DNA of 64,000 bases from a virus (taxonomy: Duplodnaviria > Caudoviricetes), in IMG/VR virus record IMGVR_UViG_3300033121_001571, one strand, 5' to 3'. The notes under the pieces are model-generated. The model worked only from the letters and a program-made list of their open reading frames with translations. It made no database searches and was not told the DNA's origin. This document shows, piece by piece, positions 1 to 64,000 of the stretch. Within the stretch, counting starts at the first letter, position 1. Each line of letters opens with the position of its first letter. A program made the position numbers and the translations under genes.

Positions 1-126
1 AAGCCTGGTGATCGGGGAGTCGTCGAGTCTGTCGATGGCATCGGCACGGTCCACGTGAAGTGGGAGAACGGGTCGTGCTTGGGCCTCGTCGCCGACGCGG
101 GTGATCGCTGGAAGCTGGCAGAGTGA
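1..126 (+). CDS. DUF4314-like protein, 3' end only (5' truncated by window)
   Basis: Frame 1 reads KPGDRGVVESVDGIGTVHVKWENGSCLGLVADAGDRWKLAE*, matching the DUF4314 pattern G.V..VD..G.iHV.WdNGS.L.l....D. Confidence 0.75.
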   Translation, partial: KPGDRGVVESVDGIGTVHVKWENGSCLGLVADAGDRWKLAE

Positions 127-151
127 ACAGCTGGTGACAAAGAGGTAGACT
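123..151 (+). promoter_or_regulatory. early-type promoter GTGAAC-N17-TAGACT
   Basis: Member of a motif seen at 24 sites with exact 17-nt spacing. Confidence 0.7.
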
Positions 152-172
152 TGCTAAGTCAGCAAGAGGCAA

Positions 173-355
173 ATGTCTACCAAGGATTCGTACAACACAG
201 ACTACAGTGAACGAAGCACAGAGGAACTGAGACAAGAGCTCGCACGTGAGCGTACGCGCTCTTACGAGAGTTCGATGTCTGGTGACTCTGTCGACTACAC
301 CTATAGCAGAAACGCGATCTCGGAGATCGAGAGAGAGCTTGCTCGTCGTAGTTGA
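173..355 (+). CDS. hypothetical helical protein, 60 aa
   Basis: ATG with GAGG upstream, downstream of promoter. Confidence 0.7.
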   Translation: MSTKDSYNTDYSERSTEELRQELARERTRSYESSMSGDSVDYTYSRNAISEIERELARRS

Positions 356-676
356 CGATCGCTAACATAAACCCTAAAAAAAATCATCTACAACGAAGAA
401 AGGTAGATAATGCTTTTACCCGCAGCGCGGAGCGCGCCTCGCTAAGGAAAAGGAACGTACGTCACCAGCGTCACGTTAAGGGTTGGAATCAAAAAGCAAG
501 ATCGCGACGATGCTTTTTGACCGAAAGGGTCGTTAAGCGTTCAAAGTCTTGTTGATGGGTTCCCAGTTCTACTCGTTGTAGAACTGAGCTGGTCAAGAGG
601 AACCTCGCCAGAGGTGGGAGTCAGACAGTTAGTGACTCTTGGGCGGGCCAGCCGTGGTTTGCTGAAATCGTCGAAC
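351..676 (+). ncRNA. candidate large structured ncRNA (~325 nt)
   Basis: Closing helix 352-359/667-674 and internal stems 370-375/479-484, 386-391/403-408, 489-498/511-520, 564-572/578-586, 588-592/648-652, 618-623/633-638; followed by terminator. Confidence 0.45.
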
Positions 677-701
677 ACAAAAAGAAAACGATAACAACAG
701 C

Positions 702-732
702 GGCACAAGGGACTAAGTCCCTTGTGCCTTTT
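702..732 (+). terminator. rho-independent terminator
   Basis: GGCACAAGGGAC-TAA-GTCCCTTGTGCC-TTTT. Confidence 0.85.
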
Positions 733-884
733 CTGCGTCTTGCACTCTGTCAGAGCAAAGAGTCTTTAGCTTTGGAGAAAAGATTTCTCCCCCAGAGAGG
801 TGTAACAAAGTCTCTACCGGGTTATAACTGGATCACGGAATGGCACTGGGGTGAGGAAATAAGCAATGCAGCTTATCTCGCTCG

Positions 885-913
885 GTGCAAAGAAAATCTC
901 AAAAAGGTAGGAT
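885..913 (+). promoter_or_regulatory. early-type promoter GTGCAA-N17-TAGGAT (leaderless, ATG 6 nt downstream)
   Basis: Motif match; second copy at 800-828. Confidence 0.7.
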
Positions 914-919
914 TCAATC

Positions 920-1549
920 ATGGACAACACCAACTCCCCCAACGGTTCTCTCCCCCTCGTCGCCATCACCCCCGCTCGCAAGCGGATCCGCCTCACGGTC
1001 GACGAGAAGATGGCTCGTCTCCGCACGGAGGAGGAGCAGCGCGCCGCGAAGCGCAAGGCGAAGGAGGAAGCTCGCGCGGCGAGAGGCCGCGCGGCTCAGC
1101 CCGCGGCTCCGGCGCACCTCGCCAAGGTCGCCAAGGCGCAGCAGAAGCTCGCCCCTCTCTCGGACAGCGAGAAGATGCTCTTCGAGAGCGTCGTCAGCGA
1201 GCTCAACAACGTGCCCGGTCGACTCGCCCTCTTCGGAGCGTACCTGGGCATCAAGGCCCGAGCGCTCTCGACGGTCGCTTCGCGGCACCGCGACATCCGA
1301 TCCGGTGATCGGGTCCAGGTGATCGCTCCCACCTCCCGGTTCTACGGGTGCACCGGCGTGGTGACGAAGGCCGCCGAGATCCGAGCGTACGTCCGGTTCG
1401 ACGGTGCGGGCCCCGCGACGCCGGACGGGTACTTCTTCCTCGCCGATCTCGCTCACGCTCCGGAGCAGGACGCAGAGCCGGAGTTCTTCGAGGATCACAT
1501 GGAGGAGCCCGAGGTCATCGAGGGCGAGCAGGATCTCGACGGCGAGTGA
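920..1549 (+). CDS. hypothetical protein: basic coiled N-terminus, KOW/SH3-like domain, acidic tail; paralog of 7350-8015
   Basis: Strong GC3 bias; HLAKVAKAQQKLAPLS and IRSGDRVQV..FYGCTGVV..IRAYV shared with the 7350-8015 product. Confidence 0.8.
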   Translation: MDNTNSPNGSLPLVAITPARKRIRLTVDEKMARLRTEEEQRAAKRKAKEEARAARGRAAQPAAPAHLAKVAKAQQKLAPLSDSEKMLFESVVSELNNVPGRLALFGAYLGIKARALSTVASRHRDIRSGDRVQVIAPTSRFYGCTGVVTKAAEIRAYVRFDGAGPATPDGYFFLADLAHAPEQDAEPEFFEDHMEEPEVIEGEQDLDGE

Positions 1550-1566
1550 TCGCCAAGAAGTGAAGT

Positions 1567-1606
1567 GAAACCTCCGGAGCGATGTCGCTCCGGAGGTTTC
1601 CTTTTT
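1567..1606 (+). terminator. rho-independent terminator
   Basis: GAAACCTCCGGAGCGA-TG-TCGCTCCGGAGGTTTC then T-run. Confidence 0.85.
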
Positions 1607-1658
1607 CTGTGTAACGTTGTTCCGAGTGTGATAGTGTTTATTCAAGAGGTACAGTTCA

Positions 1659-1746
1659 GTTTCAGAAAAGAGTCAGAGAGACTGGTCACATGCCAGTGAC
1701 ACTTCGCTGAAGAAGTTTCCGGAACTCTCTGACTCTTTTCTGAAAC
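1659..1746 (+). repeat. 22-bp perfect inverted repeat enclosing small hairpins, in the 5' leader of 1771-2205
   Basis: GTTTCAGAAAAGAGTCAGAGAG / CTCTCTGACTCTTTTCTGAAAC; promoter at 1609-1637. Confidence 0.85.
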
Positions 1747-1770
1747 AGACACTCTGAGGAGCGCTGGCAC

Positions 1771-2205
1771 ATGATAATCATCCAACCCCAGTTCGCAGCG
1801 AGAACCGATCTCGCAAACGGAAAGTGCAACAACCCTGACTTTCTGGTGTTGCTGCTCACCTTTAACGGTGTTCTGACACACAAGCAGATACACGACAGTC
1901 TCGCCGCCTGGCGGGGCATCCCTCTCAACAAAAAGACGAAGACGTCGTATCTGACCGACCATACGTACGGTTACGTCGGTCGCGACAGATATGGCAATGC
2001 ACCCGAAGGGATCATCTTCCACGAGGGCGCACTGTTCAAACACTGGTGGTGGCGTCCTCAGCGAGGTCACTACATGCTCACGTTCAAGGGTGACGCACGA
2101 GGATCGATGTTGATCGCTTCCGTCGACAGTAAGAAGCTCAACACGCTCAAGGGTCCCATCGTACCTGCATTCGATTTCTTCAGATCAGCGCTGGTTTCGC
2201 AATGA
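1771..2205 (+). CDS. hypothetical protein (possibly winged-helix-like)
   Basis: 144-aa ORF with GAGGAG RBS. Confidence 0.7.
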   Translation: MIIIQPQFAARTDLANGKCNNPDFLVLLLTFNGVLTHKQIHDSLAAWRGIPLNKKTKTSYLTDHTYGYVGRDRYGNAPEGIIFHEGALFKHWWWRPQRGHYMLTFKGDARGSMLIASVDSKKLNTLKGPIVPAFDFFRSALVSQ

Positions 2206-2384
2206 ACAGATCTGATCCGCTCCCGCTGGGCGCGACGTGCCAACACCCTAACATGGAACAAGACGGTTGTCACTTCTTCTGTCCCGATTGTGATTTGTAT
2301 TGGGACGAGAACGAGGGTGGACCTCCTTGGTACGATTACATCTTAGACTACGATGCAGCTCCGCTGCCCAAGCCCACCGAGTGA
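2202..2384 (+). CDS. small Cys-containing protein (CxH...CPDC, possible Zn finger)
   Basis: ATGA coupling to upstream gene. Confidence 0.6.
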   Translation: MNRSDPLPLGATCQHPNMEQDGCHFFCPDCDLYWDENEGGPPWYDYILDYDAAPLPKPTE

Positions 2385-2435
2385 CTCAGGAATATTCTTT
2401 GTCACTTTGATTGTGGCAACCCAACAGACAAATCA

Positions 2436-2466
2436 AAAGCCCACGAGTGAGACACTCGTGGGCTTT
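2436..2466. terminator. bidirectional terminator hairpin
   Basis: AAAGCCCACGAGTG-AGA-CACTCGTGGGCTTT between convergent genes. Confidence 0.75.
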
Positions 2467-2642
2467 CTAGTTCGACCTTGATATTGTTTTGTCAGTTGCT
2501 TTCGAAACCAGTCTGGGGGCGCTGCGCGTTAACGCAGAGCTTCAAATGTCTTGATTCGAATGAGCGTTCTGAGACTTCGGAAAGTGCAATTCACGGGCAG
2601 CGCACGCGCGCGCGCGCGAGAAGCGCACAGCTTCACTCAGAA

Positions 2643-3323
2643 TCAAGAAAACGTCGTAGACAAGAAGGTGCTGCTCGCGTTCTTTTTGTCGAAGACTGCT
2701 TCTTGGTTCGATGCAAGAGCCTTGAACACGTCAACATATCTGTCGAAATCACTTGGCGTGATAGAGGGATCGATGTTCGCCAACGCGCGTTCTTTTTCGT
2801 GCTGACGCTCTTTTGGCAACTTGATCGCAACAAGCGCCGAAGACAGAAGCACGTTGTTTTGATCAAGCAACTGAACGTACTTCAGCGCTTGCTCGAAGTC
2901 AAACGGCAGCTTCTTAGCAAGCCCAGCTTCGATGACGCTTGAAACCAATTTGTCAATGTAAGACTTCAAGTACTTACGCTCATCGAACATAAGGTGCACG
3001 AAGTCTTTCTGATCTTCCTGGAAGAGCGCTGTCGCAGCAAGGATGTGTGGATCAAGCGCGAGTTTGCTCAATTCATTTCGTTTGTTCACAGATACGATCA
3101 TCTGTATCGGTGGATCACCCACCTGAAGATGGATCGACTTTTGAAAAAGAGTCACTCGGCGCTGGGTGGCCAAGCTCATGAGTTCGTTCAAGGAAATCGA
3201 ACCCGGAACTAGAGGGTTCGAGATCACGCCATTCTCTTCTGTGATCGCCGCAGATGCTTTGAGCATCGTCGACGGCGTGAGATGACCCTCAATCGCTACG
3301 ATCTTTCGCATTCCGTCAGACAC
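2643..3323 (-). CDS. hypothetical protein, 226 aa
   Basis: Long ORF in minus-strand operon. Confidence 0.75.
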   Translation of the reverse strand: MSDGMRKIVAIEGHLTPSTMLKASAAITEENGVISNPLVPGSISLNELMSLATQRRVTLFQKSIHLQVGDPPIQMIVSVNKRNELSKLALDPHILAATALFQEDQKDFVHLMFDERKYLKSYIDKLVSSVIEAGLAKKLPFDFEQALKYVQLLDQNNVLLSSALVAIKLPKERQHEKERALANIDPSITPSDFDRYVDVFKALASNQEAVFDKKNASSTFLSTTFS

Positions 3324-3463
3324 TTGTTGGTTCTACGTTCTGCACGCTTTCGAGCGCGCTTTGATTGTTTCTTGGTTGGACCGGGATTCAGATAGTATTG
3401 GCTTTCCCAGAAATCACTTCTCGCTGCGTTCACACTCTTGACACTCTTGTTGAGCTGCTTCAT
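3296..3463 (-). CDS. small basic protein, 55 aa (MKQLNKSVKSVNAARSDFWESQYYLNPG...), not in ORF track
   Basis: Downstream of promoter GTGCAC-N17-TAATCT (3504-3476). Confidence 0.5.
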   Translation of the reverse strand: MKQLNKSVKSVNAARSDFWESQYYLNPGPTKKQSKRARKRAERRTNKCLTECERS

Positions 3464-3521
3464 ATCTGTATGTATAGATTACTGTACCAGACCCAACTGT
3501 GCACTATCAGCACACAGTGTG

Positions 3522-3758
3522 TTATGGGATGTACAAGATCTGTTTAGAGCTAACCTCAATGTGCTCTCGAGTCCATAGTTCAAATATAATTTTTTTGACT
3601 TCTTTACGATCAAATCCCTCTGTTGCGAGTTCTGTTCGTAACTGTTCAGAAGTGTAACTCTTGTCTCTGATCTTTCTTAAGATCAGATCTTGAAGATCGT
3701 TGTCAGTACCCACACTTCTCACACGACCCGTTTTTTGACGGAATACTGATGTGAACAA
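3522..3758 (-). CDS. small winged-helix-like hypothetical protein
   Basis: LQDLILRKI..SEQLRTEL..KEVKKIIFELW..HIEV pattern. Confidence 0.5.
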   Translation of the reverse strand: MFTSVFRQKTGRVRSVGTDNDLQDLILRKIRDKSYTSEQLRTELATEGFDRKEVKKIIFELWTREHIEVSSKQILYIP

Positions 3759-4104
3759 ATCCTAGACTGTACCCGCAGTGTGGACCGTCATATGGATAGT
3801 GCCACTCCTCAACAGCCCACTCTGAGTTGACACAGATCAACCACGGTTCATTCGGACTTGTCTCCCAGATTTTTTCTTCTGTGAGATACTGCCACTCGAG
3901 CCCAACCAAGAAAGTGCGGGTACGGCTCCAGTTAAATTCAATAGAAAAGATCCTTCTCACCTGGGTCTCTTTTCCCGTGAAAAGGTTCTTCTGCGTATGG
4001 GGTTTAGACGACCAGAGGATCAACTGTTTTCTCTCACTCTGTTTCGATGTCTTCTTCTGCCATGACGTGTACGAGTCTGTCATCGAAGATATCAGAAAAA
4101 GCAT
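3703..4104 (-). CDS. hypothetical Trp-rich protein (true start likely downstream)
   Basis: ORF in operon. Confidence 0.5.
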   Translation of the reverse strand: MLFLISSMTDSYTSWQKKTSKQSERKQLILWSSKPHTQKNLFTGKETQVRRIFSIEFNWSRTRTFLVGLEWQYLTEEKIWETSPNEPWLICVNSEWAVEEWHYPYDGPHCGYSLGFVHISIPSKNGSCEKCGY

Positions 4105-4249
4105 CCCGCAACGTTTCTACGACGTATTGCTTGAACTCAGGGTCGTTCACATCTCCGTGAAACTGGACTTCAGCACTCGAGCCAGGAATGCCGACCGAAG
4201 GATCACCATCACTCCAGATCATGAACTTCATTGTCTGCTCCTTGAGCAC
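4034..4249 (-). CDS. hypothetical protein
   Basis: GDPSVGIPG motif of small phage proteins; promoter 4278-4250. Confidence 0.7.
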   Translation of the reverse strand: MLKEQTMKFMIWSDGDPSVGIPGSSAEVQFHGDVNDPEFKQYVVETLRDAFSDIFDDRLVHVMAEEDIETE

Positions 4250-4277
4250 ACTCTACTGCTTTCACAGTCTTTTTGCA

Positions 4278-4730
4278 CTAATCCTCTGCATCAGTTTCTT
4301 TAAGAACTGTGCAGGGACCAACGAGTTCGTCGACAACTGCTCGAGCTTCTTGCTCGGTGTCATACCGAGAAGCTTTCTGAAGCTCAACCTCGAAGCCATT
4401 GTAGTTAAACAACTTGTTGTCGTCAAATCTGATAACCCACTTGGGATTTCTCAAACGATTCACTTCTTGATTGCAAAGCTCGACTTCTTCGATTGGAACA
4501 TAAGATAGTCCACAGAAGCCAGAGGCAGAGTAGCCAAGCAGCTTATCGACTTGAATGAGGTCTTCGAGTGAGAACTCCCCAGCACGGTAAAGATCTACGA
4601 TACAGTTAAGATCGAATCCTTTTCGAGCTCGACCTTGTTCCATCATCCAACAGACGATCTTGTTCTCTTTGAACCGAATAACGTTACCGTCACGGTACAC
4701 AACTGGTTGTCGAGGGTGTTTATCACTCAT
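4278..4730 (-). CDS. conserved phage hypothetical protein
   Basis: HPRQPV..VIRFKENKIV...GYS motif. Confidence 0.75.
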   Translation of the reverse strand: MSDKHPRQPVVYRDGNVIRFKENKIVCWMMEQGRARKGFDLNCIVDLYRAGEFSLEDLIQVDKLLGYSASGFCGLSYVPIEEVELCNQEVNRLRNPKWVIRFDDNKLFNYNGFEVELQKASRYDTEQEARAVVDELVGPCTVLKETDAED

Positions 4731-4737
4731 GTTGAGC

Positions 4738-4935
4738 TTAACAAGCGTTTTCTGCGCACGACGTGCAGCAAGAGGGAATCTCTTGTCGATTCGAGTTTGA
4801 CTCGAGCGTGTACTCCTCGATATCCGCAGCCGTGATCACCGCGTAGCAGATCTCACACCGTGGACGCTTGTCCACGTGCTTCATGTACGGAGACTTAGCG
4901 ACGATAGCTTGCCTCAGGAGTCGTTGCTTGTCCAT
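4738..4935 (-). CDS. small Zn-finger-like protein (CxxC...CxxC)
   Basis: CEIC and CTSC; leaderless promoter 4970-4942. Confidence 0.65.
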   Translation of the reverse strand: MDKQRLLRQAIVAKSPYMKHVDKRPRCEICYAVITAADIEEYTLESNSNRQEIPSCCTSCAENAC

Positions 4936-5076
4936 AAGCAGAATCTACACCACCAGATACTAAGTTTCACTTCAAGAGTGGTGACTCGTGATTTTGGAGC
5001 CGTCCCAAGTGAGGGTGTATGGGTTGTTCTCGGGCGTTTCGCGCTGGTCGCTGCTCATAGACTAAAAGTACCACCT

Positions 5077-5463
5077 TTATCGCTTAGGTGCACTCCCAAA
5101 CTTCTTCAAGAATTCTTCGACAAATTCAGAAGAACAGTCAAGAGAGACAAAGTCATCACCTTGCATTCCTGCTTCTGAATAGCCAACAGACTTGACAAGT
5201 GCATCTGCAAAGCCCATCTTCTTGAGCTCGGCGTGAAGATCTTTCAACCAACCCTCGTCTGTGTAGATCAGATCGTGCTTGTCAACGTCCCAATCGCTGG
5301 TGTTGAAATACGCGCGGAGATCTCCAATCTTCTCCTTCGTCTTTTTATCGACGAAATATCTCATCTCGAGCGCATAGATCTCCACTGACTTCTTCTGACG
5401 CGTCCAGAAGCCGTTTCCAGTCGTTGTGGCTTTAAAAGCCACTTTCGTTTCCACGGAGGGCAT
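5077..5463 (-). CDS. conserved phage hypothetical protein
   Basis: G.GFWT, LRAYF..W, LIYTD, YSEAGMQGDDFVSLD motifs. Confidence 0.8.
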   Translation of the reverse strand: MPSVETKVAFKATTTGNGFWTRQKKSVEIYALEMRYFVDKKTKEKIGDLRAYFNTSDWDVDKHDLIYTDEGWLKDLHAELKKMGFADALVKSVGYSEAGMQGDDFVSLDCSSEFVEEFLKKFGSAPKR

Positions 5464-5469
5464 TTGTGA

Positions 5470-5817
5470 TTTCCAGTGCTTGTTTAACGTTTCCAGTCGT
5501 TGTGGCTTTTGATGTACGGCTTCTTGAGCGGCTCCGAGGGGGCGTCCTTGTAGTCGTCCAACGACTCCTGGAGGTCCGCGATGATCTCCCGCTGCTCGTC
5601 AACGTCCCCCTTCGCCGCGAGCCACATGGCCATCAGGTCGTAGACCCCCTGATCGGTGCGGGCCAGTTCGGAAGCCTGCACGATGAAGTCTTGAGCGAGC
5701 CCCGCGTTCCCCATGGCAACCATGATCGTCGCGAGGTTCATCACCTGCTCGGGGGTCGTGTGGAACGGGATCATAGGGTACCTCGGTACTTTCCTGTGCT
5801 TGTTTAACGTTTCCAGT
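5470..5817. repeat. 28-bp direct repeats (27/28 identical) flanking a GC-rich insertion
   Basis: TTTCC(A/T)GTGCTTGTTTAACGTTTCCAGT at 5470-5497 and 5790-5817. Confidence 0.9.
5484..5774 (-). CDS. captured GC-rich gene fragment, resembling the N-terminal domain of a bacterial HTH regulator/antitoxin without the HTH
   Basis: Much higher GC than flanks; bracketed by direct repeats; last codons come from phage repeat sequence. Confidence 0.6.
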   Translation of the reverse strand: MIPFHTTPEQVMNLATIMVAMGNAGLAQDFIVQASELARTDQGVYDLMAMWLAAKGDVDEQREIIADLQESLDDYKDAPSEPLKKPYIKSHNDWKR

Positions 5818-6295
5818 TCAACTGGTCTGCTTTGACGATGCTGATCTTGTTGTTCACGACACTGATAAGACCTTGATCTCTATCGCTCTCCCCTTGCCAC
5901 GCGACAGCACCGCTGAGCACTCGACCCCACGGAATAAAGAAAGCAGCGATCAGATACTCGAGCCACTCGATGTAGTCATAAAACTTTTCCGACCCATTCC
6001 AGCCCAACTCGTCTCCCTCGGGAACTGGCGCCCAATCACACCAGAGACCAGGCTGACCTACTGGAGGCTTGTTCATATCTGCGACGGTAGAGTCATCTGC
6101 GCCAGTGTAGAAACATCCCTCTTCTCCGACGGGAAGAAGAACAGCTTCTCGGACGGGATCAGAGAGAGCCGCTGTCTTCTCGGTGTGACGCTTCATTCGT
6201 CGTGAATCAGAAAACGCATTGAGATACAGAGTCTGTTCACGTGAAAGACAAGGAGTGATCTTGAACACTCCCTTGAACTCAGTCGTGTATCCCAT
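5804..6295 (-). CDS. conserved phage hypothetical protein
   Basis: MGYTTEFKG..PGLWCDW..WNGSEKFYDYIEWLEYLI..WQGE. Confidence 0.85.
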   Translation of the reverse strand: MGYTTEFKGVFKITPCLSREQTLYLNAFSDSRRMKRHTEKTAALSDPVREAVLLPVGEEGCFYTGADDSTVADMNKPPVGQPGLWCDWAPVPEGDELGWNGSEKFYDYIEWLEYLIAAFFIPWGRVLSGAVAWQGESDRDQGLISVVNNKISIVKADQLNWKR

Positions 6296-6342
6296 TTTGC
6301 TCTCCTTTTAACACAGACGTAAATTTGTTGTCTGTTCTACGG

Positions 6343-6415
6343 TGGGAGCCGTGGGGCTCGAACCCACGACCTACGGGTTAAAAGCCCGCAGCTCTACCGA
6401 CTGAGCTAGACTCCC
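6343..6415 (-). tRNA. tRNA-Lys (anticodon UUU)
   Basis: GGGAGTC/GGCTCCC-A acceptor, TAGCTCAGTCGGTAGAGC D arm, CTTTTAA loop, GGTTCGAGCCC T arm; 3' end CCG, so CCA is not fully encoded. Confidence 0.95.
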
Positions 6416-6478
6416 AGGTGCAGGATTTTGCTCTGGAGCGGAATCACAGAGCGGGCTCCTGCGGACCCAAGTCAAGCC

Positions 6479-6946
6479 TCAGTCGTCGAACTCGGGCACT
6501 TCCTGGAAGGCAGAGTCACAGAACGTTCGAACGGTTCGAAGATCGTTCTTCTGACCGGGGAAGAGCTCCCGAGCGGTATCGAAGAACATCGTTCTGATCT
6601 GCCCCTCGCGGACCCCGCCCTCCTCGGAGCGATCGAAGTACCAGTCCGCCGCGGCGATCAGATCGTCCTCGCTCCCAGCGGCCTTGATCATCGCGTCGAG
6701 CGCACTCGACACGGGTTTGTTCGAGACCGCGAGCGGGAAGAGGACCATCAGCACTCTCTTCACTGTGTCCTTCTCGGGACTGTTCTCCGAGAGAGAAGAA
6801 CAGATCTGCTCCACCATCTCGAGCGCCGCCTTGCGCGCCTCGTCCTTGTCGCCGAAAGCAGCGACGAAGTGGGTGAGCGCTCGTCGAAGGACCGATCCCT
6901 GCTTCGCCGGAACACGCCGGCGATCGTTGTTGTTGTTCTGCTTCAT
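6479..6946 (-). CDS. hypothetical helical protein
   Basis: GC3-biased ORF, GGAG RBS, promoter 7019-6991. Confidence 0.75.
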   Translation of the reverse strand: MKQNNNNDRRRVPAKQGSVLRRALTHFVAAFGDKDEARKAALEMVEQICSSLSENSPEKDTVKRVLMVLFPLAVSNKPVSSALDAMIKAAGSEDDLIAAADWYFDRSEEGGVREGQIRTMFFDTARELFPGQKNDLRTVRTFCDSAFQEVPEFDD

Positions 6947-7026
6947 GAGTTGATCTCCAAAGCGGCTATAGCCGCACTCCTTACTCTCTTAATCTAACCT
7001 TTGAGAAGCAACCGTACACTCTTGCT

Positions 7027-7142
7027 CTTTCCCTCTTTCTCCCTCAGTGACACACAGATTAATCGTTGTGCTGAGACTTAAGTAGCTATGGTCAGCCGCT
7101 CAAAAGTTTTTCTGTGTGTCACTGAGGGAGAAAGAGGGAAAG
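7027..7142. repeat. 32-bp perfect inverted repeat, 52-nt loop
   Basis: CTTTCCCTCTTTCTCCCTCAGTGACACACAGA at 7027-7058 and its reverse complement at 7111-7142. Confidence 0.9.
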
Positions 7143-7349
7143 GCCCGGGACCTTCGCGCGCGTGTACGCGCGAGAGGTTCACCGAGCCTGTTTCTTCACC
7201 AGTGCTTGAGAACGAAGTGGATGATCACACCAGCGGCGAGGATGAACACCAGGAATCCCGCGATCAACTGAGCGATCGCGATGAACTTCAGGAGTTTCAA
7301 GTTTCCTCAAAGAAGCAGAGGGCGGGAACTCCCGCCCTCTGCGACCCTT

Positions 7350-8015
7350 TCAGCCGTTCGCCGCGGAATCGAGCTCCTCGTCGCTCTCCTCGACCTCCGC
7401 GTCCTCGAAGTCGAGCTCCTCGGCGTCGGCCTCGACCACGTCCTTGGAGGGATCGAAGAGCTCGACGTCGCTCTTGAAGAGGTAGACCTGGCGACCGATG
7501 GGCTGGCCCGTCGCGCCGTCGACGATGTCGACGTAGCACCGGATCCGGTTGACCGCGGTCACGACCGCGCGGTGGCCGATGTAGCGAGGATCCGCGCTCG
7601 AGCGGATCTTCACCTGCTGACCCGGAGCGAGCTCGATGTCCTTCGAAGCCACCGTCGCCGAGAGGCGCAGGGAGTGACCCAGGTGAGCGCTGAAGATCTC
7701 GAGCTCGGCGGGGGTGTACTTGGCCTTGATGTCCTTGAGGACCTCGGCCAGCGGCGCGGAGAGAGGCAGGAGGTTCGCGGCCGCCTTGGTGACCTTGGCG
7801 AGGTGCGGCACCTTCGCGCCGGGAGCACCGGACTGCTTCGCGGCCTTCTTCGCCTCGCGAGCAGCCTTCCGCTCGGCGCGCTCTCGCTCGAGCTGCTTCT
7901 TCTTCGCCTCGCGCTCCTCCGGCGTGAGCTTCACGCGGGGAGCGACGGGAGCGAGCTTGGTGATCTGGACCTGGGCGAGGGCGTTGTTGAGGATCTCGGT
8001 CGTGGGATTGCTCAT
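7350..8015 (-). CDS. hypothetical protein, paralog of 920-1549 (KOW/SH3-like domain, acidic tail)
   Basis: HLAKVTKAAANLLPLS; LAPGQQVKI..YIGHRAVV..IRCYV; strong GC3 bias; promoter 8135-8107. Confidence 0.8.
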   Translation of the reverse strand: MSNPTTEILNNALAQVQITKLAPVAPRVKLTPEEREAKKKQLERERAERKAAREAKKAAKQSGAPGAKVPHLAKVTKAAANLLPLSAPLAEVLKDIKAKYTPAELEIFSAHLGHSLRLSATVASKDIELAPGQQVKIRSSADPRYIGHRAVVTAVNRIRCYVDIVDGATGQPIGRQVYLFKSDVELFDPSKDVVEADAEELDFEDAEVEESDEELDSAANG

Positions 8016-8137
8016 GGAAAACCTTCTTTCTGATTTTGGTGTGAAACTTGTGACTTGCAGCTGGCTGCTTTCCGCAACATTGCATCAGCAGCATCAACCT
8101 GAACCAGTTGTACCCTTTTTGGGTGAGTGTTGCACCC

Positions 8138-8566
8138 TCAATTGAGGTGCCGAAAGTCGGAGGACGCCGCGGCGCTGATGGGCAGAGTGATAGTGTCACT
8201 CGAGGGCACCAGCTGGGGAACCGCAGGGTCAGACACGGTCAGCTTGACCGTGATCTTATCACGAGCGATCTCGGTGACCTCGGCCTGGCCATTGCCGATA
8301 CCAAACGTGACGCGCTCACCCACGCGCAGGCGGCGCGTAGAAGAAAGTACACTCTCGTGCACGTCGACCGCGCTAGAGAAGATGTGAAACGTACCCCCGG
8401 CGATCGCCGAGGTGATGATCTCGTCGAGACCAGCGCGGAGAGCAGCGTGGTACTTGTTACGCATCGCTTCCGTGTATGCGGTAGACCCGCTGTGCATCTC
8501 GTCTGCGGTTTTGCACAGCGAGTTGTAGTGGAAATTGAGCAGAGCGATGAAATGAATGCCGTTCAT
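8138..8566 (-). CDS. hypothetical protein with C-terminal SH3-like segment (LRVGERVTF)
   Basis: Leaderless promoter 8601-8573. Confidence 0.7.
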   Translation of the reverse strand: MNGIHFIALLNFHYNSLCKTADEMHSGSTAYTEAMRNKYHAALRAGLDEIITSAIAGGTFHIFSSAVDVHESVLSSTRRLRVGERVTFGIGNGQAEVTEIARDKITVKLTVSDPAVPQLVPSSDTITLPISAAASSDFRHLN

Positions 8567-8935
8567 GTCTCCACTCTAACACTCAAAGGTGCAGAGTTCA
8601 CTGAGTCAAAACAGCAAGAATATTCGCAGTTGAATTTTGAGTGCAAAGTGTAAAGTACACGCGCAGAAGGTACAATGTGACATGCATAGCAAGACTGAAT
8701 TCATGGCAAAACACAATACAATCTTCCAGAGAACTCTGACCGGTTCTTCGAAAAGAACGGAGAAAACGACCAGATCTACATGACTCTTTCAGGCAAGTTT
8801 TCAAACACTTACAAAGACATCACGCCAGAACTTATCGCTTGGCTCAAACTCACAGCTAAGTTGTTCACTTGAAAGCTAAGTGAACAGCTCTGCGAAACAT
8901 AGTAAACTATTCTCTCTACCCACAGGAGACCAAAC

Positions 8936-9703
8936 ATGAGAGAGATGAGACTGGACACTCAAATCGCTGGGATCACCAGTGAGACAAAGCTCTCAGATCT
9001 GAGTGTTCCCAGCGAAATGCGAAAGCGCGTGAAGACAGGAATCGACTGGTGGGACACAGCACTCGGAGGTGGCGGTCACGTGCCCTCTACAGTGTGTATC
9101 CTCACTGGAACGCCAGGCTCTGGAAAGAGCACGTTGCAACGGCAGCTCGCATCCAGTTTGATTGGTCAGGGACACATTGTTCTCTATAACACTGGCGAAG
9201 AGAATCTCTATCAAGTCAAGATGGCAACGGAGCGGCTCGGCATTGCTGAAGACTTCTACGTGGGCCAGCACATCTTTGTCGATAATCTTCTCGCTCACGC
9301 AGAGAAACTTCGTTCTGCGAATACAGGAAAACGAATGTTTCTGTTTCAAGATTCACTGCAGACTTTGAATGACGGGTACTATAAAGACGGAGGAACGACG
9401 GGAAATACTCCCGTTCGGTGCATCGAGAAGGTGATCGATTGGTGCAAGAGCACCTATTCGATCGGAATCGTGATCAATCAGGTCACGAAGTCTGGAGAGT
9501 TTGCTGGAAAGCAAACAATCATTCACGCTGTCGATGCTCGAGTTCACCTGTACATCGACGAAGATCCTCGCTCACCCACGTACGGATCTCGCGTCTTTGA
9601 AGTCCCCAAGAACCGCTGGGGCTGCTCGGGTATCACGACCGTGCTCAACATGAAAGAATCTGGTTTGGACCACCAGTGTTCTTACGTCAAAGGCGCAGTC
9701 TAA
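8936..9703 (+). CDS. radA: RadA/Sms-like ATPase (RecA-fold core only)
   Basis: TGIDWWDTALGGG, Walker A GTPGSGKS, GEE, DSLQT, QVTKSGEFAG, KNRWG; lacks Zn ribbon and Lon-like domain. Confidence 0.85.
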   Translation: MREMRLDTQIAGITSETKLSDLSVPSEMRKRVKTGIDWWDTALGGGGHVPSTVCILTGTPGSGKSTLQRQLASSLIGQGHIVLYNTGEENLYQVKMATERLGIAEDFYVGQHIFVDNLLAHAEKLRSANTGKRMFLFQDSLQTLNDGYYKDGGTTGNTPVRCIEKVIDWCKSTYSIGIVINQVTKSGEFAGKQTIIHAVDARVHLYIDEDPRSPTYGSRVFEVPKNRWGCSGITTVLNMKESGLDHQCSYVKGAV

Positions 9704-9725
9704 CAAGTTCCAACAAAAGAAATTG

Positions 9726-9753
9726 AAAGGGAGTCGAAAGACTCCTTTTTTTT
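9726..9753 (+). terminator. rho-independent terminator
   Basis: AAAGGGAGTC-GAAA-GACTCCTTTTTTTT. Confidence 0.85.
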
Positions 9754-10032
9754 GCTCTCTGCGTCGAGATCTCAAGGCAGATCTGTCCCTGCACGAGTGC
9801 TTTAAAAGAGTGTAGTCAATGTGTTTCGCGCGCGAGCGCGCGAGAGGGCGCAGGGTGTACTGCACTCACGTTGCACAGTATGTACACGGTCACGTTGCTA
9901 TCACTCACCTAGAGTGACTCTACCACGTGGTCATTCAAGGTTCACGGTTTAACAAACACACACTTCAGTGAACGAGAATCGTGTTTCAGCGTTAAGAGTG
10001 CAATACAACTCAAAAAAGAAATCTCAAGCAAC

Positions 10033-10632
10033 GTGATGCGTCTCGCCAACTTAAAAAAAAACTTAAACTCTGTAAACCCTAGGAATTGGTTAAGTTGTGC
10101 TGGCAACTTGTTCAGAATACACAACGCGTCACTTGTGCAGGAACGTTTCACAAATATTCGAGTCGCTTTTGTTACTGCAGATTCAGTCAGAGATCTCGTT
10201 AACAACTGGTGTTATGATTACAGTGAACAAAACAAAGACATCTTCTTTGCAGAGAAGAGTTCTATCTTTGTTAGAAACAACAACTCTTCTAAATTAGAAC
10301 GGTTTCGCAACCACTATAATCAATCAATGACTTTCATATACACGATTAAACCCGTTGCAACTAAAACAAAGTTATTCGAGATATCAACGCCAGTTTCAAA
10401 CAGCAGTTCTTTCACATTTATTGTGCTCAGTTCTGTTATGAAATATGACAACATGAAAAACAAGAACTCTTGCACGTGGAACTCTTTCTCTTCAACGCTC
10501 GAGAGCGTGTGCATATATGTCTTTGAACTTGACGATTATCTCTTGATCAATTCAAAGACCTTTTTCATGTTGTGTTCACTTGCTAAGCACCTCAAAGCTC
10601 CGCGTTTTGAGACGCAGAGCTCAGAAGACTGA
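10033..10632 (+). CDS. hypothetical protein
   Basis: 199-aa ORF; no recognised motif. Confidence 0.55.
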   Translation: MMRLANLKKNLNSVNPRNWLSCAGNLFRIHNASLVQERFTNIRVAFVTADSVRDLVNNWCYDYSEQNKDIFFAEKSSIFVRNNNSSKLERFRNHYNQSMTFIYTIKPVATKTKLFEISTPVSNSSSFTFIVLSSVMKYDNMKNKNSCTWNSFSSTLESVCIYVFELDDYLLINSKTFFMLCSLAKHLKAPRFETQSSED

Positions 10633-10719
10633 AAGTTTTTTACGTGAGCGGGAGCGATCGCTCGAGGCTGGGGTGGCGGAGCTAGTGCAACACTCTTGTA
10701 ACTGTGTTACTGTTATAAA

Positions 10720-11010
10720 ATGTTTGGTTTTCGAACAAACCCTAAAGTGCTCATCGAACAAGTTGCACACAGCATGTACGATGAGTACGACCGTGCAGGT
10801 TTACATAAACGGGCTCTCGTCAAAGTAGACGGAAAGAAAAATCCAGAATCTAAGTTGTATGAGGTGTCTGTTTCTGTAAATGGGAAAAAGATCTGTCAGA
10901 ACTCTGACAGTGACTGGCGTACTGCATACAAGAAACTTCTTCAGACCCTGAAAGATACCAAGGGAGAGTGCAAGGCTCCCACGGATGGAGTAAAAAACGA
11001 TCATGGCTAA
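10720..11010 (+). CDS. hypothetical protein
   Basis: Leaderless promoter 10685-10713. Confidence 0.75.
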   Translation: MFGFRTNPKVLIEQVAHSMYDEYDRAGLHKRALVKVDGKKNPESKLYEVSVSVNGKKICQNSDSDWRTAYKKLLQTLKDTKGECKAPTDGVKNDHG

Positions 11011-12133
11011 AACGCAAATGCACGTTCGAACCGTGCTCTCGGTGGTGCCGCAGCTTCCTGCTGCGATCTCGGTCTTGTTCAGAGGAAATCACGGTATCGG
11101 AAAGAGCCAGGTCGTGGCTCAACTCCGGAACCTGATCAAGGAGAGTGACCCCAATCTTGGGGATTTTCCTCTCATCGACAGGCGTCTCTCTCAGTTGACT
11201 GAGGGTGACATCATCGGTCTTCCTTCGACTGACGGTGAGGTGACTCGATTCAACCCGCCCGACTGGTACAAGCAGGCGTGCAACAAGCCTGCGTGTCTGT
11301 TCCTCGACGAGCTCAACCGTGCAACTCCCGAGGTCATGCAGGCGGCATTTCAGATTGTTCTTGATCGGACCCTGAACGGTCAGAGCCTACACCCGCAGAC
11401 TCGAGTGTTCGCTGCGGTCAACGATTCTGGTGCGTACACCGTCAACGAGATCGACCCCGCTCTGCTGGATCGATTCTGGGTGGTGGATCTGAATCCCGAC
11501 GTGGACGACTGGCTCACTTGGGCTCGGAACGTTGGGATCCATGATCACATCACGGGATTCATCGCAGCGAATCCCAAGTTCTTGGATCCTCACAAGAACG
11601 TTGAGCCGGGTGCTGTGTCTCCGTCCCGTCGCTCGTACGAGCGTCTGGACATGAGCTTGAAATGTGCTGGGATCGAAGAGAAGCCCAATGACGATCGATT
11701 CTACTCGATCGCTGCAGGGTTCCTCGGTGTCGAAGCAGCGCAGGCTTTCTCTGCTCACGCCAAGAACAACGACCTCCGCGTTCTTCCCGAGGAGGTCGTC
11801 AACAGTTACAAGAAGGTGCAGAAGAAGGTGCAGAAGATGTCGATCGAGAGGCAGGTCGACCTCACTGCGAAGCTCTCAGACTACTTCGACGAGAAGCCCG
11901 AGAACCGAAAGTTCAGCGACAAGGTGCTTGGAAATCTCGATCTCTTCATGCAAGACATCACGCCTGAGACTCGCTTGACGTTCTTCACGAATGTCATCCG
12001 AAGCTGCGGCACCGACACCGCCGCGATGGCAGCCTTCAACGCAAAGGTGAACTATCAAGTACTTCAGTTATTCGGTGTGAACGCTGACGGTACTGGCGAA
12101 GTGAAGGTACCTGACTTCCTCGAAAAGAAGTAA
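11003..12133 (+). CDS. MoxR-like AAA+ ATPase
   Basis: GNHGIGKS, FLDELNRA, DPALLDRF, SPSRRSYE. Confidence 0.9.
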   Translation: MAKTQMHVRTVLSVVPQLPAAISVLFRGNHGIGKSQVVAQLRNLIKESDPNLGDFPLIDRRLSQLTEGDIIGLPSTDGEVTRFNPPDWYKQACNKPACLFLDELNRATPEVMQAAFQIVLDRTLNGQSLHPQTRVFAAVNDSGAYTVNEIDPALLDRFWVVDLNPDVDDWLTWARNVGIHDHITGFIAANPKFLDPHKNVEPGAVSPSRRSYERLDMSLKCAGIEEKPNDDRFYSIAAGFLGVEAAQAFSAHAKNNDLRVLPEEVVNSYKKVQKKVQKMSIERQVDLTAKLSDYFDEKPENRKFSDKVLGNLDLFMQDITPETRLTFFTNVIRSCGTDTAAMAAFNAKVNYQVLQLFGVNADGTGEVKVPDFLEKK

Positions 12134-12137
12134 AGGC

Positions 12138-12605
12138 GTGTCAGCACCAAAGCTGATATCTAGCAGCACCATGCAACTAGCAAAACTAGTTGCATGGTGC
12201 TCTTGTCACAGTCTGAATGTTACCATCAGAGAAGGTAATTTTCAGGGCGAAAATATGGCTTTTTTTTGTGACGATTCTATCACTGTCACAAAACAGAAAA
12301 AAGCGCAAGAGACAGTGTGGCTTCTTCTCCACGAGATTGGACACTATCTTGTAACAAAAAAACATCCCAATAGGTACAAAAACGGATATCCTCACAGAGA
12401 AAAACCAAAGAAAAATTTGTTAAAGGCTGTACACTATGTCTCTATTCTTGAAGAAGAGATAGAGGCGTGGAATCTTGGAAGAGAACTGAGCAAAGACTTG
12501 AAATTCAAGTTCTCAGTCTCAGAATTTGAAAAGTACAAAACAAGTATGCTTAAATCTCACATCACGTGGGCGTACCTGAAACTTTCAAAAGATAGTAGTC
12601 TCTAA
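12138..12605 (+). CDS. ImmA/IrrE-like HExxH metallopeptidase
   Basis: LLHEIGH and EEEIEAW third-ligand motif. Confidence 0.7.
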   Translation: MSAPKLISSSTMQLAKLVAWCSCHSLNVTIREGNFQGENMAFFCDDSITVTKQKKAQETVWLLLHEIGHYLVTKKHPNRYKNGYPHREKPKKNLLKAVHYVSILEEEIEAWNLGRELSKDLKFKFSVSEFEKYKTSMLKSHITWAYLKLSKDSSL

Positions 12606-13372
12606 TGAGAAGAAAAAACTTCCTTAAAAGAGGGTTATCAACAGTTCTTCCACACAACTTTTCAGATAGAATACTCAAACAATATCGACAGATACTTAAC
12701 GGCAATGAAGATCTTGCAAAGGCGCTAACGGCTGCTGACAACGCAACGCTACATTCTGTTTCAGGCGTTGTTATCTCTAACGAGAGAGATATAAGAACGG
12801 GAAAGTTACTGCCTTTTAGAGGGACGCGGAAAGAAAAGAGAAAGTTCCGCAAGGTATGGAGAAAGGGTTTCAAGAGTTTTCTAGACGTTGAAACTACGAC
12901 CCTCTACTTCAACGTGATTGATCGATTGAGGTTTTCAAATTCGAAAGCCAATTGTGTAGCGCTCACAAAAAGACACAAAAAGAAGTGTCTAAAACGTTTT
13001 AGCAGACAGGGTCACGCTATCTGGTTGCTTTCTTCTGCTAAGAACAAGGGCTCTTTCACAGACAAACTGCAAAACTATGCTGTTGTTAACAGCAAAAAAC
13101 TCGCTTCAAGACGTGGAAGAACTATGATTGCAAGACTTAAAAATGCAATCAAGATGAAACGTTTTCTCGCGAAGATCGTTGCTCTCAACGAAAATCAGGG
13201 AAGTGCAGTCATCAATATGCTCAAGAGCAAAGAAAGCTGGCTTCAATCAGGATATAGACTCCACAAAGACCTCAAAAGGTCAGATAGTAACCGTAAAGAG
13301 CGCAGTGAACAGTTTAAAAAGATTTTGTCACATAAGCCGTTCAAGCTTCTAGCTAAAGAAACTAAAGATTAA
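12605..13372 (+). CDS. highly basic (Lys/Arg-rich) protein, putative nucleic-acid binder
   Basis: 255-codon ORF coupled by TAATG. Confidence 0.65.
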   Translation: MRRKNFLKRGLSTVLPHNFSDRILKQYRQILNGNEDLAKALTAADNATLHSVSGVVISNERDIRTGKLLPFRGTRKEKRKFRKVWRKGFKSFLDVETTTLYFNVIDRLRFSNSKANCVALTKRHKKKCLKRFSRQGHAIWLLSSAKNKGSFTDKLQNYAVVNSKKLASRRGRTMIARLKNAIKMKRFLAKIVALNENQGSAVINMLKSKESWLQSGYRLHKDLKRSDSNRKERSEQFKKILSHKPFKLLAKETKD

Positions 13373-13376
13373 TTCT

Positions 13377-13505
13377 AGGACTACTCGTAAATAGTCCTTT
13401 GAAGCTAATTAACGTGTGAACAGGGAAGAGCGAGCAACCCCCTAAGTAACTGTCGTCATGTGTCTTCGCACAAGACGCACTACGTTATTCTAGAAATAGA
13501 ATAAC
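13377..13505 (+). ncRNA. candidate structured RNA in 3' region
   Basis: Hairpins AGGACTA/TAGTCCT, GTGTCTT/AAGACGC and GTTATTCTA-GAAA-TAGAATAAC ahead of the terminator. Confidence 0.3.
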
Positions 13506-13518
13506 ATTAAGAAGAGAG

Positions 13519-13552
13519 AAAAAGCTGGAAGAAATTCCAGCTTTTTCTTTTT
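13519..13552 (+). terminator. rho-independent terminator
   Basis: AAAAAGCTGGAA-GAAA-TTCCAGCTTTTTCTTTTT. Confidence 0.85.
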
Positions 13553-13582
13553 CAAGAAAACTTACGTGAGGATCATATCTAC

Positions 13583-13870
13583 TTGGATCATGTGATTTCT
13601 AACAAAGAAATTCCAAAGCGTGGAGACACAATCATTATTTCTTCAAATTGTGTAGAACACTGGTACAGTTATTTTATCTTGACAAAGAACCCAACTATGG
13701 TAACACCAGAACACGAAATAGAACACACGGTACACTTAGTACACGATATTCTCATACCTGTGATTGAGATAAAAGTGTTCAAGACTCGTGTTGACGTAGA
13801 CAGATATTCTGTCAAGATAGGAATGTCTTGTTTACACAAAATCAGTGATAACTTTTGGAGTAATTTTTGA
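13583..13870 (+). CDS. array protein
   Basis: PKRGDTIII; C-term KISDNFW. Confidence 0.7.
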   Translation: MDHVISNKEIPKRGDTIIISSNCVEHWYSYFILTKNPTMVTPEHEIEHTVHLVHDILIPVIEIKVFKTRVDVDRYSVKIGMSCLHKISDNFWSNF

Positions 13871-13906
13871 CGTGTAACGCTCTGTGCGCCGTGGTACAGT
13901 CGTGTC

Positions 13907-14182
13907 ATGGATTTAGCACCTGGCGCTGCGCCTTTGGTTGGTGATATACTGTTGCACTATGGAACAGTAGAAATTCGCGTAGTGACCAAGTCAACTTTTT
14001 TACACATCTCTAGTGAACACTTTGTTTTCAACTTGAAGTGCTTCTCTCTAGACGAAAATAGAGATCACTATCTCAGATTTATTTTCCATCCCGAGTTTAC
14101 CGATCGCCGACCGTCACGCTCAAACGCAATTTGGAGAGTTTATTTTAGTCATGGTGATGCTTTCCCATACAGTAAAACTTAA
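13907..14182 (+). CDS. array protein
   Basis: PLVGDILL; leaderless promoter 13872-13900. Confidence 0.75.
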   Translation: MDLAPGAAPLVGDILLHYGTVEIRVVTKSTFLHISSEHFVFNLKCFSLDENRDHYLRFIFHPEFTDRRPSRSNAIWRVYFSHGDAFPYSKT

Positions 14183-14185
14183 AAC

Positions 14186-14539
14186 ATGAAACAAGTAGAC
14201 ATCGATCTGCTGAAACCCGGGAAGATCATCATTTATTCTAGCGCTTATGAAACATCATGGATGACTGCAATGTACGCTATTGTGGTTGATTGTGTATATG
14301 ATGAATCACTAATATATGACCAATATATCAAGATGAAAAAACTCAAACAAGAACAGTGTATTATTGAGTTCATAGTCATCTGTGCAACTGAACAACGACT
14401 CTCAACAAGAACAATACCCCCTTTTAAACACTTCAAAGTGTCATTCCGTCTGTCTGAATCAGACACCAAAGGCAGGGATATCTTTAAGTTAGACTACACG
14501 AAAATCTCCAGATACATTAACAGAAATCCATTCTTATAA
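14186..14539 (+). CDS. array protein
   Basis: LKPGKIII. Confidence 0.75.
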   Translation: MKQVDIDLLKPGKIIIYSSAYETSWMTAMYAIVVDCVYDESLIYDQYIKMKKLKQEQCIIEFIVICATEQRLSTRTIPPFKHFKVSFRLSESDTKGRDIFKLDYTKISRYINRNPFL

Positions 14540-14763
14540 TGTACAAAATCGTCAAAACTGGAGATCTGTTTAATCCCGATGGTCCTTTAAAGGGATTAGT
14601 GCTAAACATCAAATTTCTCCACGCCCGGTGGGTCCCACGGGGAATTACTGGTCCTAGTTTTTACGATGAAACAGAGTACACGTATGAACTTCTAATCTTT
14701 TGGTTTCACAACAAAACAACGTGCACGTGCAACTATTACTGCAACACACCACTTAAGTGTTAA
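14539..14763 (+). CDS. array protein
   Basis: VKTGDLF. Confidence 0.7.
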   Translation: MYKIVKTGDLFNPDGPLKGLVLNIKFLHARWVPRGITGPSFYDETEYTYELLIFWFHNKTTCTCNYYCNTPLKC

Positions 14764-15050
14764 TCAAAGAGACATCTTTGACAACACAAACAAAACAAGG
14801 GGAATCCAACCTCAAGTTAGGTGAAATTATCTATTTTTTGCGTCACGGAAACGTAAAAGAAATCTTATTTGTTCTGTCGATAAAACAGAACAACAACTTC
14901 AACTTTTTAAAAGTGCACGAAGTGATCTGTTACAACGTTTCTAAAAAGAAACAATGCACTTACAACATCACTATCTACTCAAGTTGGGGAAAACCTTTCT
15001 TCACGCTCACAGAAGGTATCAAATTGTTTGATTCTTCAAGCGTATGGTGA
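14757..15050 (+). CDS. array protein
   Basis: LKLGEIIY. Confidence 0.7.
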   Translation: MLIKETSLTTQTKQGESNLKLGEIIYFLRHGNVKEILFVLSIKQNNNFNFLKVHEVICYNVSKKKQCTYNITIYSSWGKPFFTLTEGIKLFDSSSVW

Positions 15051-15142
15051 GCTGAGAACAAGAACACTGCATGAAGTGAATTCTGCTCTGCAACTTGGTA
15101 AGATAGCCATATTCTGCTACGAGTGTACAGAAAGAGAGTGCC

Positions 15143-15442
15143 GTGAGAACAGATCTGTTGCCCGGTGATCTTATCATGATAGAAGATTCCGTTGGTACTG
15201 GAACGACGCCGGCAATTGTGTTTAGCATCAGTGGTCTATTGAGATCTTATCATGAATTTTCTTGGCCGCGCCTAAGAAACGCGCCTCTACCAAACGTCTA
15301 CAACGTCAAGTGTTTTCACGTACAAAAACAGAAGTATTTTACCTTAGAAGTGTATCCTGACTATCTTCTTTGTGAAGACAGTCCAGGAGAGTTTCGGCTG
15401 CCCGCGAGTGCGATCCACCACAGAGAGGAGCTAGAACAGTGA
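15143..15442 (+). CDS. array protein
   Basis: LLPGDLIM; promoter 15076-15104. Confidence 0.75.
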   Translation: MRTDLLPGDLIMIEDSVGTGTTPAIVFSISGLLRSYHEFSWPRLRNAPLPNVYNVKCFHVQKQKYFTLEVYPDYLLCEDSPGEFRLPASAIHHREELEQ

Positions 15443-15726
15443 AAAACGACAAAAACAAGAACGTTGGTCAAATCATCGTTGCAGAAAATGTCAATTCACT
15501 AGTTCTCAAGATCGGTAAAAAGTACATTCCTTTGTGGGGTCGTTACGATCGCTTCAAGCGAACAACTCTTTCAAGACACACGAGGCCAGTAGTCAAACTT
15601 AAGTTGCTGAACCTAGACGCAAATCCTTCAAAAGAATATGTGATTGAAGCGTACCATGATTTTCAGTTTCTGTGGGAAAAGGGAAAATTAGTTCTGCCAG
15701 ATGAATACATTTACAATATTCCCTGA
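15439..15726 (+). CDS. array protein
   Basis: KNVGQIIV; C-term GKLVLP..YIY like 16412. Confidence 0.7.
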   Translation: MKNDKNKNVGQIIVAENVNSLVLKIGKKYIPLWGRYDRFKRTTLSRHTRPVVKLKLLNLDANPSKEYVIEAYHDFQFLWEKGKLVLPDEYIYNIP

Positions 15727-15740
15727 TCAGAGTTTATGTA

Positions 15741-16091
15741 ATGAATTTCCCTCCCAAAGCACTCGTCCAAGTTGGCGACCTTGCCAAGATAGACTGTTGG
15801 CACCACTACAATTTTCGAACTCACGCAGTTGTTCTTGAGATCTTGTATCGAGGTATCACATACCCACGCGAAATACACGCTTGGAACGTAGTGTCTTGCA
15901 GCGTTGAAGAACGTGACATGTTTGTGATCACAACGCAGCACACTCATTTTCAAAAAGAAATAACTGACAACGTGTGGTTGTTTTCTGACAACAACATGTC
16001 CACGCTGTCGGTCGTTCCGCTGGCACGTTACAAATTTGGTAAAGATCCTTACAGAGACCGAGTGCTACACTACAACGCAGAAATACTCTAA
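15741..16091 (+). CDS. array protein
   Basis: VQVGDLAK. Confidence 0.75.
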   Translation: MNFPPKALVQVGDLAKIDCWHHYNFRTHAVVLEILYRGITYPREIHAWNVVSCSVEERDMFVITTQHTHFQKEITDNVWLFSDNNMSTLSVVPLARYKFGKDPYRDRVLHYNAEIL

Positions 16092-16409
16092 GTGTATAAA
16101 GAAATACTTGATCTTCAATCTGGTGAATTCTTACTGCTCTTTGACAGTTGGAGCAACACGCTCTACTACACACTAGTGATCGATCTAAACGAACCGACTG
16201 AAGATTACTGGGCACAGGTACGGAGATCTAGGCGCACTCGCCCAATTGAGAGACTACCAGAAGACAATGTCATCGTGTTGCGCTTGTACAGTTTTCTCCA
16301 CAAGAGCGTGGGGACAGTGGGCGTATTTGACAATTGCGGAGTGCTATCAGACGGAAAGTTTGCAAGACTGTTTAGCACAGACATCCACTACAACTCATTT
16401 GGAGTGTAA
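16092..16409 (+). CDS. array protein
   Basis: LQSGEFLL; C-term IHYNSF. Confidence 0.7.
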   Translation: MYKEILDLQSGEFLLLFDSWSNTLYYTLVIDLNEPTEDYWAQVRRSRRTRPIERLPEDNVIVLRLYSFLHKSVGTVGVFDNCGVLSDGKFARLFSTDIHYNSFGV

Positions 16410-16411
16410 AG

Positions 16412-16744
16412 ATGCTCGATGTCATTGACAAGAAACTCAACCAAGGAGACATCGTTGGTTTCAAACTGTTTGAATATGTCACTCACAGAGGCATCCCAAA
16501 GCGTGAAGTCTTAAGATCTCTAGTGTTGTACATAGAAGAGTGTCCTGTTGGTCTCAAACTAGTCATTGATGGAGAAGAAGATCAAGTGCGAATCCACCTA
16601 TGCAGTCTAGATCCTAGTCGACGTAAGAAATTCTTCCTTGAAGTCAAAAAAGAATACAAGCTCATTCACAAGAACGGTGAACTAACGCTTCCAAACAAGC
16701 ACATCTACTACAACTCTTTCTTTTCAGACAGACGACGTGAATGA
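16412..16744 (+). CDS. array protein
   Basis: LNQGDIVG; C-term IYYNSF. Confidence 0.75.
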   Translation: MLDVIDKKLNQGDIVGFKLFEYVTHRGIPKREVLRSLVLYIEECPVGLKLVIDGEEDQVRIHLCSLDPSRRKKFFLEVKKEYKLIHKNGELTLPNKHIYYNSFFSDRRRE

Positions 16745-17055
16745 TAAAGAAACTCCTTCCAGGTGATCTGGTCATAATTGACAGCCGCAGCACAGCGTTA
16801 ACTGATTTACGCTGCACTGCTCTTGTTATTCACGTGACAACTGAAGTCTCAAATACTCATTTTATGAGAGACACAATCTACTGCTATGGTCTAGACGGTC
16901 ACAAGGTAGTGTTTTCACAGCACCCTGGAACGTACGTTCCTAGTTCTAAGAATCCTGATCTCAGACCAGTTCGTCCAAACAAGTCAGAGATCTGCAAGTT
17001 CTTTGTTGAAAATTTAGCAACGTTCTATAAAACGACACACTGCGACAATGCGTGA
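16741..17055 (+). CDS. array protein
   Basis: LLPGDLVI. Confidence 0.75.
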   Translation: MIKKLLPGDLVIIDSRSTALTDLRCTALVIHVTTEVSNTHFMRDTIYCYGLDGHKVVFSQHPGTYVPSSKNPDLRPVRPNKSEICKFFVENLATFYKTTHCDNA

Positions 17056-17350
17056 AGACGTGTTAAACTCTGGAGCTTTGGTCTGGATCGAAACTTATTA
17101 CCCCACACACACAGATGTTCTAGCGGTTGTTCTTAAAGTTGACACCGACGTGCAGTTCAGCGTCGGTCACTTGGGCAAAATCACGCAGTGGCAACACGGA
17201 GCAGGCGCTGCTGCATTGACCGTGCTCTGTGTCAAAGAGAACACAACAAAACAAATGATATGTTACTTAGATGACATCACCGAAGGGCGACGCAATCTTA
17301 TTGCGTATGGTTTGCATGAGAAATCTTCGTCTTTGATTCAGAGAATCTGA
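17048..17350 (+). CDS. array protein
   Basis: LNSGALVW. Confidence 0.7.
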   Translation: MREDVLNSGALVWIETYYPTHTDVLAVVLKVDTDVQFSVGHLGKITQWQHGAGAAALTVLCVKENTTKQMICYLDDITEGRRNLIAYGLHEKSSSLIQRI

Positions 17351-17655
17351 TGCTGATCCCAGGATCACTGATCATTACAGACGTAGAGTACTATCGCATT
17401 AACAACGAACCCACTCTTGTCTTAGCGCTAGATGATGCACCTGAAGTGCTAAAACCTGGCATGTCGAAATTGGGAGATCATCTCGCTAACAACAAGCGGT
17501 GGCAGTACTCTAATCTCATCACAGTTACGCTGTACTTTCTGTACGACAGAGAGACATTCAAGCTCACAGTACTAAAGTCAATAGAACACAACCGCGTAGA
17601 CAAAATTTCAGCTTATTTGTTTGACGGACGCTACGTTCTTCGATACGAGAGTTAA
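17350..17655 (+). CDS. array protein
   Basis: LIPGSLII; WQYSNLITVTLY shared with next gene. Confidence 0.8.
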   Translation: MLIPGSLIITDVEYYRINNEPTLVLALDDAPEVLKPGMSKLGDHLANNKRWQYSNLITVTLYFLYDRETFKLTVLKSIEHNRVDKISAYLFDGRYVLRYES

Positions 17656-17670
17656 AATCTTGAGTGAGTC

Positions 17671-17955
17671 ATGCTTAAACTCGGTGATTTGGTCAAGATA
17701 GACAATATCGGTCTGAAAGAAGAAGCACTTGTCTTAGCATTGGGCACGGTGCCAGAAAGATTAAAACCATTTGTCTCAAACATCAATTACAGTGAGTGTT
17801 GGCACTTTCCTAACCTCATAACTGCGACACTGTATTGTCTGAACAGCACGAGGACTATCAAGTTGATAGTTAAAAAAACGTTCTTCCCGTACCGTGAAGA
17901 CCCTAACGCGATCGTTCTAGATCACTATAACATTCTGCAGGAGTACGAAGAGTGA
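17671..17955 (+). CDS. array protein
   Basis: LKLGDLVKI; WHFPNLITATLY. Confidence 0.8.
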   Translation: MLKLGDLVKIDNIGLKEEALVLALGTVPERLKPFVSNINYSECWHFPNLITATLYCLNSTRTIKLIVKKTFFPYREDPNAIVLDHYNILQEYEE

Positions 17956-18215
17956 AGAAGGTTGTGGGTGACTCATGCTTAAAACCAGGTGACTTGGTCA
18001 AGATACACAACCTCTTCATAAAAGACACTGCAGTTATCATAGCGTTAAATGACAATGCGCCGAGCGAAACAGTGATATTGAAGTTGTACTGTTTAAATGC
18101 AATGATGAATGCCAGCGTGACAGTAAAACGATCGTCCGCTGCGCGAAGAGACGACAGTGTGATCTTTCTCGCGAGCTCTGACATTCTGACAACAATGTAC
18201 TCATGGTCGCTATAG
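17952..18215 (+). CDS. array protein, paralog of 17671 with frameshifted ends
   Basis: LKPGDLVKI; paralogous C-term GRYSALGKYEE* lies in another frame ending 18240. Confidence 0.65.
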   Translation: MKKVVGDSCLKPGDLVKIHNLFIKDTAVIIALNDNAPSETVILKLYCLNAMMNASVTVKRSSAARRDDSVIFLASSDILTTMYSWSL

Positions 18216-18330
18216 CGCTCTGGGGAAGTACGAAGAGTGAAGATACACATTTCGCGAGCTCGAACGCGAGAAATTTTGACTCTTTGAGACTCAACTCTCT
18301 CTGAGTGCTCTCTGTGCAGTTCTAAGCTAG

Positions 18331-18741
18331 AAGTATAAGCATTTGCTGCTAGTCGAACACTGTGTTCTGCAGTCTTTCTTGACCCAATTGCACACAGATG
18401 TTCAGGAGTGCAAATCTATGCGGAAGTATACCCTTGCACCGCGGTCGAACGCTGAAAATCGACAGCTCTCGAGACACAATTCAACACAGATGCATCTCGT
18501 TGCAATAATGAGCAGAAGTATTAGCTTTTGCTGCTAGTCGAACACTGTGTTGCGCTGTCTCTAAGCACTCAAAGCAGCACAGACGCTCTTGAGAACAAGT
18601 TGTGTCTAAAGTATAAGCTTTTGCTGCTAGCAGAGTCGCTGTGCACTACGCGCAGCACTCGACACTGAGTCGCGCTGAGTTTGTTGACAAAGTATTTTCA
18701 ATTTATTTTCAGTCAAAAAGTATTTTGAATTTATTTTCAGT
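18331..18741. repeat. four ~93-bp-periodic units plus two AT-rich 25-bp direct repeats (candidate replication origin)
   Basis: AAGTAT(A/T)AGC(A/T)TTTGCTGCTAG at 18331, 18516, 18609 and degenerate at 18424; AAAGTATTTT(C/G)AATTTATTTTCAGT at 18689 and 18717. Confidence 0.8.
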
Positions 18742-18971
18742 TGAGTGCACTTTTTTTGCGAAAAGCAGTCCCCTCATCCATACTTAAATTGTGACACTCT
18801 CTGGTGCGCTCTCTCACAAACATATCAGAGCACACAGACGTTATCTAGACCAAATCAAATCATAAACTCCCCCTCGAGTGCACAGAGAGACTCCCCTTCT
18901 GTGCGCTGAGTCACTAGCTAAGTATCCACTCACTCAAGTGAATTGTTCGCTCTTCTGTGGTATGTTGTCTC

Positions 18972-19265
18972 ATGTGGACTTCCGAACTCCTGAGACCGGG
19001 CGACATCATCGTTCACAAGTCAGAAATTGTCATGATCTGGGAGATCGTTGAGACAGATCGTACAAGCAACGTCACCAAACAGACATGCACGATCTGTTCA
19101 CTCACTGGTTACTCCAACCTTCACTGTTTTTTTACCACGAAGTTCATCGATTTTCGGTACACGCCAGACTTTCTCCCGTCTGAAGTGGAACTCCACTCTA
19201 TCAAAGAGGGATCTAGAGTCTTTGTGGTTGGAGTCTATGTTGACGGAGCCATTGTACATGACTGA
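18972..19265 (+). CDS. array protein (EGSRxF subfamily)
   Basis: MWTSELLRPGDIIV; EGSRVF; leaderless promoter 18938-18966. Confidence 0.8.
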   Translation: MWTSELLRPGDIIVHKSEIVMIWEIVETDRTSNVTKQTCTICSLTGYSNLHCFFTTKFIDFRYTPDFLPSEVELHSIKEGSRVFVVGVYVDGAIVHD

Positions 19266-19273
19266 GGCGCGAG

Positions 19274-19561
19274 ATGTGGACTTCTGAACCTTTTAGACCG
19301 GGTGACTTGATCTTCAAAGACGGTTTTTTTGTTGTTATGGTCTTGAAGATCGATAGAACAGAGCTCGCAGACAGACTTAACTTGTCGTACGTGCAAGAGT
19401 GCAGGCTACAACTTCTCACCGGAAGACACGTTCCTGAGATCTCCACGCAAAAGTGTGTTTGTTTTTTGTACTCTCCCCGGTTGCTTGATTGTGAAGCTGA
19501 TATCACGATCCTCCAAGAGGGATCTCGGATCTTTAAGTCCAACTGGAACATAGCGTTTTGA
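19274..19561 (+). CDS. array protein (EGSRxF subfamily)
   Basis: MWTSEPFRPGDLIF; EGSRIF. Confidence 0.8.
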   Translation: MWTSEPFRPGDLIFKDGFFVVMVLKIDRTELADRLNLSYVQECRLQLLTGRHVPEISTQKCVCFLYSPRLLDCEADITILQEGSRIFKSNWNIAF

Positions 19562-19576
19562 GAAGGAGTTAAAACA

Positions 19577-19921
19577 GTGTGGATCACAGAGCCTGCAAGA
19601 GCAAGAGACATTCTGATCAGTGACCAAGTGGATCACGACAGCTATTTCTTTCTCGCCATAGTCTTGAGTGTTGTCCGCGCGGAACTCATGGATAACATCG
19701 CTCTGTACAGACAAGTCTGCAGAGTGCAGGTGTTTGTTCCTGTCTTGAAAGATCATTTATTTCTCCCCGAAAAACTCACGCTCAACGAGTATGTCTGTCA
19801 CATGTGGTACACAGAAGACCCTTCACAGAGAGACAACGTTCGTCACCTTAAACACTTCTATCCGATCTCTGAGACTAAAGAGGGATCTCGGATCTTTAAG
19901 CTCAAGAAACACGGGTCCTGA
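19577..19921 (+). CDS. array protein (EGSRxF subfamily)
   Basis: MWITEPARARDILI; EGSRIF. Confidence 0.8.
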   Translation: MWITEPARARDILISDQVDHDSYFFLAIVLSVVRAELMDNIALYRQVCRVQVFVPVLKDHLFLPEKLTLNEYVCHMWYTEDPSQRDNVRHLKHFYPISETKEGSRIFKLKKHGS

Positions 19922-19936
19922 ACGAGAGAGCAGACA

Positions 19937-20329
19937 GTGTTTGCCCTAGATGAACTCAAAGTCGGAGATGTTCTTGTTTTTTCCCAGCGCGAGAGAGAGC
20001 AGGAGACTCTGCGATCATCCGAGATCCCACAGTCCTGTGTGACTGTGATCTTGAAGATCGTCAGCGCAGAGAGAATCTCATTTCACATGGTGAAACAAAA
20101 GTGCATGCTGCAGATGTTATCCTCTGTCGGAGAATCTGGATCGATCATTTACTTGCCAGATCTCTCGAATCGAACTTTGTCGCCCAGGAACGAATTTTAT
20201 GCTAATTTTGTGTATTACCTCCCAGAGTATTTCACCCTCAGCCCAGAGTTGAGATCACAGATCAAACAATATGTTCATCTCCAGCCCGCGGCTGAGGGAT
20301 CTCGGATCTTTGTCGCAACAAAAAGATGA
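19937..20329 (+). CDS. array protein (EGSRxF subfamily)
   Basis: LKVGDVLV; EGSRIF. Confidence 0.8.
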   Translation: MFALDELKVGDVLVFSQREREQETLRSSEIPQSCVTVILKIVSAERISFHMVKQKCMLQMLSSVGESGSIIYLPDLSNRTLSPRNEFYANFVYYLPEYFTLSPELRSQIKQYVHLQPAAEGSRIFVATKR

Positions 20330-20589
20330 AGAAGACCAGATTGACCCCCGGTGATTTGGTTGTTCTCACGCTTCCTGGAGCCTCATTTATGAGCGGAATC
20401 GCTATCGTCTTGTCCGCAGGCGAACTGTGCACCTTCCGAGGACGTTCTATGATGCAGCAGTGCAAGCTGTTTGTCTTTGAGAAGAACTGTTACGAGTTCA
20501 AGGTCTACTCTCTGTCAGACACTGTCTATCTGCGCCCCCGTGAGCTCGCCGTCGTAGACAACAAGATCTTTAAAATCAAGTTCACATGA
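20326..20589 (+). CDS. array protein
   Basis: LTPGDLVV; KIFKI. Confidence 0.75.
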   Translation: MKKTRLTPGDLVVLTLPGASFMSGIAIVLSAGELCTFRGRSMMQQCKLFVFEKNCYEFKVYSLSDTVYLRPRELAVVDNKIFKIKFT

Positions 20590-20864
20590 GACCCACAAGA
20601 CAACACAAAGATCTCTGTCTTGGTGACATTCTGATTGCTGCGAACATTTCGTACCTTATCATTGAAGTCAAAAAGACATGGATTCCTTCTCGTCCCGAGT
20701 GGACGGGTGTTAAAGGAATGATCATCGTGTCTTCATCCAACGTTCCAGAGTTATCAGTCCTTGCAACAAGGACCATGACTATCGCACCGCAAGACCTAAC
20801 CTTTGAAGCTAAAGACGGAATGTACAAGATCTGGCTCTTGAGACCAAATTACAAACAGAGATGA
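20586..20864 (+). CDS. array protein
   Basis: LCLGDILI; KIWLL. Confidence 0.75.
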   Translation: MRPTRQHKDLCLGDILIAANISYLIIEVKKTWIPSRPEWTGVKGMIIVSSSNVPELSVLATRTMTIAPQDLTFEAKDGMYKIWLLRPNYKQR

Positions 20865-21172
20865 AACACGAACTTGCTCCCGGCGACATCATAATCTATG
20901 TTTACAATCGAACTTACCCAGTTCAGGTTGCAGTTGTCACAAACATCACTGTGCCTGACTTTCCAAATTTGCACAATCACAAAAGTGCTATGGTGCAAGT
21001 TCTGCTTGCGTGCAAGTTAAATGACATGCCCAAAGACAGCGAATGGAATCTAGAAAACAACAGTTATCCAACAGTGAGAAAGTATGTCTTCCCGCTAGAG
21101 TGTCTAGAGTTAAAGTTTATCTTTAAACGCACGAAGATCTTCTTCTATGACCCGGAGTATTACAAAAAGTGA
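20861..21172 (+). CDS. array protein
   Basis: LAPGDIII; KIFFY. Confidence 0.8.
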   Translation: MKHELAPGDIIIYVYNRTYPVQVAVVTNITVPDFPNLHNHKSAMVQVLLACKLNDMPKDSEWNLENNSYPTVRKYVFPLECLELKFIFKRTKIFFYDPEYYKK

Positions 21173-21447
21173 TCTCTAGACTGATAAACCCAGGTGATTT
21201 AATCGTGGAAAGTTATGATAACGTACATCCAGTGCGCGTACTGTTAGTTCTAAACGTAGAATTCACTTTAGGTGGGTACGTGTACATACAATATTTGTTT
21301 CTCTACTCACTTTTCTCTAGTTCTAAATTCAGTTATTCCACGCCTCGAGGTCCTGTTCAGGATACCTTTGTAGTAAGCAATTTGACGTGTAAGACACTGA
21401 CGAAACAACAAAAGATCTTCTTCTATAGCATAGAGGTACTAAAGTGA
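21169..21447 (+). CDS. array protein
   Basis: INPGDLIV; KIFFY. Confidence 0.8.
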   Translation: MISRLINPGDLIVESYDNVHPVRVLLVLNVEFTLGGYVYIQYLFLYSLFSSSKFSYSTPRGPVQDTFVVSNLTCKTLTKQQKIFFYSIEVLK

Positions 21448-21686
21448 TCTCTCCGGGAAACATAGTTCTGTTTCAGTATTCTAATAACTACGATCCAAGA
21501 TCTGTGATAGAGCAAATTGGTGTTGTCATACGTGTATATGGTGATACTACCGCGTGGTATTTTAAGGCTAAATTGTTAGTCGTTGAGTGGAAAAGTGACC
21601 GCAAACACGTTAAAGAGTGTTATTTGTTGTACAACTCGTTAGCCACCACATATCCCAATGTATTCACGTATTACGCAGAAAGATAG
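21444..21686 (+). CDS. array protein
   Basis: ISPGNIVL. Confidence 0.75.
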   Translation: MISPGNIVLFQYSNNYDPRSVIEQIGVVIRVYGDTTAWYFKAKLLVVEWKSDRKHVKECYLLYNSLATTYPNVFTYYAER

Positions 21687-21691
21687 TTTAC

Positions 21692-21958
21692 ATGGAACAC
21701 AACACAGTGCGTCCAGGTGACATCATCTTTTTCCACCGACGATATACATACTCGCATCGTCCAAACAGTCACGTGTACACATTATTTATCAATAAAGTCG
21801 TTTTAGCTGAAACCTACGATTATTATCGTATCGTCGCAGTGTGTGTTTGGTCATCTTATCCAAATCTTTTGGATAAAGTCTTTAGTGATCTTTACGTCAA
21901 AATTGCTTGGATCGAGTGCATAAATGCCACAGAAAGAATCTTCAAATACACCACATGA
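21692..21958 (+). CDS. array protein
   Basis: VRPGDIIF; RIFKY (start moved to ATG 21692). Confidence 0.75.
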   Translation: MEHNTVRPGDIIFFHRRYTYSHRPNSHVYTLFINKVVLAETYDYYRIVAVCVWSSYPNLLDKVFSDLYVKIAWIECINATERIFKYTT

Positions 21959-22245
21959 TCAAAGTTAACATTGAACCGGGTGACATCATATTGTGTATGA
22001 ATCGTTACAGTCACTTCTCTTTTAAGAGAAAGCTTCTTCTTAAAAACATTGATAGCGTGTATTTCGTTAAAAAAATTCTAAGGAACGAAGAACATAACCG
22101 CGTTGTGGATGTAGAAGTGATGATTCTTTGGGAAAGATTTAACAGTGTTGATCGGTTCAAAAGACCAACGCACAGAGCAAGTTTCTACTTGCCTTGGACT
22201 ATACGTCTTTACAACGACAAAAGAATCTTCGCTTTCAACCCGTGA
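21955..22245 (+). CDS. array protein
   Basis: IEPGDIIL; ILW; RIFAF. Confidence 0.75.
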   Translation: MIKVNIEPGDIILCMNRYSHFSFKRKLLLKNIDSVYFVKKILRNEEHNRVVDVEVMILWERFNSVDRFKRPTHRASFYLPWTIRLYNDKRIFAFNP

Positions 22246-22508
22246 AAGATAACAGCTTAAAACCCAATGATATTATTGTCGATTTCTACATGGGTGAAAT
22301 TGTCTCAATCTTCATTCTCTTGACACTTCGTAACGAATTTCGTACTTCGTCACTGTGGCAGATTCAATCACTGTATGATTCTGATACAGTAGCTTCGCGT
22401 TACTTTTATTTTGAGGAATGTAAACTTGTTTACATGTTTAACAATGAGTTCAAGATAAGTGGTAAAAAAGCTCACAGAAGAATAGTCTTCTACTTTGGAA
22501 CACAGTGA
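22242..22508 (+). CDS. array protein
   Basis: LKPNDIIV; RIVFY. Confidence 0.7.
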   Translation: MKDNSLKPNDIIVDFYMGEIVSIFILLTLRNEFRTSSLWQIQSLYDSDTVASRYFYFEECKLVYMFNNEFKISGKKAHRRIVFYFGTQ

Positions 22509-22902
22509 ATAACAAACTCACGATCAGATCTGGCGACATCGTTGTGTTTACAGCGGCTAAAGCTGGTGATGTCGTCGGATGTGGGCTTGTTTTGTGCAAG
22601 CGCACCGGGGCGGTCTTCACCGTTGGGAACTCTGAGTTCCGTTTCGTGTGGACGTCCTGCGTGCGCTTGCACAAAACGGAACCGTGGGTTACGTTTTGTG
22701 CTCTTATAACGTTAGTGTAAAACCCATCAAAATCTTGAGCACTTACCTCCTCTGGCAAACAGAAGCTGAATGTTTGGACAAAGAACGTTGGTTTTACGCA
22801 GCACCGATGGTTGTAATACCAGTATTTTGTTCTCGCCTCAAAGTGATGAGATACCACAAAAATTCTGATCTTTCAAAGATTTTCTTGTACACTTTTCGTT
22901 AA
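22505..22902 (+). pseudogene. array gene split by a 104-bp hairpin-containing insertion with 9-bp duplication
   Basis: IRSGDIVV in one frame, LLW..KIFLY in another; GTTTTGTGC at 22589 and 22693; excision restores a 98-aa ORF. Confidence 0.7.
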
Positions 22903-22910
22903 ACTTCTCA

Positions 22911-23201
22911 ATGTCTAAACTCAAACCAGGAGATGTTGTCATATACAGCATCGGACTACCAACAGAAACAATCGAGAGTCTGTTAAAAACAGACGCTGTC
23001 AGTGCTGTGGTTATTATCTTGTCAGAGATAAAAGACCATTGTAACAAAATAAGACGCACTAACGATTCACAGTGCGTAAGAACACAGACTTTGTGGGATT
23101 CAACTAAATGGAAGTTTCCTCATTGTACAGGAGAAGCACACTTATTGCTAGATAATCTCATTAGATTAGAAGAAAAGCTGTTCTTGTTGTGCATTTTTTG
23201 A
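22911..23201 (+). CDS. array protein
   Basis: LKPGDVVI; LW; KLFLL. Confidence 0.75.
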   Translation: MSKLKPGDVVIYSIGLPTETIESLLKTDAVSAVVIILSEIKDHCNKIRRTNDSQCVRTQTLWDSTKWKFPHCTGEAHLLLDNLIRLEEKLFLLCIF

Positions 23202-23207
23202 AGCAAA

Positions 23208-23585
23208 ATGAAAAATTCTAAAAAATTCAGTCTTACGCAAGGCGATACTTTGTTGTATAGCTGCAACTTACGCCTTAACAAGTTTCTTATTGAAAAACAG
23301 CTCAATACTCAGATACAATCAACGTCAGAGATTAAAGGTTACGAAGTTGTAGCACACACAGTTATTTTACATGCAAGTTCTACACTCAGATCACAATTCG
23401 CGGCGAGCGGTGCGACGGGAGCACTCTATCAAACCATAATGCAGACTCCACCTTTGTCAGTGACCAACAAGCAACTTTTTGATTTTATTTGTTTCTACAA
23501 GTTCAAACTAACAGACCAACTGTACCATTGGAAGCTGGTACCCGTCTCTACGGGTATATTTCTGTTTTCCCCCAACGGTTACTGA
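23208..23585 (+). CDS. array protein
   Basis: LTQGDTLL; VSTGIFLF. Confidence 0.75.
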   Translation: MKNSKKFSLTQGDTLLYSCNLRLNKFLIEKQLNTQIQSTSEIKGYEVVAHTVILHASSTLRSQFAASGATGALYQTIMQTPPLSVTNKQLFDFICFYKFKLTDQLYHWKLVPVSTGIFLFSPNGY

Positions 23586-23589
23586 CCAA

Positions 23590-23958
23590 ATGATCAAACA
23601 AGGAGACATTGTTCTTGTTGGCTGGCAACGTGATGAGAACAACGATCGTAGTTATGAATTAAGACAACGATCTCAAAGTGAAAATTGGGATGTGGTGCAG
23701 TTAAAAAACATAGTTGTCACAACACAACTCTTTACGTTAAGAAGTCGTACATTTTCTTACAAGCATCAAAGTGACTGTTTATTTCACTCTGAATTCAAAG
23801 TGTTGTGGGCAAGTAAAGATTACTGGAAGCATGCTTGTTTTGACATGCATTTGTTTGTGGCGATTAGTTTATCTAAATTTGTAACATTGCATTTTGAGAT
23901 TGAAGATCTGAAAATTTTGTCTAATGGGTTACTGTTTCTAAATAAAAGCTTCTTCTGA
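23590..23958 (+). CDS. array protein
   Basis: IKQGDIVLVG; VLW. Confidence 0.75.
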   Translation: MIKQGDIVLVGWQRDENNDRSYELRQRSQSENWDVVQLKNIVVTTQLFTLRSRTFSYKHQSDCLFHSEFKVLWASKDYWKHACFDMHLFVAISLSKFVTLHFEIEDLKILSNGLLFLNKSFF

Positions 23959-23964
23959 ACAAAG

Positions 23965-24252
23965 ATGTTAAATCCCGGTGATCTCATTCTGCTCAAATAC
24001 AAGTATGACACTATGTCTGACATTGCAATCTTGTCTAAGGTACTCGTGCTTTCCGCTGATCGTTGTAGGTATGACCACTTCGGTCGGATCCACTATCAAC
24101 TATGTAAAGTGCGTATTCTTTGGATTCACCACAAAAGTTACTTCCACCGTGGAGATGTCACAAAAACTGGGAGTGCGTCTTGCGTGAGAAATTACCAGAT
24201 CTTTCTCAAAGATCTTGAGCAGGTGTCTAGTTCTTTGTTTTACTTGTCATAA
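23965..24252 (+). CDS. array protein
   Basis: LNPGDLIL; ILW; QVSSSLFYL. Confidence 0.75.
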   Translation: MLNPGDLILLKYKYDTMSDIAILSKVLVLSADRCRYDHFGRIHYQLCKVRILWIHHKSYFHRGDVTKTGSASCVRNYQIFLKDLEQVSSSLFYLS

Positions 24253-24277
24253 ACGTCTTCTTAAGGTCTCAAATCAC

Positions 24278-24616
24278 ATGGAACAATTAAGCCCGGGTGC
24301 CATCTTGCTGTTATCTGCTTTAGAACAAAGTAACATCGGAAGATTATATCCACTTGACAGAAAACTTGTCTTACACGTGAACACACAAAACAGTTCACAC
24401 ATAGTGTTTGCATCTTGTATAGTGTTATCTGTTACGCAAACAGGACATACGATAAAATTTTTCACAGTAAAAATGTGTTGGGTGTCAGAAGATTCAGAGT
24501 TCATAGACTTGATATTTGGCGACAGGCTATATCAAAACTCTGTCAAATTTTGGACAACTAACGATGATATCATAAAGATAGATGAGAGAGTGTTTTTGGT
24601 GGAACACACTCGTTGA
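24278..24616 (+). CDS. array protein
   Basis: LSPGAILL; KIDERVFLV. Confidence 0.75.
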   Translation: MEQLSPGAILLLSALEQSNIGRLYPLDRKLVLHVNTQNSSHIVFASCIVLSVTQTGHTIKFFTVKMCWVSEDSEFIDLIFGDRLYQNSVKFWTTNDDIIKIDERVFLVEHTR

Positions 24617-24641
24617 ACACTCAATGTTAAGTTATCTTCCT

Positions 24642-24743
24642 TCTGTGCTTCGAGATCTCTTTGAGATTAATCTTAAGAACTCTGTTAGTGTAGCCACATC
24701 ACAGTGAGAAAAGATTAATCTCAAAGAGATCTCGAAGCACAGA
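24642..24743. repeat. 33-bp perfect inverted repeat, 36-nt loop, abutting a promoter
   Basis: TCTGTGCTTCGAGATCTCTTTGAGATTAATCTT at 24642-24674 and its reverse complement at 24711-24743. Confidence 0.9.
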
Positions 24744-24772
24744 GTGCAACGTTTTGCTGAGCGGTGTACAAT
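24744..24772 (+). promoter_or_regulatory. early-type promoter GTGCAA-N17-TACAAT
   Basis: Motif match inside the array. Confidence 0.75.
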
Positions 24773-24784
24773 CTCTCGATAGAG

Positions 24785-25123
24785 ATGCTAAAACCCGGAG
24801 ACATCTTGCTCATTTGTCTTTCCAATGAAGATTACTTCAGGTGGAAGTACAATGAGGTCTGGTGTGATGAGAAGCTATTGATGATTGGTTCTAAGTTCAT
24901 AATTGCACATATGATGGTGTCATCAGATGTGATTCTATCTAAGAAAACTCGAGGTGCTAGATACGAGTGTCGTGATCTTATTCACATTTGGGTTCCAAAG
25001 AATAACAACAAACAAAGCATATATATTTTCCCAAGATTCCCAAGATCTTTTGCAATTTATAGTTCTGATCTCACTAAACTATCTGACGGGGTTTACCTCG
25101 TGAGCGACACATGGTCGCTGTAA
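24785..25123 (+). CDS. array protein
   Basis: LKPGDILL; KLSDGVYLV. Confidence 0.75.
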   Translation: MLKPGDILLICLSNEDYFRWKYNEVWCDEKLLMIGSKFIIAHMMVSSDVILSKKTRGARYECRDLIHIWVPKNNNKQSIYIFPRFPRSFAIYSSDLTKLSDGVYLVSDTWSL

Positions 25124-25317
25124 GCATGCCCAAACCTGGCAACTTGATCATCTGGACACACAACATAGTTGACTTAGTTTTAAATGTCACTGTTAATAAC
25201 GATGGTCAAATTGATCTGCTTCTTTATAACGTTAACAGTTGCGTAATTGATTTTTATCCTGACCTTGATAACAGTTCAAAACTAGAGAAGAACGGGTGTT
25301 GGATTTTACACGAATAA
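25111..25317 (+). CDS. array protein
   Basis: PKPGNLII. Confidence 0.7.
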   Translation: MVAVSMPKPGNLIIWTHNIVDLVLNVTVNNDGQIDLLLYNVNSCVIDFYPDLDNSSKLEKNGCWILHE

Positions 25318-25544
25318 AGCCTGGTGACTTGATTTTCTCTCTGTTTCTTAACGGAGAGATCAATCGTTTGTACGTAGTGATAAAATCAGATTATGATCTC
25401 GTTAGAAATGAATTTCTGGGTGAAGCGTATCTTATTCTTGATAATTCGTATTATCATCCTCGACGCAATGAAGTACTTCACTTGGTAGAACCAATCGGAA
25501 ATTTCTTAAAAATATCAGACAGAACTTGGACTCTTGCTTTCTGA
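25296..25544 (+). CDS. array protein
   Basis: IKPGDLIF; KISDRTWTL. Confidence 0.7.
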   Translation: MLDFTRIKPGDLIFSLFLNGEINRLYVVIKSDYDLVRNEFLGEAYLILDNSYYHPRRNEVLHLVEPIGNFLKISDRTWTLAF

Positions 25545-25558
25545 AGTGATACAAACTA

Positions 25559-25828
25559 ATGACATCTTTAAGACTTGGCGACATTCTATTTGTGGGTGAT
25601 GCCCTGTACACTCCACACTGGCGCACTCACACAACTGCGTGTTTGATGATGATTAACTCTCCACAAGATACTAACAGCATGTTTGTTTTTGGTCGCAATT
25701 TTACGTTGTTGTGGACAACATTGCCAAGTGAAGATTCTGTGAGAAAGAAAGTCACCAATATGATCTTTCAAGAAAAACTTATTTTCAAAGTGCTTGACAA
25801 CGTGTTTTACGTGAAAAGGACGTTGTGA
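25559..25828 (+). CDS. array protein
   Basis: LRLGDILFVG; LLW; KVLDNVFYV. Confidence 0.75.
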   Translation: MTSLRLGDILFVGDALYTPHWRTHTTACLMMINSPQDTNSMFVFGRNFTLLWTTLPSEDSVRKKVTNMIFQEKLIFKVLDNVFYVKRTL

Positions 25829-26148
25829 TCAAACCCGGAGACATCATCTTTGTAGGTTTCTATCCGTACGGAATTTCAAATCCAAAAGACGTTATTTACG
25901 TAAAGCATCACGTTGTGATAGCACAATATCTGGTCTTAAAAAGACCTCGATTCATGAAAACTATTTACAAAAATATCGTAAAGATCAACTTTAACGTAAA
26001 AAACAGTGTTTTATTGTGTGAAAGCAAAGAACACAGAACGTGGCTTGAAGGAAATTATGGAAAAAAAGCACGTGGATCGTTCTTCATTGGAAAGCTTGTA
26101 AACATCCATAAAAACGTAAAGATGGCAACGTTACAAATGAGATATTAA
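25825..26148 (+). CDS. array protein
   Basis: IKPGDIIFVG. Confidence 0.75.
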   Translation: MIKPGDIIFVGFYPYGISNPKDVIYVKHHVVIAQYLVLKRPRFMKTIYKNIVKINFNVKNSVLLCESKEHRTWLEGNYGKKARGSFFIGKLVNIHKNVKMATLQMRY

Positions 26149-26173
26149 CACTGTCTTTAGAGTGAGCACACAC

Positions 26174-26467
26174 ATGATCAAACCCGGAGACATTGTACTT
26201 GTTAACCAACAACGCAACTGGATTCAAACCGATCCTGAAGCAATAGTTGTAAATTCTTTCAAAATTTTTGAGATTCTAGTGTGTTTGAGAGTGAGTTCAT
26301 ATCATGCTCACGGATATGACACTAAAGCACTTTGTTTGGTGGCGTGGCGTACTAAACATTATGGTGCAATGTATTATTCAGGTTACACTCATCGGATCAT
26401 TCCAGTCTTTTTAAACTTCTCTAAAGATATGAAGAAAATCTCAAACAACAGTTTCATCTTCACTTAG
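26174..26467 (+). CDS. array protein
   Basis: IKPGDIVL; KISNNSFIF. Confidence 0.75.
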   Translation: MIKPGDIVLVNQQRNWIQTDPEAIVVNSFKIFEILVCLRVSSYHAHGYDTKALCLVAWRTKHYGAMYYSGYTHRIIPVFLNFSKDMKKISNNSFIFT

Positions 26468-26494
26468 AATCTCTACAAAAGAGAGTGAAAGATC

Positions 26495-26788
26495 GTGAGA
26501 AACTTAAGAGCTGGCGATATTGTTATCTGTGCTTTCTTTGTGAAAGAGTTTGTACCACGAAAACAACTCTTTACGATCAAAGATAACACTTATGTCAGTG
26601 AAATTTTTCTAATCCTAGAAGAACTTTCTGAGAAAACACAATATACTTCAAAATATGCTTGTGTAGTCTTGTGGAGCAGTTACCTGAATGTCCATGCAGG
26701 ACACACATCAGAGTTAGTTCATACACATGAAGCTAAGACTGAAAAAATTGCAGAAAACGTTTATTTAGAATTAGAGAGCGTATGGTGA
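26495..26788 (+). CDS. array protein
   Basis: LRAGDIVI; VLW; KIAENVYL. Confidence 0.75.
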   Translation: MRNLRAGDIVICAFFVKEFVPRKQLFTIKDNTYVSEIFLILEELSEKTQYTSKYACVVLWSSYLNVHAGHTSELVHTHEAKTEKIAENVYLELESVW

Positions 26789-27114
26789 CTAACATGGACG
26801 CAGATACGTTGGATGTGTTGCCAGGAGACATCGTCTTTCACGCTGTTTATCAAAACAGTTTTGCAGCACACAATATTTTAACTGATGTTGAAACACTGCG
26901 TTTGTTTGATTATGTTGTGTATGGCATTGGACTTGTTGTAAAACCGCCTACCGCATACAAAAACTATCAGTGTACAATGCTTTTGTTATACGAAATATGG
27001 TACAGCAAGTACTTGTCAAGAACAAACTCAAGAAGCAAAATACGCACGTGGAATTTTGATACTATGAAGCTCAAAAAGATAAATGATAGACGAGCGTGGA
27101 TTTGCCTTCAATGA
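26782..27114 (+). CDS. array protein
   Basis: VLPGDIVF; YEIW; KINDRRAWI. Confidence 0.75.
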   Translation: MVTNMDADTLDVLPGDIVFHAVYQNSFAAHNILTDVETLRLFDYVVYGIGLVVKPPTAYKNYQCTMLLLYEIWYSKYLSRTNSRSKIRTWNFDTMKLKKINDRRAWICLQ

Positions 27115-27443
27115 ACACTCAAAACAATGAATTTATTCTTACTAACCCTGACGTAAGAATTGGAGATATCTTACTTTTTGGACACAGGTCTGACCCCCTT
27201 TATCAAGATGACTATATCGTTTTTGGCGATTACCTCATTTACGAAATCTCAATCGTGATCAAAGTTTCACAAGAACAAATCAGTGTATCAAATTGGTTGA
27301 CTACGTCGTTGTATAAGATATGGGTGCGCAGCCGAGCCGGGAGACTTGCTAATAACACATATGAATTTGAATTTAGCGGTCTAAAGTTGCATAAATTAAC
27401 CAACAAACGAATCTGGTTATACTCGGAAATTTCATGTTCATAA
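27111..27443 (+). CDS. array protein
   Basis: VRIGDILLFG; YKIW; KLTNKRIWL (paralog of 26782). Confidence 0.75.
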   Translation: MNTQNNEFILTNPDVRIGDILLFGHRSDPLYQDDYIVFGDYLIYEISIVIKVSQEQISVSNWLTTSLYKIWVRSRAGRLANNTYEFEFSGLKLHKLTNKRIWLYSEISCS

Positions 27444-27781
27444 AAAAAGGAACTCTCATACTAGACGGAATACGTGACGATAGTCGTCTGTATTTAAGTC
27501 GTATCTCACGCGAGAAAGACTTGTGGGACTGTTTCAGAGTTGGAAACATCCTAGTCATGGTAGTCTCAGTCTTAACAAGTAACGCTAAAAAATCAATTTA
27601 CAACAACAGCCTATTAACGTTTACAACACTGACTATATGGGAATGCCCAAAGTTTCAAAAAACTTTTCACCATCAATCATTTCTTTTTAAAGAAATGAGT
27701 GATATGCTGCTTCCGCGTGAGATCGTGCAATCATCAGAAAACCTTGTAATCAAAACAAGTCTTCCGTGGCTTGACTACTGA
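27434..27781 (+). CDS. array protein
   Basis: IKKGTLILDG; TIW. Confidence 0.7.
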   Translation: MFIKKGTLILDGIRDDSRLYLSRISREKDLWDCFRVGNILVMVVSVLTSNAKKSIYNNSLLTFTTLTIWECPKFQKTFHHQSFLFKEMSDMLLPREIVQSSENLVIKTSLPWLDY

Positions 27782-27798
27782 TCGTTCAATCTCAGTGA

Positions 27799-28059
27799 GT
27801 GAGTAAGTACTTGCACTCTTCAAATTTAGATCTAGTTGTCGGTGATCTTCTAGTTATTAAAGACGTTCAATTATCGTTTGTGATTGTATCGTTTATCATC
27901 AGTATAAACCACTACACTCCATTCATTGAGATTATACACGTTCCTATTTGGAAGAAATATGGCAAAGCGTTGCACACGCAATTCTTTTGTTGTCATAAAA
28001 CAGCTCTCTTTAGAGATTTAAGTGGTGTTATAACTTACAATCATACGAAAGATGTTTGA
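27799..28059 (+). CDS. array protein
   Basis: LVVGDLLV; PIW. Confidence 0.7.
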   Translation: MSKYLHSSNLDLVVGDLLVIKDVQLSFVIVSFIISINHYTPFIEIIHVPIWKKYGKALHTQFFCCHKTALFRDLSGVITYNHTKDV

Positions 28060-28351
28060 AATTGTTTCAGGCTCGATCTTGTTGATCGGTACAGATCGAG
28101 ACAAAATGGCCCTACGCAAAAGTGGTGTGAAGTATATTGTCATTGAACAAAAATTTGTCTACACAATTGCTCTAGTGTTAGAAACTGGTTTGGGAAAATT
28201 TCCAAGCACACTCGTGTTGTGGAGTGGGTATTCTTCTCAAGTTAAAAACTTATGTTTCCAACCTTCACGAACTTTCAGTGATGCAGTCCTTGACAGTTTC
28301 AAAGTATCTCTCTTAAAAGACAACGTATATTTTTGGGAAACTAACTGGTGA
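28052..28351 (+). CDS. array protein
   Basis: IVSGSILLIG; VLW; LKDNVYFW. Confidence 0.75.
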   Translation: MFEIVSGSILLIGTDRDKMALRKSGVKYIVIEQKFVYTIALVLETGLGKFPSTLVLWSGYSSQVKNLCFQPSRTFSDAVLDSFKVSLLKDNVYFWETNW

Positions 28352-28722
28352 CAAGACAACTGACTACGATGAGTTCAAACACTGTCAAGCAGCCAGTAAA
28401 AATTGGTGATATAGCGTTAATTGGTTACAGAAAAGATTCATATCATGCAAAGAAGTTTTTTTCTGAATCGATCTCTGGATCAAAAGGTCTCATTTTTTCT
28501 GATTTTTGTGTTTTTGCGGTGATTTTTATATACGAAGAACCCGTTATGAAACCTGAATATATTGAGTATAAAATCTCATTAAATGGATTTCACTTGTTGT
28601 GGCATTCTGATGATTTTATCGAACAACGATACGAGATTCTTAAAGATCGCGGTTGTCTATTCGCTGGCAATAAAATTGTTCAGGTGTCTGAAAACACTGT
28701 GTTTTTAGACTGGAACTTGTAA
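28348..28722 (+). CDS. array protein
   Basis: VKIGDIALIGY; LLW; QVSENTVFLDW. Confidence 0.75.
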   Translation: MTRQLTTMSSNTVKQPVKIGDIALIGYRKDSYHAKKFFSESISGSKGLIFSDFCVFAVIFIYEEPVMKPEYIEYKISLNGFHLLWHSDDFIEQRYEILKDRGCLFAGNKIVQVSENTVFLDWNL

Positions 28723-28782
28723 AACAGTTACTAAACGCTGGTGCAGAGTCCAGAACTTCTGCGTACGAAAGAACACAAAACA

Positions 28783-29094
28783 ATGGTCATAAATCCTGGC
28801 ACTGTTTTCTTAACTGGTTACATAGAAAATTCGTTCTTTATGAAGACTCATTTTTTGTCCCATGATTTTATCCCTATAGATAACTACTACATCTTTGCAG
28901 CGTTTTTTTTGTACAAAAAGCACACCTCAAAAGAAAGATTGATATATGTGCAACATAGCATCCCATTGTGGAAAAGTGAATTTTTCACAAGAATATTTCC
29001 AAATGCTCCGTTAACGTTCTTTAAGTTCCACTTATCGCAGTGTAAAAAGATGTCTGAAAACATAATCCTGTTAGATTGGGAAACTCGTCATTAA
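28783..29094 (+). CDS. array protein
   Basis: INPGTVFLTGY; PLW; KMSENIILLDW. Confidence 0.75.
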   Translation: MVINPGTVFLTGYIENSFFMKTHFLSHDFIPIDNYYIFAAFFLYKKHTSKERLIYVQHSIPLWKSEFFTRIFPNAPLTFFKFHLSQCKKMSENIILLDWETRH

Positions 29095-29432
29095 TGACAG
29101 TGATAAAGCCAGGAGATCTGTTACACTTTGGTTATCTTACAGATTCTAACACTGTTAGAAACCTTGCTCAATACACTAGTGACACAAAGATTATTGGTGA
29201 TTACACAATTTTTATTACTTGTCTTGTTCTTAACGTAACACATCGCAAATATGGAAACTTGTCACTCAATGACAGATACGTGATCTGGTACAATCAGTTA
29301 ATTTCAACAGGATATAGCATCGTAGATAGATTGAAATCTAAATCTAAGATTCATCTTGAAGTTCGAAATATTCAAAGAATCAGTGCAAGTGTCTGCATTT
29401 ACAATAACATTGTTGTTGTATACGCTTCATAA
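29094..29432 (+). CDS. array protein
   Basis: IKPGDLLHFGY; VIW. Confidence 0.75.
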   Translation: MTVIKPGDLLHFGYLTDSNTVRNLAQYTSDTKIIGDYTIFITCLVLNVTHRKYGNLSLNDRYVIWYNQLISTGYSIVDRLKSKSKIHLEVRNIQRISASVCIYNNIVVVYAS

Positions 29433-29434
29433 GT

Positions 29435-29848
29435 TTGTACAAACTACTTAGAATTAGAGAGCGTATGGTGAAAGAAAGTTCTCTGTGTGGTACACTCTTT
29501 CTAGTGAAGAATCTTCCCAGTACTGGTAGCTTGTTGCTCTTGGGTGTCAGCAGAGCGAGCAACTTTGCAGAAAAAGTTATCAGAAAAATGCACTGGGGTG
29601 TCACAGAAGTTGGAAGTCTCCTCGTGTTCGCAAGTTTTCTTGTGCAAGAAACAAAACTAACTTCTAGTGCGTATGGACATGATATTCAGCTTAAAACGCT
29701 AGCTGCATTATGGGTCAGTCCAAAAGCTAGAGATATCATTGGAATTTTGCGAGAACACTCACCAGTTTTGACTCTACGCAGCCGCCATCTAAAGAAAACT
29801 CAAGATATGGGTAACGAGTGGACGTACAAAGTTCACATCAAATCGTAA
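29435..29848 (+). CDS. array protein (true start likely downstream)
   Basis: PSTGSLLLLG; ALW. Confidence 0.7.
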   Translation: MYKLLRIRERMVKESSLCGTLFLVKNLPSTGSLLLLGVSRASNFAEKVIRKMHWGVTEVGSLLVFASFLVQETKLTSSAYGHDIQLKTLAALWVSPKARDIIGILREHSPVLTLRSRHLKKTQDMGNEWTYKVHIKS

Positions 29849-29897
29849 ATTCACAAACTTATGGACAGAAACACCAGCGCAGAAAAGTAAATCCGAA

Positions 29898-30212
29898 ATG
29901 GATAATCTAAATCCAGGTACGATTCTGTTAGTTGGTTTTCGTCCAGACAGTTTCTGGATGACAGAAATTTTTCAAACTAATGACTTTGATTTTATAGGAG
30001 ATCATCACGTATTCATGAAAGTCTATGTCTGTAAAAAACCCTGTTCTAGGAAAAATAGAATATTTGTGCGACACTGTCAGTTAATATGGTTGAGTAAATT
30101 CTTTAAAGTAGAGTACCCAAGAACTCAAATACTCGACGCGAGTTTTGATCTAAAAATCAGTAAAAAGATATCTAAAAATATAATTCTGGTAGATTATGAT
30201 TGTCTTGATTGA
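29898..30212 (+). CDS. array protein, close paralog of 28783
   Basis: LNPGTILLVGF; LIW; KISKNIILVDY. Confidence 0.75.
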   Translation: MDNLNPGTILLVGFRPDSFWMTEIFQTNDFDFIGDHHVFMKVYVCKKPCSRKNRIFVRHCQLIWLSKFFKVEYPRTQILDASFDLKISKKISKNIILVDYDCLD

Positions 30213-30439
30213 CTGCTCACGCTGGTGACAGAAAACACACAGTGAAAACAATAAACATTGAAATTGGTTCAAAGTGGAGATGTAGTGACACTCGCGTGCC
30301 TGCTCACGATATCATCGTTACGATCGTTGGGTTTGGAGATTCTCCAGATGGAGAGTTAGTATACTACACTTACCCTGACGGGCAAATATTCCAATGGCTC
30401 AAGAAATACTGGCACTATGACAATGTTCCAGCTGAATAA
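30209..30439 (+). CDS. small SH3-like protein
   Basis: IEIGSKWR..IVTIVG..VYYTY. Confidence 0.6.
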   Translation: MTAHAGDRKHTVKTINIEIGSKWRCSDTRVPAHDIIVTIVGFGDSPDGELVYYTYPDGQIFQWLKKYWHYDNVPAE

Positions 30440-30596
30440 AACAAATAGTGTCTTAAGTCGTTCAACAATATTTCAAATTTCCTACACAAATTTTGTAATT
30501 CTACAAGAGTAGAATTTTGCTTTAGCGAGAAAAGAGCAAACACACGCAACAGTGCACGATCCACGTGCTTAAGGTACATTCTCTTGAGGTGGTAAG

Positions 30597-30971
30597 GTGA
30601 AAAACTTCAAATTTTTGTTCTCTGTGGTTCTTTCGTGCATCTCTGGTTGTTGTCCAGATCTAGAGACTGCGTGTGAAGACATCGCTGTCGCAAGGTGTGA
30701 AAGAGTCTGGAACTGCGGACTCTCTGCACCTCCCGGAACTGTGGAAGAGTGCATCGCTGATTCCAAAGAGAAGTGTATGACCAACACGTCTCTACTCGGC
30801 GTAGAGATCACAGCTTGTGAACTGCAAGCGTGTGCTACTGAGATCTCTGGCGCAGCGTGCAACGTTGAACCTTCTTGTGCTTTTTCTGCGGGTTCTCTCT
30901 TGTCTGGCAGTGCGTGTGAACTGAACACTCAGTGCGCCTCGGGTCACTGCAAAGTGGGTTTCTGTGACTGA
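30597..30971 (+). CDS. Cys-rich secreted or lipoprotein of myxobacterial type
   Basis: Signal peptide with ISGC lipobox-like site; about 15 Cys; C-term GSACELNTQCASGHC..GFC; own promoter 30552-30580. Confidence 0.7.
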   Translation: MKNFKFLFSVVLSCISGCCPDLETACEDIAVARCERVWNCGLSAPPGTVEECIADSKEKCMTNTSLLGVEITACELQACATEISGAACNVEPSCAFSAGSLLSGSACELNTQCASGHCKVGFCD

Positions 30972-30977
30972 CGCTTT

Positions 30978-31244
30978 GTGTTGAAAGTACTTTCAACAGT
31001 GAAACAAGTGCAACCGGGTGATCTAATCGGTCACAAACTATACACTGAAGATCGATTTCACGTTGATGTAGTTTTCAACGTTTCAGTCAAACAAGTTAAA
31101 GACCAGTTCCCACAAGCATTTATCAAGATCTTGTGCACTCAAGATTTGAAAATTACTACTAAGGCGTGTATGTTACATTATCTGAGATATCACCAAGGAA
31201 TTTGGCTTACTGATTCCCATCACGCCTACTTCAATATCATATGA
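30978..31244 (+). CDS. array protein
   Basis: VQPGDLIG. Confidence 0.7.
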   Translation: MLKVLSTVKQVQPGDLIGHKLYTEDRFHVDVVFNVSVKQVKDQFPQAFIKILCTQDLKITTKACMLHYLRYHQGIWLTDSHHAYFNII

Positions 31245-31507
31245 AATATTCAGATGATATTCCAAGTGTTGGAGAGTTATGTCTAATTAGACAAGATGCA
31301 TTTTTTATTGTTATCGATGCTCCCGATGTACGTCAGAACAAAAAGATTACAGACGTTCTTTCAAACGTGTTTCTTGTTGTGTTGTTTTGCGTTAATTCTA
31401 ACAAAACAACGCGCGTAGTCAGTTGTAATTTCTACAAGAATCTCTTCTTAAAGAAGGGATATACGTGGTTCTACCAAACAGACGTAAGAGCTTTCTTACG
31501 AAAATGA
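31241..31507 (+). CDS. array protein
   Basis: PSVGELCL. Confidence 0.7.
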   Translation: MKYSDDIPSVGELCLIRQDAFFIVIDAPDVRQNKKITDVLSNVFLVVLFCVNSNKTTRVVSCNFYKNLFLKKGYTWFYQTDVRAFLRK

Positions 31508-31737
31508 ACAAATCAATACCCAAAACTGGCGACATTGTGATTGTGAAATATGCAACAATATCAGCGAATCTCTTGTTGGAGACAGTTGCTAAAACACATT
31601 CATATATTTTGTGTAAAGTTATCACTGTTCATTTAGACGATGAGCATTCGCCTGTGCCTATAAGAAGATATTTCGATCGCAATAATCTAAAGAAAATATC
31701 AGCAAATTTGTGGTTAGAGTGTTACCCAGACAAATAG
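31504..31737 (+). CDS. array protein
   Basis: PKTGDIVI; KISANLWL. Confidence 0.75.
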   Translation: MNKSIPKTGDIVIVKYATISANLLLETVAKTHSYILCKVITVHLDDEHSPVPIRRYFDRNNLKKISANLWLECYPDK

Positions 31738-31742
31738 CTATA

Positions 31743-31976
31743 GTGAAAAAATTACCCAAAATTGGTGATATATTGATCACAACTTCTAGTTACGGGAAAT
31801 TCTATACACATCTTATAATGTCTTCTGTGCATATGAAGAATTTTTATGACTATACGACAATTTTCCTCTATGAGGAACCAATTTCTTTGATTCACCCAGT
31901 TAGAATATACAAATACTACATTGATTTGCACATAGGAAAAGAAATCGCAAAAGGAGTGTGGATCTTTGTTTTCTGA
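31743..31976 (+). CDS. array protein
   Basis: PKIGDILI; EIAKGVWIF. Confidence 0.75.
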   Translation: MKKLPKIGDILITTSSYGKFYTHLIMSSVHMKNFYDYTTIFLYEEPISLIHPVRIYKYYIDLHIGKEIAKGVWIFVF

Positions 31977-32226
31977 GAAAGACGCTATTGTTTGGAAATA
32001 TCCAGCAGAGAAAACTATAACTCATATTTCATTTGTGATAGCGATATTATCCTGCAGCGATAGTGAAGAACGTGTCTCTCTGTTAACTTTGCACTTTAAT
32101 CACTTGGGTAAAATCGTAAAAACTAGTGTTAGGCATTTTTATGGTCTTTTACTTTGTGACTTCGAGAAAGTGGGTGAAAAGTTGTGGATGTTAAAATCTA
32201 GGGAATCTGATCGTTTATTAGGATAA
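31966..32226 (+). CDS. array protein (degenerate N-terminal motif)
   Basis: C-term KVGEKLWML. Confidence 0.65.
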   Translation: MFSEKDAIVWKYPAEKTITHISFVIAILSCSDSEERVSLLTLHFNHLGKIVKTSVRHFYGLLLCDFEKVGEKLWMLKSRESDRLLG

Positions 32227-32517
32227 ATGACAGTTATGAAACGCCCTAACACAACCTTGCTTCCAAAACTGGGTGATCTAATCTTTTGTGGTTACAAGTC
32301 TCAGTTTGATCAAAATCAACAGTTGCTTTTTGTTTTGGAGAAATACAATATCGTTGAAGTCTACTTAGCTGTTAGCGTTAATCTTGAAGAAAAGTTAACA
32401 GTGATATGCATAGATTCGCTTGGATCTGTGTATAACGGTACAAAGACGTACATTCACCCGTCATACGTGGCCTTACACCAGATCTACTCAAATATATGGA
32501 TAGTAACTTCTGTCTAA
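32227..32517 (+). CDS. array protein
   Basis: PKLGDLIFCGY; QIYSNIWIV. Confidence 0.75.
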   Translation: MTVMKRPNTTLLPKLGDLIFCGYKSQFDQNQQLLFVLEKYNIVEVYLAVSVNLEEKLTVICIDSLGSVYNGTKTYIHPSYVALHQIYSNIWIVTSV

Positions 32518-32605
32518 GAATTAACTACAAAATACGTTGTACAACGCAGAGATAACACTCACAGTGCAAAGCTTCTTGCACCGTGGTATGCATTCTACGC
32601 TGGAG

Positions 32606-32833
32606 ATGACTAAACCTAACACACCCGTAGCGGGAGATTTAGTGCATTATATTGATCATACAGGAGCTATAGCTTCTATTTGGTTAACTTTGCCGCGCGG
32701 CGGGAATATTTCAGGAACGTACTTTTCTTTCAACTTAAATAAGATTATAAGCGTGAGATTTGACTTCACTTTTCAACAATGGAGCTACAATAATCACATT
32801 TGGACTTATTGGACTTACGGTGCACGACTGTGA
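32606..32833 (+). CDS. array protein
   Basis: PVAGDLVH; GGAG RBS; promoter 32564-32592. Confidence 0.7.
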   Translation: MTKPNTPVAGDLVHYIDHTGAIASIWLTLPRGGNISGTYFSFNLNKIISVRFDFTFQQWSYNNHIWTYWTYGARL

Positions 32834-33219
32834 CAAAACTAGTCCAAGATGACTCAAGTTTTTCTATTGGGAGACTTCACTCATTCAAATCAAGACAATT
32901 TCTACACTCACCCTGTTTTCTGAAAACAGAACATAGTTACTCACAATCGAGCTATGTTATTGAAAATTTCAGTAGAGTGACTGTGTTACAACTCAGCGCA
33001 AAAAAAAGTGATGCAGTACACGTGTATTTTCTTGCTGTTGTGGTAAACATTCTTGTTGATACGAGAGTAACTGAAGTTCTCAGTTTTTTGATGAATAAAA
33101 AAGTGCACTGTTTACACCTTGTAAAGAACAATCCTTTACTTGAACACGTGCCAGATCTGATGATCGAGACTGGTACTTCAAGTGCTTATTTCTACAACTG
33201 GCAAAGAGAGCTATTGTGA
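32830..33219 (+). CDS. hypothetical protein in array
   Basis: GTGA coupling. Confidence 0.6.
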   Translation: MTKLVQDDSSFSIGRLHSFKSRQFLHSPCFLKTEHSYSQSSYVIENFSRVTVLQLSAKKSDAVHVYFLAVVVNILVDTRVTEVLSFLMNKKVHCLHLVKNNPLLEHVPDLMIETGTSSAYFYNWQRELL

Positions 33220-33524
33220 ACCCTGGTGAACTATTGATCACGAGAGTTGGGAGGGACATTGGTGCGTTTGTTATTTTAGACGTTTGTTGTGCTAAAGAGC
33301 ATCTCTCTTTGATGAGAGAGTATCAAAACTTGAGTCGCGCACGGCGTATAGAACGTTTTCCGTCCTTAAAAACGTACTTTGAATTTCGAAAAGCACATTC
33401 TGATTTTAGACTTTATCTAAAGCTATTTTCTTCTCTTGAAACAGTAGTACGTAATTGCATATTATTTGATGCTTGTTTCAGCATTGACAAAAACAACGTT
33501 TGGTGGAACGATGCAATCTTGTGA
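33216..33524 (+). CDS. array protein
   Basis: MNPGELLI. Confidence 0.7.
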   Translation: MNPGELLITRVGRDIGAFVILDVCCAKEHLSLMREYQNLSRARRIERFPSLKTYFEFRKAHSDFRLYLKLFSSLETVVRNCILFDACFSIDKNNVWWNDAIL

Positions 33525-33855
33525 TTTTTATTTCATTATGAGAACAAGCGAATTATGTGAGGATGATCATGTTGGAGTGATCGAACAATATCTCATCATC
33601 GAAGTGAACACAAAACCCTCTGTTGTTGCTGCGTTTAATGAATACAGGATCTTACATGAGTACTTATTTAACGTTTCTCTATCAAAATACATCGTAGAAA
33701 ATGCTTGGGAACAAGACAGAAAGAAGTACAGTTCAAGGTTATTTGATATCAACGCAAAATTGATTGACATTCAATCTGGCGTTGTCAGTCAAGCAAATCT
33801 ACACATTCCAACGTTTTTCTTAAATCCAAACATTTGGGTGCTGTGTTACAACTAA
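33511..33855 (+). CDS. hypothetical protein in array
   Basis: C-term LNPNIWVL. Confidence 0.6.
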   Translation: MQSCDFYFIMRTSELCEDDHVGVIEQYLIIEVNTKPSVVAAFNEYRILHEYLFNVSLSKYIVENAWEQDRKKYSSRLFDINAKLIDIQSGVVSQANLHIPTFFLNPNIWVLCYN

Positions 33856-34220
33856 ACAAAGAGTTAGTTTCTAAAAATGGAGCACTCGTTGTTTTCGAGC
33901 TGCAAGAGCCTCCGTACCCACAGTTACTATTCAAAGATGAAATCGATGGAATTGTATTCGGCTCTGGATCAGGTTCCCGTTGGAAGCGCGCAACATTTCT
34001 TACTCTGTCTAGCACCCAGTGTCTTCTTGTCAACCTAGAAATGTTATCTCTTGATCCGCTAGATCTCAAATTGATAAAAACATACTACAACGCTCCTGTT
34101 TTAAACTGGGACGTTACTAAATACACGCTTACATTTTCGTTTTTAACTAACCGTTGTCCTCCGCACATTACACACCTAACTCTAAAAACGAATGACACAT
34201 GCTCGATTCTAATCCTGTAG
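33834..34220 (+). CDS. hypothetical protein
   Basis: ORF in operon; C-term NDTCSILIL like next gene. Confidence 0.6.
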   Translation: MGAVLQLNKELVSKNGALVVFELQEPPYPQLLFKDEIDGIVFGSGSGSRWKRATFLTLSSTQCLLVNLEMLSLDPLDLKLIKTYYNAPVLNWDVTKYTLTFSFLTNRCPPHITHLTLKTNDTCSILIL

Positions 34221-34561
34221 AAGATTCTGTTGTGCTTGTTAACAACGTCCCAGTTGTTCAATTCTGGTTTAACGTTAACAAGCCCGCGTTAAAATCCCGC
34301 GGCCTCGGCGTACTCGTGAAATATTCTAAAAACAACACATATGCTGAACCGACGCAACGCATATTGGTAGTTAAGTTACCCATAAAAGAAGCAATTCATA
34401 TTCAACAAACTTTTCAGAATATGAAAGTAATTGACATAATATGTCATAATTCGATTCTTATTAGAATCAAGCGTGTGTCTGGCTCTGATCACAACTTTAA
34501 CACTATTGAGTTGTCAGAATTTGACAACGAAACAAACACATGTCTATTGACTTTAACGTGA
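34199..34561 (+). CDS. hypothetical protein
   Basis: C-term TNTCLLTLT. Confidence 0.6.
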   Translation: MLDSNPVEDSVVLVNNVPVVQFWFNVNKPALKSRGLGVLVKYSKNNTYAEPTQRILVVKLPIKEAIHIQQTFQNMKVIDIICHNSILIRIKRVSGSDHNFNTIELSEFDNETNTCLLTLT

Positions 34562-34911
34562 TGACAATTGACTGTCTAGCACCCACTGCGTTTCGTGATG
34601 GGACTTTGCTGTTTATTGATTACTTCAAAAATTACAGGCTTACGTTGCTAGTGAGCAACTGTAAACGTAAAAATTTTAGTATTTTTTGCGATGGTGTTGC
34701 AGTACGTTGTAACGACAACACCATTAAAACACCTATGAAGTTCAGTTGTCAGATCAATTTTAACAAAAACAGGAGAGGTTACGCAGTCCCTTACGTTATG
34801 TATCTGTATGTTAATGGTGATGTTCTAGCACACTCTCTTGCAGTTGAAAAGATCACATACCATCCTTCTCCAAACCCAAACGCAGTAATAACACTGCAAC
34901 TTGGTGAGTAA
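34561..34911 (+). CDS. hypothetical protein
   Basis: TGATG coupling. Confidence 0.6.
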   Translation: MTIDCLAPTAFRDGTLLFIDYFKNYRLTLLVSNCKRKNFSIFCDGVAVRCNDNTIKTPMKFSCQINFNKNRRGYAVPYVMYLYVNGDVLAHSLAVEKITYHPSPNPNAVITLQLGE

Positions 34912-34914
34912 CAG

Positions 34915-35946
34915 ATGTTTAATCCTCGTCTTGTAGACAAAGTTTCTTACGTTGTAGCAGACAAGAAAGAAATTGAAACACACTCGTGTGAGTGTTATTC
35001 TACGTACGTTCACGATGCAAGTTCTAAGAACTGCAAGCATTCGGTGGAGTCGTTCACTAACAAAGTGGGTAACACTCATAACGTAATCTGTGACAACGTA
35101 CCATTTCGTGTAAGACTCTTGTGTGTAAATGCAGACAACACCGTCAGCGTCGTGAGTTCAGAAAAATCATATTTGTTAACTCTAGAGATTGACCAGTTTG
35201 TGGCAGCGGTCATCAATGATGGTGTTCAACCAGGAGGTGAGTTCAACTCTGAGTTCGTGTGGGGAATCAACTCTAACAAGATTCAATTAGTAGCAGTTGG
35301 AAGCGATCTACACAAAGATATGTGTAAGAACACAGAAGATCTCAAAAGATCGCTCACAGTAACAAAAGTCAAACCTTCTGACTTGCGTGTGGGAAACATT
35401 TACAACACAAAATCTGGTGAGCAGCGTCTGTATCTAGGAAAAGTGCTTGAAACAAGCAATCAAAAAACTTACTATGCAAGTTATCTCATTCCAAATGAAC
35501 CACGTCATCATCTTTACGATGCAAAAGGATTTCAGTTACAAGCAGAGATGAAACAGAAGTGGCCTTCTCTCTCGTTGAGAGAGAAATTTACTTGGGAAAA
35601 AACGTGTCCCGAAGGTACTAAACTTAGAGACAAATACAACAAAATTTATATTTCTTTCCATTCATCAATGAATTTTGTCTCAGACGCTAATTCAGCTGAC
35701 GTTGATCTTGCTCTTGAGATAAGAGAAAACAAAGACTTGTATTTTACATATGAAACACATAATTGTTACGATCTAGCTGAAGACATTATGCAAATTAAGA
35801 GTCGTCTTTGGTATGATTCTTCTTGTCAGTTCCATTATGGAACCAAAGAATATGAAGCATACCAGAGGGACGTCTACCTCAGAGCACTCGAAGAATACTT
35901 AAACAATAGAAAAAAGTTTAGAGACAGTTTGAAATGGTTTGTATAA
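34915..35946 (+). CDS. hypothetical protein, 343 aa, with internal SH3-like segment (LRVGNIY..LYLG)
   Basis: Long ORF. Confidence 0.8.
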   Translation: MFNPRLVDKVSYVVADKKEIETHSCECYSTYVHDASSKNCKHSVESFTNKVGNTHNVICDNVPFRVRLLCVNADNTVSVVSSEKSYLLTLEIDQFVAAVINDGVQPGGEFNSEFVWGINSNKIQLVAVGSDLHKDMCKNTEDLKRSLTVTKVKPSDLRVGNIYNTKSGEQRLYLGKVLETSNQKTYYASYLIPNEPRHHLYDAKGFQLQAEMKQKWPSLSLREKFTWEKTCPEGTKLRDKYNKIYISFHSSMNFVSDANSADVDLALEIRENKDLYFTYETHNCYDLAEDIMQIKSRLWYDSSCQFHYGTKEYEAYQRDVYLRALEEYLNNRKKFRDSLKWFV

Positions 35947-36191
35947 CCGCAAATGCTAAAGACAAACTACTTTATCTAAAAGACTGTCCCGTCGGGACTG
36001 GGTTTACCAACGACAGTTATGTTGGATTCATCATTAACTTTGACAAAACTTACCACACAACATGTCTTATAATCTCACGTATGAATGATAGTATACACTT
36101 TGAAATTTATGATGAAGGTGCTTACTTCACTAGCGGTACAAAAGTCTTTTATTCTTCAAAATCTCTGAAGTTCATTCATCAGAGAATTTAA
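35934..36191 (+). CDS. array protein (LkDiPvG subfamily)
   Basis: YLKDCPVGTGF. Confidence 0.7.
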   Translation: MVCITANAKDKLLYLKDCPVGTGFTNDSYVGFIINFDKTYHTTCLIISRMNDSIHFEIYDEGAYFTSGTKVFYSSKSLKFIHQRI

Positions 36192-36208
36192 CTAACAAGG
36201 TTTAATTT

Positions 36209-36505
36209 TTGGAAAATTGGGAAAGTAACAATAAAATCTATCTGAAAGATGTTCCACTTGGAGCAATCATAATTGCTCCTCTTTGTTATTTGGTTGTCGT
36301 TAACAAGAAGTCAGGTATGAACTCTGGTATAACATGTATTTGTTTGTGGCAATTAGACAACAAACTATCAGATAAGAGTTTAGATATTGAAACTCATGAC
36401 TATGATGCATCATTTGTGTGGAAAGACAGCGTAAAGTTCATATATCCCTCAAAATCTTCAATAGAACAACTGCAACTTGAAGTATCGCTAGATGAAAGTC
36501 GTTAA
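36209..36505 (+). CDS. array protein (LkDiPvG subfamily)
   Basis: YLKDVPLGAII. Confidence 0.7.
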   Translation: MENWESNNKIYLKDVPLGAIIIAPLCYLVVVNKKSGMNSGITCICLWQLDNKLSDKSLDIETHDYDASFVWKDSVKFIYPSKSSIEQLQLEVSLDESR

Positions 36506-36719
36506 AGTTAAGTTTATAGACATACCTGTTGGTAGCATTGTGTTCTATGATGATATTGGCAAATATAAAGCAATGATACTCATCAAAGTCACAGACAATC
36601 TTTGTGTTAAGTTTAAGTGTGACTCGATTTCAATTGAGTCATTAAGTTCTGCTGTGTTTTTTCTTTACGACAAAGATGTCATAATAATGCCAGACAAACG
36701 AATCATAACAGGTTACTGA
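36492..36719 (+). CDS. array protein (LkDiPvG subfamily)
   Basis: FIDIPVGSIV. Confidence 0.7.
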   Translation: MKVVKVKFIDIPVGSIVFYDDIGKYKAMILIKVTDNLCVKFKCDSISIESLSSAVFFLYDKDVIIMPDKRIITGY

Positions 36720-36720
36720 A

Positions 36721-37026
36721 ATGAAAAACAAAGCGATAGAAGCCAACCAGATTCTGTATTTAACAGAAATTCCAACAGGATCCTTAATCGTCGAAAGAGA
36801 AGAAATTTCTCTAGTGATTTTTCACAACAATGATTTCAGCAAATACTCGTATTGTACTAAGTTGCTCACCGTGTTTCATAAACACTATAATAAATTTGAA
36901 TTTTTGATCAAAACATACAGTTCAAACGTCTATGTGTGCGTCCCGCCAGCGATCATTTTGACCCCTCAGCCCACAGGCCGCCCTCAGAATAAACCAAAGA
37001 AAGCGGCTAATGGCAACAGTGGCTGA
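36721..37026 (+). CDS. array protein (LkDiPvG subfamily)
   Basis: YLTEIPTGSLI. Confidence 0.7.
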   Translation: MKNKAIEANQILYLTEIPTGSLIVEREEISLVIFHNNDFSKYSYCTKLLTVFHKHYNKFEFLIKTYSSNVYVCVPPAIILTPQPTGRPQNKPKKAANGNSG

Positions 37027-37060
37027 CGGTTAAAAGATATTCTGAGGGCGGCCTGTGGGC
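36969..37060. repeat. 23-bp perfect inverted repeat at the end of the array
   Basis: GCCCACAGGCCGCCCTCAGAATA / TATTCTGAGGGCGGCCTGTGGGC. Confidence 0.9.
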
Positions 37061-37084
37061 CGCCGCAGCAGCCTGGCACCTGAG

Positions 37085-37933
37085 TCAAACTCTCTGTGAG
37101 TAATCCCACCCTGCAGCTAAGAAAACTTTGCTAGCACCCGCTGACAAGAGCTCTTGTTCCACCGCACCAAGTGTCTCACCTTTGTCAACGTTATCATCTA
37201 CTACTAGAACAGATCTTCCAACAACGCTCTGATCTCCAGAAAACTTGTGCATATTGAAAAACTTCCTCCATTCGTGAGGAAGTTTTTTTGTTTCTGGTTT
37301 CGTGCCTGCACGCCGCCAATTCTGCAAGTGTTTCTCTAATCTTGATCGAGTACGAGTCACATAGTCGTTATTTTGTCCAGCACTTAGTGCTCTAGAAGAA
37401 AATTCTTTGAACCTCGGTTCATCAATCGACAGCTCACTCGCTGTCTTTTTTTGTAACAAATTTGGTGCATATTGAACATTCAAGTGACGAGCAACTTCAG
37501 ACGCTAAGTAACTTGCCATTCTAGAACCAGACTCTGGCGCTGTCACTAAGTCTACCTCGTCTTGAAACGCTGCTGCAATTTTTCTTGCAATGATCTTGAA
37601 AACTATGTCTTGTGATTTCTGATCAGTGTAAAACACTGTGTTGCTTACGTTGACAGTCAAGACTTTAAGCAAGTCAAGTATGTCTTTTGGCTTTACTTTC
37701 TTCTCTCTCAGCACTTGTAGACGTTGTAAATCAGTGGTGAGATTTGTGTCAACTAATTTGTCAACGTACCTAAATGGAACATACAAGTCTACGTTCCTTA
37801 GTTTTGACCAAGGATTTGCTCTGAGTTTTAACATCGACATCAGATCATCTGAATCAACATAGTACGAGTTTTCAGACATTGCACGGAGTTCTGTTAAGAT
37901 GATCTGACGTAACTCAGAAAGAATGATTTTCAC
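37085..37933 (-). CDS. phosphoribosyltransferase-domain protein
   Basis: PRPP loop VLVVDDNVDKGETL and APESGS; start placed at GTG of MKIILSELRQIILTEL. Confidence 0.8.
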   Translation of the reverse strand: MKIILSELRQIILTELRAMSENSYYVDSDDLMSMLKLRANPWSKLRNVDLYVPFRYVDKLVDTNLTTDLQRLQVLREKKVKPKDILDLLKVLTVNVSNTVFYTDQKSQDIVFKIIARKIAAAFQDEVDLVTAPESGSRMASYLASEVARHLNVQYAPNLLQKKTASELSIDEPRFKEFSSRALSAGQNNDYVTRTRSRLEKHLQNWRRAGTKPETKKLPHEWRKFFNMHKFSGDQSVVGRSVLVVDDNVDKGETLGAVEQELLSAGASKVFLAAGWDYSQRV

Positions 37934-37958
37934 TTGTCTAATTATCAAACAGATAACA

Positions 37959-38165
37959 GTGAAATCGTTAAACGAATTAACTGCTGGAGACTTAGTCTTT
38001 AACGATATGCTTGTGCCCGAAGAAAACACGTGGATCTTTTTATCAAAGAAGACAATTGGTGACAAGGTAAAAATCACGTGTTTAGACACAGAACGCACTC
38101 GTGTGTTTTGCTTTGTTCTTTCAATTTACGATGAAGACGTAAACATGTGGGAAGTTGCAGAATAG
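37959..38165 (+). CDS. isolated array-family protein
   Basis: LNELTAGDLVF. Confidence 0.6.
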   Translation: MKSLNELTAGDLVFNDMLVPEENTWIFLSKKTIGDKVKITCLDTERTRVFCFVLSIYDEDVNMWEVAE

Positions 38166-38205
38166 CACAGTGTAACTCTCGCACTCGTGCAGTATAATTG
38201 ATAGA

Positions 38206-38766
38206 ATGACAGAAGAAGCTTACAACGCAGACAACAACGAGATTGTTGTCGTTGACACGCCAGTGTCTCAATCAAGACCCAGCGTTGCTGGTTTACAACC
38301 CGCTGTGTATTTCAAAGATGCCAAGTGGGACCGTTTGTTTGACGTGGGAGACTCGATCGTCATTGAAAGATTTTCCACGCTGTTAAGTGGAAATATGTGG
38401 CTAGACACACAGACATTCCAAGTCATGGCAATCAATGATGAAACAGGCGATGTGAACCTGTATAACAACCAAGCGTCACAGTGGGCTATGACAAACTATG
38501 CCACTGCTCCACTGTACGGACACAACTTGTTATTTGCAACTGGATCTCTTGAGAAGAAAACCCCTGAAGAACAGACAGCAGTCTTTGACAAAATCAAAGA
38601 AACTTTACCAGAACAAGCTCAGACTCAAAATGAACAGGTGCAAGTTATCAGTGTTCCTTCACTTCCGCCAACACAAGTGAAACGTCCCAGGGGTCGACCC
38701 AAGGGTTCTAAAAACAGACCAAAAGAAGTGATCTTGCAAGAAAAACTTGCAAAAGAAAAAAAGTGA
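38206..38766 (+). CDS. protein with C-terminal AT-hook
   Basis: KRPRGRPKGSKN; promoter GTGTAA-N17-TATAAT at 38170-38198. Confidence 0.8.
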   Translation: MTEEAYNADNNEIVVVDTPVSQSRPSVAGLQPAVYFKDAKWDRLFDVGDSIVIERFSTLLSGNMWLDTQTFQVMAINDETGDVNLYNNQASQWAMTNYATAPLYGHNLLFATGSLEKKTPEEQTAVFDKIKETLPEQAQTQNEQVQVISVPSLPPTQVKRPRGRPKGSKNRPKEVILQEKLAKEKK

Positions 38767-38973
38767 CTACCTAGTTGCTTTCACTGTCGGTAGCCTTCCG
38801 AACTCTCTAACGTAAGGATCTTGTCTTACGTACGTTGTAGAGTCTTCTTCGGGAGGCACTGGACCAAAATCAAACTCTTCAGTGTCAGTCAAGTGATCAT
38901 CTAACGTATCTTCAAGTTTGTTGTCACACATTTCTCTTATCAACAACTTGAGTTTTTTCACTGTGATGATCAC
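38767..38973 (-). CDS. small acidic protein with MxITxKxLxxLIRE leader
   Basis: ATATTTA upstream. Confidence 0.7.
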   Translation of the reverse strand: MIITVKKLKLLIREMCDNKLEDTLDDHLTDTEEFDFGPVPPEEDSTTYVRQDPYVREFGRLPTVKATR

Positions 38974-39048
38974 GATGTAAATATCGATTCACCACAGCTA
39001 GGTGTACATGCCTGTGCACAGCTACAGAAAACAGTGTACTATCAGTCT

Positions 39049-39501
39049 ATGAGAAACAATTCGCTTTTCTTGGTTTTGGTTGCTTCGCTCACTTTGGGTT
39101 GCACTGGCTCTTTTGACATCTCTCCTATTCACGCAGCAGCACGTCGTGCAAAGGAGAAAGAGTCTGAGTGGTCTAAGAAAGACTCGTCAACTTCTCTTTG
39201 GCGAAGAGGATCGTCTCAAGCAGTGTTGAACTCTCTTCGGTTCAAGCTGAGTGACATCAATGTCTCAGACGTTGCTTTCGCAAAGCAATATGCAAAAGCC
39301 GTCGTCAGCACTGGCCGAGTTGTTGGAAACTACGTGCCACTCGCAAACAACTGCGCATCGTTCACTTATGATGATACTCAAGTTCTTGCTTGCGCAAGAG
39401 GTGACGAGGGATTCGTTTGGAAGTGCAACGCAGTCAACAATGACGAACGTGCAGTCGAGACTTGCAAGTCAGAGTTGCGCTCGAGTTATGAGAACTTCTA
39501 A
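39049..39501 (+). CDS. putative lipoprotein
   Basis: LTLGC lipobox; leaderless promoter 39014-39042. Confidence 0.7.
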   Translation: MRNNSLFLVLVASLTLGCTGSFDISPIHAAARRAKEKESEWSKKDSSTSLWRRGSSQAVLNSLRFKLSDINVSDVAFAKQYAKAVVSTGRVVGNYVPLANNCASFTYDDTQVLACARGDEGFVWKCNAVNNDERAVETCKSELRSSYENF

Positions 39502-39692
39502 ATCCAATCAAAGTCGCTTCGAAAAAAGCGTTTGATCTCTAGATCTACTAGGGCAAATGCATAGTAAGCAAGTGGGTAATCTATGTTTACCCACGAACTG
39601 TTTGTCTTTACAGTCTTTACAAGAACGCATATAGAGGAGTCTTTTCTGCTTCTAAACAGAGAACCCGCTTCTTTCACATAATTACATATCAA
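39498..39692 (-). CDS. hypothetical protein
   Basis: Coupled to groEL. Confidence 0.45.
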   Translation of the reverse strand: MICNYVKEAGSLFRSRKDSSICVLVKTVKTNSSWVNIDYPLAYYAFALVDLEIKRFFRSDFDWI

Positions 39693-41275
39693 TCATCTGA
39701 TGTGACAACTGCATCAATGTTAACAAAAGAGACTGCAGTTGACACTGCATTTCTAACTGCACACACAGTAACTCTCACTGGGTCAACTATTCCAGCAGAG
39801 ATTGGATCATTAACGTATTGACCAGACATCGCGTTCCACGTCTCACCAGTTGAAACAACGTTGTTCACGATGATATCAGGTGAGACGCCAGCGTTGAGTG
39901 CAATCTTTCTCAGCGGCGCTTCACACGCACTTAAAAGAGCTTCATAACCAAATTTTTGGTCTTTATCGTGAATAACTTTTGTGTTTCGAAGCTTTGCAGC
40001 AACAAGCGCAAGAACAGACCCTCCCCCAGGAACTATTCCGTCTTCTGCGGCGGCGCGGGCTGCGCACAGAGCATCTTCAATTCTGTGAAGTTTTTCTACA
40101 GCTTCTAAACTTGTCAACCCGCCAACTTTGATCGTTGCAGCTCCAGAAGTCATTCCTGCTAAGCGAGTCTTTAGAAATTCTAAAGAACTAGCGTCCAGCG
40201 TTGGATCAGATTCAATCTGATCTCTTATGTTTTGAATGTGTTCTTGTGCAGCTTGATCAAAAGTTGAAACTGTCAATAACGTTGATTTTGCGTCTACGAT
40301 CACTTTTGTCGTAGTTCCAAGATCCTTCAAAGAAACGTTCTTGACTACAAGACCAGTGTTTGCTGAAAACAACTTTGCTCCCGTTAAAGCACACAAGTCT
40401 TTAAGTAGTTCAACTCTTTTTGCTCCGTAAGCTGGAGCTCGAACAGCTACAACGGGCATGTTTATCTTTGTTCTGTTGAGGATGAGCACTTGCAGTGCTT
40501 CTTCGACTATATCATCTGCAATGATTAGAAGCGGTGTTGATGTGCTCTTTGACCTCACAACTTCTAACAAATGCACAATGTCTTCTAAAGAAGACATCTT
40601 TTTGTCAGTGATAAACACTAAACAATCGTTGAAGCTAGCGTTCATCTTTACTTGATCAGTAACAAAATACGGAGAAACATAACCACACGGAATCTTAGTT
40701 CCTTGAACTTTCTCTACGTACGTTCTCATAGACTTTGACTCTTCAACAGTGACAACGCCGTCAGCGCCCACCTGACTTAACGCATCTACAACGATAGTGC
40801 CCAGCGCTCTGTCATTGTTCGCTGAGATCGAAGCGATGTTCTCAAGTTCAGACGGCTTGTCAATTTTCTTTGACATTGCTACAACTTGTGAGATTATTTC
40901 ATCTCTTGCAACCTCTAGACCCAAACACATCTCTCTCCTAGAGACACCAGCTTCAATAAGTTTGTTGCACTCTGTCATCAGAGAGTGTGCAAGAACAGTC
41001 ACAGTTGTTGTTCCGTCGCCCGCTAACTCATTTGTCTTTACAGCTGCTGAACGCAACAGATCAGCACCAACTCGTTCAAGTTGGTTTTTGAACGAGATAG
41101 CCTTTGAGACTGTGACGCCGTCCTTAGTCAGGACGTGTTCTTTTTCGTCTTGAGACACAATAAGAACTGTTTTTCCCTTTGGTCCAAGAGTGCAACCAAC
41201 CGCTGCTGCGGCTTTATCGGCACCAGACATTATTTGAACACGTGCTTCTTTTGAAAAGACAACGTTAGTCTTCAT
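39689..41275 (-). CDS. groEL: chaperonin GroEL (phage-encoded)
   Basis: TLGPKG, TKDGVTV, AGDGTTT, ISANND, GYVSPYF, RIEDAL, GIVPGGG, GIVDP; no GGM tail. Confidence 0.95.
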   Translation of the reverse strand: MKTNVVFSKEARVQIMSGADKAAAAVGCTLGPKGKTVLIVSQDEKEHVLTKDGVTVSKAISFKNQLERVGADLLRSAAVKTNELAGDGTTTVTVLAHSLMTECNKLIEAGVSRREMCLGLEVARDEIISQVVAMSKKIDKPSELENIASISANNDRALGTIVVDALSQVGADGVVTVEESKSMRTYVEKVQGTKIPCGYVSPYFVTDQVKMNASFNDCLVFITDKKMSSLEDIVHLLEVVRSKSTSTPLLIIADDIVEEALQVLILNRTKINMPVVAVRAPAYGAKRVELLKDLCALTGAKLFSANTGLVVKNVSLKDLGTTTKVIVDAKSTLLTVSTFDQAAQEHIQNIRDQIESDPTLDASSLEFLKTRLAGMTSGAATIKVGGLTSLEAVEKLHRIEDALCAARAAAEDGIVPGGGSVLALVAAKLRNTKVIHDKDQKFGYEALLSACEAPLRKIALNAGVSPDIIVNNVVSTGETWNAMSGQYVNDPISAGIVDPVRVTVCAVRNAVSTAVSFVNIDAVVTSDD

Positions 41276-41307
41276 CAGGTAGTTATATCTCTAATTTGAG
41301 ATTAGTA

Positions 41308-41565
41308 TCACTTGCCTTTGATAGCAAAAGCATAGACAGGATTTCCTTCGTGCCATCCGATAGAAACTTCACCTTTTAAATACTTGTCTAACAAGTTAAG
41401 AACTACGCCTACTTGTTCTTTGTCTTTTAACGACTTAGAAAGTAGGCGTAGTTTTGCTTCTGTGAAGTCTGAAATATTTTCGTCTGTGTGAATCAATTTT
41501 GAGTAAATAGAGTGACCAGTTGGACAGATCTTGATGTCTCTCTTAATCCTACGAGGGTCACTCAC
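41308..41565 (-). CDS. hypothetical protein
   Basis: ORF in operon. Confidence 0.7.
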   Translation of the reverse strand: MSDPRRIKRDIKICPTGHSIYSKLIHTDENISDFTEAKLRLLSKSLKDKEQVGVVLNLLDKYLKGEVSIGWHEGNPVYAFAIKGK

Positions 41566-41621
41566 AAGTTTAAGTAACGGTGAATTTTCCCTCCTTCACA
41601 AGATTGTTCAAACGTGATAAT

Positions 41622-42014
41622 TCAACCCAAACCTTCTGGTATAACTAGCTGCTTTTTGATTTCACAGTTCACTGCTTTTCCGTCTTTGATAAAGAGACCC
41701 ATTTGTTCTGAATCCTCCCAGGTCACAATTGCTTCAATCTTTCCCGTGATACGTGGAACAATCATCTTTATCAAAACATCATCATATAAAGAACCAGATC
41801 CACACCCACGCCACAAAAAGTTTTCTAACTTGATCTCTTTTTTCGCGTCTCCTTCTGCACAAATTCGTTTAGCTTTTCGTGCTAACCCGTCTAAGAAATT
41901 TTCTTCTGGAAGCTTGTTTGTTTCTACAAGTTGATCGCACAGTAACACAATATCTCCTGCTTTCATTGTAGCATCTAACGCCAACAGCTCTATGTTAGTG
42001 ATGTTGTAACTCAC
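41622..42014 (-). CDS. hypothetical protein
   Basis: MSYNI...W.G.GSG...WED pattern of phage proteins. Confidence 0.75.
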   Translation of the reverse strand: MSYNITNIELLALDATMKAGDIVLLCDQLVETNKLPEENFLDGLARKAKRICAEGDAKKEIKLENFLWRGCGSGSLYDDVLIKMIVPRITGKIEAIVTWEDSEQMGLFIKDGKAVNCEIKKQLVIPEGLG

Positions 42015-42020
42015 AGTTCC

Positions 42021-43229
42021 TTATTCCTCTGTTTGTGAACTATTTTCTTTGTTAAATGAAACATACACGTCATTGTCAATGCTTATGCTGTCTAAGTTGT
42101 TGACTCTTCTTGATAACTCATCCATTGAGCTTATTGCGTCTTTTTTGTTTTTTACTTGTCTTCGAAGTGCATACTCTTTGATGAACGCAACAGGCCACGT
42201 TTTGACCTGTTCGTACACGTCTTCTTCAAAGAACTCTTGAAGAATAAACTTGATCACTTCTTTTCCCAACGTCTCCACTCGCACGAGCTCGTCTATACGG
42301 CCCGGGCGCAACATAGCCTTTTCAACGTTGTCAATGTTGTTTGCAGTCACAATGACTACTTTGCAAACGTTATGTAAAGATTCAAAAAACCTCATCAAAC
42401 TTTCAGTTGATGCGTGGCTTCTGTCAATGTCATCTATGATGATTGCTTCTGCGTTAACGATTTGCAAAATCTTTACAAGTTCACTGATGTGGTGTTCTGA
42501 AAAATCATCAGCATTCAACCTGACAGAGAACAGATCTAGGTTCTTGATCAAGAATTTAGCCATGTTAGACTTACCCGTACCAGGACGTCCAACTAACAAT
42601 ATTGTTCTATGAATTCCTTTTTTCAAGAAGGATCTCAAGTAAAGCAGTATCTCTTCCGCTAAAGGAGAAGAGAAGATGTCTTTAAAGACATCTTCATTAA
42701 ACACAACATTAGTGCTTGAGTTCACAGAATCATTGTTTGAAAAGTTGGGATTCTGTTCTAGGACAGAGTTTTTACAGTTTTTCCCGTGAAATAAAACTTT
42801 TCTGATAACATCAAACGATGGTTGAGTTTTCACCAAAATTCCACTGTAAAATTTTCCCAACTTGTCAGTTATCCAAACAAACTCAGTTGAATCTACTAAG
42901 GCTGTGTTTTTGATTAACGTGATGCTATCGTCAGCGCTAAACACTTCAGATTTTACGTCAGGGAGGTTGGATAACTTGTGTGCTAACAAGCTTCGCAATA
43001 CGTCTCCCTCGACTTGGTCGTATCCTTCGTCGGTAAGACGATCTAACCAGAAGTCATTTTGTGGAAACACTGCAGAAAATATGTTAATAGATTGAAGTGC
43101 AACGTTAAGCACAGTTGGATTGTTTTGAATCTCTTTCAAGCCAGACAAGACACTAGTTGCAACTAGAAACTTGTCACGTAGCGCGTTAAGAGATTTGATT
43201 TTTTGCGTAACTTTTTTAAGACTTTTCAC
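42021..43229 (-). CDS. AAA+ ATPase (classical/BCS1-like)
   Basis: GRPGTGKS, IIIDDIDR, VTAN, AMLRPGRID. Confidence 0.85.
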   Translation of the reverse strand: MKSLKKVTQKIKSLNALRDKFLVATSVLSGLKEIQNNPTVLNVALQSINIFSAVFPQNDFWLDRLTDEGYDQVEGDVLRSLLAHKLSNLPDVKSEVFSADDSITLIKNTALVDSTEFVWITDKLGKFYSGILVKTQPSFDVIRKVLFHGKNCKNSVLEQNPNFSNNDSVNSSTNVVFNEDVFKDIFSSPLAEEILLYLRSFLKKGIHRTILLVGRPGTGKSNMAKFLIKNLDLFSVRLNADDFSEHHISELVKILQIVNAEAIIIDDIDRSHASTESLMRFFESLHNVCKVVIVTANNIDNVEKAMLRPGRIDELVRVETLGKEVIKFILQEFFEEDVYEQVKTWPVAFIKEYALRRQVKNKKDAISSMDELSRRVNNLDSISIDNDVYVSFNKENSSQTEE

Positions 43230-43492
43230 TGTAGTACGCTCAAGAACTTTCTTCGCTTTTCCACAAAGTCATCATTGATCTCTTCATAGTAAAACATCTT
43301 ATATAACTCTGCGTCAAATTCTCCCAGAGTCTTGCACTTCAAGAGTCTTTCTTTCTCTGCATTAGTCAGCGTTCTATACTCTTTTTTCTCTGAAATCTTT
43401 CTGAGAATCTCAGAAACCAACACTGCAAGCAAAATTCCACCAAGAAAAAAGTGCAAAATAAACACCAAATACAACAAATTGTCTTCAGTCAT
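43226..43492 (-). CDS. small membrane protein
   Basis: N-terminal TM helix. Confidence 0.65.
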   Translation of the reverse strand: MTEDNLLYLVFILHFFLGGILLAVLVSEILRKISEKKEYRTLTNAEKERLLKCKTLGEFDAELYKMFYYEEINDDFVEKRRKFLSVLQ

Positions 43493-43528
43493 TTAGAAAT
43501 CTTCCTAACTATTTTGGGGAGTGTTAGA

Positions 43529-44221
43529 GTGTACAAAAGAATTTTCACGTTAGTTTTCCTTGTTTTGTGTTTGTTTTCGTGTGTTAACTGTTCATCAGTA
43601 AAAGTTAACTCTGCTGCAAATGCTAGAGACGCAAAAGAAAAGACAGTCGCACTAATTTACAAAGACATTTTCGGTGAATATAACATCTACTGTGCAGGTG
43701 TCTGGATCTCTGAAACAGAAATCATGACTGCAGCACACTGTGTAAATTCACAGTACGAAGACCAAAATGCTGTTGGCTTGACACTCGATGTTGTGTCAGA
43801 AGACATGATCAAAAAAGACAACATCGTCCCAGTCAAAGCAGTGATTGCTAAAGTTAACACCAGTGTAGACTTAGCACTTCTTAAAGTCGATAAGTGGGAG
43901 TTCCCTAAGAAAAGAGTTGCACCAATTGGTGAAACTTTACCGTCTGTGGGTGAAGAAGTACACATAGTGGGCCACGTAGCTGGCTTGCCATGGACGTATT
44001 CTCACGGAGTTGTATCAGCTAAGAGAGGATTGATGAGCAGGGCACCAATACAAGCTGGCACTGTTCAAATTGAAACATTTGCATACAGGGGAAATTCTGG
44101 TGGAGGCGCTTTCAACTCACAAGGTGAACTTATTGGAATCTGTTCGTTTTTCTTCAATGCGGCTCCGGGTCAGATCTTTTTTATAAGTGTTGATGATATC
44201 AGAAAATTTCTTAGTTCTTAA
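43529..44221 (+). CDS. trypsin-like serine protease with signal peptide
   Basis: TAAHC, DLALL, GNSGG catalytic triad. Confidence 0.9.
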   Translation: MYKRIFTLVFLVLCLFSCVNCSSVKVNSAANARDAKEKTVALIYKDIFGEYNIYCAGVWISETEIMTAAHCVNSQYEDQNAVGLTLDVVSEDMIKKDNIVPVKAVIAKVNTSVDLALLKVDKWEFPKKRVAPIGETLPSVGEEVHIVGHVAGLPWTYSHGVVSAKRGLMSRAPIQAGTVQIETFAYRGNSGGGAFNSQGELIGICSFFFNAAPGQIFFISVDDIRKFLSS

Positions 44222-44513
44222 GAACTACTGTGACTCTTTCTCTATCAGAGAAAGACACAGACCATTGCTGCCCCTTTGATTCATCCCAGATCATAACTGA
44301 ATCAGAGTGTACTTTCATAATTGATCCCTCGTGTATCTCTTGCTTCCCACGCTCAACAGTTCTGACAAAGAAAACTTGGTCATTCTCTTTAGCAGAAAAC
44401 TTTCCATCTGAGTCAAAGACTGACTTATGTGTTGATAAGTCAACTTTGATCTTTTTCTTTCTTTGAACTGGTGCTTTCTCTTCTTTTTCTCTGATCAGAC
44501 TTTTTCGCTTCAT
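44211..44513 (-). CDS. hypothetical protein (SH3-like C-terminus)
   Basis: ORF in operon. Confidence 0.65.
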   Translation of the reverse strand: MKRKSLIREKEEKAPVQRKKKIKVDLSTHKSVFDSDGKFSAKENDQVFFVRTVERGKQEIHEGSIMKVHSDSVMIWDESKGQQWSVSFSDRERVTVVLKN

Positions 44514-44519
44514 GTGAAT

Positions 44520-45047
44520 TCAACTCAACATCTTGTTTACGTTATCAATGAATCTGTGCAAATTTGCACTCACTTCGCCGTATTTCGTGTATCTTCTCCA
44601 CGGCGCGGGCCACTCTAGAGAGTCTAGTTCTTGAACTATCTCTTGTTCACGGTTCTTTAAATCTTTTATGAGTTTTGTAAACACATCAGAGTTCAATCTG
44701 ACATAGTTTTGGATCTGTTGCCAATCTCCAGAACGTGACTGAGGGTATGCAAACGATATGACATCTAAGACGTTCGTGTCTTGAGGCCACCCATCTTCTG
44801 CATCAAAAGCAGCGGGACACGCAAGACGAAAACGTTTTTGAGAAATTCTTTCTTCCACTATATCACTCAGACTGTCGAACAGATCTGTAGCATAACGTTC
44901 TTGATCTTCTTGTCTTTTGAAGACGTTAGACATAGATCGCTGTAGATCTGTCATCTTTTTTAAGAAATCTTTTCCTCTTTTCTTGTTGAAAGCTGCACGC
45001 GCATCAACTAAGCTTTCAACAATGTATTCTCGAAGAGTTTTTAACAT
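44520..45047 (-). CDS. hypothetical protein with LREYIxE leader
   Basis: ATAGTTA upstream. Confidence 0.75.
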   Translation of the reverse strand: MLKTLREYIVESLVDARAAFNKKRGKDFLKKMTDLQRSMSNVFKRQEDQERYATDLFDSLSDIVEERISQKRFRLACPAAFDAEDGWPQDTNVLDVISFAYPQSRSGDWQQIQNYVRLNSDVFTKLIKDLKNREQEIVQELDSLEWPAPWRRYTKYGEVSANLHRFIDNVNKMLS

Positions 45048-45472
45048 CGTTGGTAACTATCTGTAAGCCACGTCCAATACGTAGACAGTGCGTGATCAGA
45101 AGGTCTTTCTGTGCCCACAGAACCCTTCAAGAATATTCTGTGACTGTCGTGAGCATATCTACCAACGCCAGACAGTTCAGATATTTCTGTGCCATTCTCG
45201 TACTCTTCAGACATCTTTTTTAAGAGTTCATATCGCCTGTTAACGAAGCCAAGAGGGCGAATGATGTCTTTCACAACGTTTTCGGGTGTTTCTAGAAAAT
45301 CTTTTGCTGAAATAACTGTCGACACAAACGCTCCAAAGACTCTATCTAACTGCTTTCTAGACGTTCTGTTAAGAAGAATACAAGCAACAAGAAACAACCA
45401 TTCATTGTGTGCTAAGTCTTCTTGGATAAGGCCGTACGGACTAGTCTTTGCGATCTTAGTTTTCACTTCCAA
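45041..45472 (-). CDS. MBD4-like HhH-GPD DNA glycosylase
   Basis: LIQE..EWLFLVACILLNRT, IRPLGF, LSGVGRYAHDSHRIF, DHALSTYW. Confidence 0.85.
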   Translation of the reverse strand: MEVKTKIAKTSPYGLIQEDLAHNEWLFLVACILLNRTSRKQLDRVFGAFVSTVISAKDFLETPENVVKDIIRPLGFVNRRYELLKKMSEEYENGTEISELSGVGRYAHDSHRIFLKGSVGTERPSDHALSTYWTWLTDSYQRC

Positions 45473-45731
45473 CCGTGATCTGTCTAAGCACGCACAACTT
45501 GTCTTGTTCGGGATAATAATATTTCACACAATTAACGTATAAATTGTGTATAAACATAAATGTCAATTCAAATGCTAATCTTCCACCAAGCTCAACTCCA
45601 GTTTTATTGACTAAAATTGCATCTTTACCACTCGATAAACGAATAATATCACCTTCTTTGACAGAAGAGATTTTACAAAACACAAATTTACACCTTCTTC
45701 TTTCTAAGTGATCTTTTTTGATATTGCTCAT
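45456..45731 (-). CDS. isolated array-like small protein
   Basis: VKEGDIIR. Confidence 0.55.
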   Translation of the reverse strand: MSNIKKDHLERRRCKFVFCKISSVKEGDIIRLSSGKDAILVNKTGVELGGRLAFELTFMFIHNLYVNCVKYYYPEQDKLCVLRQITVGSEN

Positions 45732-45761
45732 TTTGGTGTTTACTTTCTTCGTGATCAGATC

Positions 45762-45983
45762 TCACTGTTCACTGACGCAATAGACAAAAGCTTCATCTGA
45801 TGAATACGGGAAAAAGATCTTTTTTAAATCGTGTGTGTCAAATGTAAAATACAAAATTTGTGTTTTGTAACTACCTGTGTTTTCAGAGATTTTTAACACC
45901 AAATACACAGCATCAATTATTAGAAAGAACTTTACGATATCACCAATCTTAAGATCTTTACATTTTTTCTGTGTAAGCATCAA
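45762..45983 (-). CDS. isolated array-like small protein
   Basis: LKIGDIVK. Confidence 0.6.
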   Translation of the reverse strand: MMLTQKKCKDLKIGDIVKFFLIIDAVYLVLKISENTGSYKTQILYFTFDTHDLKKIFFPYSSDEAFVYCVSEQ

Positions 45984-46366
45984 GTTAAAAACAGACCGTA
46001 ACCGCCGATCGGCATAGAGTCAAATTCTATGATCTCATATTGAAATTTAGGATTACCCATTTTCGCAATAAACAGATAAATTTCTGCATAACTTTTTGGT
46101 TCAAGAAACTCTACATCAATAGAATCAAGATCAAATCCATTAGAACGTAACTTCTCACAAACTTCTCTTGGTAAGTTATTATCTTCATACTCAAAAGCAA
46201 CTTCGCTAATAAAATCTACGCCTAGCTTTTTCCAACCAACGTCATAGGCTTCTGTTATTTTACTTTCTTTCAAATTTGTCTTAATAAAAATTGTGCAAGT
46301 CATATTGTGTCCATCATTACTCCAATCACCGACAACAAGACCTAAAATTTTCTCTTTATTCTTCAT
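45980..46366 (-). CDS. conserved phage hypothetical protein
   Basis: GDWSNDGH...YED...IGGYGLF. Confidence 0.8.
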   Translation of the reverse strand: MKNKEKILGLVVGDWSNDGHNMTCTIFIKTNLKESKITEAYDVGWKKLGVDFISEVAFEYEDNNLPREVCEKLRSNGFDLDSIDVEFLEPKSYAEIYLFIAKMGNPKFQYEIIEFDSMPIGGYGLFLT

Positions 46367-46835
46367 TTTTTACACCTTTCCACCACAGTGGTTCTCGAGC
46401 TTTTGGTTCCCAGACAGCAAACTTTTTTTCACCAGCATAGAAGGCTCTGTATGAAGCAACAGAGTCATTTGATTTGTAGATGTCAGGCATACACAAGACA
46501 AAATCTTCGTGCAGCTTGTAATCACCCACTAACTCTGGAATGTCAAGAAGCGGAACGACATACGTTGTCTTGTGCACTTTCCCGTACCTGTTTACGAACT
46601 CACTTGCTAGTGATGCAGCATGCACTAACACCCAAGCATAGTTGTGAGGTGTTCTAGCGGTCCAGATAGCACAAGGATGATTTACGTGTGTTGGCTTGTA
46701 AGGAACATCATAACCTTTTTTATCAGCAGCAGTACTCAACAACTGCACGCTTTCTATGAGCATCTTGCCAACGTGTTTATTGCACAGATCTTTAGCTGCT
46801 TGAATCGGGCAGTTGTCAACTGCAAAGATGTTCAA
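46356..46835 (-). CDS. pyrimidine dimer DNA glycosylase-family protein
   Basis: MNIFAVD..KHVGKMLIESVQLLSTA..YKPTHVNHPCAIW..YRAFY. Confidence 0.85.
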   Translation of the reverse strand: MNIFAVDNCPIQAAKDLCNKHVGKMLIESVQLLSTAADKKGYDVPYKPTHVNHPCAIWTARTPHNYAWVLVHAASLASEFVNRYGKVHKTTYVVPLLDIPELVGDYKLHEDFVLCMPDIYKSNDSVASYRAFYAGEKKFAVWEPKAREPLWWKGVKNEE

Positions 46836-47044
46836 GAGATGTCGTGTTTTGAAGTTGGTTTTGTCTGCACAAAAACAACAACTACATCTTGCGATGTGTT
46901 TGCATCCAATAATTCTTGGAGTTTGTCTCGTCTAAACACAATCACAGTCCCATCGGAGACTGCAGCGCTAGCGATCCCTTTCTCTCTTGCAAGAGCAACA
47001 AGAAACTTAGCTTCTGAATCAAGAACGTTTTGTTTCACCTGCAA
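46832..47044 (-). CDS. hypothetical protein
   Basis: Coupled ORF. Confidence 0.6.
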   Translation of the reverse strand: MQVKQNVLDSEAKFLVALAREKGIASAAVSDGTVIVFRRDKLQELLDANTSQDVVVVFVQTKPTSKHDIS

Positions 47045-47313
47045 AAATTCCTATCTCTTGATGAACCGGCGTCTTCACTGCCACCCAACTTGTGATACCA
47101 CCTGACTGTGTCTGCAATTGCATCACTGATCTGGTCTTTCTCTACAAAGACAGGTTTTGGTGTTGATACTAAAGAAAATGTCTTGACTGATACAAGTGCT
47201 ACCATGTAAGAGTTATCTTGTTGTTTTCTGACAACAACAGTGTGACCACTCGAAAATGCTCTGTTGATCTCTTTTGCAGTCAATTTTATTGATTTCACAG
47301 CTTCAATACCCAA
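47035..47313 (-). CDS. hypothetical protein
   Basis: Coupled ORF. Confidence 0.65.
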   Translation of the reverse strand: MGIEAVKSIKLTAKEINRAFSSGHTVVVRKQQDNSYMVALVSVKTFSLVSTPKPVFVEKDQISDAIADTVRWYHKLGGSEDAGSSRDRNFCR

Positions 47314-47854
47314 TCTCTTGGAACACTAGTTTGTTATACTCTGCCCATGGAAAATTTGCACTATCTTTCATCTCTTCAACACTCGCTAGCGCAAGATCAC
47401 CTTCTTCTGAGGGCACAAGAGTCCCAGATGCTTTTATTTTGTAGTAAGAGATAACTTTACTGTCATTTTTGATCGTAGTGATGTGAGATATCTCTTCAGT
47501 GTCAAGACCAGTCTCTTCTTTCAACTCTCTTATAGCAGCGTCTTTTCCACGCTCGCCGATTTCTCTTTTACCCCCAGGAAATCCAAACAGTTGTGATCCT
47601 GGACCCCTAGAGACACATAGAACTTTACCATTTAAAAACACTACACAGAGAGACACTTTGACAGTGTCATCTGCTTCATCTTTTGGTTTTTCTTGTTTAA
47701 TAGAGTGTCCATGCCACATCACATTTGACGTGTCAGTGACTCTTGCACCGTGTAAAGATGCAGCGATCTCACTTATAAACGTACGGATCAATTTCCTTTG
47801 ATTTATCAATGTGTCCGCGCGATCCGAACTTTCTTTCAAGTTCATCTCTTTCAA
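47303..47854 (-). CDS. Nudix hydrolase
   Basis: Nudix box GGKREIGERGKDAAIRELKEETGL. Confidence 0.9.
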   Translation of the reverse strand: MKEMNLKESSDRADTLINQRKLIRTFISEIAASLHGARVTDTSNVMWHGHSIKQEKPKDEADDTVKVSLCVVFLNGKVLCVSRGPGSQLFGFPGGKREIGERGKDAAIRELKEETGLDTEEISHITTIKNDSKVISYYKIKASGTLVPSEEGDLALASVEEMKDSANFPWAEYNKLVFQEIGY

Positions 47855-48158
47855 TCCACGATGTCAGTTTTTCATCCAAAACCTTCTTAAGAAGGTCAAC
47901 ACCCGCTTCTATGCTTCCCGTCTTTTTTACGTAATAGTGATATCTGTTGTTGATAATTCTTGAGACAGAAGCTTTCTCGTATCTAGAGAGTTTTCGATCT
48001 AATATTCGTTCAGCGTCTTCAATCCACAACTGTGCAAAACTACGAGGTGCATAGTGTGTTGACAGATCGTTTGAGTGCCAAAGCGCAGAAAGAGAATCAA
48101 TGAATTCTTTGTCTTGTTTGAGTTCAAACAAGAACTCTTTCAATAGCTTGTTAGTCAC
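47769..48158 (-). CDS. hypothetical protein with LLKEFLxE leader
   Basis: ATATTTA upstream. Confidence 0.7.
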   Translation of the reverse strand: MTNKLLKEFLFELKQDKEFIDSLSALWHSNDLSTHYAPRSFAQLWIEDAERILDRKLSRYEKASVSRIINNRYHYYVKKTGSIEAGVDLLKKVLDEKLTSWIERDELERKFGSRGHIDKSKEIDPYVYK

Positions 48159-49225
48159 AGTCTAAATATTCTCCTAATAAACTCCAGCACGTATCCAAAT
48201 AACGAAAAACTTGCTTCGTTTGAACTCTTGACATTGAAAGTTGTTGATATGTTGGGATTTGAAGTCACAACTTCTTGTGTCACTGGCTCTGGTTCTTTTT
48301 TGACTTCAGGTGCGACAGTCGGTTCCCAAGTTTTTAACTCTAAATTTGTCTTAGGAAGAGTGACGTTAAACAACTTTTCAATAACTGGCCTGATTTTATC
48401 ATACCTTCCAGGATAGATCTTGATCTGAGGACCAAAAGTCATTTCTTTAATGATTGAAATGCACCAATCTTGAGACCAAGGCTCTAGTTTCGAACCTTCA
48501 GTCGCTAAAAACAATCTTCTTGCAGCGACTGCTGGAAGATTTGCAGCAAAGGAATAGTATGCAGCTCGAAGTGCAAGAGCCCAATCAGTCTCTGGTGATT
48601 TAGCAAATATCTCTGTAGAAAATGGAGTGTCAAACCACTTTAATCTATCAGCAGTAAACTTTAACTGTGCTTTTCTTGCTCTGACGTCAGACCAGACATT
48701 TGCCATTGCTGCGGCCCAAGTCTTGGCACGAAGCTTTGAAGTGTCGTCCCAAGAACCCTGCAAACCCGAACACCCAAGAAACAGTTTTCTTTGAAGATCA
48801 ACGCTGTTGACTTCTTGTTCATTCAAGAAAAATCTCCACTTTCCATTTGAGTTCTTCTTGAAAGACGCTCCGCACAAAGTCAGTGCTGGCGCTAGGGGTT
48901 CGAGTACAACGCTTGGTTCAGAGTTGTCTATCACAAATCCCAACATTGTGCTGACGCTGTATTGGCTAGCTTCACCCCACTGAATGAAGCCGACACTCAC
49001 TATCATTCTATCCCACATGTTTATACATGAATAATTGCCACCCTCCGTAGCAGTGATAACTTCTAATACTTTCTCACTAAAGTTTGGATTTTCGACCGGC
49101 ACAAATTTTGCTTCTTTGTGACCGGCGTACATGGGCCCTTCCCGCTTGTTTGTGCCGTCATCATACTTTCCCCACTTGATGTCATCAACTGTGACTTTAT
49201 ACATTTTTCTTTTCTCCGATAGCAA
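48155..49225 (-). CDS. putative lysozyme-like cell-wall hydrolase
   Basis: TEGGNYSCINMWD..SVGFIQW resembles lysozyme-fold E..IN.wD..S.G..QW motifs. Confidence 0.4.
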   Translation of the reverse strand: MLSEKRKMYKVTVDDIKWGKYDDGTNKREGPMYAGHKEAKFVPVENPNFSEKVLEVITATEGGNYSCINMWDRMIVSVGFIQWGEASQYSVSTMLGFVIDNSEPSVVLEPLAPALTLCGASFKKNSNGKWRFFLNEQEVNSVDLQRKLFLGCSGLQGSWDDTSKLRAKTWAAAMANVWSDVRARKAQLKFTADRLKWFDTPFSTEIFAKSPETDWALALRAAYYSFAANLPAVAARRLFLATEGSKLEPWSQDWCISIIKEMTFGPQIKIYPGRYDKIRPVIEKLFNVTLPKTNLELKTWEPTVAPEVKKEPEPVTQEVVTSNPNISTTFNVKSSNEASFSLFGYVLEFIRRIFRL

Positions 49226-49670
49226 TCAAAGCACCTTCAATGTCAATGATTTGATTTGCGCCACGGCGGGCGTCGATTTCTAAAGGATTAGAGTAATAAA
49301 AGTGAGAGTACTTGCAACCCCAAAGTATGCCCAAAGACATCAACGCATAAAACACAGGAAAAAACACACCCATTCTCATGTACTGAGAAACGTGTTCTAA
49401 CTCATGGTTCATAATCTTTTCGTATCTATCTTTTGCTTCAACGTTAAGCACGATGACATTGCCTATCGTCTGTCCGCTCCATTTTTTCCACATCGATAAC
49501 AATTTTTTGGGAGCACGAGTGTGGTCAACTTTCCACACAAGAGCATCAGAATTCTTTTCAGAAAACTTATACCAACCGAACACAGAAAAAACTAGCACAT
49601 ACACCAATCCAAAAAATGTAACTGGTGCTGCCCAAGCAATTCCCAAAAATCTCTTGACGTTCATGCTCAC
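49197..49670 (-). CDS. membrane HExxH zincin-like protein
   Basis: GQTIGNVI, HELEHVSQ, NPLEIDA; TM helices. Confidence 0.7.
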   Translation of the reverse strand: MSMNVKRFLGIAWAAPVTFFGLVYVLVFSVFGWYKFSEKNSDALVWKVDHTRAPKKLLSMWKKWSGQTIGNVIVLNVEAKDRYEKIMNHELEHVSQYMRMGVFFPVFYALMSLGILWGCKYSHFYYSNPLEIDARRGANQIIDIEGALIAIGEKKNV

Positions 49671-49685
49671 TCCTGAGCATATGTA

Positions 49686-50717
49686 TCAAGACTTTTCTGC
49701 TTTGAATTGGCCAGCACATAAGTACCAATTCCGCGCTTTCAACATGCAAGATCTCATAGCCTCTTTTTTGGGAAGAGACGATTCTTCTAGTTCATTTTGA
49801 ACTTCTTTTTCAAGATCTTTTATCAAGTGCTTGAGAAAAGTACCAACGTCATCTCTCTTGAAGAGACCGTCAGTTGACTCTCTCAGGGCTTGTTCTAAAC
49901 GTTCTGAAGTCACAACTAAGTCGGCAAACTTAGCACAGTTAACAACGTTATCGATCTGTGCAGTCGCTGGTTCAGTTGCAACAACAGCAAATTTTTCTGT
50001 CTTTGCTTTGAAAGCTAAGTTTTCAAAAGCTCTAACGTCATTTCTAAGTGGATAGTAAACGAGACCCTCGCCAGGACCAGAAAGACCAAACTTAGATTCA
50101 ATGAACGGGTCACAAGTGCTTATCTTGTGCACTTGCTCATTGATTTCATCAGTGATCGTCTTGAGTTCGTCTGAATTCTTTCTGAAGTCTATTGTAACGC
50201 TGTGAGTGTGATATGGAATGACAGTGCAATTTTGTTGCATATTCTCTAGCAAAGACAAGAGAACAAGGATCTGAGAAGGGTCGCAGATCATGTGTTTCTT
50301 ATCATCACCGTTATAAAGTGAAACAGCAAAAACAGCAAAGTGTTTTTCTACCATAGAAGCAATAGTTCCTTTCACTGGTATGCCCTTTCCAAACCACTCA
50401 CCGTGAACAACGACCGCATCACAATCTGCGTGTTTTTCAAAAACTTCTCCAGAAGATAAACTCAACCCTGCGGCCCAGGTTGCAAAGCCCATATTAGAAT
50501 TTTTAACAGTCACTTCTTGGTGCCTAGAAAGAAATCTTACATCGTTTTTGAAAAAGACGATTGCGGCATTGGTACCATGAAGCTTTACTTTAGAACGATA
50601 AGTAACAATCTGACCCGGATCAGGTCCGATCTCTAAGAGATGAGGGTACTTGACTAGAGTCTTTCTCAGTGAGAAAAAATTGACTATGCTTGGCCAATAA
50701 AACGTTTTGTGAATCAT
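49686..50717 (-). CDS. RNA ligase, Rnl2 family
   Basis: Motif I KLHGTN, III HGEWFG, IIIa FAVF, IV EGLVY, V FKAK. Confidence 0.85.
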   Translation of the reverse strand: MIHKTFYWPSIVNFFSLRKTLVKYPHLLEIGPDPGQIVTYRSKVKLHGTNAAIVFFKNDVRFLSRHQEVTVKNSNMGFATWAAGLSLSSGEVFEKHADCDAVVVHGEWFGKGIPVKGTIASMVEKHFAVFAVSLYNGDDKKHMICDPSQILVLLSLLENMQQNCTVIPYHTHSVTIDFRKNSDELKTITDEINEQVHKISTCDPFIESKFGLSGPGEGLVYYPLRNDVRAFENLAFKAKTEKFAVVATEPATAQIDNVVNCAKFADLVVTSERLEQALRESTDGLFKRDDVGTFLKHLIKDLEKEVQNELEESSLPKKEAMRSCMLKARNWYLCAGQFKAEKS

Positions 50718-51538
50718 TCAGTTGTCCACAACTTGTCGAAAGTTTCGACAAATCTGTTCCAGTATTTAGAGTTTGTCATAGATGCAAAATTCATCTGTTC
50801 AAAAACATTTTTGACTTTTTCCCAGTCTCTTACTGGCTCGCTGCTAAACATCTTCTTGGCTTCTTCATCAGACCAAGTTTTGAACTTTATCAAAGAATAA
50901 TTCTTTGCAAATTGATCACTGAGTTCTTTGTTACTTTCAAAGAACAATTTCAATCTTGGAATATCTCGACAGTACATCTCTGCCACAGAATCAGAGAAAC
51001 CTTTCAATTTCTTGACATTGTCGCAAGCATCTCCACGTAGAGATTTCCATATGACATAATCGTAATCAGTGTTATCAACATAACATTTCTTGACGGGATT
51101 GTATAGAGAGACATTTTCAAATTCATTCAATAACTGAATGAAATCTGAATCAGTGCTGACAACGGTGATTGGCACAGCTCGAGATGATGCTGCAACCAAG
51201 TTATACACTACATCATCACACTCAAGTTCAGGTTGTTTTACTACGTGGATAGGAAAGTTTTCAATCAACATTTTCTTACACAGGTCTGCTTGACGATAGA
51301 ACTCTTCCATTTCACTTCGTTTATTTTCAGCTATAACCCTGTTAGCTTTGTACTCTGGACTGATCTCGTACCTAGACGTTGGGTGCCCATCAAGAACAAA
51401 GACAACTCGAGTTGCTTTTAGCGTTTCAACAAGTGCGCGGAGACTTCGAAAGAAGTTGAACACAATGCTGTTCTCACCACCAAAACCAGCTCGTGATCGG
51501 TGCAGGAAATTCTGCCCATCAATGTAAATTGTTCTCAC
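50714..51538 (-). CDS. 5'-3' exonuclease / flap nuclease (T4 RNase H, PolI 5' domain family)
   Basis: IDGQNFLHR, YKANR, ECDD, STDSDFIQL, GDACDNV; leaderless promoter 51572-51544. Confidence 0.9.
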   Translation of the reverse strand: MRTIYIDGQNFLHRSRAGFGGENSIVFNFFRSLRALVETLKATRVVFVLDGHPTSRYEISPEYKANRVIAENKRSEMEEFYRQADLCKKMLIENFPIHVVKQPELECDDVVYNLVAASSRAVPITVVSTDSDFIQLLNEFENVSLYNPVKKCYVDNTDYDYVIWKSLRGDACDNVKKLKGFSDSVAEMYCRDIPRLKLFFESNKELSDQFAKNYSLIKFKTWSDEEAKKMFSSEPVRDWEKVKNVFEQMNFASMTNSKYWNRFVETFDKLWTTE

Positions 51539-51685
51539 AGTTCCATCTACCTTTTCCGACAGTTTGGTGCACTCACTTACAAGGGCCCCTAACATATACC
51601 GCTACTGCCCCCAGACCGCCCTCAGAATATCTTTCAGGTGCCCAATAAAGTTGCCTATGGCAAAAAAAGAAAGCACTCTGGTGTG

Positions 51686-52219
51686 TCACCAGCACCATGA
51701 CAACGATTCAATATCAATTTTGTTCCAAGCAGCAACTTGTGCTACTGTCGTAGCGTCAGGACAGAGTCTGCTGATGGTGTTCAAGTGTGAAGCCATAAGA
51801 GTTCCTGGAACGTGTTGTGCCCCCAGCGCGTGGCCCATCTCGTGTAAAACAATCAACTGGACTGCGCGCTCATATCTTCCCCTGATCAAAAAGATCTCTC
51901 TTGAACCCAAACTTGGTGTATACGCAAGAACATTAGTGTTCTCATATTTCTCTGTGAGATCAGTTTCTGAGATGTTGATGCAACAATAGCTTCCGCTGTT
52001 GACTACGAATCTCTTCCAGTTCTTGAGAGACTTGTCCCAAGTCTGCACAGCATCAGAGACATCACTCAAACACTCATCTGCAACGTTAACACAGACATTG
52101 CAGACTTGGTTGTCAAATCCTCCTGTCACAGTGGGACTTACCCAGTTCTCTGTAACACACGAGAAGAAAAGAACAAGTGCAATAGTTGCTACTATAAAAA
52201 CTTTCTTGACACGATTCAC
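51686..52219 (-). CDS. matrixin (M10)-like metalloprotease, lipoprotein
   Basis: HEMGHALGAQH, Met-turn LMAS; signal peptide ending FFSC. Confidence 0.8.
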   Translation of the reverse strand: MNRVKKVFIVATIALVLFFSCVTENWVSPTVTGGFDNQVCNVCVNVADECLSDVSDAVQTWDKSLKNWKRFVVNSGSYCCINISETDLTEKYENTNVLAYTPSLGSREIFLIRGRYERAVQLIVLHEMGHALGAQHVPGTLMASHLNTISRLCPDATTVAQVAAWNKIDIESLSWCW

Positions 52220-52683
52220 GGAAGCTTTGCTCTCGCAGTTCTGCCGTCGCCTAAGTCAACTAACACTATTTTCTCTGATGCAGATTCTGCTGTGTCTTCA
52301 GAGAACTGTTCTGAACCAAGAAACTCACGAGCGCTCTGGACAGGCCCAGTTCTAAACAGATCAGGAAAGTTTTCTTGTGCTTGTTGAGATGCTGTCTTAA
52401 CGTTCTTTTCAACAGCGCTTATTGCAAGAGAAACAGCGTAATTCTTAGCTTCTTCAAGACTCTTGAAAAAAAGACCCTTAACATTCAAAGATGATTCTCT
52501 GCTGCGGATGTCTTCAAATTTTGTCTCAAAAAAGAAAGAGATCTCTTCACCCTTCAGAGTCTTCTTATACGTTTTTTCTAGAATCCTCACGGGAATTATC
52601 TTGAGTCCAGAATGGACAACAAGATAAACAAGGTGTCCCACTTCAAACTCTTTCATATCTTCTTGAAATTTTGGAAGTGTCAT
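52216..52683 (-). CDS. hypothetical protein (N-terminal FEVGHLVY SH3-like)
   Basis: Coupled ORF. Confidence 0.7.
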   Translation of the reverse strand: MTLPKFQEDMKEFEVGHLVYLVVHSGLKIIPVRILEKTYKKTLKGEEISFFFETKFEDIRSRESSLNVKGLFFKSLEEAKNYAVSLAISAVEKNVKTASQQAQENFPDLFRTGPVQSAREFLGSEQFSEDTAESASEKIVLVDLGDGRTARAKLP

Positions 52684-53000
52684 TTCTTCTCTTGCTCAAG
52701 TTGGTAGACACCCATGTGCATCTGAGTGATGCTCACAAGATAATCTGGTGCATCGCGCCCCACAACGAGACCACAAGTGACACAAGCGTCAGTGATTTTC
52801 TTCCACAACTCAGCTTCTTTTGAGAAACTCGTTTGCAAAGACAACAAGTGCGAAACTGCAAGAGTTGATTCACCAGATATAACAGAGACAGACATCAAGT
52901 TTCGAAGATGTGTCAACTCTTCTTGTGTGAGTTCTATCCTAGCGCAACTCGGAAATTTACACTTGACTGCTGGCTTTTTCTTAGCGGATTTCTTATTCAT
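52680..53000 (-). CDS. hypothetical protein
   Basis: Start placed at MNKKSAKK. Confidence 0.65.
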   Translation of the reverse strand: MNKKSAKKKPAVKCKFPSCARIELTQEELTHLRNLMSVSVISGESTLAVSHLLSLQTSFSKEAELWKKITDACVTCGLVVGRDAPDYLVSITQMHMGVYQLEQEKK

Positions 53001-53280
53001 TTTCAAGCTTCTCCAGAGCCTGAACAAACATGTCATACGTGTCTTTGTGCGCAACTGATTTTTGAATCTTAGCAACTCTCATCGCTAACTTCAGAGTCTT
53101 GATGTCTAATTTATCTTCAAATTCTTCGACGAGTTCTCGCTTGTCATCATTGAGCATCTCAATCTCGTTTTCAATATTGTTCATGCGTGTGATAAATTCA
53201 CCAGCAAGCTTCTTAATCTCATTAAGTTCATCAGGTTGCATTGCTGCAACATTGTAGTTTTTAACCTTCTTCACTCTCAA
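52993..53280 (-). CDS. GapR/DUF2312/T4 DsbA-like DNA-binding protein
   Basis: FITRMNNIENEIEMLNDDKRELVEEF..LDIKTLKLAMRVAK. Confidence 0.7.
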   Translation of the reverse strand: MRVKKVKNYNVAAMQPDELNEIKKLAGEFITRMNNIENEIEMLNDDKRELVEEFEDKLDIKTLKLAMRVAKIQKSVAHKDTYDMFVQALEKLENE

Positions 53281-53316
53281 AATATACTGTGGGGTGAAGT
53301 AGTGTTCAATTGAGCA

Positions 53317-54372
53317 TTACATGGTCTTAATCTTTGTCAAGACATCATTGATTCTTTGCACAAGTGGATGGTTCTCAGGAACACCACCTGACAGTGCTGT
53401 CTTGATCTGCGCAGACAACATCTTGATATACAATTCTTTTAAAGAATTCTTTGTTGCATCAAGTATAGTTTTCTCAGCTTTGTTTCGCTCGTTTTCAGGA
53501 ATTTGTTTGAGTTTTTCTAACTCTGGAATCGGTTTACCGGCGACAGATTGTAACTGTTGCAAGTTGTTTGCAGACAAGACAGATCTTGCGTGTTTGAGTG
53601 CATCATCAAGCGTTTTATTGACGATCTTTTGTCCGTCTCTAGCTATGTCTTTGACAACGTCTGAGTTACGAAGCATCTTTTGAACTTTTTCGTTATTGAC
53701 CAAATCGTACATAGATTCAATTTTGTTACTCTTGTCTTCAACAATTCTAGAACCAACATTGAACGTTGACTCAAATGGAAGTCCTTCGCCTTCGCCACCA
53801 AATCCAAATCTGTCAGAAACTTTTACGTGATTGAAGTCTTTACCAGGTCGGTGTCTGACTTTTTCAATCACGTTGTCTAGTTTACCACCTGTCAATACGC
53901 TAAGAAGTCGTGCTGCGACGAGAGGAGATTTTTTAGCTAAAAAACCAGTCACAAGCAAGTCAGGTCTGTACATAAAAGCAGCAACGAGAACATCGTTATC
54001 CATGAATGCTTCCCAAGTGTCAGCGTACACTTGTGCATACTGTTGCCTGATTGTACTTATAGCTTTTCTTTCGTTGGCGAAGATATCATCAAAGCTATCT
54101 CTCAAGACTGGAATCATAACAGTCACTAAACTCTCGAATGCAACGTGTGCAAGAGTCATAGCTCTTTGAGAGATCTCTTTTGTTGCACCAGCTGCAACCT
54201 TGAATACGTCAGTGAAAGGTTTTATAAAGACAGCATACAGTGTCTTTGGACTGGCAAAGTGAGCACCGTACGGTCCATACATTGCATCAGACAAGTACAG
54301 ATCACCGTACCCATCATCCTCTAACAGGATCTCACCAATAGCTTCTTTTAAGAGGCGTTCTTTATTCGTCAC
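53317..54372 (-). CDS. hypothetical protein with LLKEAIxEILLE leader (possible virion protein)
   Basis: 351-aa ORF; ATACTTA upstream. Confidence 0.8.
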   Translation of the reverse strand: MTNKERLLKEAIGEILLEDDGYGDLYLSDAMYGPYGAHFASPKTLYAVFIKPFTDVFKVAAGATKEISQRAMTLAHVAFESLVTVMIPVLRDSFDDIFANERKAISTIRQQYAQVYADTWEAFMDNDVLVAAFMYRPDLLVTGFLAKKSPLVAARLLSVLTGGKLDNVIEKVRHRPGKDFNHVKVSDRFGFGGEGEGLPFESTFNVGSRIVEDKSNKIESMYDLVNNEKVQKMLRNSDVVKDIARDGQKIVNKTLDDALKHARSVLSANNLQQLQSVAGKPIPELEKLKQIPENERNKAEKTILDATKNSLKELYIKMLSAQIKTALSGGVPENHPLVQRINDVLTKIKTM

Positions 54373-54583
54373 TCAAGTAAGTATTTGCTTTGATCTCTGC
54401 GAGGATATCGTCGTACGATGATATTTTGACTGTTTGTTTATTTGTGAGCAATTTCCATAATTGCAAGATCTGATCTCTAACTTTTTCGTTACTCAACAAA
54501 CGTCTCTTGTTAACTTTGACAAGATTATTGAGCTCTTTTTTCAAATAGTACCAATCGTCGATCTCTTTTGCAAAAGAGCTCAA
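54362..54583 (-). CDS. hypothetical protein
   Basis: Short ORF. Confidence 0.5.
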   Translation of the reverse strand: MSSFAKEIDDWYYLKKELNNLVKVNKRRLLSNEKVRDQILQLWKLLTNKQTVKISSYDDILAEIKANTYLSDE

Positions 54584-54621
54584 AAACTCAACAGCAACGT
54601 AGATGTCATCATCTATGTCAT

Positions 54622-55083
54622 CTATGAGTTTTTTTTTGTAGTTTCACGTTTCTTGATAGCGCTCACAGCACCCATGATCAAGTTTTTTTGATATCTCACA
54701 ATCTGAGGAAGATCTTGCACGTCAAACCACTTTGCATCTGCGACTTCACAGTCTACGTGATTAATGTGCGGTTCACAACTTGTTTCATCAACAGGAACCG
54801 CAAACCATACGTGAACGTGTTTAGTTTCGTCTTGCCTGACGTTCACTATAGTAGTGATAAAGTTTTCTAAATTGATCTTGACGCCAGTCTCTTCAAACAC
54901 TTCACGCCGCGCTGCATCTTCAAGCTGTTCATTTTCGTTTTTTCTACCCTTTGGTATACTCCACTTCGTAGAATCCTCAAATTGTTTGATCAATAAGACC
55001 TGCTGTGAATTTCCTTTGTCTCTCCACACAACAGCACCACAAGAATTTAAGATCTTGCTGGGTTTAGCCTTTTCCGTTTTCAT
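54622..55083 (-). CDS. Nudix hydrolase (Ap4A-hydrolase-like)
   Basis: SCGAVV, WSIPKG, AARREVFEETG; leaderless promoter 55118-55090. Confidence 0.9.
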   Translation of the reverse strand: MKTEKAKPSKILNSCGAVVWRDKGNSQQVLLIKQFEDSTKWSIPKGRKNENEQLEDAARREVFEETGVKINLENFITTIVNVRQDETKHVHVWFAVPVDETSCEPHINHVDCEVADAKWFDVQDLPQIVRYQKNLIMGAVSAIKKRETTKKNS

Positions 55084-55112
55084 TGTAAGAGAATACTGTA
55101 CACAGCGTAAAA

Positions 55113-55619
55113 CTACACTCGAAGCAAACGTTCATAGATCTCTATTTTTTCTTTCTGCGAAAGAAAATCACTCATGTTAAGACAAAAACTACGACAATCT
55201 TGTGCAGACAACATGCGTCTGATCTTTGTTCCACTAGTGTTGTGTGTAGATTTTCTATCTACACATAAAAAATGCATGTTTGACTTAGGAAGAAACTTGT
55301 GTTTATATGCATTAGAATCAGTTATGTCAGAGTACACAACAAAATCTTCGTAAGGTTTAGACTCTATGTATTCAATCATGTCCTTGACTGGATTTCCACA
55401 GAATTTTACTTCTACGTTCTTGGGAAGAATCTTTAACAGATAATCTTGCCAAATTTCCATCATAACTGATCCAGATATCACAAACTCATTTTTTCTTTTA
55501 CGATCAGCCATTGACACAAAAACAACAACTCCCTCAGAGTCTTTTGATGCCAATCTAACAAGCAGATCGTGACCTTTGTGATATGGTTTAGCAGACATAA
55601 CGATTAGGCCTTTTGACAC
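55113..55619 (-). CDS. cytidylyltransferase-like (HxGH) nucleotidyltransferase
   Basis: KPYHKGH and SGTKIR motifs. Confidence 0.8.
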   Translation of the reverse strand: MSKGLIVMSAKPYHKGHDLLVRLASKDSEGVVVFVSMADRKRKNEFVISGSVMMEIWQDYLLKILPKNVEVKFCGNPVKDMIEYIESKPYEDFVVYSDITDSNAYKHKFLPKSNMHFLCVDRKSTHNTSGTKIRRMLSAQDCRSFCLNMSDFLSQKEKIEIYERLLRV

Positions 55620-56704
55620 TTTAACCTCGTTGAATCAAATCGAAGGTTTAACCTACCGTTTGCAATTCCAGCAAACGAAAACGCATCATAGTCAACTGGT
55701 TCAACAAAAATATATCCCCTGTCAAACGTGAGAAAAACTCCATCAGTGTTTGAAAACACTTTATTGATATCAACGCTTATGAATTCATTAATAAACTTCG
55801 TTGCATCGACGAACGCTTCGTGACTCAGCTGTTTTGCAGAGTTTTTAATCGTTTGATTACCAACAGTGATCAATTTTGAAACTTCTTTTAACAAGGTACA
55901 CAATTTCACTAAAGTACCAAACCATAGCGCTGTACAGCTTGATATCTCTTCACCTTTTTCTTCTAGAAAACTAGAAACATATTCAATAACTTTCAATTCT
56001 TTTGGTGAGTTTTCTGGCGAGTGTAAAACGTTGTTAACAAATGATTTGAGTTGTGATATTAGATCTGCCATCTTTTGAAAAGATTCATACATTGCAACAT
56101 TTCCCTTAGAACCACAACGAATAGCAGATCTGAAATTTTCAAGATATTTTACTTCAAACTTCTTGTGACTGACCAAGAGATCAAAGCTATACATGCCTCC
56201 CATAGTTTTCCCGCCAAACAACGTTGCAAGTCTTTCTTCTCCAGGACCACATCCAACAGAATCTAAACTTGATCTAAGAGGAACACTAAGAGACTCTTCT
56301 GGCCAATCATAAAATCGTAAAGAATCTAACGTGTTAACATCTAATAGTTCTTCAGTCTTAAAGAAAAACTCTTCTTCAGAACTTTCTTCTATAGAGACGT
56401 TGTAATCAATCACTTCAGGACAAAACACAGAATAATCTTTTCTAGAACGATTCAAATTCTTCAGAAGCGTTTCCTCTTTCTTCTGAAGAATTTTTTTATC
56501 AAACACGTGCTTTTCCTTGATAGATCTAGCGACTTTTGAAACTGATGACAGTTTTAGACCGTGAAATCTCAATTCATTTTCAAGATTTGTTTTGATCTCT
56601 TGCTGTTGTCTGTATAACAACAGATCTTGAACAGTCTTTTCATAGTGTTCTTTTGCTATCTTAGATTCTTTTTCATAGTATTTTCCAAAGTTTGTTTCTA
56701 GCAC
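55604..56704 (-). CDS. hypothetical protein, possible PD-(D/E)xK nuclease fold
   Basis: GPGE..FDLLVSHKKFEVK. Confidence 0.5.
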   Translation of the reverse strand: MLETNFGKYYEKESKIAKEHYEKTVQDLLLYRQQQEIKTNLENELRFHGLKLSSVSKVARSIKEKHVFDKKILQKKEETLLKNLNRSRKDYSVFCPEVIDYNVSIEESSEEEFFFKTEELLDVNTLDSLRFYDWPEESLSVPLRSSLDSVGCGPGEERLATLFGGKTMGGMYSFDLLVSHKKFEVKYLENFRSAIRCGSKGNVAMYESFQKMADLISQLKSFVNNVLHSPENSPKELKVIEYVSSFLEEKGEEISSCTALWFGTLVKLCTLLKEVSKLITVGNQTIKNSAKQLSHEAFVDATKFINEFISVDINKVFSNTDGVFLTFDRGYIFVEPVDYDAFSFAGIANGRLNLRFDSTRLKCQKA

Positions 56705-57732
56705 CTAGCGTACCTGTCAATTCCCATGATTTGATTTAGAGCAGAAAATGACCCTGTCATCTTGTAAAAAGATCCAGCATGTTTAAAAACTAGACCCTCT
56801 ATAGCAGATATTTTGCTTAGTTTTTTGATCTGTTTTTCTAAAACAATTGTGTGTTGTTCTATGTCTTTTGACTTAACATACTCCACTTTTTGTTTTAAGT
56901 TATTCTCTAAAGTTATGATCTGCAAAGACGGTTCTGATATTAACTCAGAAGCATTGTTAACCAACACCTCTGATGTAAAAGCTGAGTTTATCACGTCTAA
57001 TTGAAAAAGTATGTCTCTGACATCTTTGTTAGTTTTCAAAAAGTGTTCAGAAAACCTGATGCCTGGAACTGCTGACAACAACAAGTCACCAATAGCATCA
57101 TTTTCTGTCACATCATACTTGATCAAGAAGTTAGTTAACTGTTTTTTCGCTCTTGCAAAGTATTTTTCTTTGCACCCGTTAAATGTCTTGTTTGTGTGTT
57201 TAAGAACACAGTGATTTTTAGTTGCTATTTCTTTGCAGTTAGCAAAGAACTCATTCGTAGAAAAAGTCTCTAGTTCAAAATCTTCATTTATGATTGTTTC
57301 GTGTACAACTACACAGTCAACATCGTACTTCAATATATTGACAGATCTTGAATCTATGATATCAGCAGAATACCACGTCTTGTGATTATCTCTTAGAAAA
57401 GCTTGATTTCTTTCATCAAATGTTAACTTGACAAAAGTTCTATTGAGTTTTTTTGCACCCTCAAGAAACGTTTCTCTTAAGTGATCTCTATCAGGAAGTC
57501 TAGATGCAATCTCTTCTTTTGAGACTCCTCCGATTTTAGTATCTGTCTTATTTCTTGCAAAAACTAAAGACTTTAAATCATCTGATGCTGTGAAACACAA
57601 ATTTAATCCATCAAACTTCTCAGTGGCTGTTAATTTCCCTTGCTGAGCTTGCGAATACAATTCCAACAAAGAACTGAATTTAAGATTCACATCTTCCCAA
57701 AGGTGGGAGATGTGGCCAGCTAAACCACCCAT
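56698..57732 (-). CDS. DUF6267-like protein with ligase-type motifs
   Basis: GGLAGHISHLWE, TEKFDGLN, IEGLVF, YKMTGSF..NQIMG. Confidence 0.7.
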   Translation of the reverse strand: MGGLAGHISHLWEDVNLKFSSLLELYSQAQQGKLTATEKFDGLNLCFTASDDLKSLVFARNKTDTKIGGVSKEEIASRLPDRDHLRETFLEGAKKLNRTFVKLTFDERNQAFLRDNHKTWYSADIIDSRSVNILKYDVDCVVVHETIINEDFELETFSTNEFFANCKEIATKNHCVLKHTNKTFNGCKEKYFARAKKQLTNFLIKYDVTENDAIGDLLLSAVPGIRFSEHFLKTNKDVRDILFQLDVINSAFTSEVLVNNASELISEPSLQIITLENNLKQKVEYVKSKDIEQHTIVLEKQIKKLSKISAIEGLVFKHAGSFYKMTGSFSALNQIMGIDRYARC

Positions 57733-57893
57733 ATTAACTTATTTTTGCATTTGCTAATATCTCTAACATAGCTAGTTTCACGTGTTGCTCAGTGATTTCA
57801 CCCTCAACGCTATATCGTTTTTTTATCAACTCTTTAAACTTATCTGTAACTTCAACAACGTACTGCTTGTCATCAACCTTTATTGAAAACAAG

Positions 57894-58451
57894 TTACCTC
57901 TTTTTCGGAACAATTGGTGTTGGTGCAGCAGTGTCTTCTTTTTCTGTAGAAGTCTTTGTAGAGGACTTTTCAGGAGAAGAAACTCTGATCACGTTTGGTT
58001 TGATAGATTTCTTTTGTGATTTTTTAGTAGAATCTATCTTTGTGTTTGCAGGAGGATCTTCTGGCGTTGGAACCTGATTTCCAGGAACTTCCCCAGTGAC
58101 TATCTGGGCAATTCCTTTCAAAAATGCTAAGAGAGCTATCTTTTCTGACTTATTCATAGAGTCAATGTATTGTTCCATAGCACTCTTAACTGCGGAGTCT
58201 CTAAATGATCTACCAGAGCGTATGATATTCAATTTTTCAACAATATCATCGTATTCTACGTTACCAGTTTTTAGAATCTCTACATCGCTTTGAAATGACT
58301 TTGAGCTACCATTTTTACTCTCTTGGTCATTTTCTGCAGGTAGGTGTGCAGACTGCTTTTCTTTCTCTTCTAGACCATTCCTGTAGAGCTTTGCTCTGTT
58401 AGATACAGCATCCTCAAGCAGAGAATCAAATATTTTTTGTATGTCACTCAC
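57894..58451 (-). CDS. hypothetical protein
   Basis: KLNIIRSGRSF motif. Confidence 0.75.
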   Translation of the reverse strand: MSDIQKIFDSLLEDAVSNRAKLYRNGLEEKEKQSAHLPAENDQESKNGSSKSFQSDVEILKTGNVEYDDIVEKLNIIRSGRSFRDSAVKSAMEQYIDSMNKSEKIALLAFLKGIAQIVTGEVPGNQVPTPEDPPANTKIDSTKKSQKKSIKPNVIRVSSPEKSSTKTSTEKEDTAAPTPIVPKKR

Positions 58452-58786
58452 TTTGATCTCCTGTTAAATGAGATTCTATTTTGTGGCAATTCTCTGTATT
58501 TTTTAGCGTACACTCTGTTCGGAGAATCTTCTACAAAGACTTTTTTCCTTGAAGACTCTTCTAACAGAATTTTGTCTACAAATTTATCAAATGAAACAGT
58601 CTTATCATCTACGCTTTCTTTGTAAAGAAAGTCTAAAGTAACCTCATCAGGTTCTTCATCTACATCAGGTTGAAAATCTGTGTCTTCTTCTTCAGAATAA
58701 TCTCTGTTATTGGGACAGCTTGGAGACTCACAGTATCCACCCAACTCATACTCACAACCACAAAACTCACAAACTTCGTTATCCAT
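58448..58786 (-). CDS. acidic protein with N-terminal Cys cluster
   Basis: CEFCGC..C..C; ATACTTA upstream. Confidence 0.7.
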   Translation of the reverse strand: MDNEVCEFCGCEYELGGYCESPSCPNNRDYSEEEDTDFQPDVDEEPDEVTLDFLYKESVDDKTVSFDKFVDKILLEESSRKKVFVEDSPNRVYAKKYRELPQNRISFNRRSK

Positions 58787-58895
58787 TGCAAACCTAAGTA
58801 TTGTCAACAGTTCTATGCTAATTGGTCAATTACGTTTGCGTTGAGTGATTTGTTTCGTTAACTGTTTGTGTGTTCTTTTCTTGAACAGGAATTTG

Positions 58896-59297
58896 TTAGA
58901 AGCTAGTTTGTAACTTGCGATAAATCCCAGCCATGTTTATTAAACACATGTCTTCTAAAACATTGATATCTTTGATTTCAAAATCTGAAACTGAAAACTT
59001 GTATTCATATTTCTCTTGTTTACTTGATATTAACAGTGTCATTGTTGAATACAAAGAACTTTGAACTAATTTCAGAGTGTTAAGCGCTGTGTTGATATCA
59101 GTTTTAATCTTTAGTGATAATATGCCCAAAGTATCAACTACATTTACAGCAACGTCCTTTAACACTCCAGAGCAAATTTGTGTTCCATTTTGGTCTACTA
59201 TTGTACCAAGTATCGCAATGTCTTGAATATCAATTTCATTGAAGTCTTTATTTTCATAAATCGAATCTTCTAATAACTCACGTTTATTGCTTTGCAC
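58896..59297 (-). CDS. hypothetical protein
   Basis: ORF in operon. Confidence 0.65.
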   Translation of the reverse strand: MQSNKRELLEDSIYENKDFNEIDIQDIAILGTIVDQNGTQICSGVLKDVAVNVVDTLGILSLKIKTDINTALNTLKLVQSSLYSTMTLLISSKQEKYEYKFSVSDFEIKDINVLEDMCLINMAGIYRKLQTSF

Positions 59298-59311
59298 ATT
59301 GCAAATTTACG

Positions 59312-59668
59312 TCATGAGTCGTTAATGTACATAGCATCAACGTGTAATTCATCTAAGAAAACTGATAGTTCTTTATCAAGATCAGTAACTTTGGCAACAC
59401 TCTCAGACGAAAGAACAACTGTCACAGAATCTTTCTTAAGAATTATTGCTTTCGCATAGTGTTGCATCTCTTGTTCTTTGTCTATCAACGTAGAAACAAA
59501 GTACTTTCTTTGTTCTGACGTTCTCAACATAAATCTCTTCATCATATTACCGTCAGATATGTCCCATTTTTCTTTTGCAACAATGACAGGACGTTTTTTA
59601 GCAGTGATAACACTAGATTCTAAGATAGACTTTGCATACTCTTTTCTAAAGTTTTCAAAGTTGTTCAT
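59312..59668 (-). CDS. pterin-4a-carbinolamine dehydratase-like protein (divergent)
   Basis: W....MMKRF...FV......E.QHY...VTVVL......VTDLD.EL...D; HH reduced to QHY. Confidence 0.6.
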   Translation of the reverse strand: MNNFENFRKEYAKSILESSVITAKKRPVIVAKEKWDISDGNMMKRFMLRTSEQRKYFVSTLIDKEQEMQHYAKAIILKKDSVTVVLSSESVAKVTDLDKELSVFLDELHVDAMYINDS

Positions 59669-60423
59669 AACAGAACTAAACCCCCAACAACACAAGCTTC
59701 TGAGAACGATGAACCGTAAGATTGAACTTGCATATCTTTAGAGATAACACATGATCCACCTTTAAATCTCAGATCTCTATCAGAACCAACTCTGTTAGAA
59801 ACAATGATGTTAGCGCCAGTTGCTTCTGACAACTCAACCCAAGAACTGTCTGGAAAACCAAATTCAGCACCCCAGTTTGTGAGTAATGCAATAGTGTCAA
59901 CTGAGCCCTTCTTATAAAATCTTTGTTCAGGATCAAAGAATGCATAAGATTCCCTGTATTGATTCATGACATCTCTACATATCAAAGCACCTAGACGACC
60001 AGCTGGAGTGTTAACGCAGATGTTCAAGTTATCAGCTGATTTCGCCCAATTAAGATCAGGGCCCCAAAGATTGTGTTTTCTCCAGTTACCTTCAACAGTG
60101 CCTCTGGGCCCGACACACACTGCAGAATTGTACAACTTAGATTCATTAAGCTCTACGTAACCAAAGATGATATGGCAGTTGTAATTCCTAGAGATCTCAG
60201 CTAACGCTTGTGTTTGATATCCATCTTTAGTTTGACACACAAACGATGCTTCAGTGACATTTGACAAAGCTTGTCCTGATATTGCTAACTCTGGTAGAAC
60301 TATTACCTTTGCGCCTTTTGCAGCAGCTTCAAACGACAGCTGCTGTGCAACAGCCAAGTTAGACTCTACGTCTAACACTTTGGGTGCAAATTGCACAGCA
60401 GCTACGATCGTTGTAGAGTTCAA
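59665..60423 (-). CDS. nitrilase / carbon-nitrogen hydrolase
   Basis: AAVQF, VLPEL, YNSA, RKHNL, LICRD (E-K-C triad), SNRVG. Confidence 0.9.
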   Translation of the reverse strand: MNSTTIVAAVQFAPKVLDVESNLAVAQQLSFEAAAKGAKVIVLPELAISGQALSNVTEASFVCQTKDGYQTQALAEISRNYNCHIIFGYVELNESKLYNSAVCVGPRGTVEGNWRKHNLWGPDLNWAKSADNLNICVNTPAGRLGALICRDVMNQYRESYAFFDPEQRFYKKGSVDTIALLTNWGAEFGFPDSSWVELSEATGANIIVSNRVGSDRDLRFKGGSCVISKDMQVQSYGSSFSEACVVGGLVLL

Positions 60424-60429
60424 AGAACC

Positions 60430-61140
60430 TCACTCGTTACGTTCTTCACGAATATATGTTGAAAGAAATTCTCTAAACCCATCAAGTTCACGAACAATAT
60501 CTGGGTTATTCAACATCAATTCATACTCTTCAGGCTCAACTTCACCGCTAGAGTAGAGAAGATCAATGTAGTCTTTCATTGCTCGAAGAACCATTATCTC
60601 AAATTCTTCTCTTGCTCCGGGCTCGAAGTCTGTCATCTGTTGTGCAATCCACTGAGCTTTCTTCATAGCCTTATCAACAGCTTGCTTTGCACCAGCGACT
60701 GAAAATCCTAACTCCTTTGCAATGTCAGCAAAAGTGTCACCACCAACGTCTACCGCAGTGTCAAATTTTCGTCTCTTATAATCTCTCTCATCGCCGAGGC
60801 CCTCATCACCGAGATTCTCTTTAATGATCTTTCTTACTTCGGCTCTGATAAGAGCCTCAAGCTTTGGATCAACATTGCTCTTTTTCATGTCGTCGTCATC
60901 CCTAGTCAATTTTGTTAGAGTCTTGAAGACAACAGGAACGTCTTCATCTTCTACACGCTTAATTATGTCGCTTAACGCAACACTTAACTCCATTTTGTCT
61001 TGTGGTATTAAACGTGAGTACGGTTTAGACAGTTGTTGAAGTTTATCAACAACGTTATTTGGTTCAACGGGTAAACTTGTCAGCTCTTTCTTTTCTAAGA
61101 GATTCTTGACAACAGATCTAACAAATTTATCGCTGAACAT
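60430..61140 (-). CDS. HTH-containing protein
   Basis: TFADIAKELGFSVAGAKQAVDKAMKK, sigma-region-4-like HTH. Confidence 0.6.
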   Translation of the reverse strand: MFSDKFVRSVVKNLLEKKELTSLPVEPNNVVDKLQQLSKPYSRLIPQDKMELSVALSDIIKRVEDEDVPVVFKTLTKLTRDDDDMKKSNVDPKLEALIRAEVRKIIKENLGDEGLGDERDYKRRKFDTAVDVGGDTFADIAKELGFSVAGAKQAVDKAMKKAQWIAQQMTDFEPGAREEFEIMVLRAMKDYIDLLYSSGEVEPEEYELMLNNPDIVRELDGFREFLSTYIREERNE

Positions 61141-61143
61141 AGA

Positions 61144-61419
61144 TCACTTTCCGTACTTAGCGTCAGTCCACCTTCTACCAAAATACAAAGTTAACACTGG
61201 CGTCAAGTAAGACGCACACGCAGCGCTGTCAAACGGTCTTATTGCGACTGGTCCGATCTTTTCAAACATCGAAACAAAATAAACGATAGTTGTGATGACA
61301 AAAGCTATAGTTGCAAACGTAACTGTCACAGAACCATTACCATTTGAGTCTTGGATCCAAAACCAATTGTCTTTAACAACTGGCACATCTAATTCTTGTG
61401 TTTCTTGCTCGTCAACCAT
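61144..61419 (-). CDS. small two-TM membrane protein (holin-like candidate)
   Basis: Hydrophobic helices, YFGRRWT C-term; ATATTTA upstream. Confidence 0.55.
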   Translation of the reverse strand: MVDEQETQELDVPVVKDNWFWIQDSNGNGSVTVTFATIAFVITTIVYFVSMFEKIGPVAIRPFDSAACASYLTPVLTLYFGRRWTDAKYGK

Positions 61420-61434
61420 GCTTATAAATATCAC

Positions 61435-61932
61435 TTACTTCATTGATATAGCGATTGCAATCACAGCAGTTAGAGCAACACCAGCACCAACAGCAAAACT
61501 TCCAATTGCCCAAGGCAAAACGTCTGGCTTGTTCTCTGCTTTTTTGAGTGCATCATTGACTATCTTTAACTCATCAATTTTGCTTTGAAGCGCTGATTGT
61601 AACAATTTGTTGTCAGCTTCTAACCTAGTTTTCATCTCTGATAACTTTAGTTCAGCCGAAGCACGTTCATCAGCTAACGCTTTTTCTGTCACGATCTTTA
61701 CTTTTTCATCATAAGAATCAAGTTCTGCCATGATCTGTGCAACTGCTTTTGGCGATAAAAGCAAACCTGAAAATGGAGCAACTTGGTATTTTTTCATAGG
61801 TGAAATAGCCTTACCTACATCTTGTTCACCAGGAGAAGCTTCGACTTTTGGAAGTTGAACATCTTCTGCGTATGAAACACTAGAAAACATAAATGACACT
61901 GCAAACATTATGGTAACTAAAAACTTTTTCAC
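61435..61932 (-). CDS. signal peptide + coiled coil + C-terminal TM protein
   Basis: SYA cleavage site, APFSGLLLS, C-term hydrophobic helix. Confidence 0.75.
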   Translation of the reverse strand: MKKFLVTIMFAVSFMFSSVSYAEDVQLPKVEASPGEQDVGKAISPMKKYQVAPFSGLLLSPKAVAQIMAELDSYDEKVKIVTEKALADERASAELKLSEMKTRLEADNKLLQSALQSKIDELKIVNDALKKAENKPDVLPWAIGSFAVGAGVALTAVIAIAISMK

Positions 61933-62330
61933 TTTGGATCCTTTGGTACAATCACGACAAAACCTGTCTTCTCTGCAAGAGCTTTTGCAAGACCATCGGG
62001 ATCATCTTTATATTTTTCAACTATCACAGATTCAGTCTTCTTTTTCTTCTCTTCAAGAGACTTTAAATCTTCTTCATATTTTTCTTGTGCAACTCTAATT
62101 GCATTTGTATAACGTCTAACATTTTCATCGTGCTGCGCTCTTTCATCTGCTAAGATCTTAGAGTTTCTATCTAACTCTTCTTTTCTAAGCTTTTCTAGTT
62201 GATCAACTTTGTCAGAGATCTTTTTTCGAGAAAATAAAAGAGTTATTCCTACCACAAAAGCAACTATTGCACCAGTGATTTCAAGCAACAAACGCCAATA
62301 TTTTTTGAAAAACTCAACAACTTTATTCAA
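61929..62330 (-). CDS. N-terminal TM + coiled-coil protein
   Basis: TM helix followed by charged helix. Confidence 0.75.
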   Translation of the reverse strand: MNKVVEFFKKYWRLLLEITGAIVAFVVGITLLFSRKKISDKVDQLEKLRKEELDRNSKILADERAQHDENVRRYTNAIRVAQEKYEEDLKSLEEKKKKTESVIVEKYKDDPDGLAKALAEKTGFVVIVPKDPK

Positions 62331-62638
62331 TTTGGTTTCTCTTTCTTCTTTGGAATTTCAAGAACAGCTTTTCCTTGCGCTTGTCGCTGTTTTTCTGCCT
62401 CAATAGAACTAATGATGATATCTTCAACGGTTTTTAGTCTATTTTCAAGAACAGAAAACCGATCAAATATGTTAGTGAAAATTATAGTTGCGTTTGCTAA
62501 ACTCTTAGCTACATTTGCTAGATTGTCGCTAATCTTTTCAACTTCAGACTTGTGAAGTTCAGAAAGTTCCTTGAACTCAGACACAACATCTGTAACTTTT
62601 TTCTCAAGTTCCTCTAACTTTTTTTTGTTCCAAAACAT
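62327..62638 (-). CDS. coiled-coil hypothetical protein
   Basis: Coupled ORF. Confidence 0.7.
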   Translation of the reverse strand: MFWNKKKLEELEKKVTDVVSEFKELSELHKSEVEKISDNLANVAKSLANATIIFTNIFDRFSVLENRLKTVEDIIISSIEAEKQRQAQGKAVLEIPKKKEKPN

Positions 62639-62639
62639 T

Positions 62640-62945
62640 TTATTCTTGCTTTTCTACGCGAGCACTGATAAGATCATAAAGAAGTTCTTGATCAAGAACA
62701 TCAATGTTGTTATTTTTAACAACTTCTCTAGCTTCTTCAATGGATGATTTTATTTTTTTCATAGAAGCTTTTTTTATCACAGAGTTTGCACTTGACTCGC
62801 CATTAATAACACTCAATGCAAACTCTTCAAACAATTCTTGCATAGAGATTCTGTTTTTAAACAAAACGATTCTAAGTTGAGCGTGCGTATCCTTGTTAAG
62901 TTTTACGTGAATACCTTTTCGATGTTCGTAAAGATTGCACTTCAT
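62640..62945 (-). CDS. ribbon-helix-helix-like protein
   Basis: KGIHVKLNKDTHAQLRI...ISMQELFEEF. Confidence 0.6.
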   Translation of the reverse strand: MKCNLYEHRKGIHVKLNKDTHAQLRIVLFKNRISMQELFEEFALSVINGESSANSVIKKASMKKIKSSIEEAREVVKNNNIDVLDQELLYDLISARVEKQE

Positions 62946-63415
62946 ACGCCTGGAGCACCACCACCTGCAGACGCGCCTGATCTCTCTGCGTCTGGTGCAG
63001 GAAAGTCCTCGTCAGCAATATCTAACGAAGACTTCGATATTGCAAATCCTTGCTTTTTCATCTCATCTTCAAACAGTTTAATGACTTCTTGACTGTATAC
63101 TTTCTTTAAGAAGTTTTTTGCACGTCTCATCACGACGTTTTTGAATTCAATTAAGTTTTCAAAGTTCTCTACAAGTCTGACTACGTCAGTAGCAAACGAT
63201 TCAACGTTTATGTCCTCTTGAGTTTTTTTCTCAACACCTACATCATCTTCTTCTTTCACAGAAGAAGTAGAAGAATCAGACTCAAATTGAGTCAACTTTG
63301 CATCAATTTGAGAGTCTACAGAATCACCCTCTTCTTGAGGCATTTCATCTGTATTTTCTTCCTCTAGAAGCATATTCTCAATCAGACGTTTTAGCGCTTT
63401 TACTTTGATTTTCAC
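62942..63415 (-). CDS. acidic protein with MKIxxxxLKRLIE leader (possible prohead/core protein)
   Basis: MKIKVKALKRLIENMLLEEE. Confidence 0.75.
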   Translation of the reverse strand: MKIKVKALKRLIENMLLEEENTDEMPQEEGDSVDSQIDAKLTQFESDSSTSSVKEEDDVGVEKKTQEDINVESFATDVVRLVENFENLIEFKNVVMRRAKNFLKKVYSQEVIKLFEDEMKKQGFAISKSSLDIADEDFPAPDAERSGASAGGGAPGV

Positions 63416-63999
63416 TTGAAAACCTCCATAAGAGCCTTTGCTTTATTGACTCTTTCTTCAACGATCTCCCAGTTAATTTGCTTTAACATAGCTACGATAT
63501 AACTCTTTTTATCAGAACCGTAGTCTCTGGCGTACGCATGCTCATGCATATCAACAACTAACACTGGGTAAAAACCAACTTGAACGTCTTGACTATGATT
63601 GCTTATAGTTGCGTTGACGAACTTCTTCAAAAAGATGTTAAATCCGCAGACAGCCCAGCCGTTTCCACAAGCCATAGCACAAGCTATGAACTCGCTCTGC
63701 CAGTCTTCAAACGTTCCCCACTCTCTTTCTAACATGATATAGCTAGAAGAATCCATGTAGATATCAGAGTGTGGATCAAAGCAGTTTGCAAAGTAAAGTT
63801 CGTGCAACCAAACAGCATTCAAGTTGAACGTTTCATCTAACTTCAAAGAACGAAACTTATCATGCCTAGAATTCGTGTTAACTTTATCGGCAGTGTCTAG
63901 TTCTGCAGACACTGAATTTAAAGAATCAATGTAATCAGCATACAATTGAATGTGTGCCTGCTTTGTTTTCTCAGACACAAATTCACTGACTTGTTTGAA
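63412..63999 (-). CDS. Fe/Mn superoxide dismutase-like protein (frame open to window edge)
   Basis: AHIQLY, WLHELYF, GWA, DMHEHAY..DYG..K..Y..INW. Confidence 0.8.
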   Translation of the reverse strand, partial: FKQVSEFVSEKTKQAHIQLYADYIDSLNSVSAELDTADKVNTNSRHDKFRSLKLDETFNLNAVWLHELYFANCFDPHSDIYMDSSSYIMLEREWGTFEDWQSEFIACAMACGNGWAVCGFNIFLKKFVNATISNHSQDVQVGFYPVLVVDMHEHAYARDYGSDKKSYIVAMLKQINWEIVEERVNKAKALMEVFK

Positions 64000-64000
64000 T

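Follow-up and report, generated by a model that had tools for sequence, protein, structure and literature searches.

Gene content of the array

The window analysed here is a stretch of 64,000 nucleotides from the genome of an uncultured jumbo phage (284 kb; IMG/VR record IMGVR_UViG_3300033121_001571). Positions 13583-37026 are occupied by 72 plus-strand ORFs of at least 60 aa, tiled end to end, confirming the tandem array of small genes that had been described in a sequence-only reading of this DNA (Table 1). The array takes up 23 kb, about 8% of the genome. Neighbouring genes overlap by 4 or 1 nt at 24 of 72 junctions, and 51 of 72 junctions lie within 10 nt.

Table 1. Features of the small-gene array and its surroundings (window coordinates)
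Feature	Position	Strand	Description
Whole tandem array	13583..37026	+	72 ORFs, 60-137 aa long except for one of 343 aa
Upstream block	13583..21447	+	About 23 ORFs, nearly all with the N-terminal G-D motif
Promoter-like site	13872..13900	+	Gene 13907 has its ATG 6 nt past the -10-like hexamer; leaderless arrangement
Promoter-like site	15076..15104	+	Leader of about 38 nt, then GTG 15143
Non-coding gap	18216..18956	.	741 nt; divides the array in two
Promoter-like site	18938..18966	+	ATG 18972, 5 nt past the -10-like hexamer
Core "A-type" block	21444..32517	+	22-24 genes with full-length kinship
Promoter-like site	24744..24772	+	ATG 24785, 12 nt downstream
Promoter-like site, absent from the earlier list	29468..29496	+	GTG 29504, 7 nt downstream
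Promoter-like site	30552..30580	+	Leader containing GAGGTGG, before the Cys-rich lipoprotein-like gene
Interloper, Cys-rich, lipoprotein-like	30597..30971	+	124 aa, 16 Cys, lipobox-like ISGC near the N-terminus
Weak-signal ORFs	32537..34911	+	Seven ORFs, family signal weak or absent
Promoter-like site	32564..32592	+	ATG 32606, 13 nt downstream
343-aa protein	34915..35946	+	Match to PHROG 2475 (unknown function)
Variant-motif ORFs	35934..37026	+	Four ORFs with P-x-G-[ST]-hydrophobic about 15-20 residues in
Extra motif-bearing ORF	37923..38165	+	80 aa (AGDLVF), past the noted array end

The upstream block includes small subfamilies (15439/16412; 17350-18215; 18972-20329, with an EGSRIF ending; 20861-21447, with a KIFFY ending). 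Genes of the A-type block share the G-D strand, a central L-W strand and a C-terminal K-I-S-x-N hairpin. Thus, the central tryptophan and terminal hairpin described earlier are real in the genes at 21.4-32.5 kb, whereas the KIFFY and EGSRIF endings are confined to small subfamilies.

The ORFs immediately downstream of the A-type block are doubtful family members, and the profile joins only 33216-33524 among them (leave-one-out p 0.11). The profile also joins three of the four variant-motif ORFs, with a solid result for 36209-36505 (leave-one-out p 0.0012). The 343-aa protein is not a family member, and neither is the lipoprotein-like interloper (pN/pS 0.08 relative to a related strain). A minus-strand phosphoribosyltransferase gene precedes the extra motif-bearing ORF. 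The non-coding gap contains a terminator-like hairpin (18250-18271), a direct repeat of 107 nt in two copies that are 70% identical, and a 25-nt repeat in two copies (96% identical); it has no match in Rfam.

Sequence motif and family relationships

The N-terminal motif, x-G-[DE/NST]-hydrophobic x3, reaches a score of at least 6 in 60 of 74 ORFs (13583-38165), compared with 5.3 expected from shuffled sequences, in agreement with the earlier count of about 60 genes. Its strict form, G[DE][ILVM][ILV][ILVFM], occurs in 30 ORFs (0.29 expected). Codons within the motif vary synonymously, which indicates conservation at the protein level.

Profile iteration over the 74 ORFs, controlled with 814 decoys, joined 53 of them. 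When each gene was left out together with its close paralogs, 46 ORFs were recovered at p<=0.01 and 39 scored above every decoy. The HMM clustering suggested as a check therefore unites most of the genes at profile level, whereas full-length homology is demonstrable only for about 22-24 genes (21.4-32.5 kb); elsewhere, similarity is detectable mostly in the N-terminal strand. Once the motif was removed, mutual recognition persisted for only about 22 genes, those of the A-type block, and hhalign of the profiles of the two halves aligned only 14 N-terminal columns, at 65% probability. Because these two results are so limited, a single origin of all ~60 genes rests on the short motif and two predicted structures.

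The sole invariant alignment column is the G; the consensus otherwise consists of P, D and hydrophobic residues, and mean column identity among paralogs is 15-19%. Identity drops with distance along the array, from 19% to 15.7% (Spearman -0.215, p 9e-16), and of the 13 pairs linked by phmmer, 7 consist of immediate neighbours. Neighbours do form subfamilies, as had been proposed, and this signature supports growth of the family through tandem duplication and subsequent deep divergence.

The family has no sequence match in Pfam, PHROG or PDB. Specifically, hmmscan with 23 + 21 members at E<=1 gave no match to the Pfam families KOW, EFP_N, CarD_TRCF_RID, PRC, LSM, SH3_15 or DUF7244; the sole SH3-type Pfam match, to SH3_CYT4, involved one member (E 0.081). 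A profile search of PDB sequences returned nothing relevant, and a search of 1.84 billion proteins found the family only in the phage's own lineage. The only non-self profile matches came from NlpC/P60 repeat proteins. An assignment as NlpC/P60 or permuted papain-like amidases was rejected: the match spans profile positions 4-33 (the G-D strand) only, and the family alignment, with G as its one invariant column, contains no conserved catalytic Cys and His. Except for the lipoprotein-like interloper, no signal peptide or membrane segment is evident by eye.

Promoter motif and predicted expression

The array contains a promoter-like motif of this phage group, gAGTGAAC-N15-GGTAGAAT. Its core, GTGNAN-N15-KGTA, occurs 17 times in the window, compared with 3.1 expected, and tracks gene orientation. 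All six promoter positions named in the sequence-only reading (13872, 15076, 18938, 24744, 30552 and 32564) carry this core. Across the window and three loci we found 44 unique promoter-like sites, of which 21 have an ATG exactly 6 nt past the -10-like hexamer. The promoter-like sites do not match sigma-70 at four or more of six positions per hexamer; nor is there an enrichment of sigma-70-like sites. The motif dividing the array into sub-operons is thus real, whereas calling it "early-type", as was done before, is an assumption given that there is no standard sigma-70 match.

Transcription of the array is expected to proceed in about eight sub-operons, driven by a promoter specific to this phage group. 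The frequent placement of the ATG 6 nt past the -10-like element suggests that the first gene of a sub-operon would be leaderless, and since the downstream genes mostly lack a Shine-Dalgarno sequence and overlap by 4 or 1 nt, they could be translated by termination-reinitiation. Starting at GTG 29504 would bring the G-D motif close to the N-terminus of gene 29435-29848, and the true start of ORF 32537-32833 is likely ATG 32606.

Predicted fold

AlphaFold models were obtained for two of the ~70 proteins, from the non-overlapping alignments A1 and A2. The model of the A-type protein 29898-30209 (A1) has a pLDDT of 89 and a pTM of 0.81. In that of 16741-17052 (A2), residues 1-64 form a confident four-stranded SH3-like N-domain, and the tail is of low confidence. 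The motif forms strand 1 of the barrel in both. The A-type model has an additional three-strand C-terminal part with short helices, and the tail of the upstream-block protein differs.

Both models have EF-P domain I, eIF5A, UvrD/PcrA Tudor domains and a designed SH3 as structural neighbours. The best match of 16741-17052 is EfpL (Z 6.4, rmsd 2.3 Å, 59 aligned residues), followed by EF-P, eIF5A, a designed SH3, CarD and Tudor domains; Foldseek gave probabilities of 0.97-0.99 but E values of 0.26 or higher (about 0.3). Model 29898-30209 retrieved the same types of neighbour at Z 4.3 or less, and PRC barrels at TM 0.45-0.56. No structural match of either model passed the tools' own yardstick (Z 8; Foldseek E<=0.001), and these modest scores make the SH3-like assignment a resemblance at the level of the fold only. 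Read in this way, both modelled members appear to have, at the N-terminus, an SH3-like barrel resembling those of EF-P domain I, eIF5A, Tudor or PRC, so that the small SH3/KOW/Tudor scaffold anticipated from sequence was found in both independent models, though not at the E<=0.001 level. The likeness to known small beta-barrels (EF-P/eIF5A domain I, KOW, Tudor, PRC) lies in the predicted topology and the G-D-hydrophobic first strand; unlike them, the family gives no match to their sequence profiles, and its A-type members carry the C-terminal addition.

Strain comparison and a second array

A second array, in opposite orientation and with about 30-40 shorter copies, lies about 19-30 kb upstream within this genome and is kept in several strains. 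A profile built from this array alone, outside the window, scored 22 ORFs of the window higher than the 1% decoy level; after masking of the motif, 13 window ORFs exceeded the 5% decoy level, compared with 3.2 expected.

In a sister strain that is 95.9% identical, 23 of 23 orthologous frames are open and in-gene indels are of 3 and 6 nt. In frame, pN/pS is 0.50, and it approaches 1 in some genes; off frame it is 0.61 and 0.84. By these comparisons the array ORFs are real genes. A pN/pS of 0.5 indicates relaxed constraint, and would also fit dispensable or decaying copies. The sister strain diverges in patches (chi-square 527, df 29), and identical copies occur in other samples.

Comparison with known phage arrays

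The statement that this is not a described system was too strong, as two precedents exist. GoF and MotB.1 of phage T4, along with its Frd.2, are early LSm-like proteins composed of a barrel and a variable tail, are not BLAST-recognisable among themselves and have no known function (2025, PMC12152347). Like the two proteins modelled here, these small accessory proteins place a five-stranded SH3/LSm-like barrel at the N-terminus, with a C-terminal part behind it that varies. However, they are three dispersed members, compared with at least 46-53 in one array here plus the second array, and the A2 profile had no match at E<=1 in the T4 genome translated in six frames. According to Hua et al. (2017, PMC5646251), phages G and 121Q contain arrays in which over 30 genes stand in tandem. 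As in the present case (46-53 profile-supported copies), these are jumbo phages with a long tandem array ascribed to duplication. In contrast, the copies there are described as "very similar", whereas ours are 15-19% identical, and the A1 and A2 profiles found no convincing match in the G and 121Q genomes (best E 0.01 and 0.006).

Possible function

We consider it an even bet that the locus as a whole represents a tandem-duplicated SH3-like family, divided into sub-operons and serving as a repertoire of non-enzymatic binders. In each member (65-135 aa), the first ~60 residues would form a five-stranded SH3-like barrel (KOW, Tudor or EF-P domain I type) with the P-G-D-hydrophobic motif as strand 1, followed by a C-terminal extension that differs by subfamily. 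In the best-conserved block the extension would comprise three strands, closing with the K-I-S-x-N hairpin. Besides the D/E in the N-terminal motif, conservation is confined to the G and the core hydrophobics; most probably, then, these proteins act as binding modules that lack enzymatic activity and have diverged at their surfaces, which fits the earlier idea of one scaffold with variable surfaces. They may constitute an accessory repertoire directed at variable macromolecules of the host (or of rival elements), for takeover or counter-defence. Such a lineage-specific multigene family would have arisen by repeated tandem duplication and deep divergence, and be renewed as genes duplicate, diverge fast and recombine between strains in cassette-sized pieces. 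Binding is our best guess at the function; we infer it, as we do the timing and the leaderless, coupled expression. More tentatively, the two arrays together, with roughly 90-100 diverged SH3-like copies (about a tenth of the genome), might be a standing, recombining repertoire in which each binder neutralises a different variant of a host defence or host factor, expressed from dedicated leaderless sub-operons; it is possible, if doubtful, that they are a phage counterpart of the multigene families in large eukaryotic viruses.

Alternatively, the proteins could be RNA- or ribosome-directed regulators, with barrels like those of Sm/Hfq, KOW and EF-P domain I that redirect translation or RNA stability, the copies representing different RNA specificities. 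The nearest structural neighbours (EF-P/EfpL, eIF5A, the RimM PRC barrel, LSm and the Pelota N-domain) and the mildly basic character of the family (median pI 8.7; 32 of 53 members above pI 8) are consistent with this, and a mutant of the similarly built T4 GoF alters mRNA stability (PMC12152347). We nevertheless regard it as unlikely: no basic or aromatic surface position is conserved, nine members are acidic, the LSM, KOW, EFP_N and PRC profiles lack a sequence match, and SH3-like barrels bind protein as commonly as RNA.

It is improbable that the array is genome filler, that is, the product of runaway tandem duplication in a head-full-packaging jumbo capsid that tolerates or needs extra DNA, with most copies nearly neutral, drifting and functionless singly. 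Expansion of jumbo genomes by tandem duplication has been proposed (Hua et al., PMC5646251), and the relaxed pN/pS and extremely low paralog identity could be read in this way. However, neutral decay would not permit all frames to stay open at such identities, and the motif held at the protein level, the tight packing, the conserved promoters and the maintenance of the second array in several strains also argue against it.

We think it very improbable that the genes are not one family but a core of about 22 plus look-alikes, unrelated small proteins converging on an N-terminal G-D-hydrophobic strand that serves, for example, for docking or folding or as an N-terminal signal. The motif-masked search and the 14-column hhalign result point that way, as do unrelated NlpC/P60 repeat proteins, in which the profile detects this short motif too. 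Against this stand the two models from independent alignments, where the motif occupies strand 1 of one and the same type of barrel, the uniform lengths, strand, packing and neighbour-wise decay of similarity, and the enrichment of window genes by the motif-masked second-array profile. Least credible of all are RNA-polymerase-binding modulators that retune host transcription through barrels like the RNAP-interacting Tudor-like domains of CarD, Mfd and UvrD: CarD (Z 5.2) and the C-terminal Tudor domains of UvrD/PcrA are among the neighbours of the two models, and CarD-type domains also start with a G-D-hydrophobic strand, but the scores are no higher than those of many other SH3-like barrels, none of 44 members matches Pfam CarD_TRCF_RID at E<=1, and 60-100 copies would have no evident reason.

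The array is, to our knowledge, the largest example of a recurring and functionally unexplained phage habit: small SH3/LSm-like accessory proteins recur across phage genomes, and we know of nobody who has established their role. It offers by far the largest natural series, with dozens of variants of one scaffold and strains that differ gene by gene, and is suited to asking which positions vary, whether the variation follows host defences and what partners the scaffold binds. The locus is further relevant to the growth of jumbo genomes, through tandem duplication retained under selection, and brings to light a promoter of this phage group that apparently drives operons predicted to be leaderless and translationally coupled.

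Array layout and kinship among the genes

Between 13583 and 37026, 72 plus-strand ORFs of at least 60 aa follow one another almost without gaps, in line with the approximately 68 consecutive small genes of the sequence-only reading, and two further ORFs extend up to 38165. The layout claimed for translational coupling is also present, with 4- or 1-nt overlaps at 24 of 72 junctions and 51 of 72 within 10 nt; the coupling itself is predicted. The N-terminal motif (x-G-[DE] and three hydrophobic residues; the G-D strand) scores at least 6 in 60 of the 74 ORFs (5.3 expected from shuffles), which bears out the roughly 60 shared starts reported earlier, and it lies no more than a few residues from the probable start; the strict form is found 30 times (0.29 expected). 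Because the Gly and Asp codons of the motif follow the usage of these genes in general, what is constrained is the protein sequence, not the DNA.

Pairwise phmmer linked only 13 pairs, in seven small clusters, and thus profiles were needed to assess kinship. Iterated with 814 decoys (shuffled or reversed) as control, a profile of 5 members grew to 17 at E ≤ 1e-3, where no decoy entered, and to 24 at 1e-2, where one did; with inclusion at an empirical p ≤ 0.01, the profile reaches 53 of the 74 ORFs. When each gene was left out together with its close paralogs, 39 scored above every decoy, 46 were recovered at p ≤ 0.01 and 49 at p ≤ 0.05. The N-terminal strand carries most of this signal. Without it, mutual recognition falls to about 22 genes, nearly all at 22.9-31.9 kb, and hhalign of the downstream (A1) and upstream (A2) alignments covers only 14 N-terminal columns (65% probability). 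Against the proposed set of about 60 paralogs, profile membership extends to 53 ORFs and leave-one-out recovery at p ≤ 0.01 to 46, with full-length kinship shown only for 22-24 genes. On these alignments we read the array as a probable full-length family of that size (A-type) plus another 25-35 genes that appear to be related in the first strand at least. Similarity drops with distance along the array and adjacent genes make up 7 of the 13 linked pairs, as expected from the earlier remark that neighbours form subfamilies; this points to tandem duplication followed by deep divergence.

Principal features of the array and its surroundings (window coordinates unless a metagenome contig is named)
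Feature	Coordinates	Strand	Description
Non-coding gap	18216-18956		741 nt, mid-array; terminator-like hairpin at 18250-18271
124-aa acidic protein	30597-30971	+	16 Cys; lipobox-like ISGC near N-terminus
343-aa protein	34915-35946	+	Near array end; matches PHROG 2475 (unknown function)
Promoter-like sites, examples	885-913, 8648-8676, 13872-13900, 18938-18966		Many more on metagenome loci L008 and L014
Second array	L025:5400-15700 and L026	opposite	~30-40 shorter (57-100 aa) G-D-motif genes

Predicted fold

Two members were modelled from alignments that have no sequence in common. AlphaFold2 with A1 predicts gene 29898-30209 to be all-beta plus three short helices (pLDDT 89, pTM 0.81), and for gene 16741-17052 with A2 the confidence is high over a four-strand N-domain (residues 1-64) and low in the tail. 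The latter resembles domain I of EfpL/EF-P (Z 6.4 and 5.9, rmsd ~2.2 Å, 57-59 residues), with further structural matches to eIF5A, a designed SH3, CarD and many Tudor domains; Foldseek assigns it a probability of 0.97-0.99, though with E ~0.3. The model of 29898-30209 matches like barrel types less well (Z 4.3 for PRC barrel, EF-P and RimM; TM 0.45-0.56 to a PRC barrel in the Atlas). Foldseek against PDB and BFVD gave no match at E ≤ 0.001 for this model or the other, and a feature-based search of the ESM Atlas yielded nothing usable, the Atlas's own model of the protein being poor.

According to both models, the common element is a predicted SH3-like small barrel with the conserved motif as strand 1. 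The barrel guessed from sequence is thus recovered as a shared type in two models, but without a Foldseek match at E ≤ 0.001. A-type proteins have, in the model, an added C-terminal three-strand piece ending in a K-I-S-x-N hairpin. Glycine is the sole invariant position and the remaining consensus consists of P, D, hydrophobics and one W, so there is no sign of an active site.

Promoters and translation

The six internal promoters of the sequence-only reading all carry GTGNAN-N15-KGTA, which occurs 17 times in the window (3.1 expected), always oriented as the local genes; 16 of the 17 sites fall in the region of small genes at 1-39 kb. Together, the window and three loci have 44 unique promoter-like sites, 42 of which were kept on extraction with the upstream flank, and the consensus for the phage group is gAGTGAAC-N15-GGTAGAAT. 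A generic sigma-70 consensus scan found no enrichment (43 sites versus 46 expected) and missed this motif.

An ATG lies exactly 6 nt past the -10-like hexamer in 21 of the 44 unique sites. With this spacing, the gene that opens a unit (e.g. 13907, 18972) would be transcribed without a leader, which implies that leaderless mRNAs would be widespread in the phage. Shine-Dalgarno sequences are mostly absent, which together with the leaderless spacing and the 4-nt overlaps suggests that the following genes may be translated by coupling. The gene for the 124-aa acidic protein has its own promoter motif and an SD-like leader. The mid-array gap contains two repeats, one of 107 nt in direct orientation (18329-18435 and 18514-18620; 70% identity) and one of 25 nt (96% identity), and has no match in Rfam.

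Selection and strain divergence

In a strain that shares 95.9% identity across 7.5 kb, orthologous frames are open in 23 of 23 cases, and the two in-gene indels are of 6 and 3 nt. The pN/pS ratio is 0.50 in frame versus 0.61 and 0.84 out of frame; thus constraint on the array genes is present but relaxed. The 124-aa acidic protein is under strong purifying selection (pN/pS 0.08) while its neighbours are relaxed. Divergence between strains is very patchy (chi-square 527, df 29), with unchanged genes adjoining heavily changed ones, a pattern that suggests cassette-scale recombination. The most diverged stretch, 30209-30596 versus L001:3433-3858 on a metagenome locus, has 63 mismatches in 250 nt and several non-triplet indels. 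ORF 30209-30439 (76 aa, TTG start) is without a gene call in the sister strain and may not be a gene.

Relatives and a second array

Sequence searches of Pfam, PHROGs and PDB gave no match to the family, and a word-indexed protein search gave nothing beyond the phage's own lineage. When 1.84 billion representatives were searched exhaustively with the profile, 21 hits came back, all from this lineage except two repeat proteins, which were rejected as relatives because the match is confined to the G-D strand.

A second array lies on the opposite strand, ~19-30 kb upstream of the window start, and was reached along a same-lineage metagenome contig 99.7% identical to the window in the overlap. Its 39 ORFs are 55-100 aa long and 28 of them score at least 6 for the motif; the array continues on a further contig and is present in a variant strain too. 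A profile built from it alone scores 22 window ORFs higher than the 1% decoy level, and masking of the motif leaves 13 above the 5% level (3.2 expected). Many of its genes barely exceed single-barrel length.

The T4 GoF/MotB.1/Frd.2 family (PMC12152347) has a like build of small barrel and variable tail, the barrel here being predicted, but the family profile found no convincing match in the T4 genome and there is no sequence relation. Phages G and 121Q have long tandem arrays, described as made of very similar copies (PMC5646251), whereas identity here is 15-19%; family profiles gave no convincing match to either genome, and the arrays are unrelated at the profile level. Since the T4 family shares the build and G/121Q have long tandem arrays, the array is not a new category but a new, orphan and much larger case of a recurring, unexplained phage kind.

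Putative function

The likeliest reading is a set of binders directed against targets of the host or of rival elements, although we give it slightly less than an even chance. In its favour are a fold of the binding-module kind, the number of copies, the absence of conserved polar residues, an evolution that is both relaxed and patchy, and the location in an accessory region. The main rival is a putative RNA- or ribosome-directed action, to which the nearest folds, those of translation and RNA proteins, and a family median pI of 8.7 lend weight. Nearly neutral genome filler comes second; it agrees with tandem duplication as a route of jumbo-genome growth, as suggested by Hua et al. (PMC5646251), but all frames are still open at 15-19% identity. 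A convergent motif in place of one family is weakened by the two independent predicted models.

The phage and its distribution

The window is part of a ~284 kb uncultured phage contig and, beside the array, encodes GroEL, an RNA ligase, an exonuclease, AAA ATPases and a phosphoribosyltransferase. Among 50,697 phage records, Megablast found none that matched the array, the GroEL of the window is at most 39% identical to any match, and an IMG/VR scan with the GroEL gene found nothing; by these searches, the window appears to have no close relative among deposited phages. Several public metagenomes contain identical or near-identical DNA, so the window stems from a phage in circulation, not from an assembly error. 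Two contigs, L019 and L020, match it at 100% identity and hence add no divergence, and a scan of metagenome contigs with an anchor gene gave four loci with downstream DNA too short to use.

The genome has roughly 40% GC, with patches of 56-60% GC that hold Lys/Ala/Glu-rich ORFs at 920-1549 (+) and 7350-8015 (-). These are paralog-like and divergently oriented, and a promoter-motif site (885 and 8135) lies directly upstream of each. A 150-aa gene at 4278-4730 (-) and its 65-aa flanking genes have another genomic context in a variant strain (L008:9796-10697), so this cassette looks mobile; the 150-aa protein is listed in 54 blocks of a public collection.
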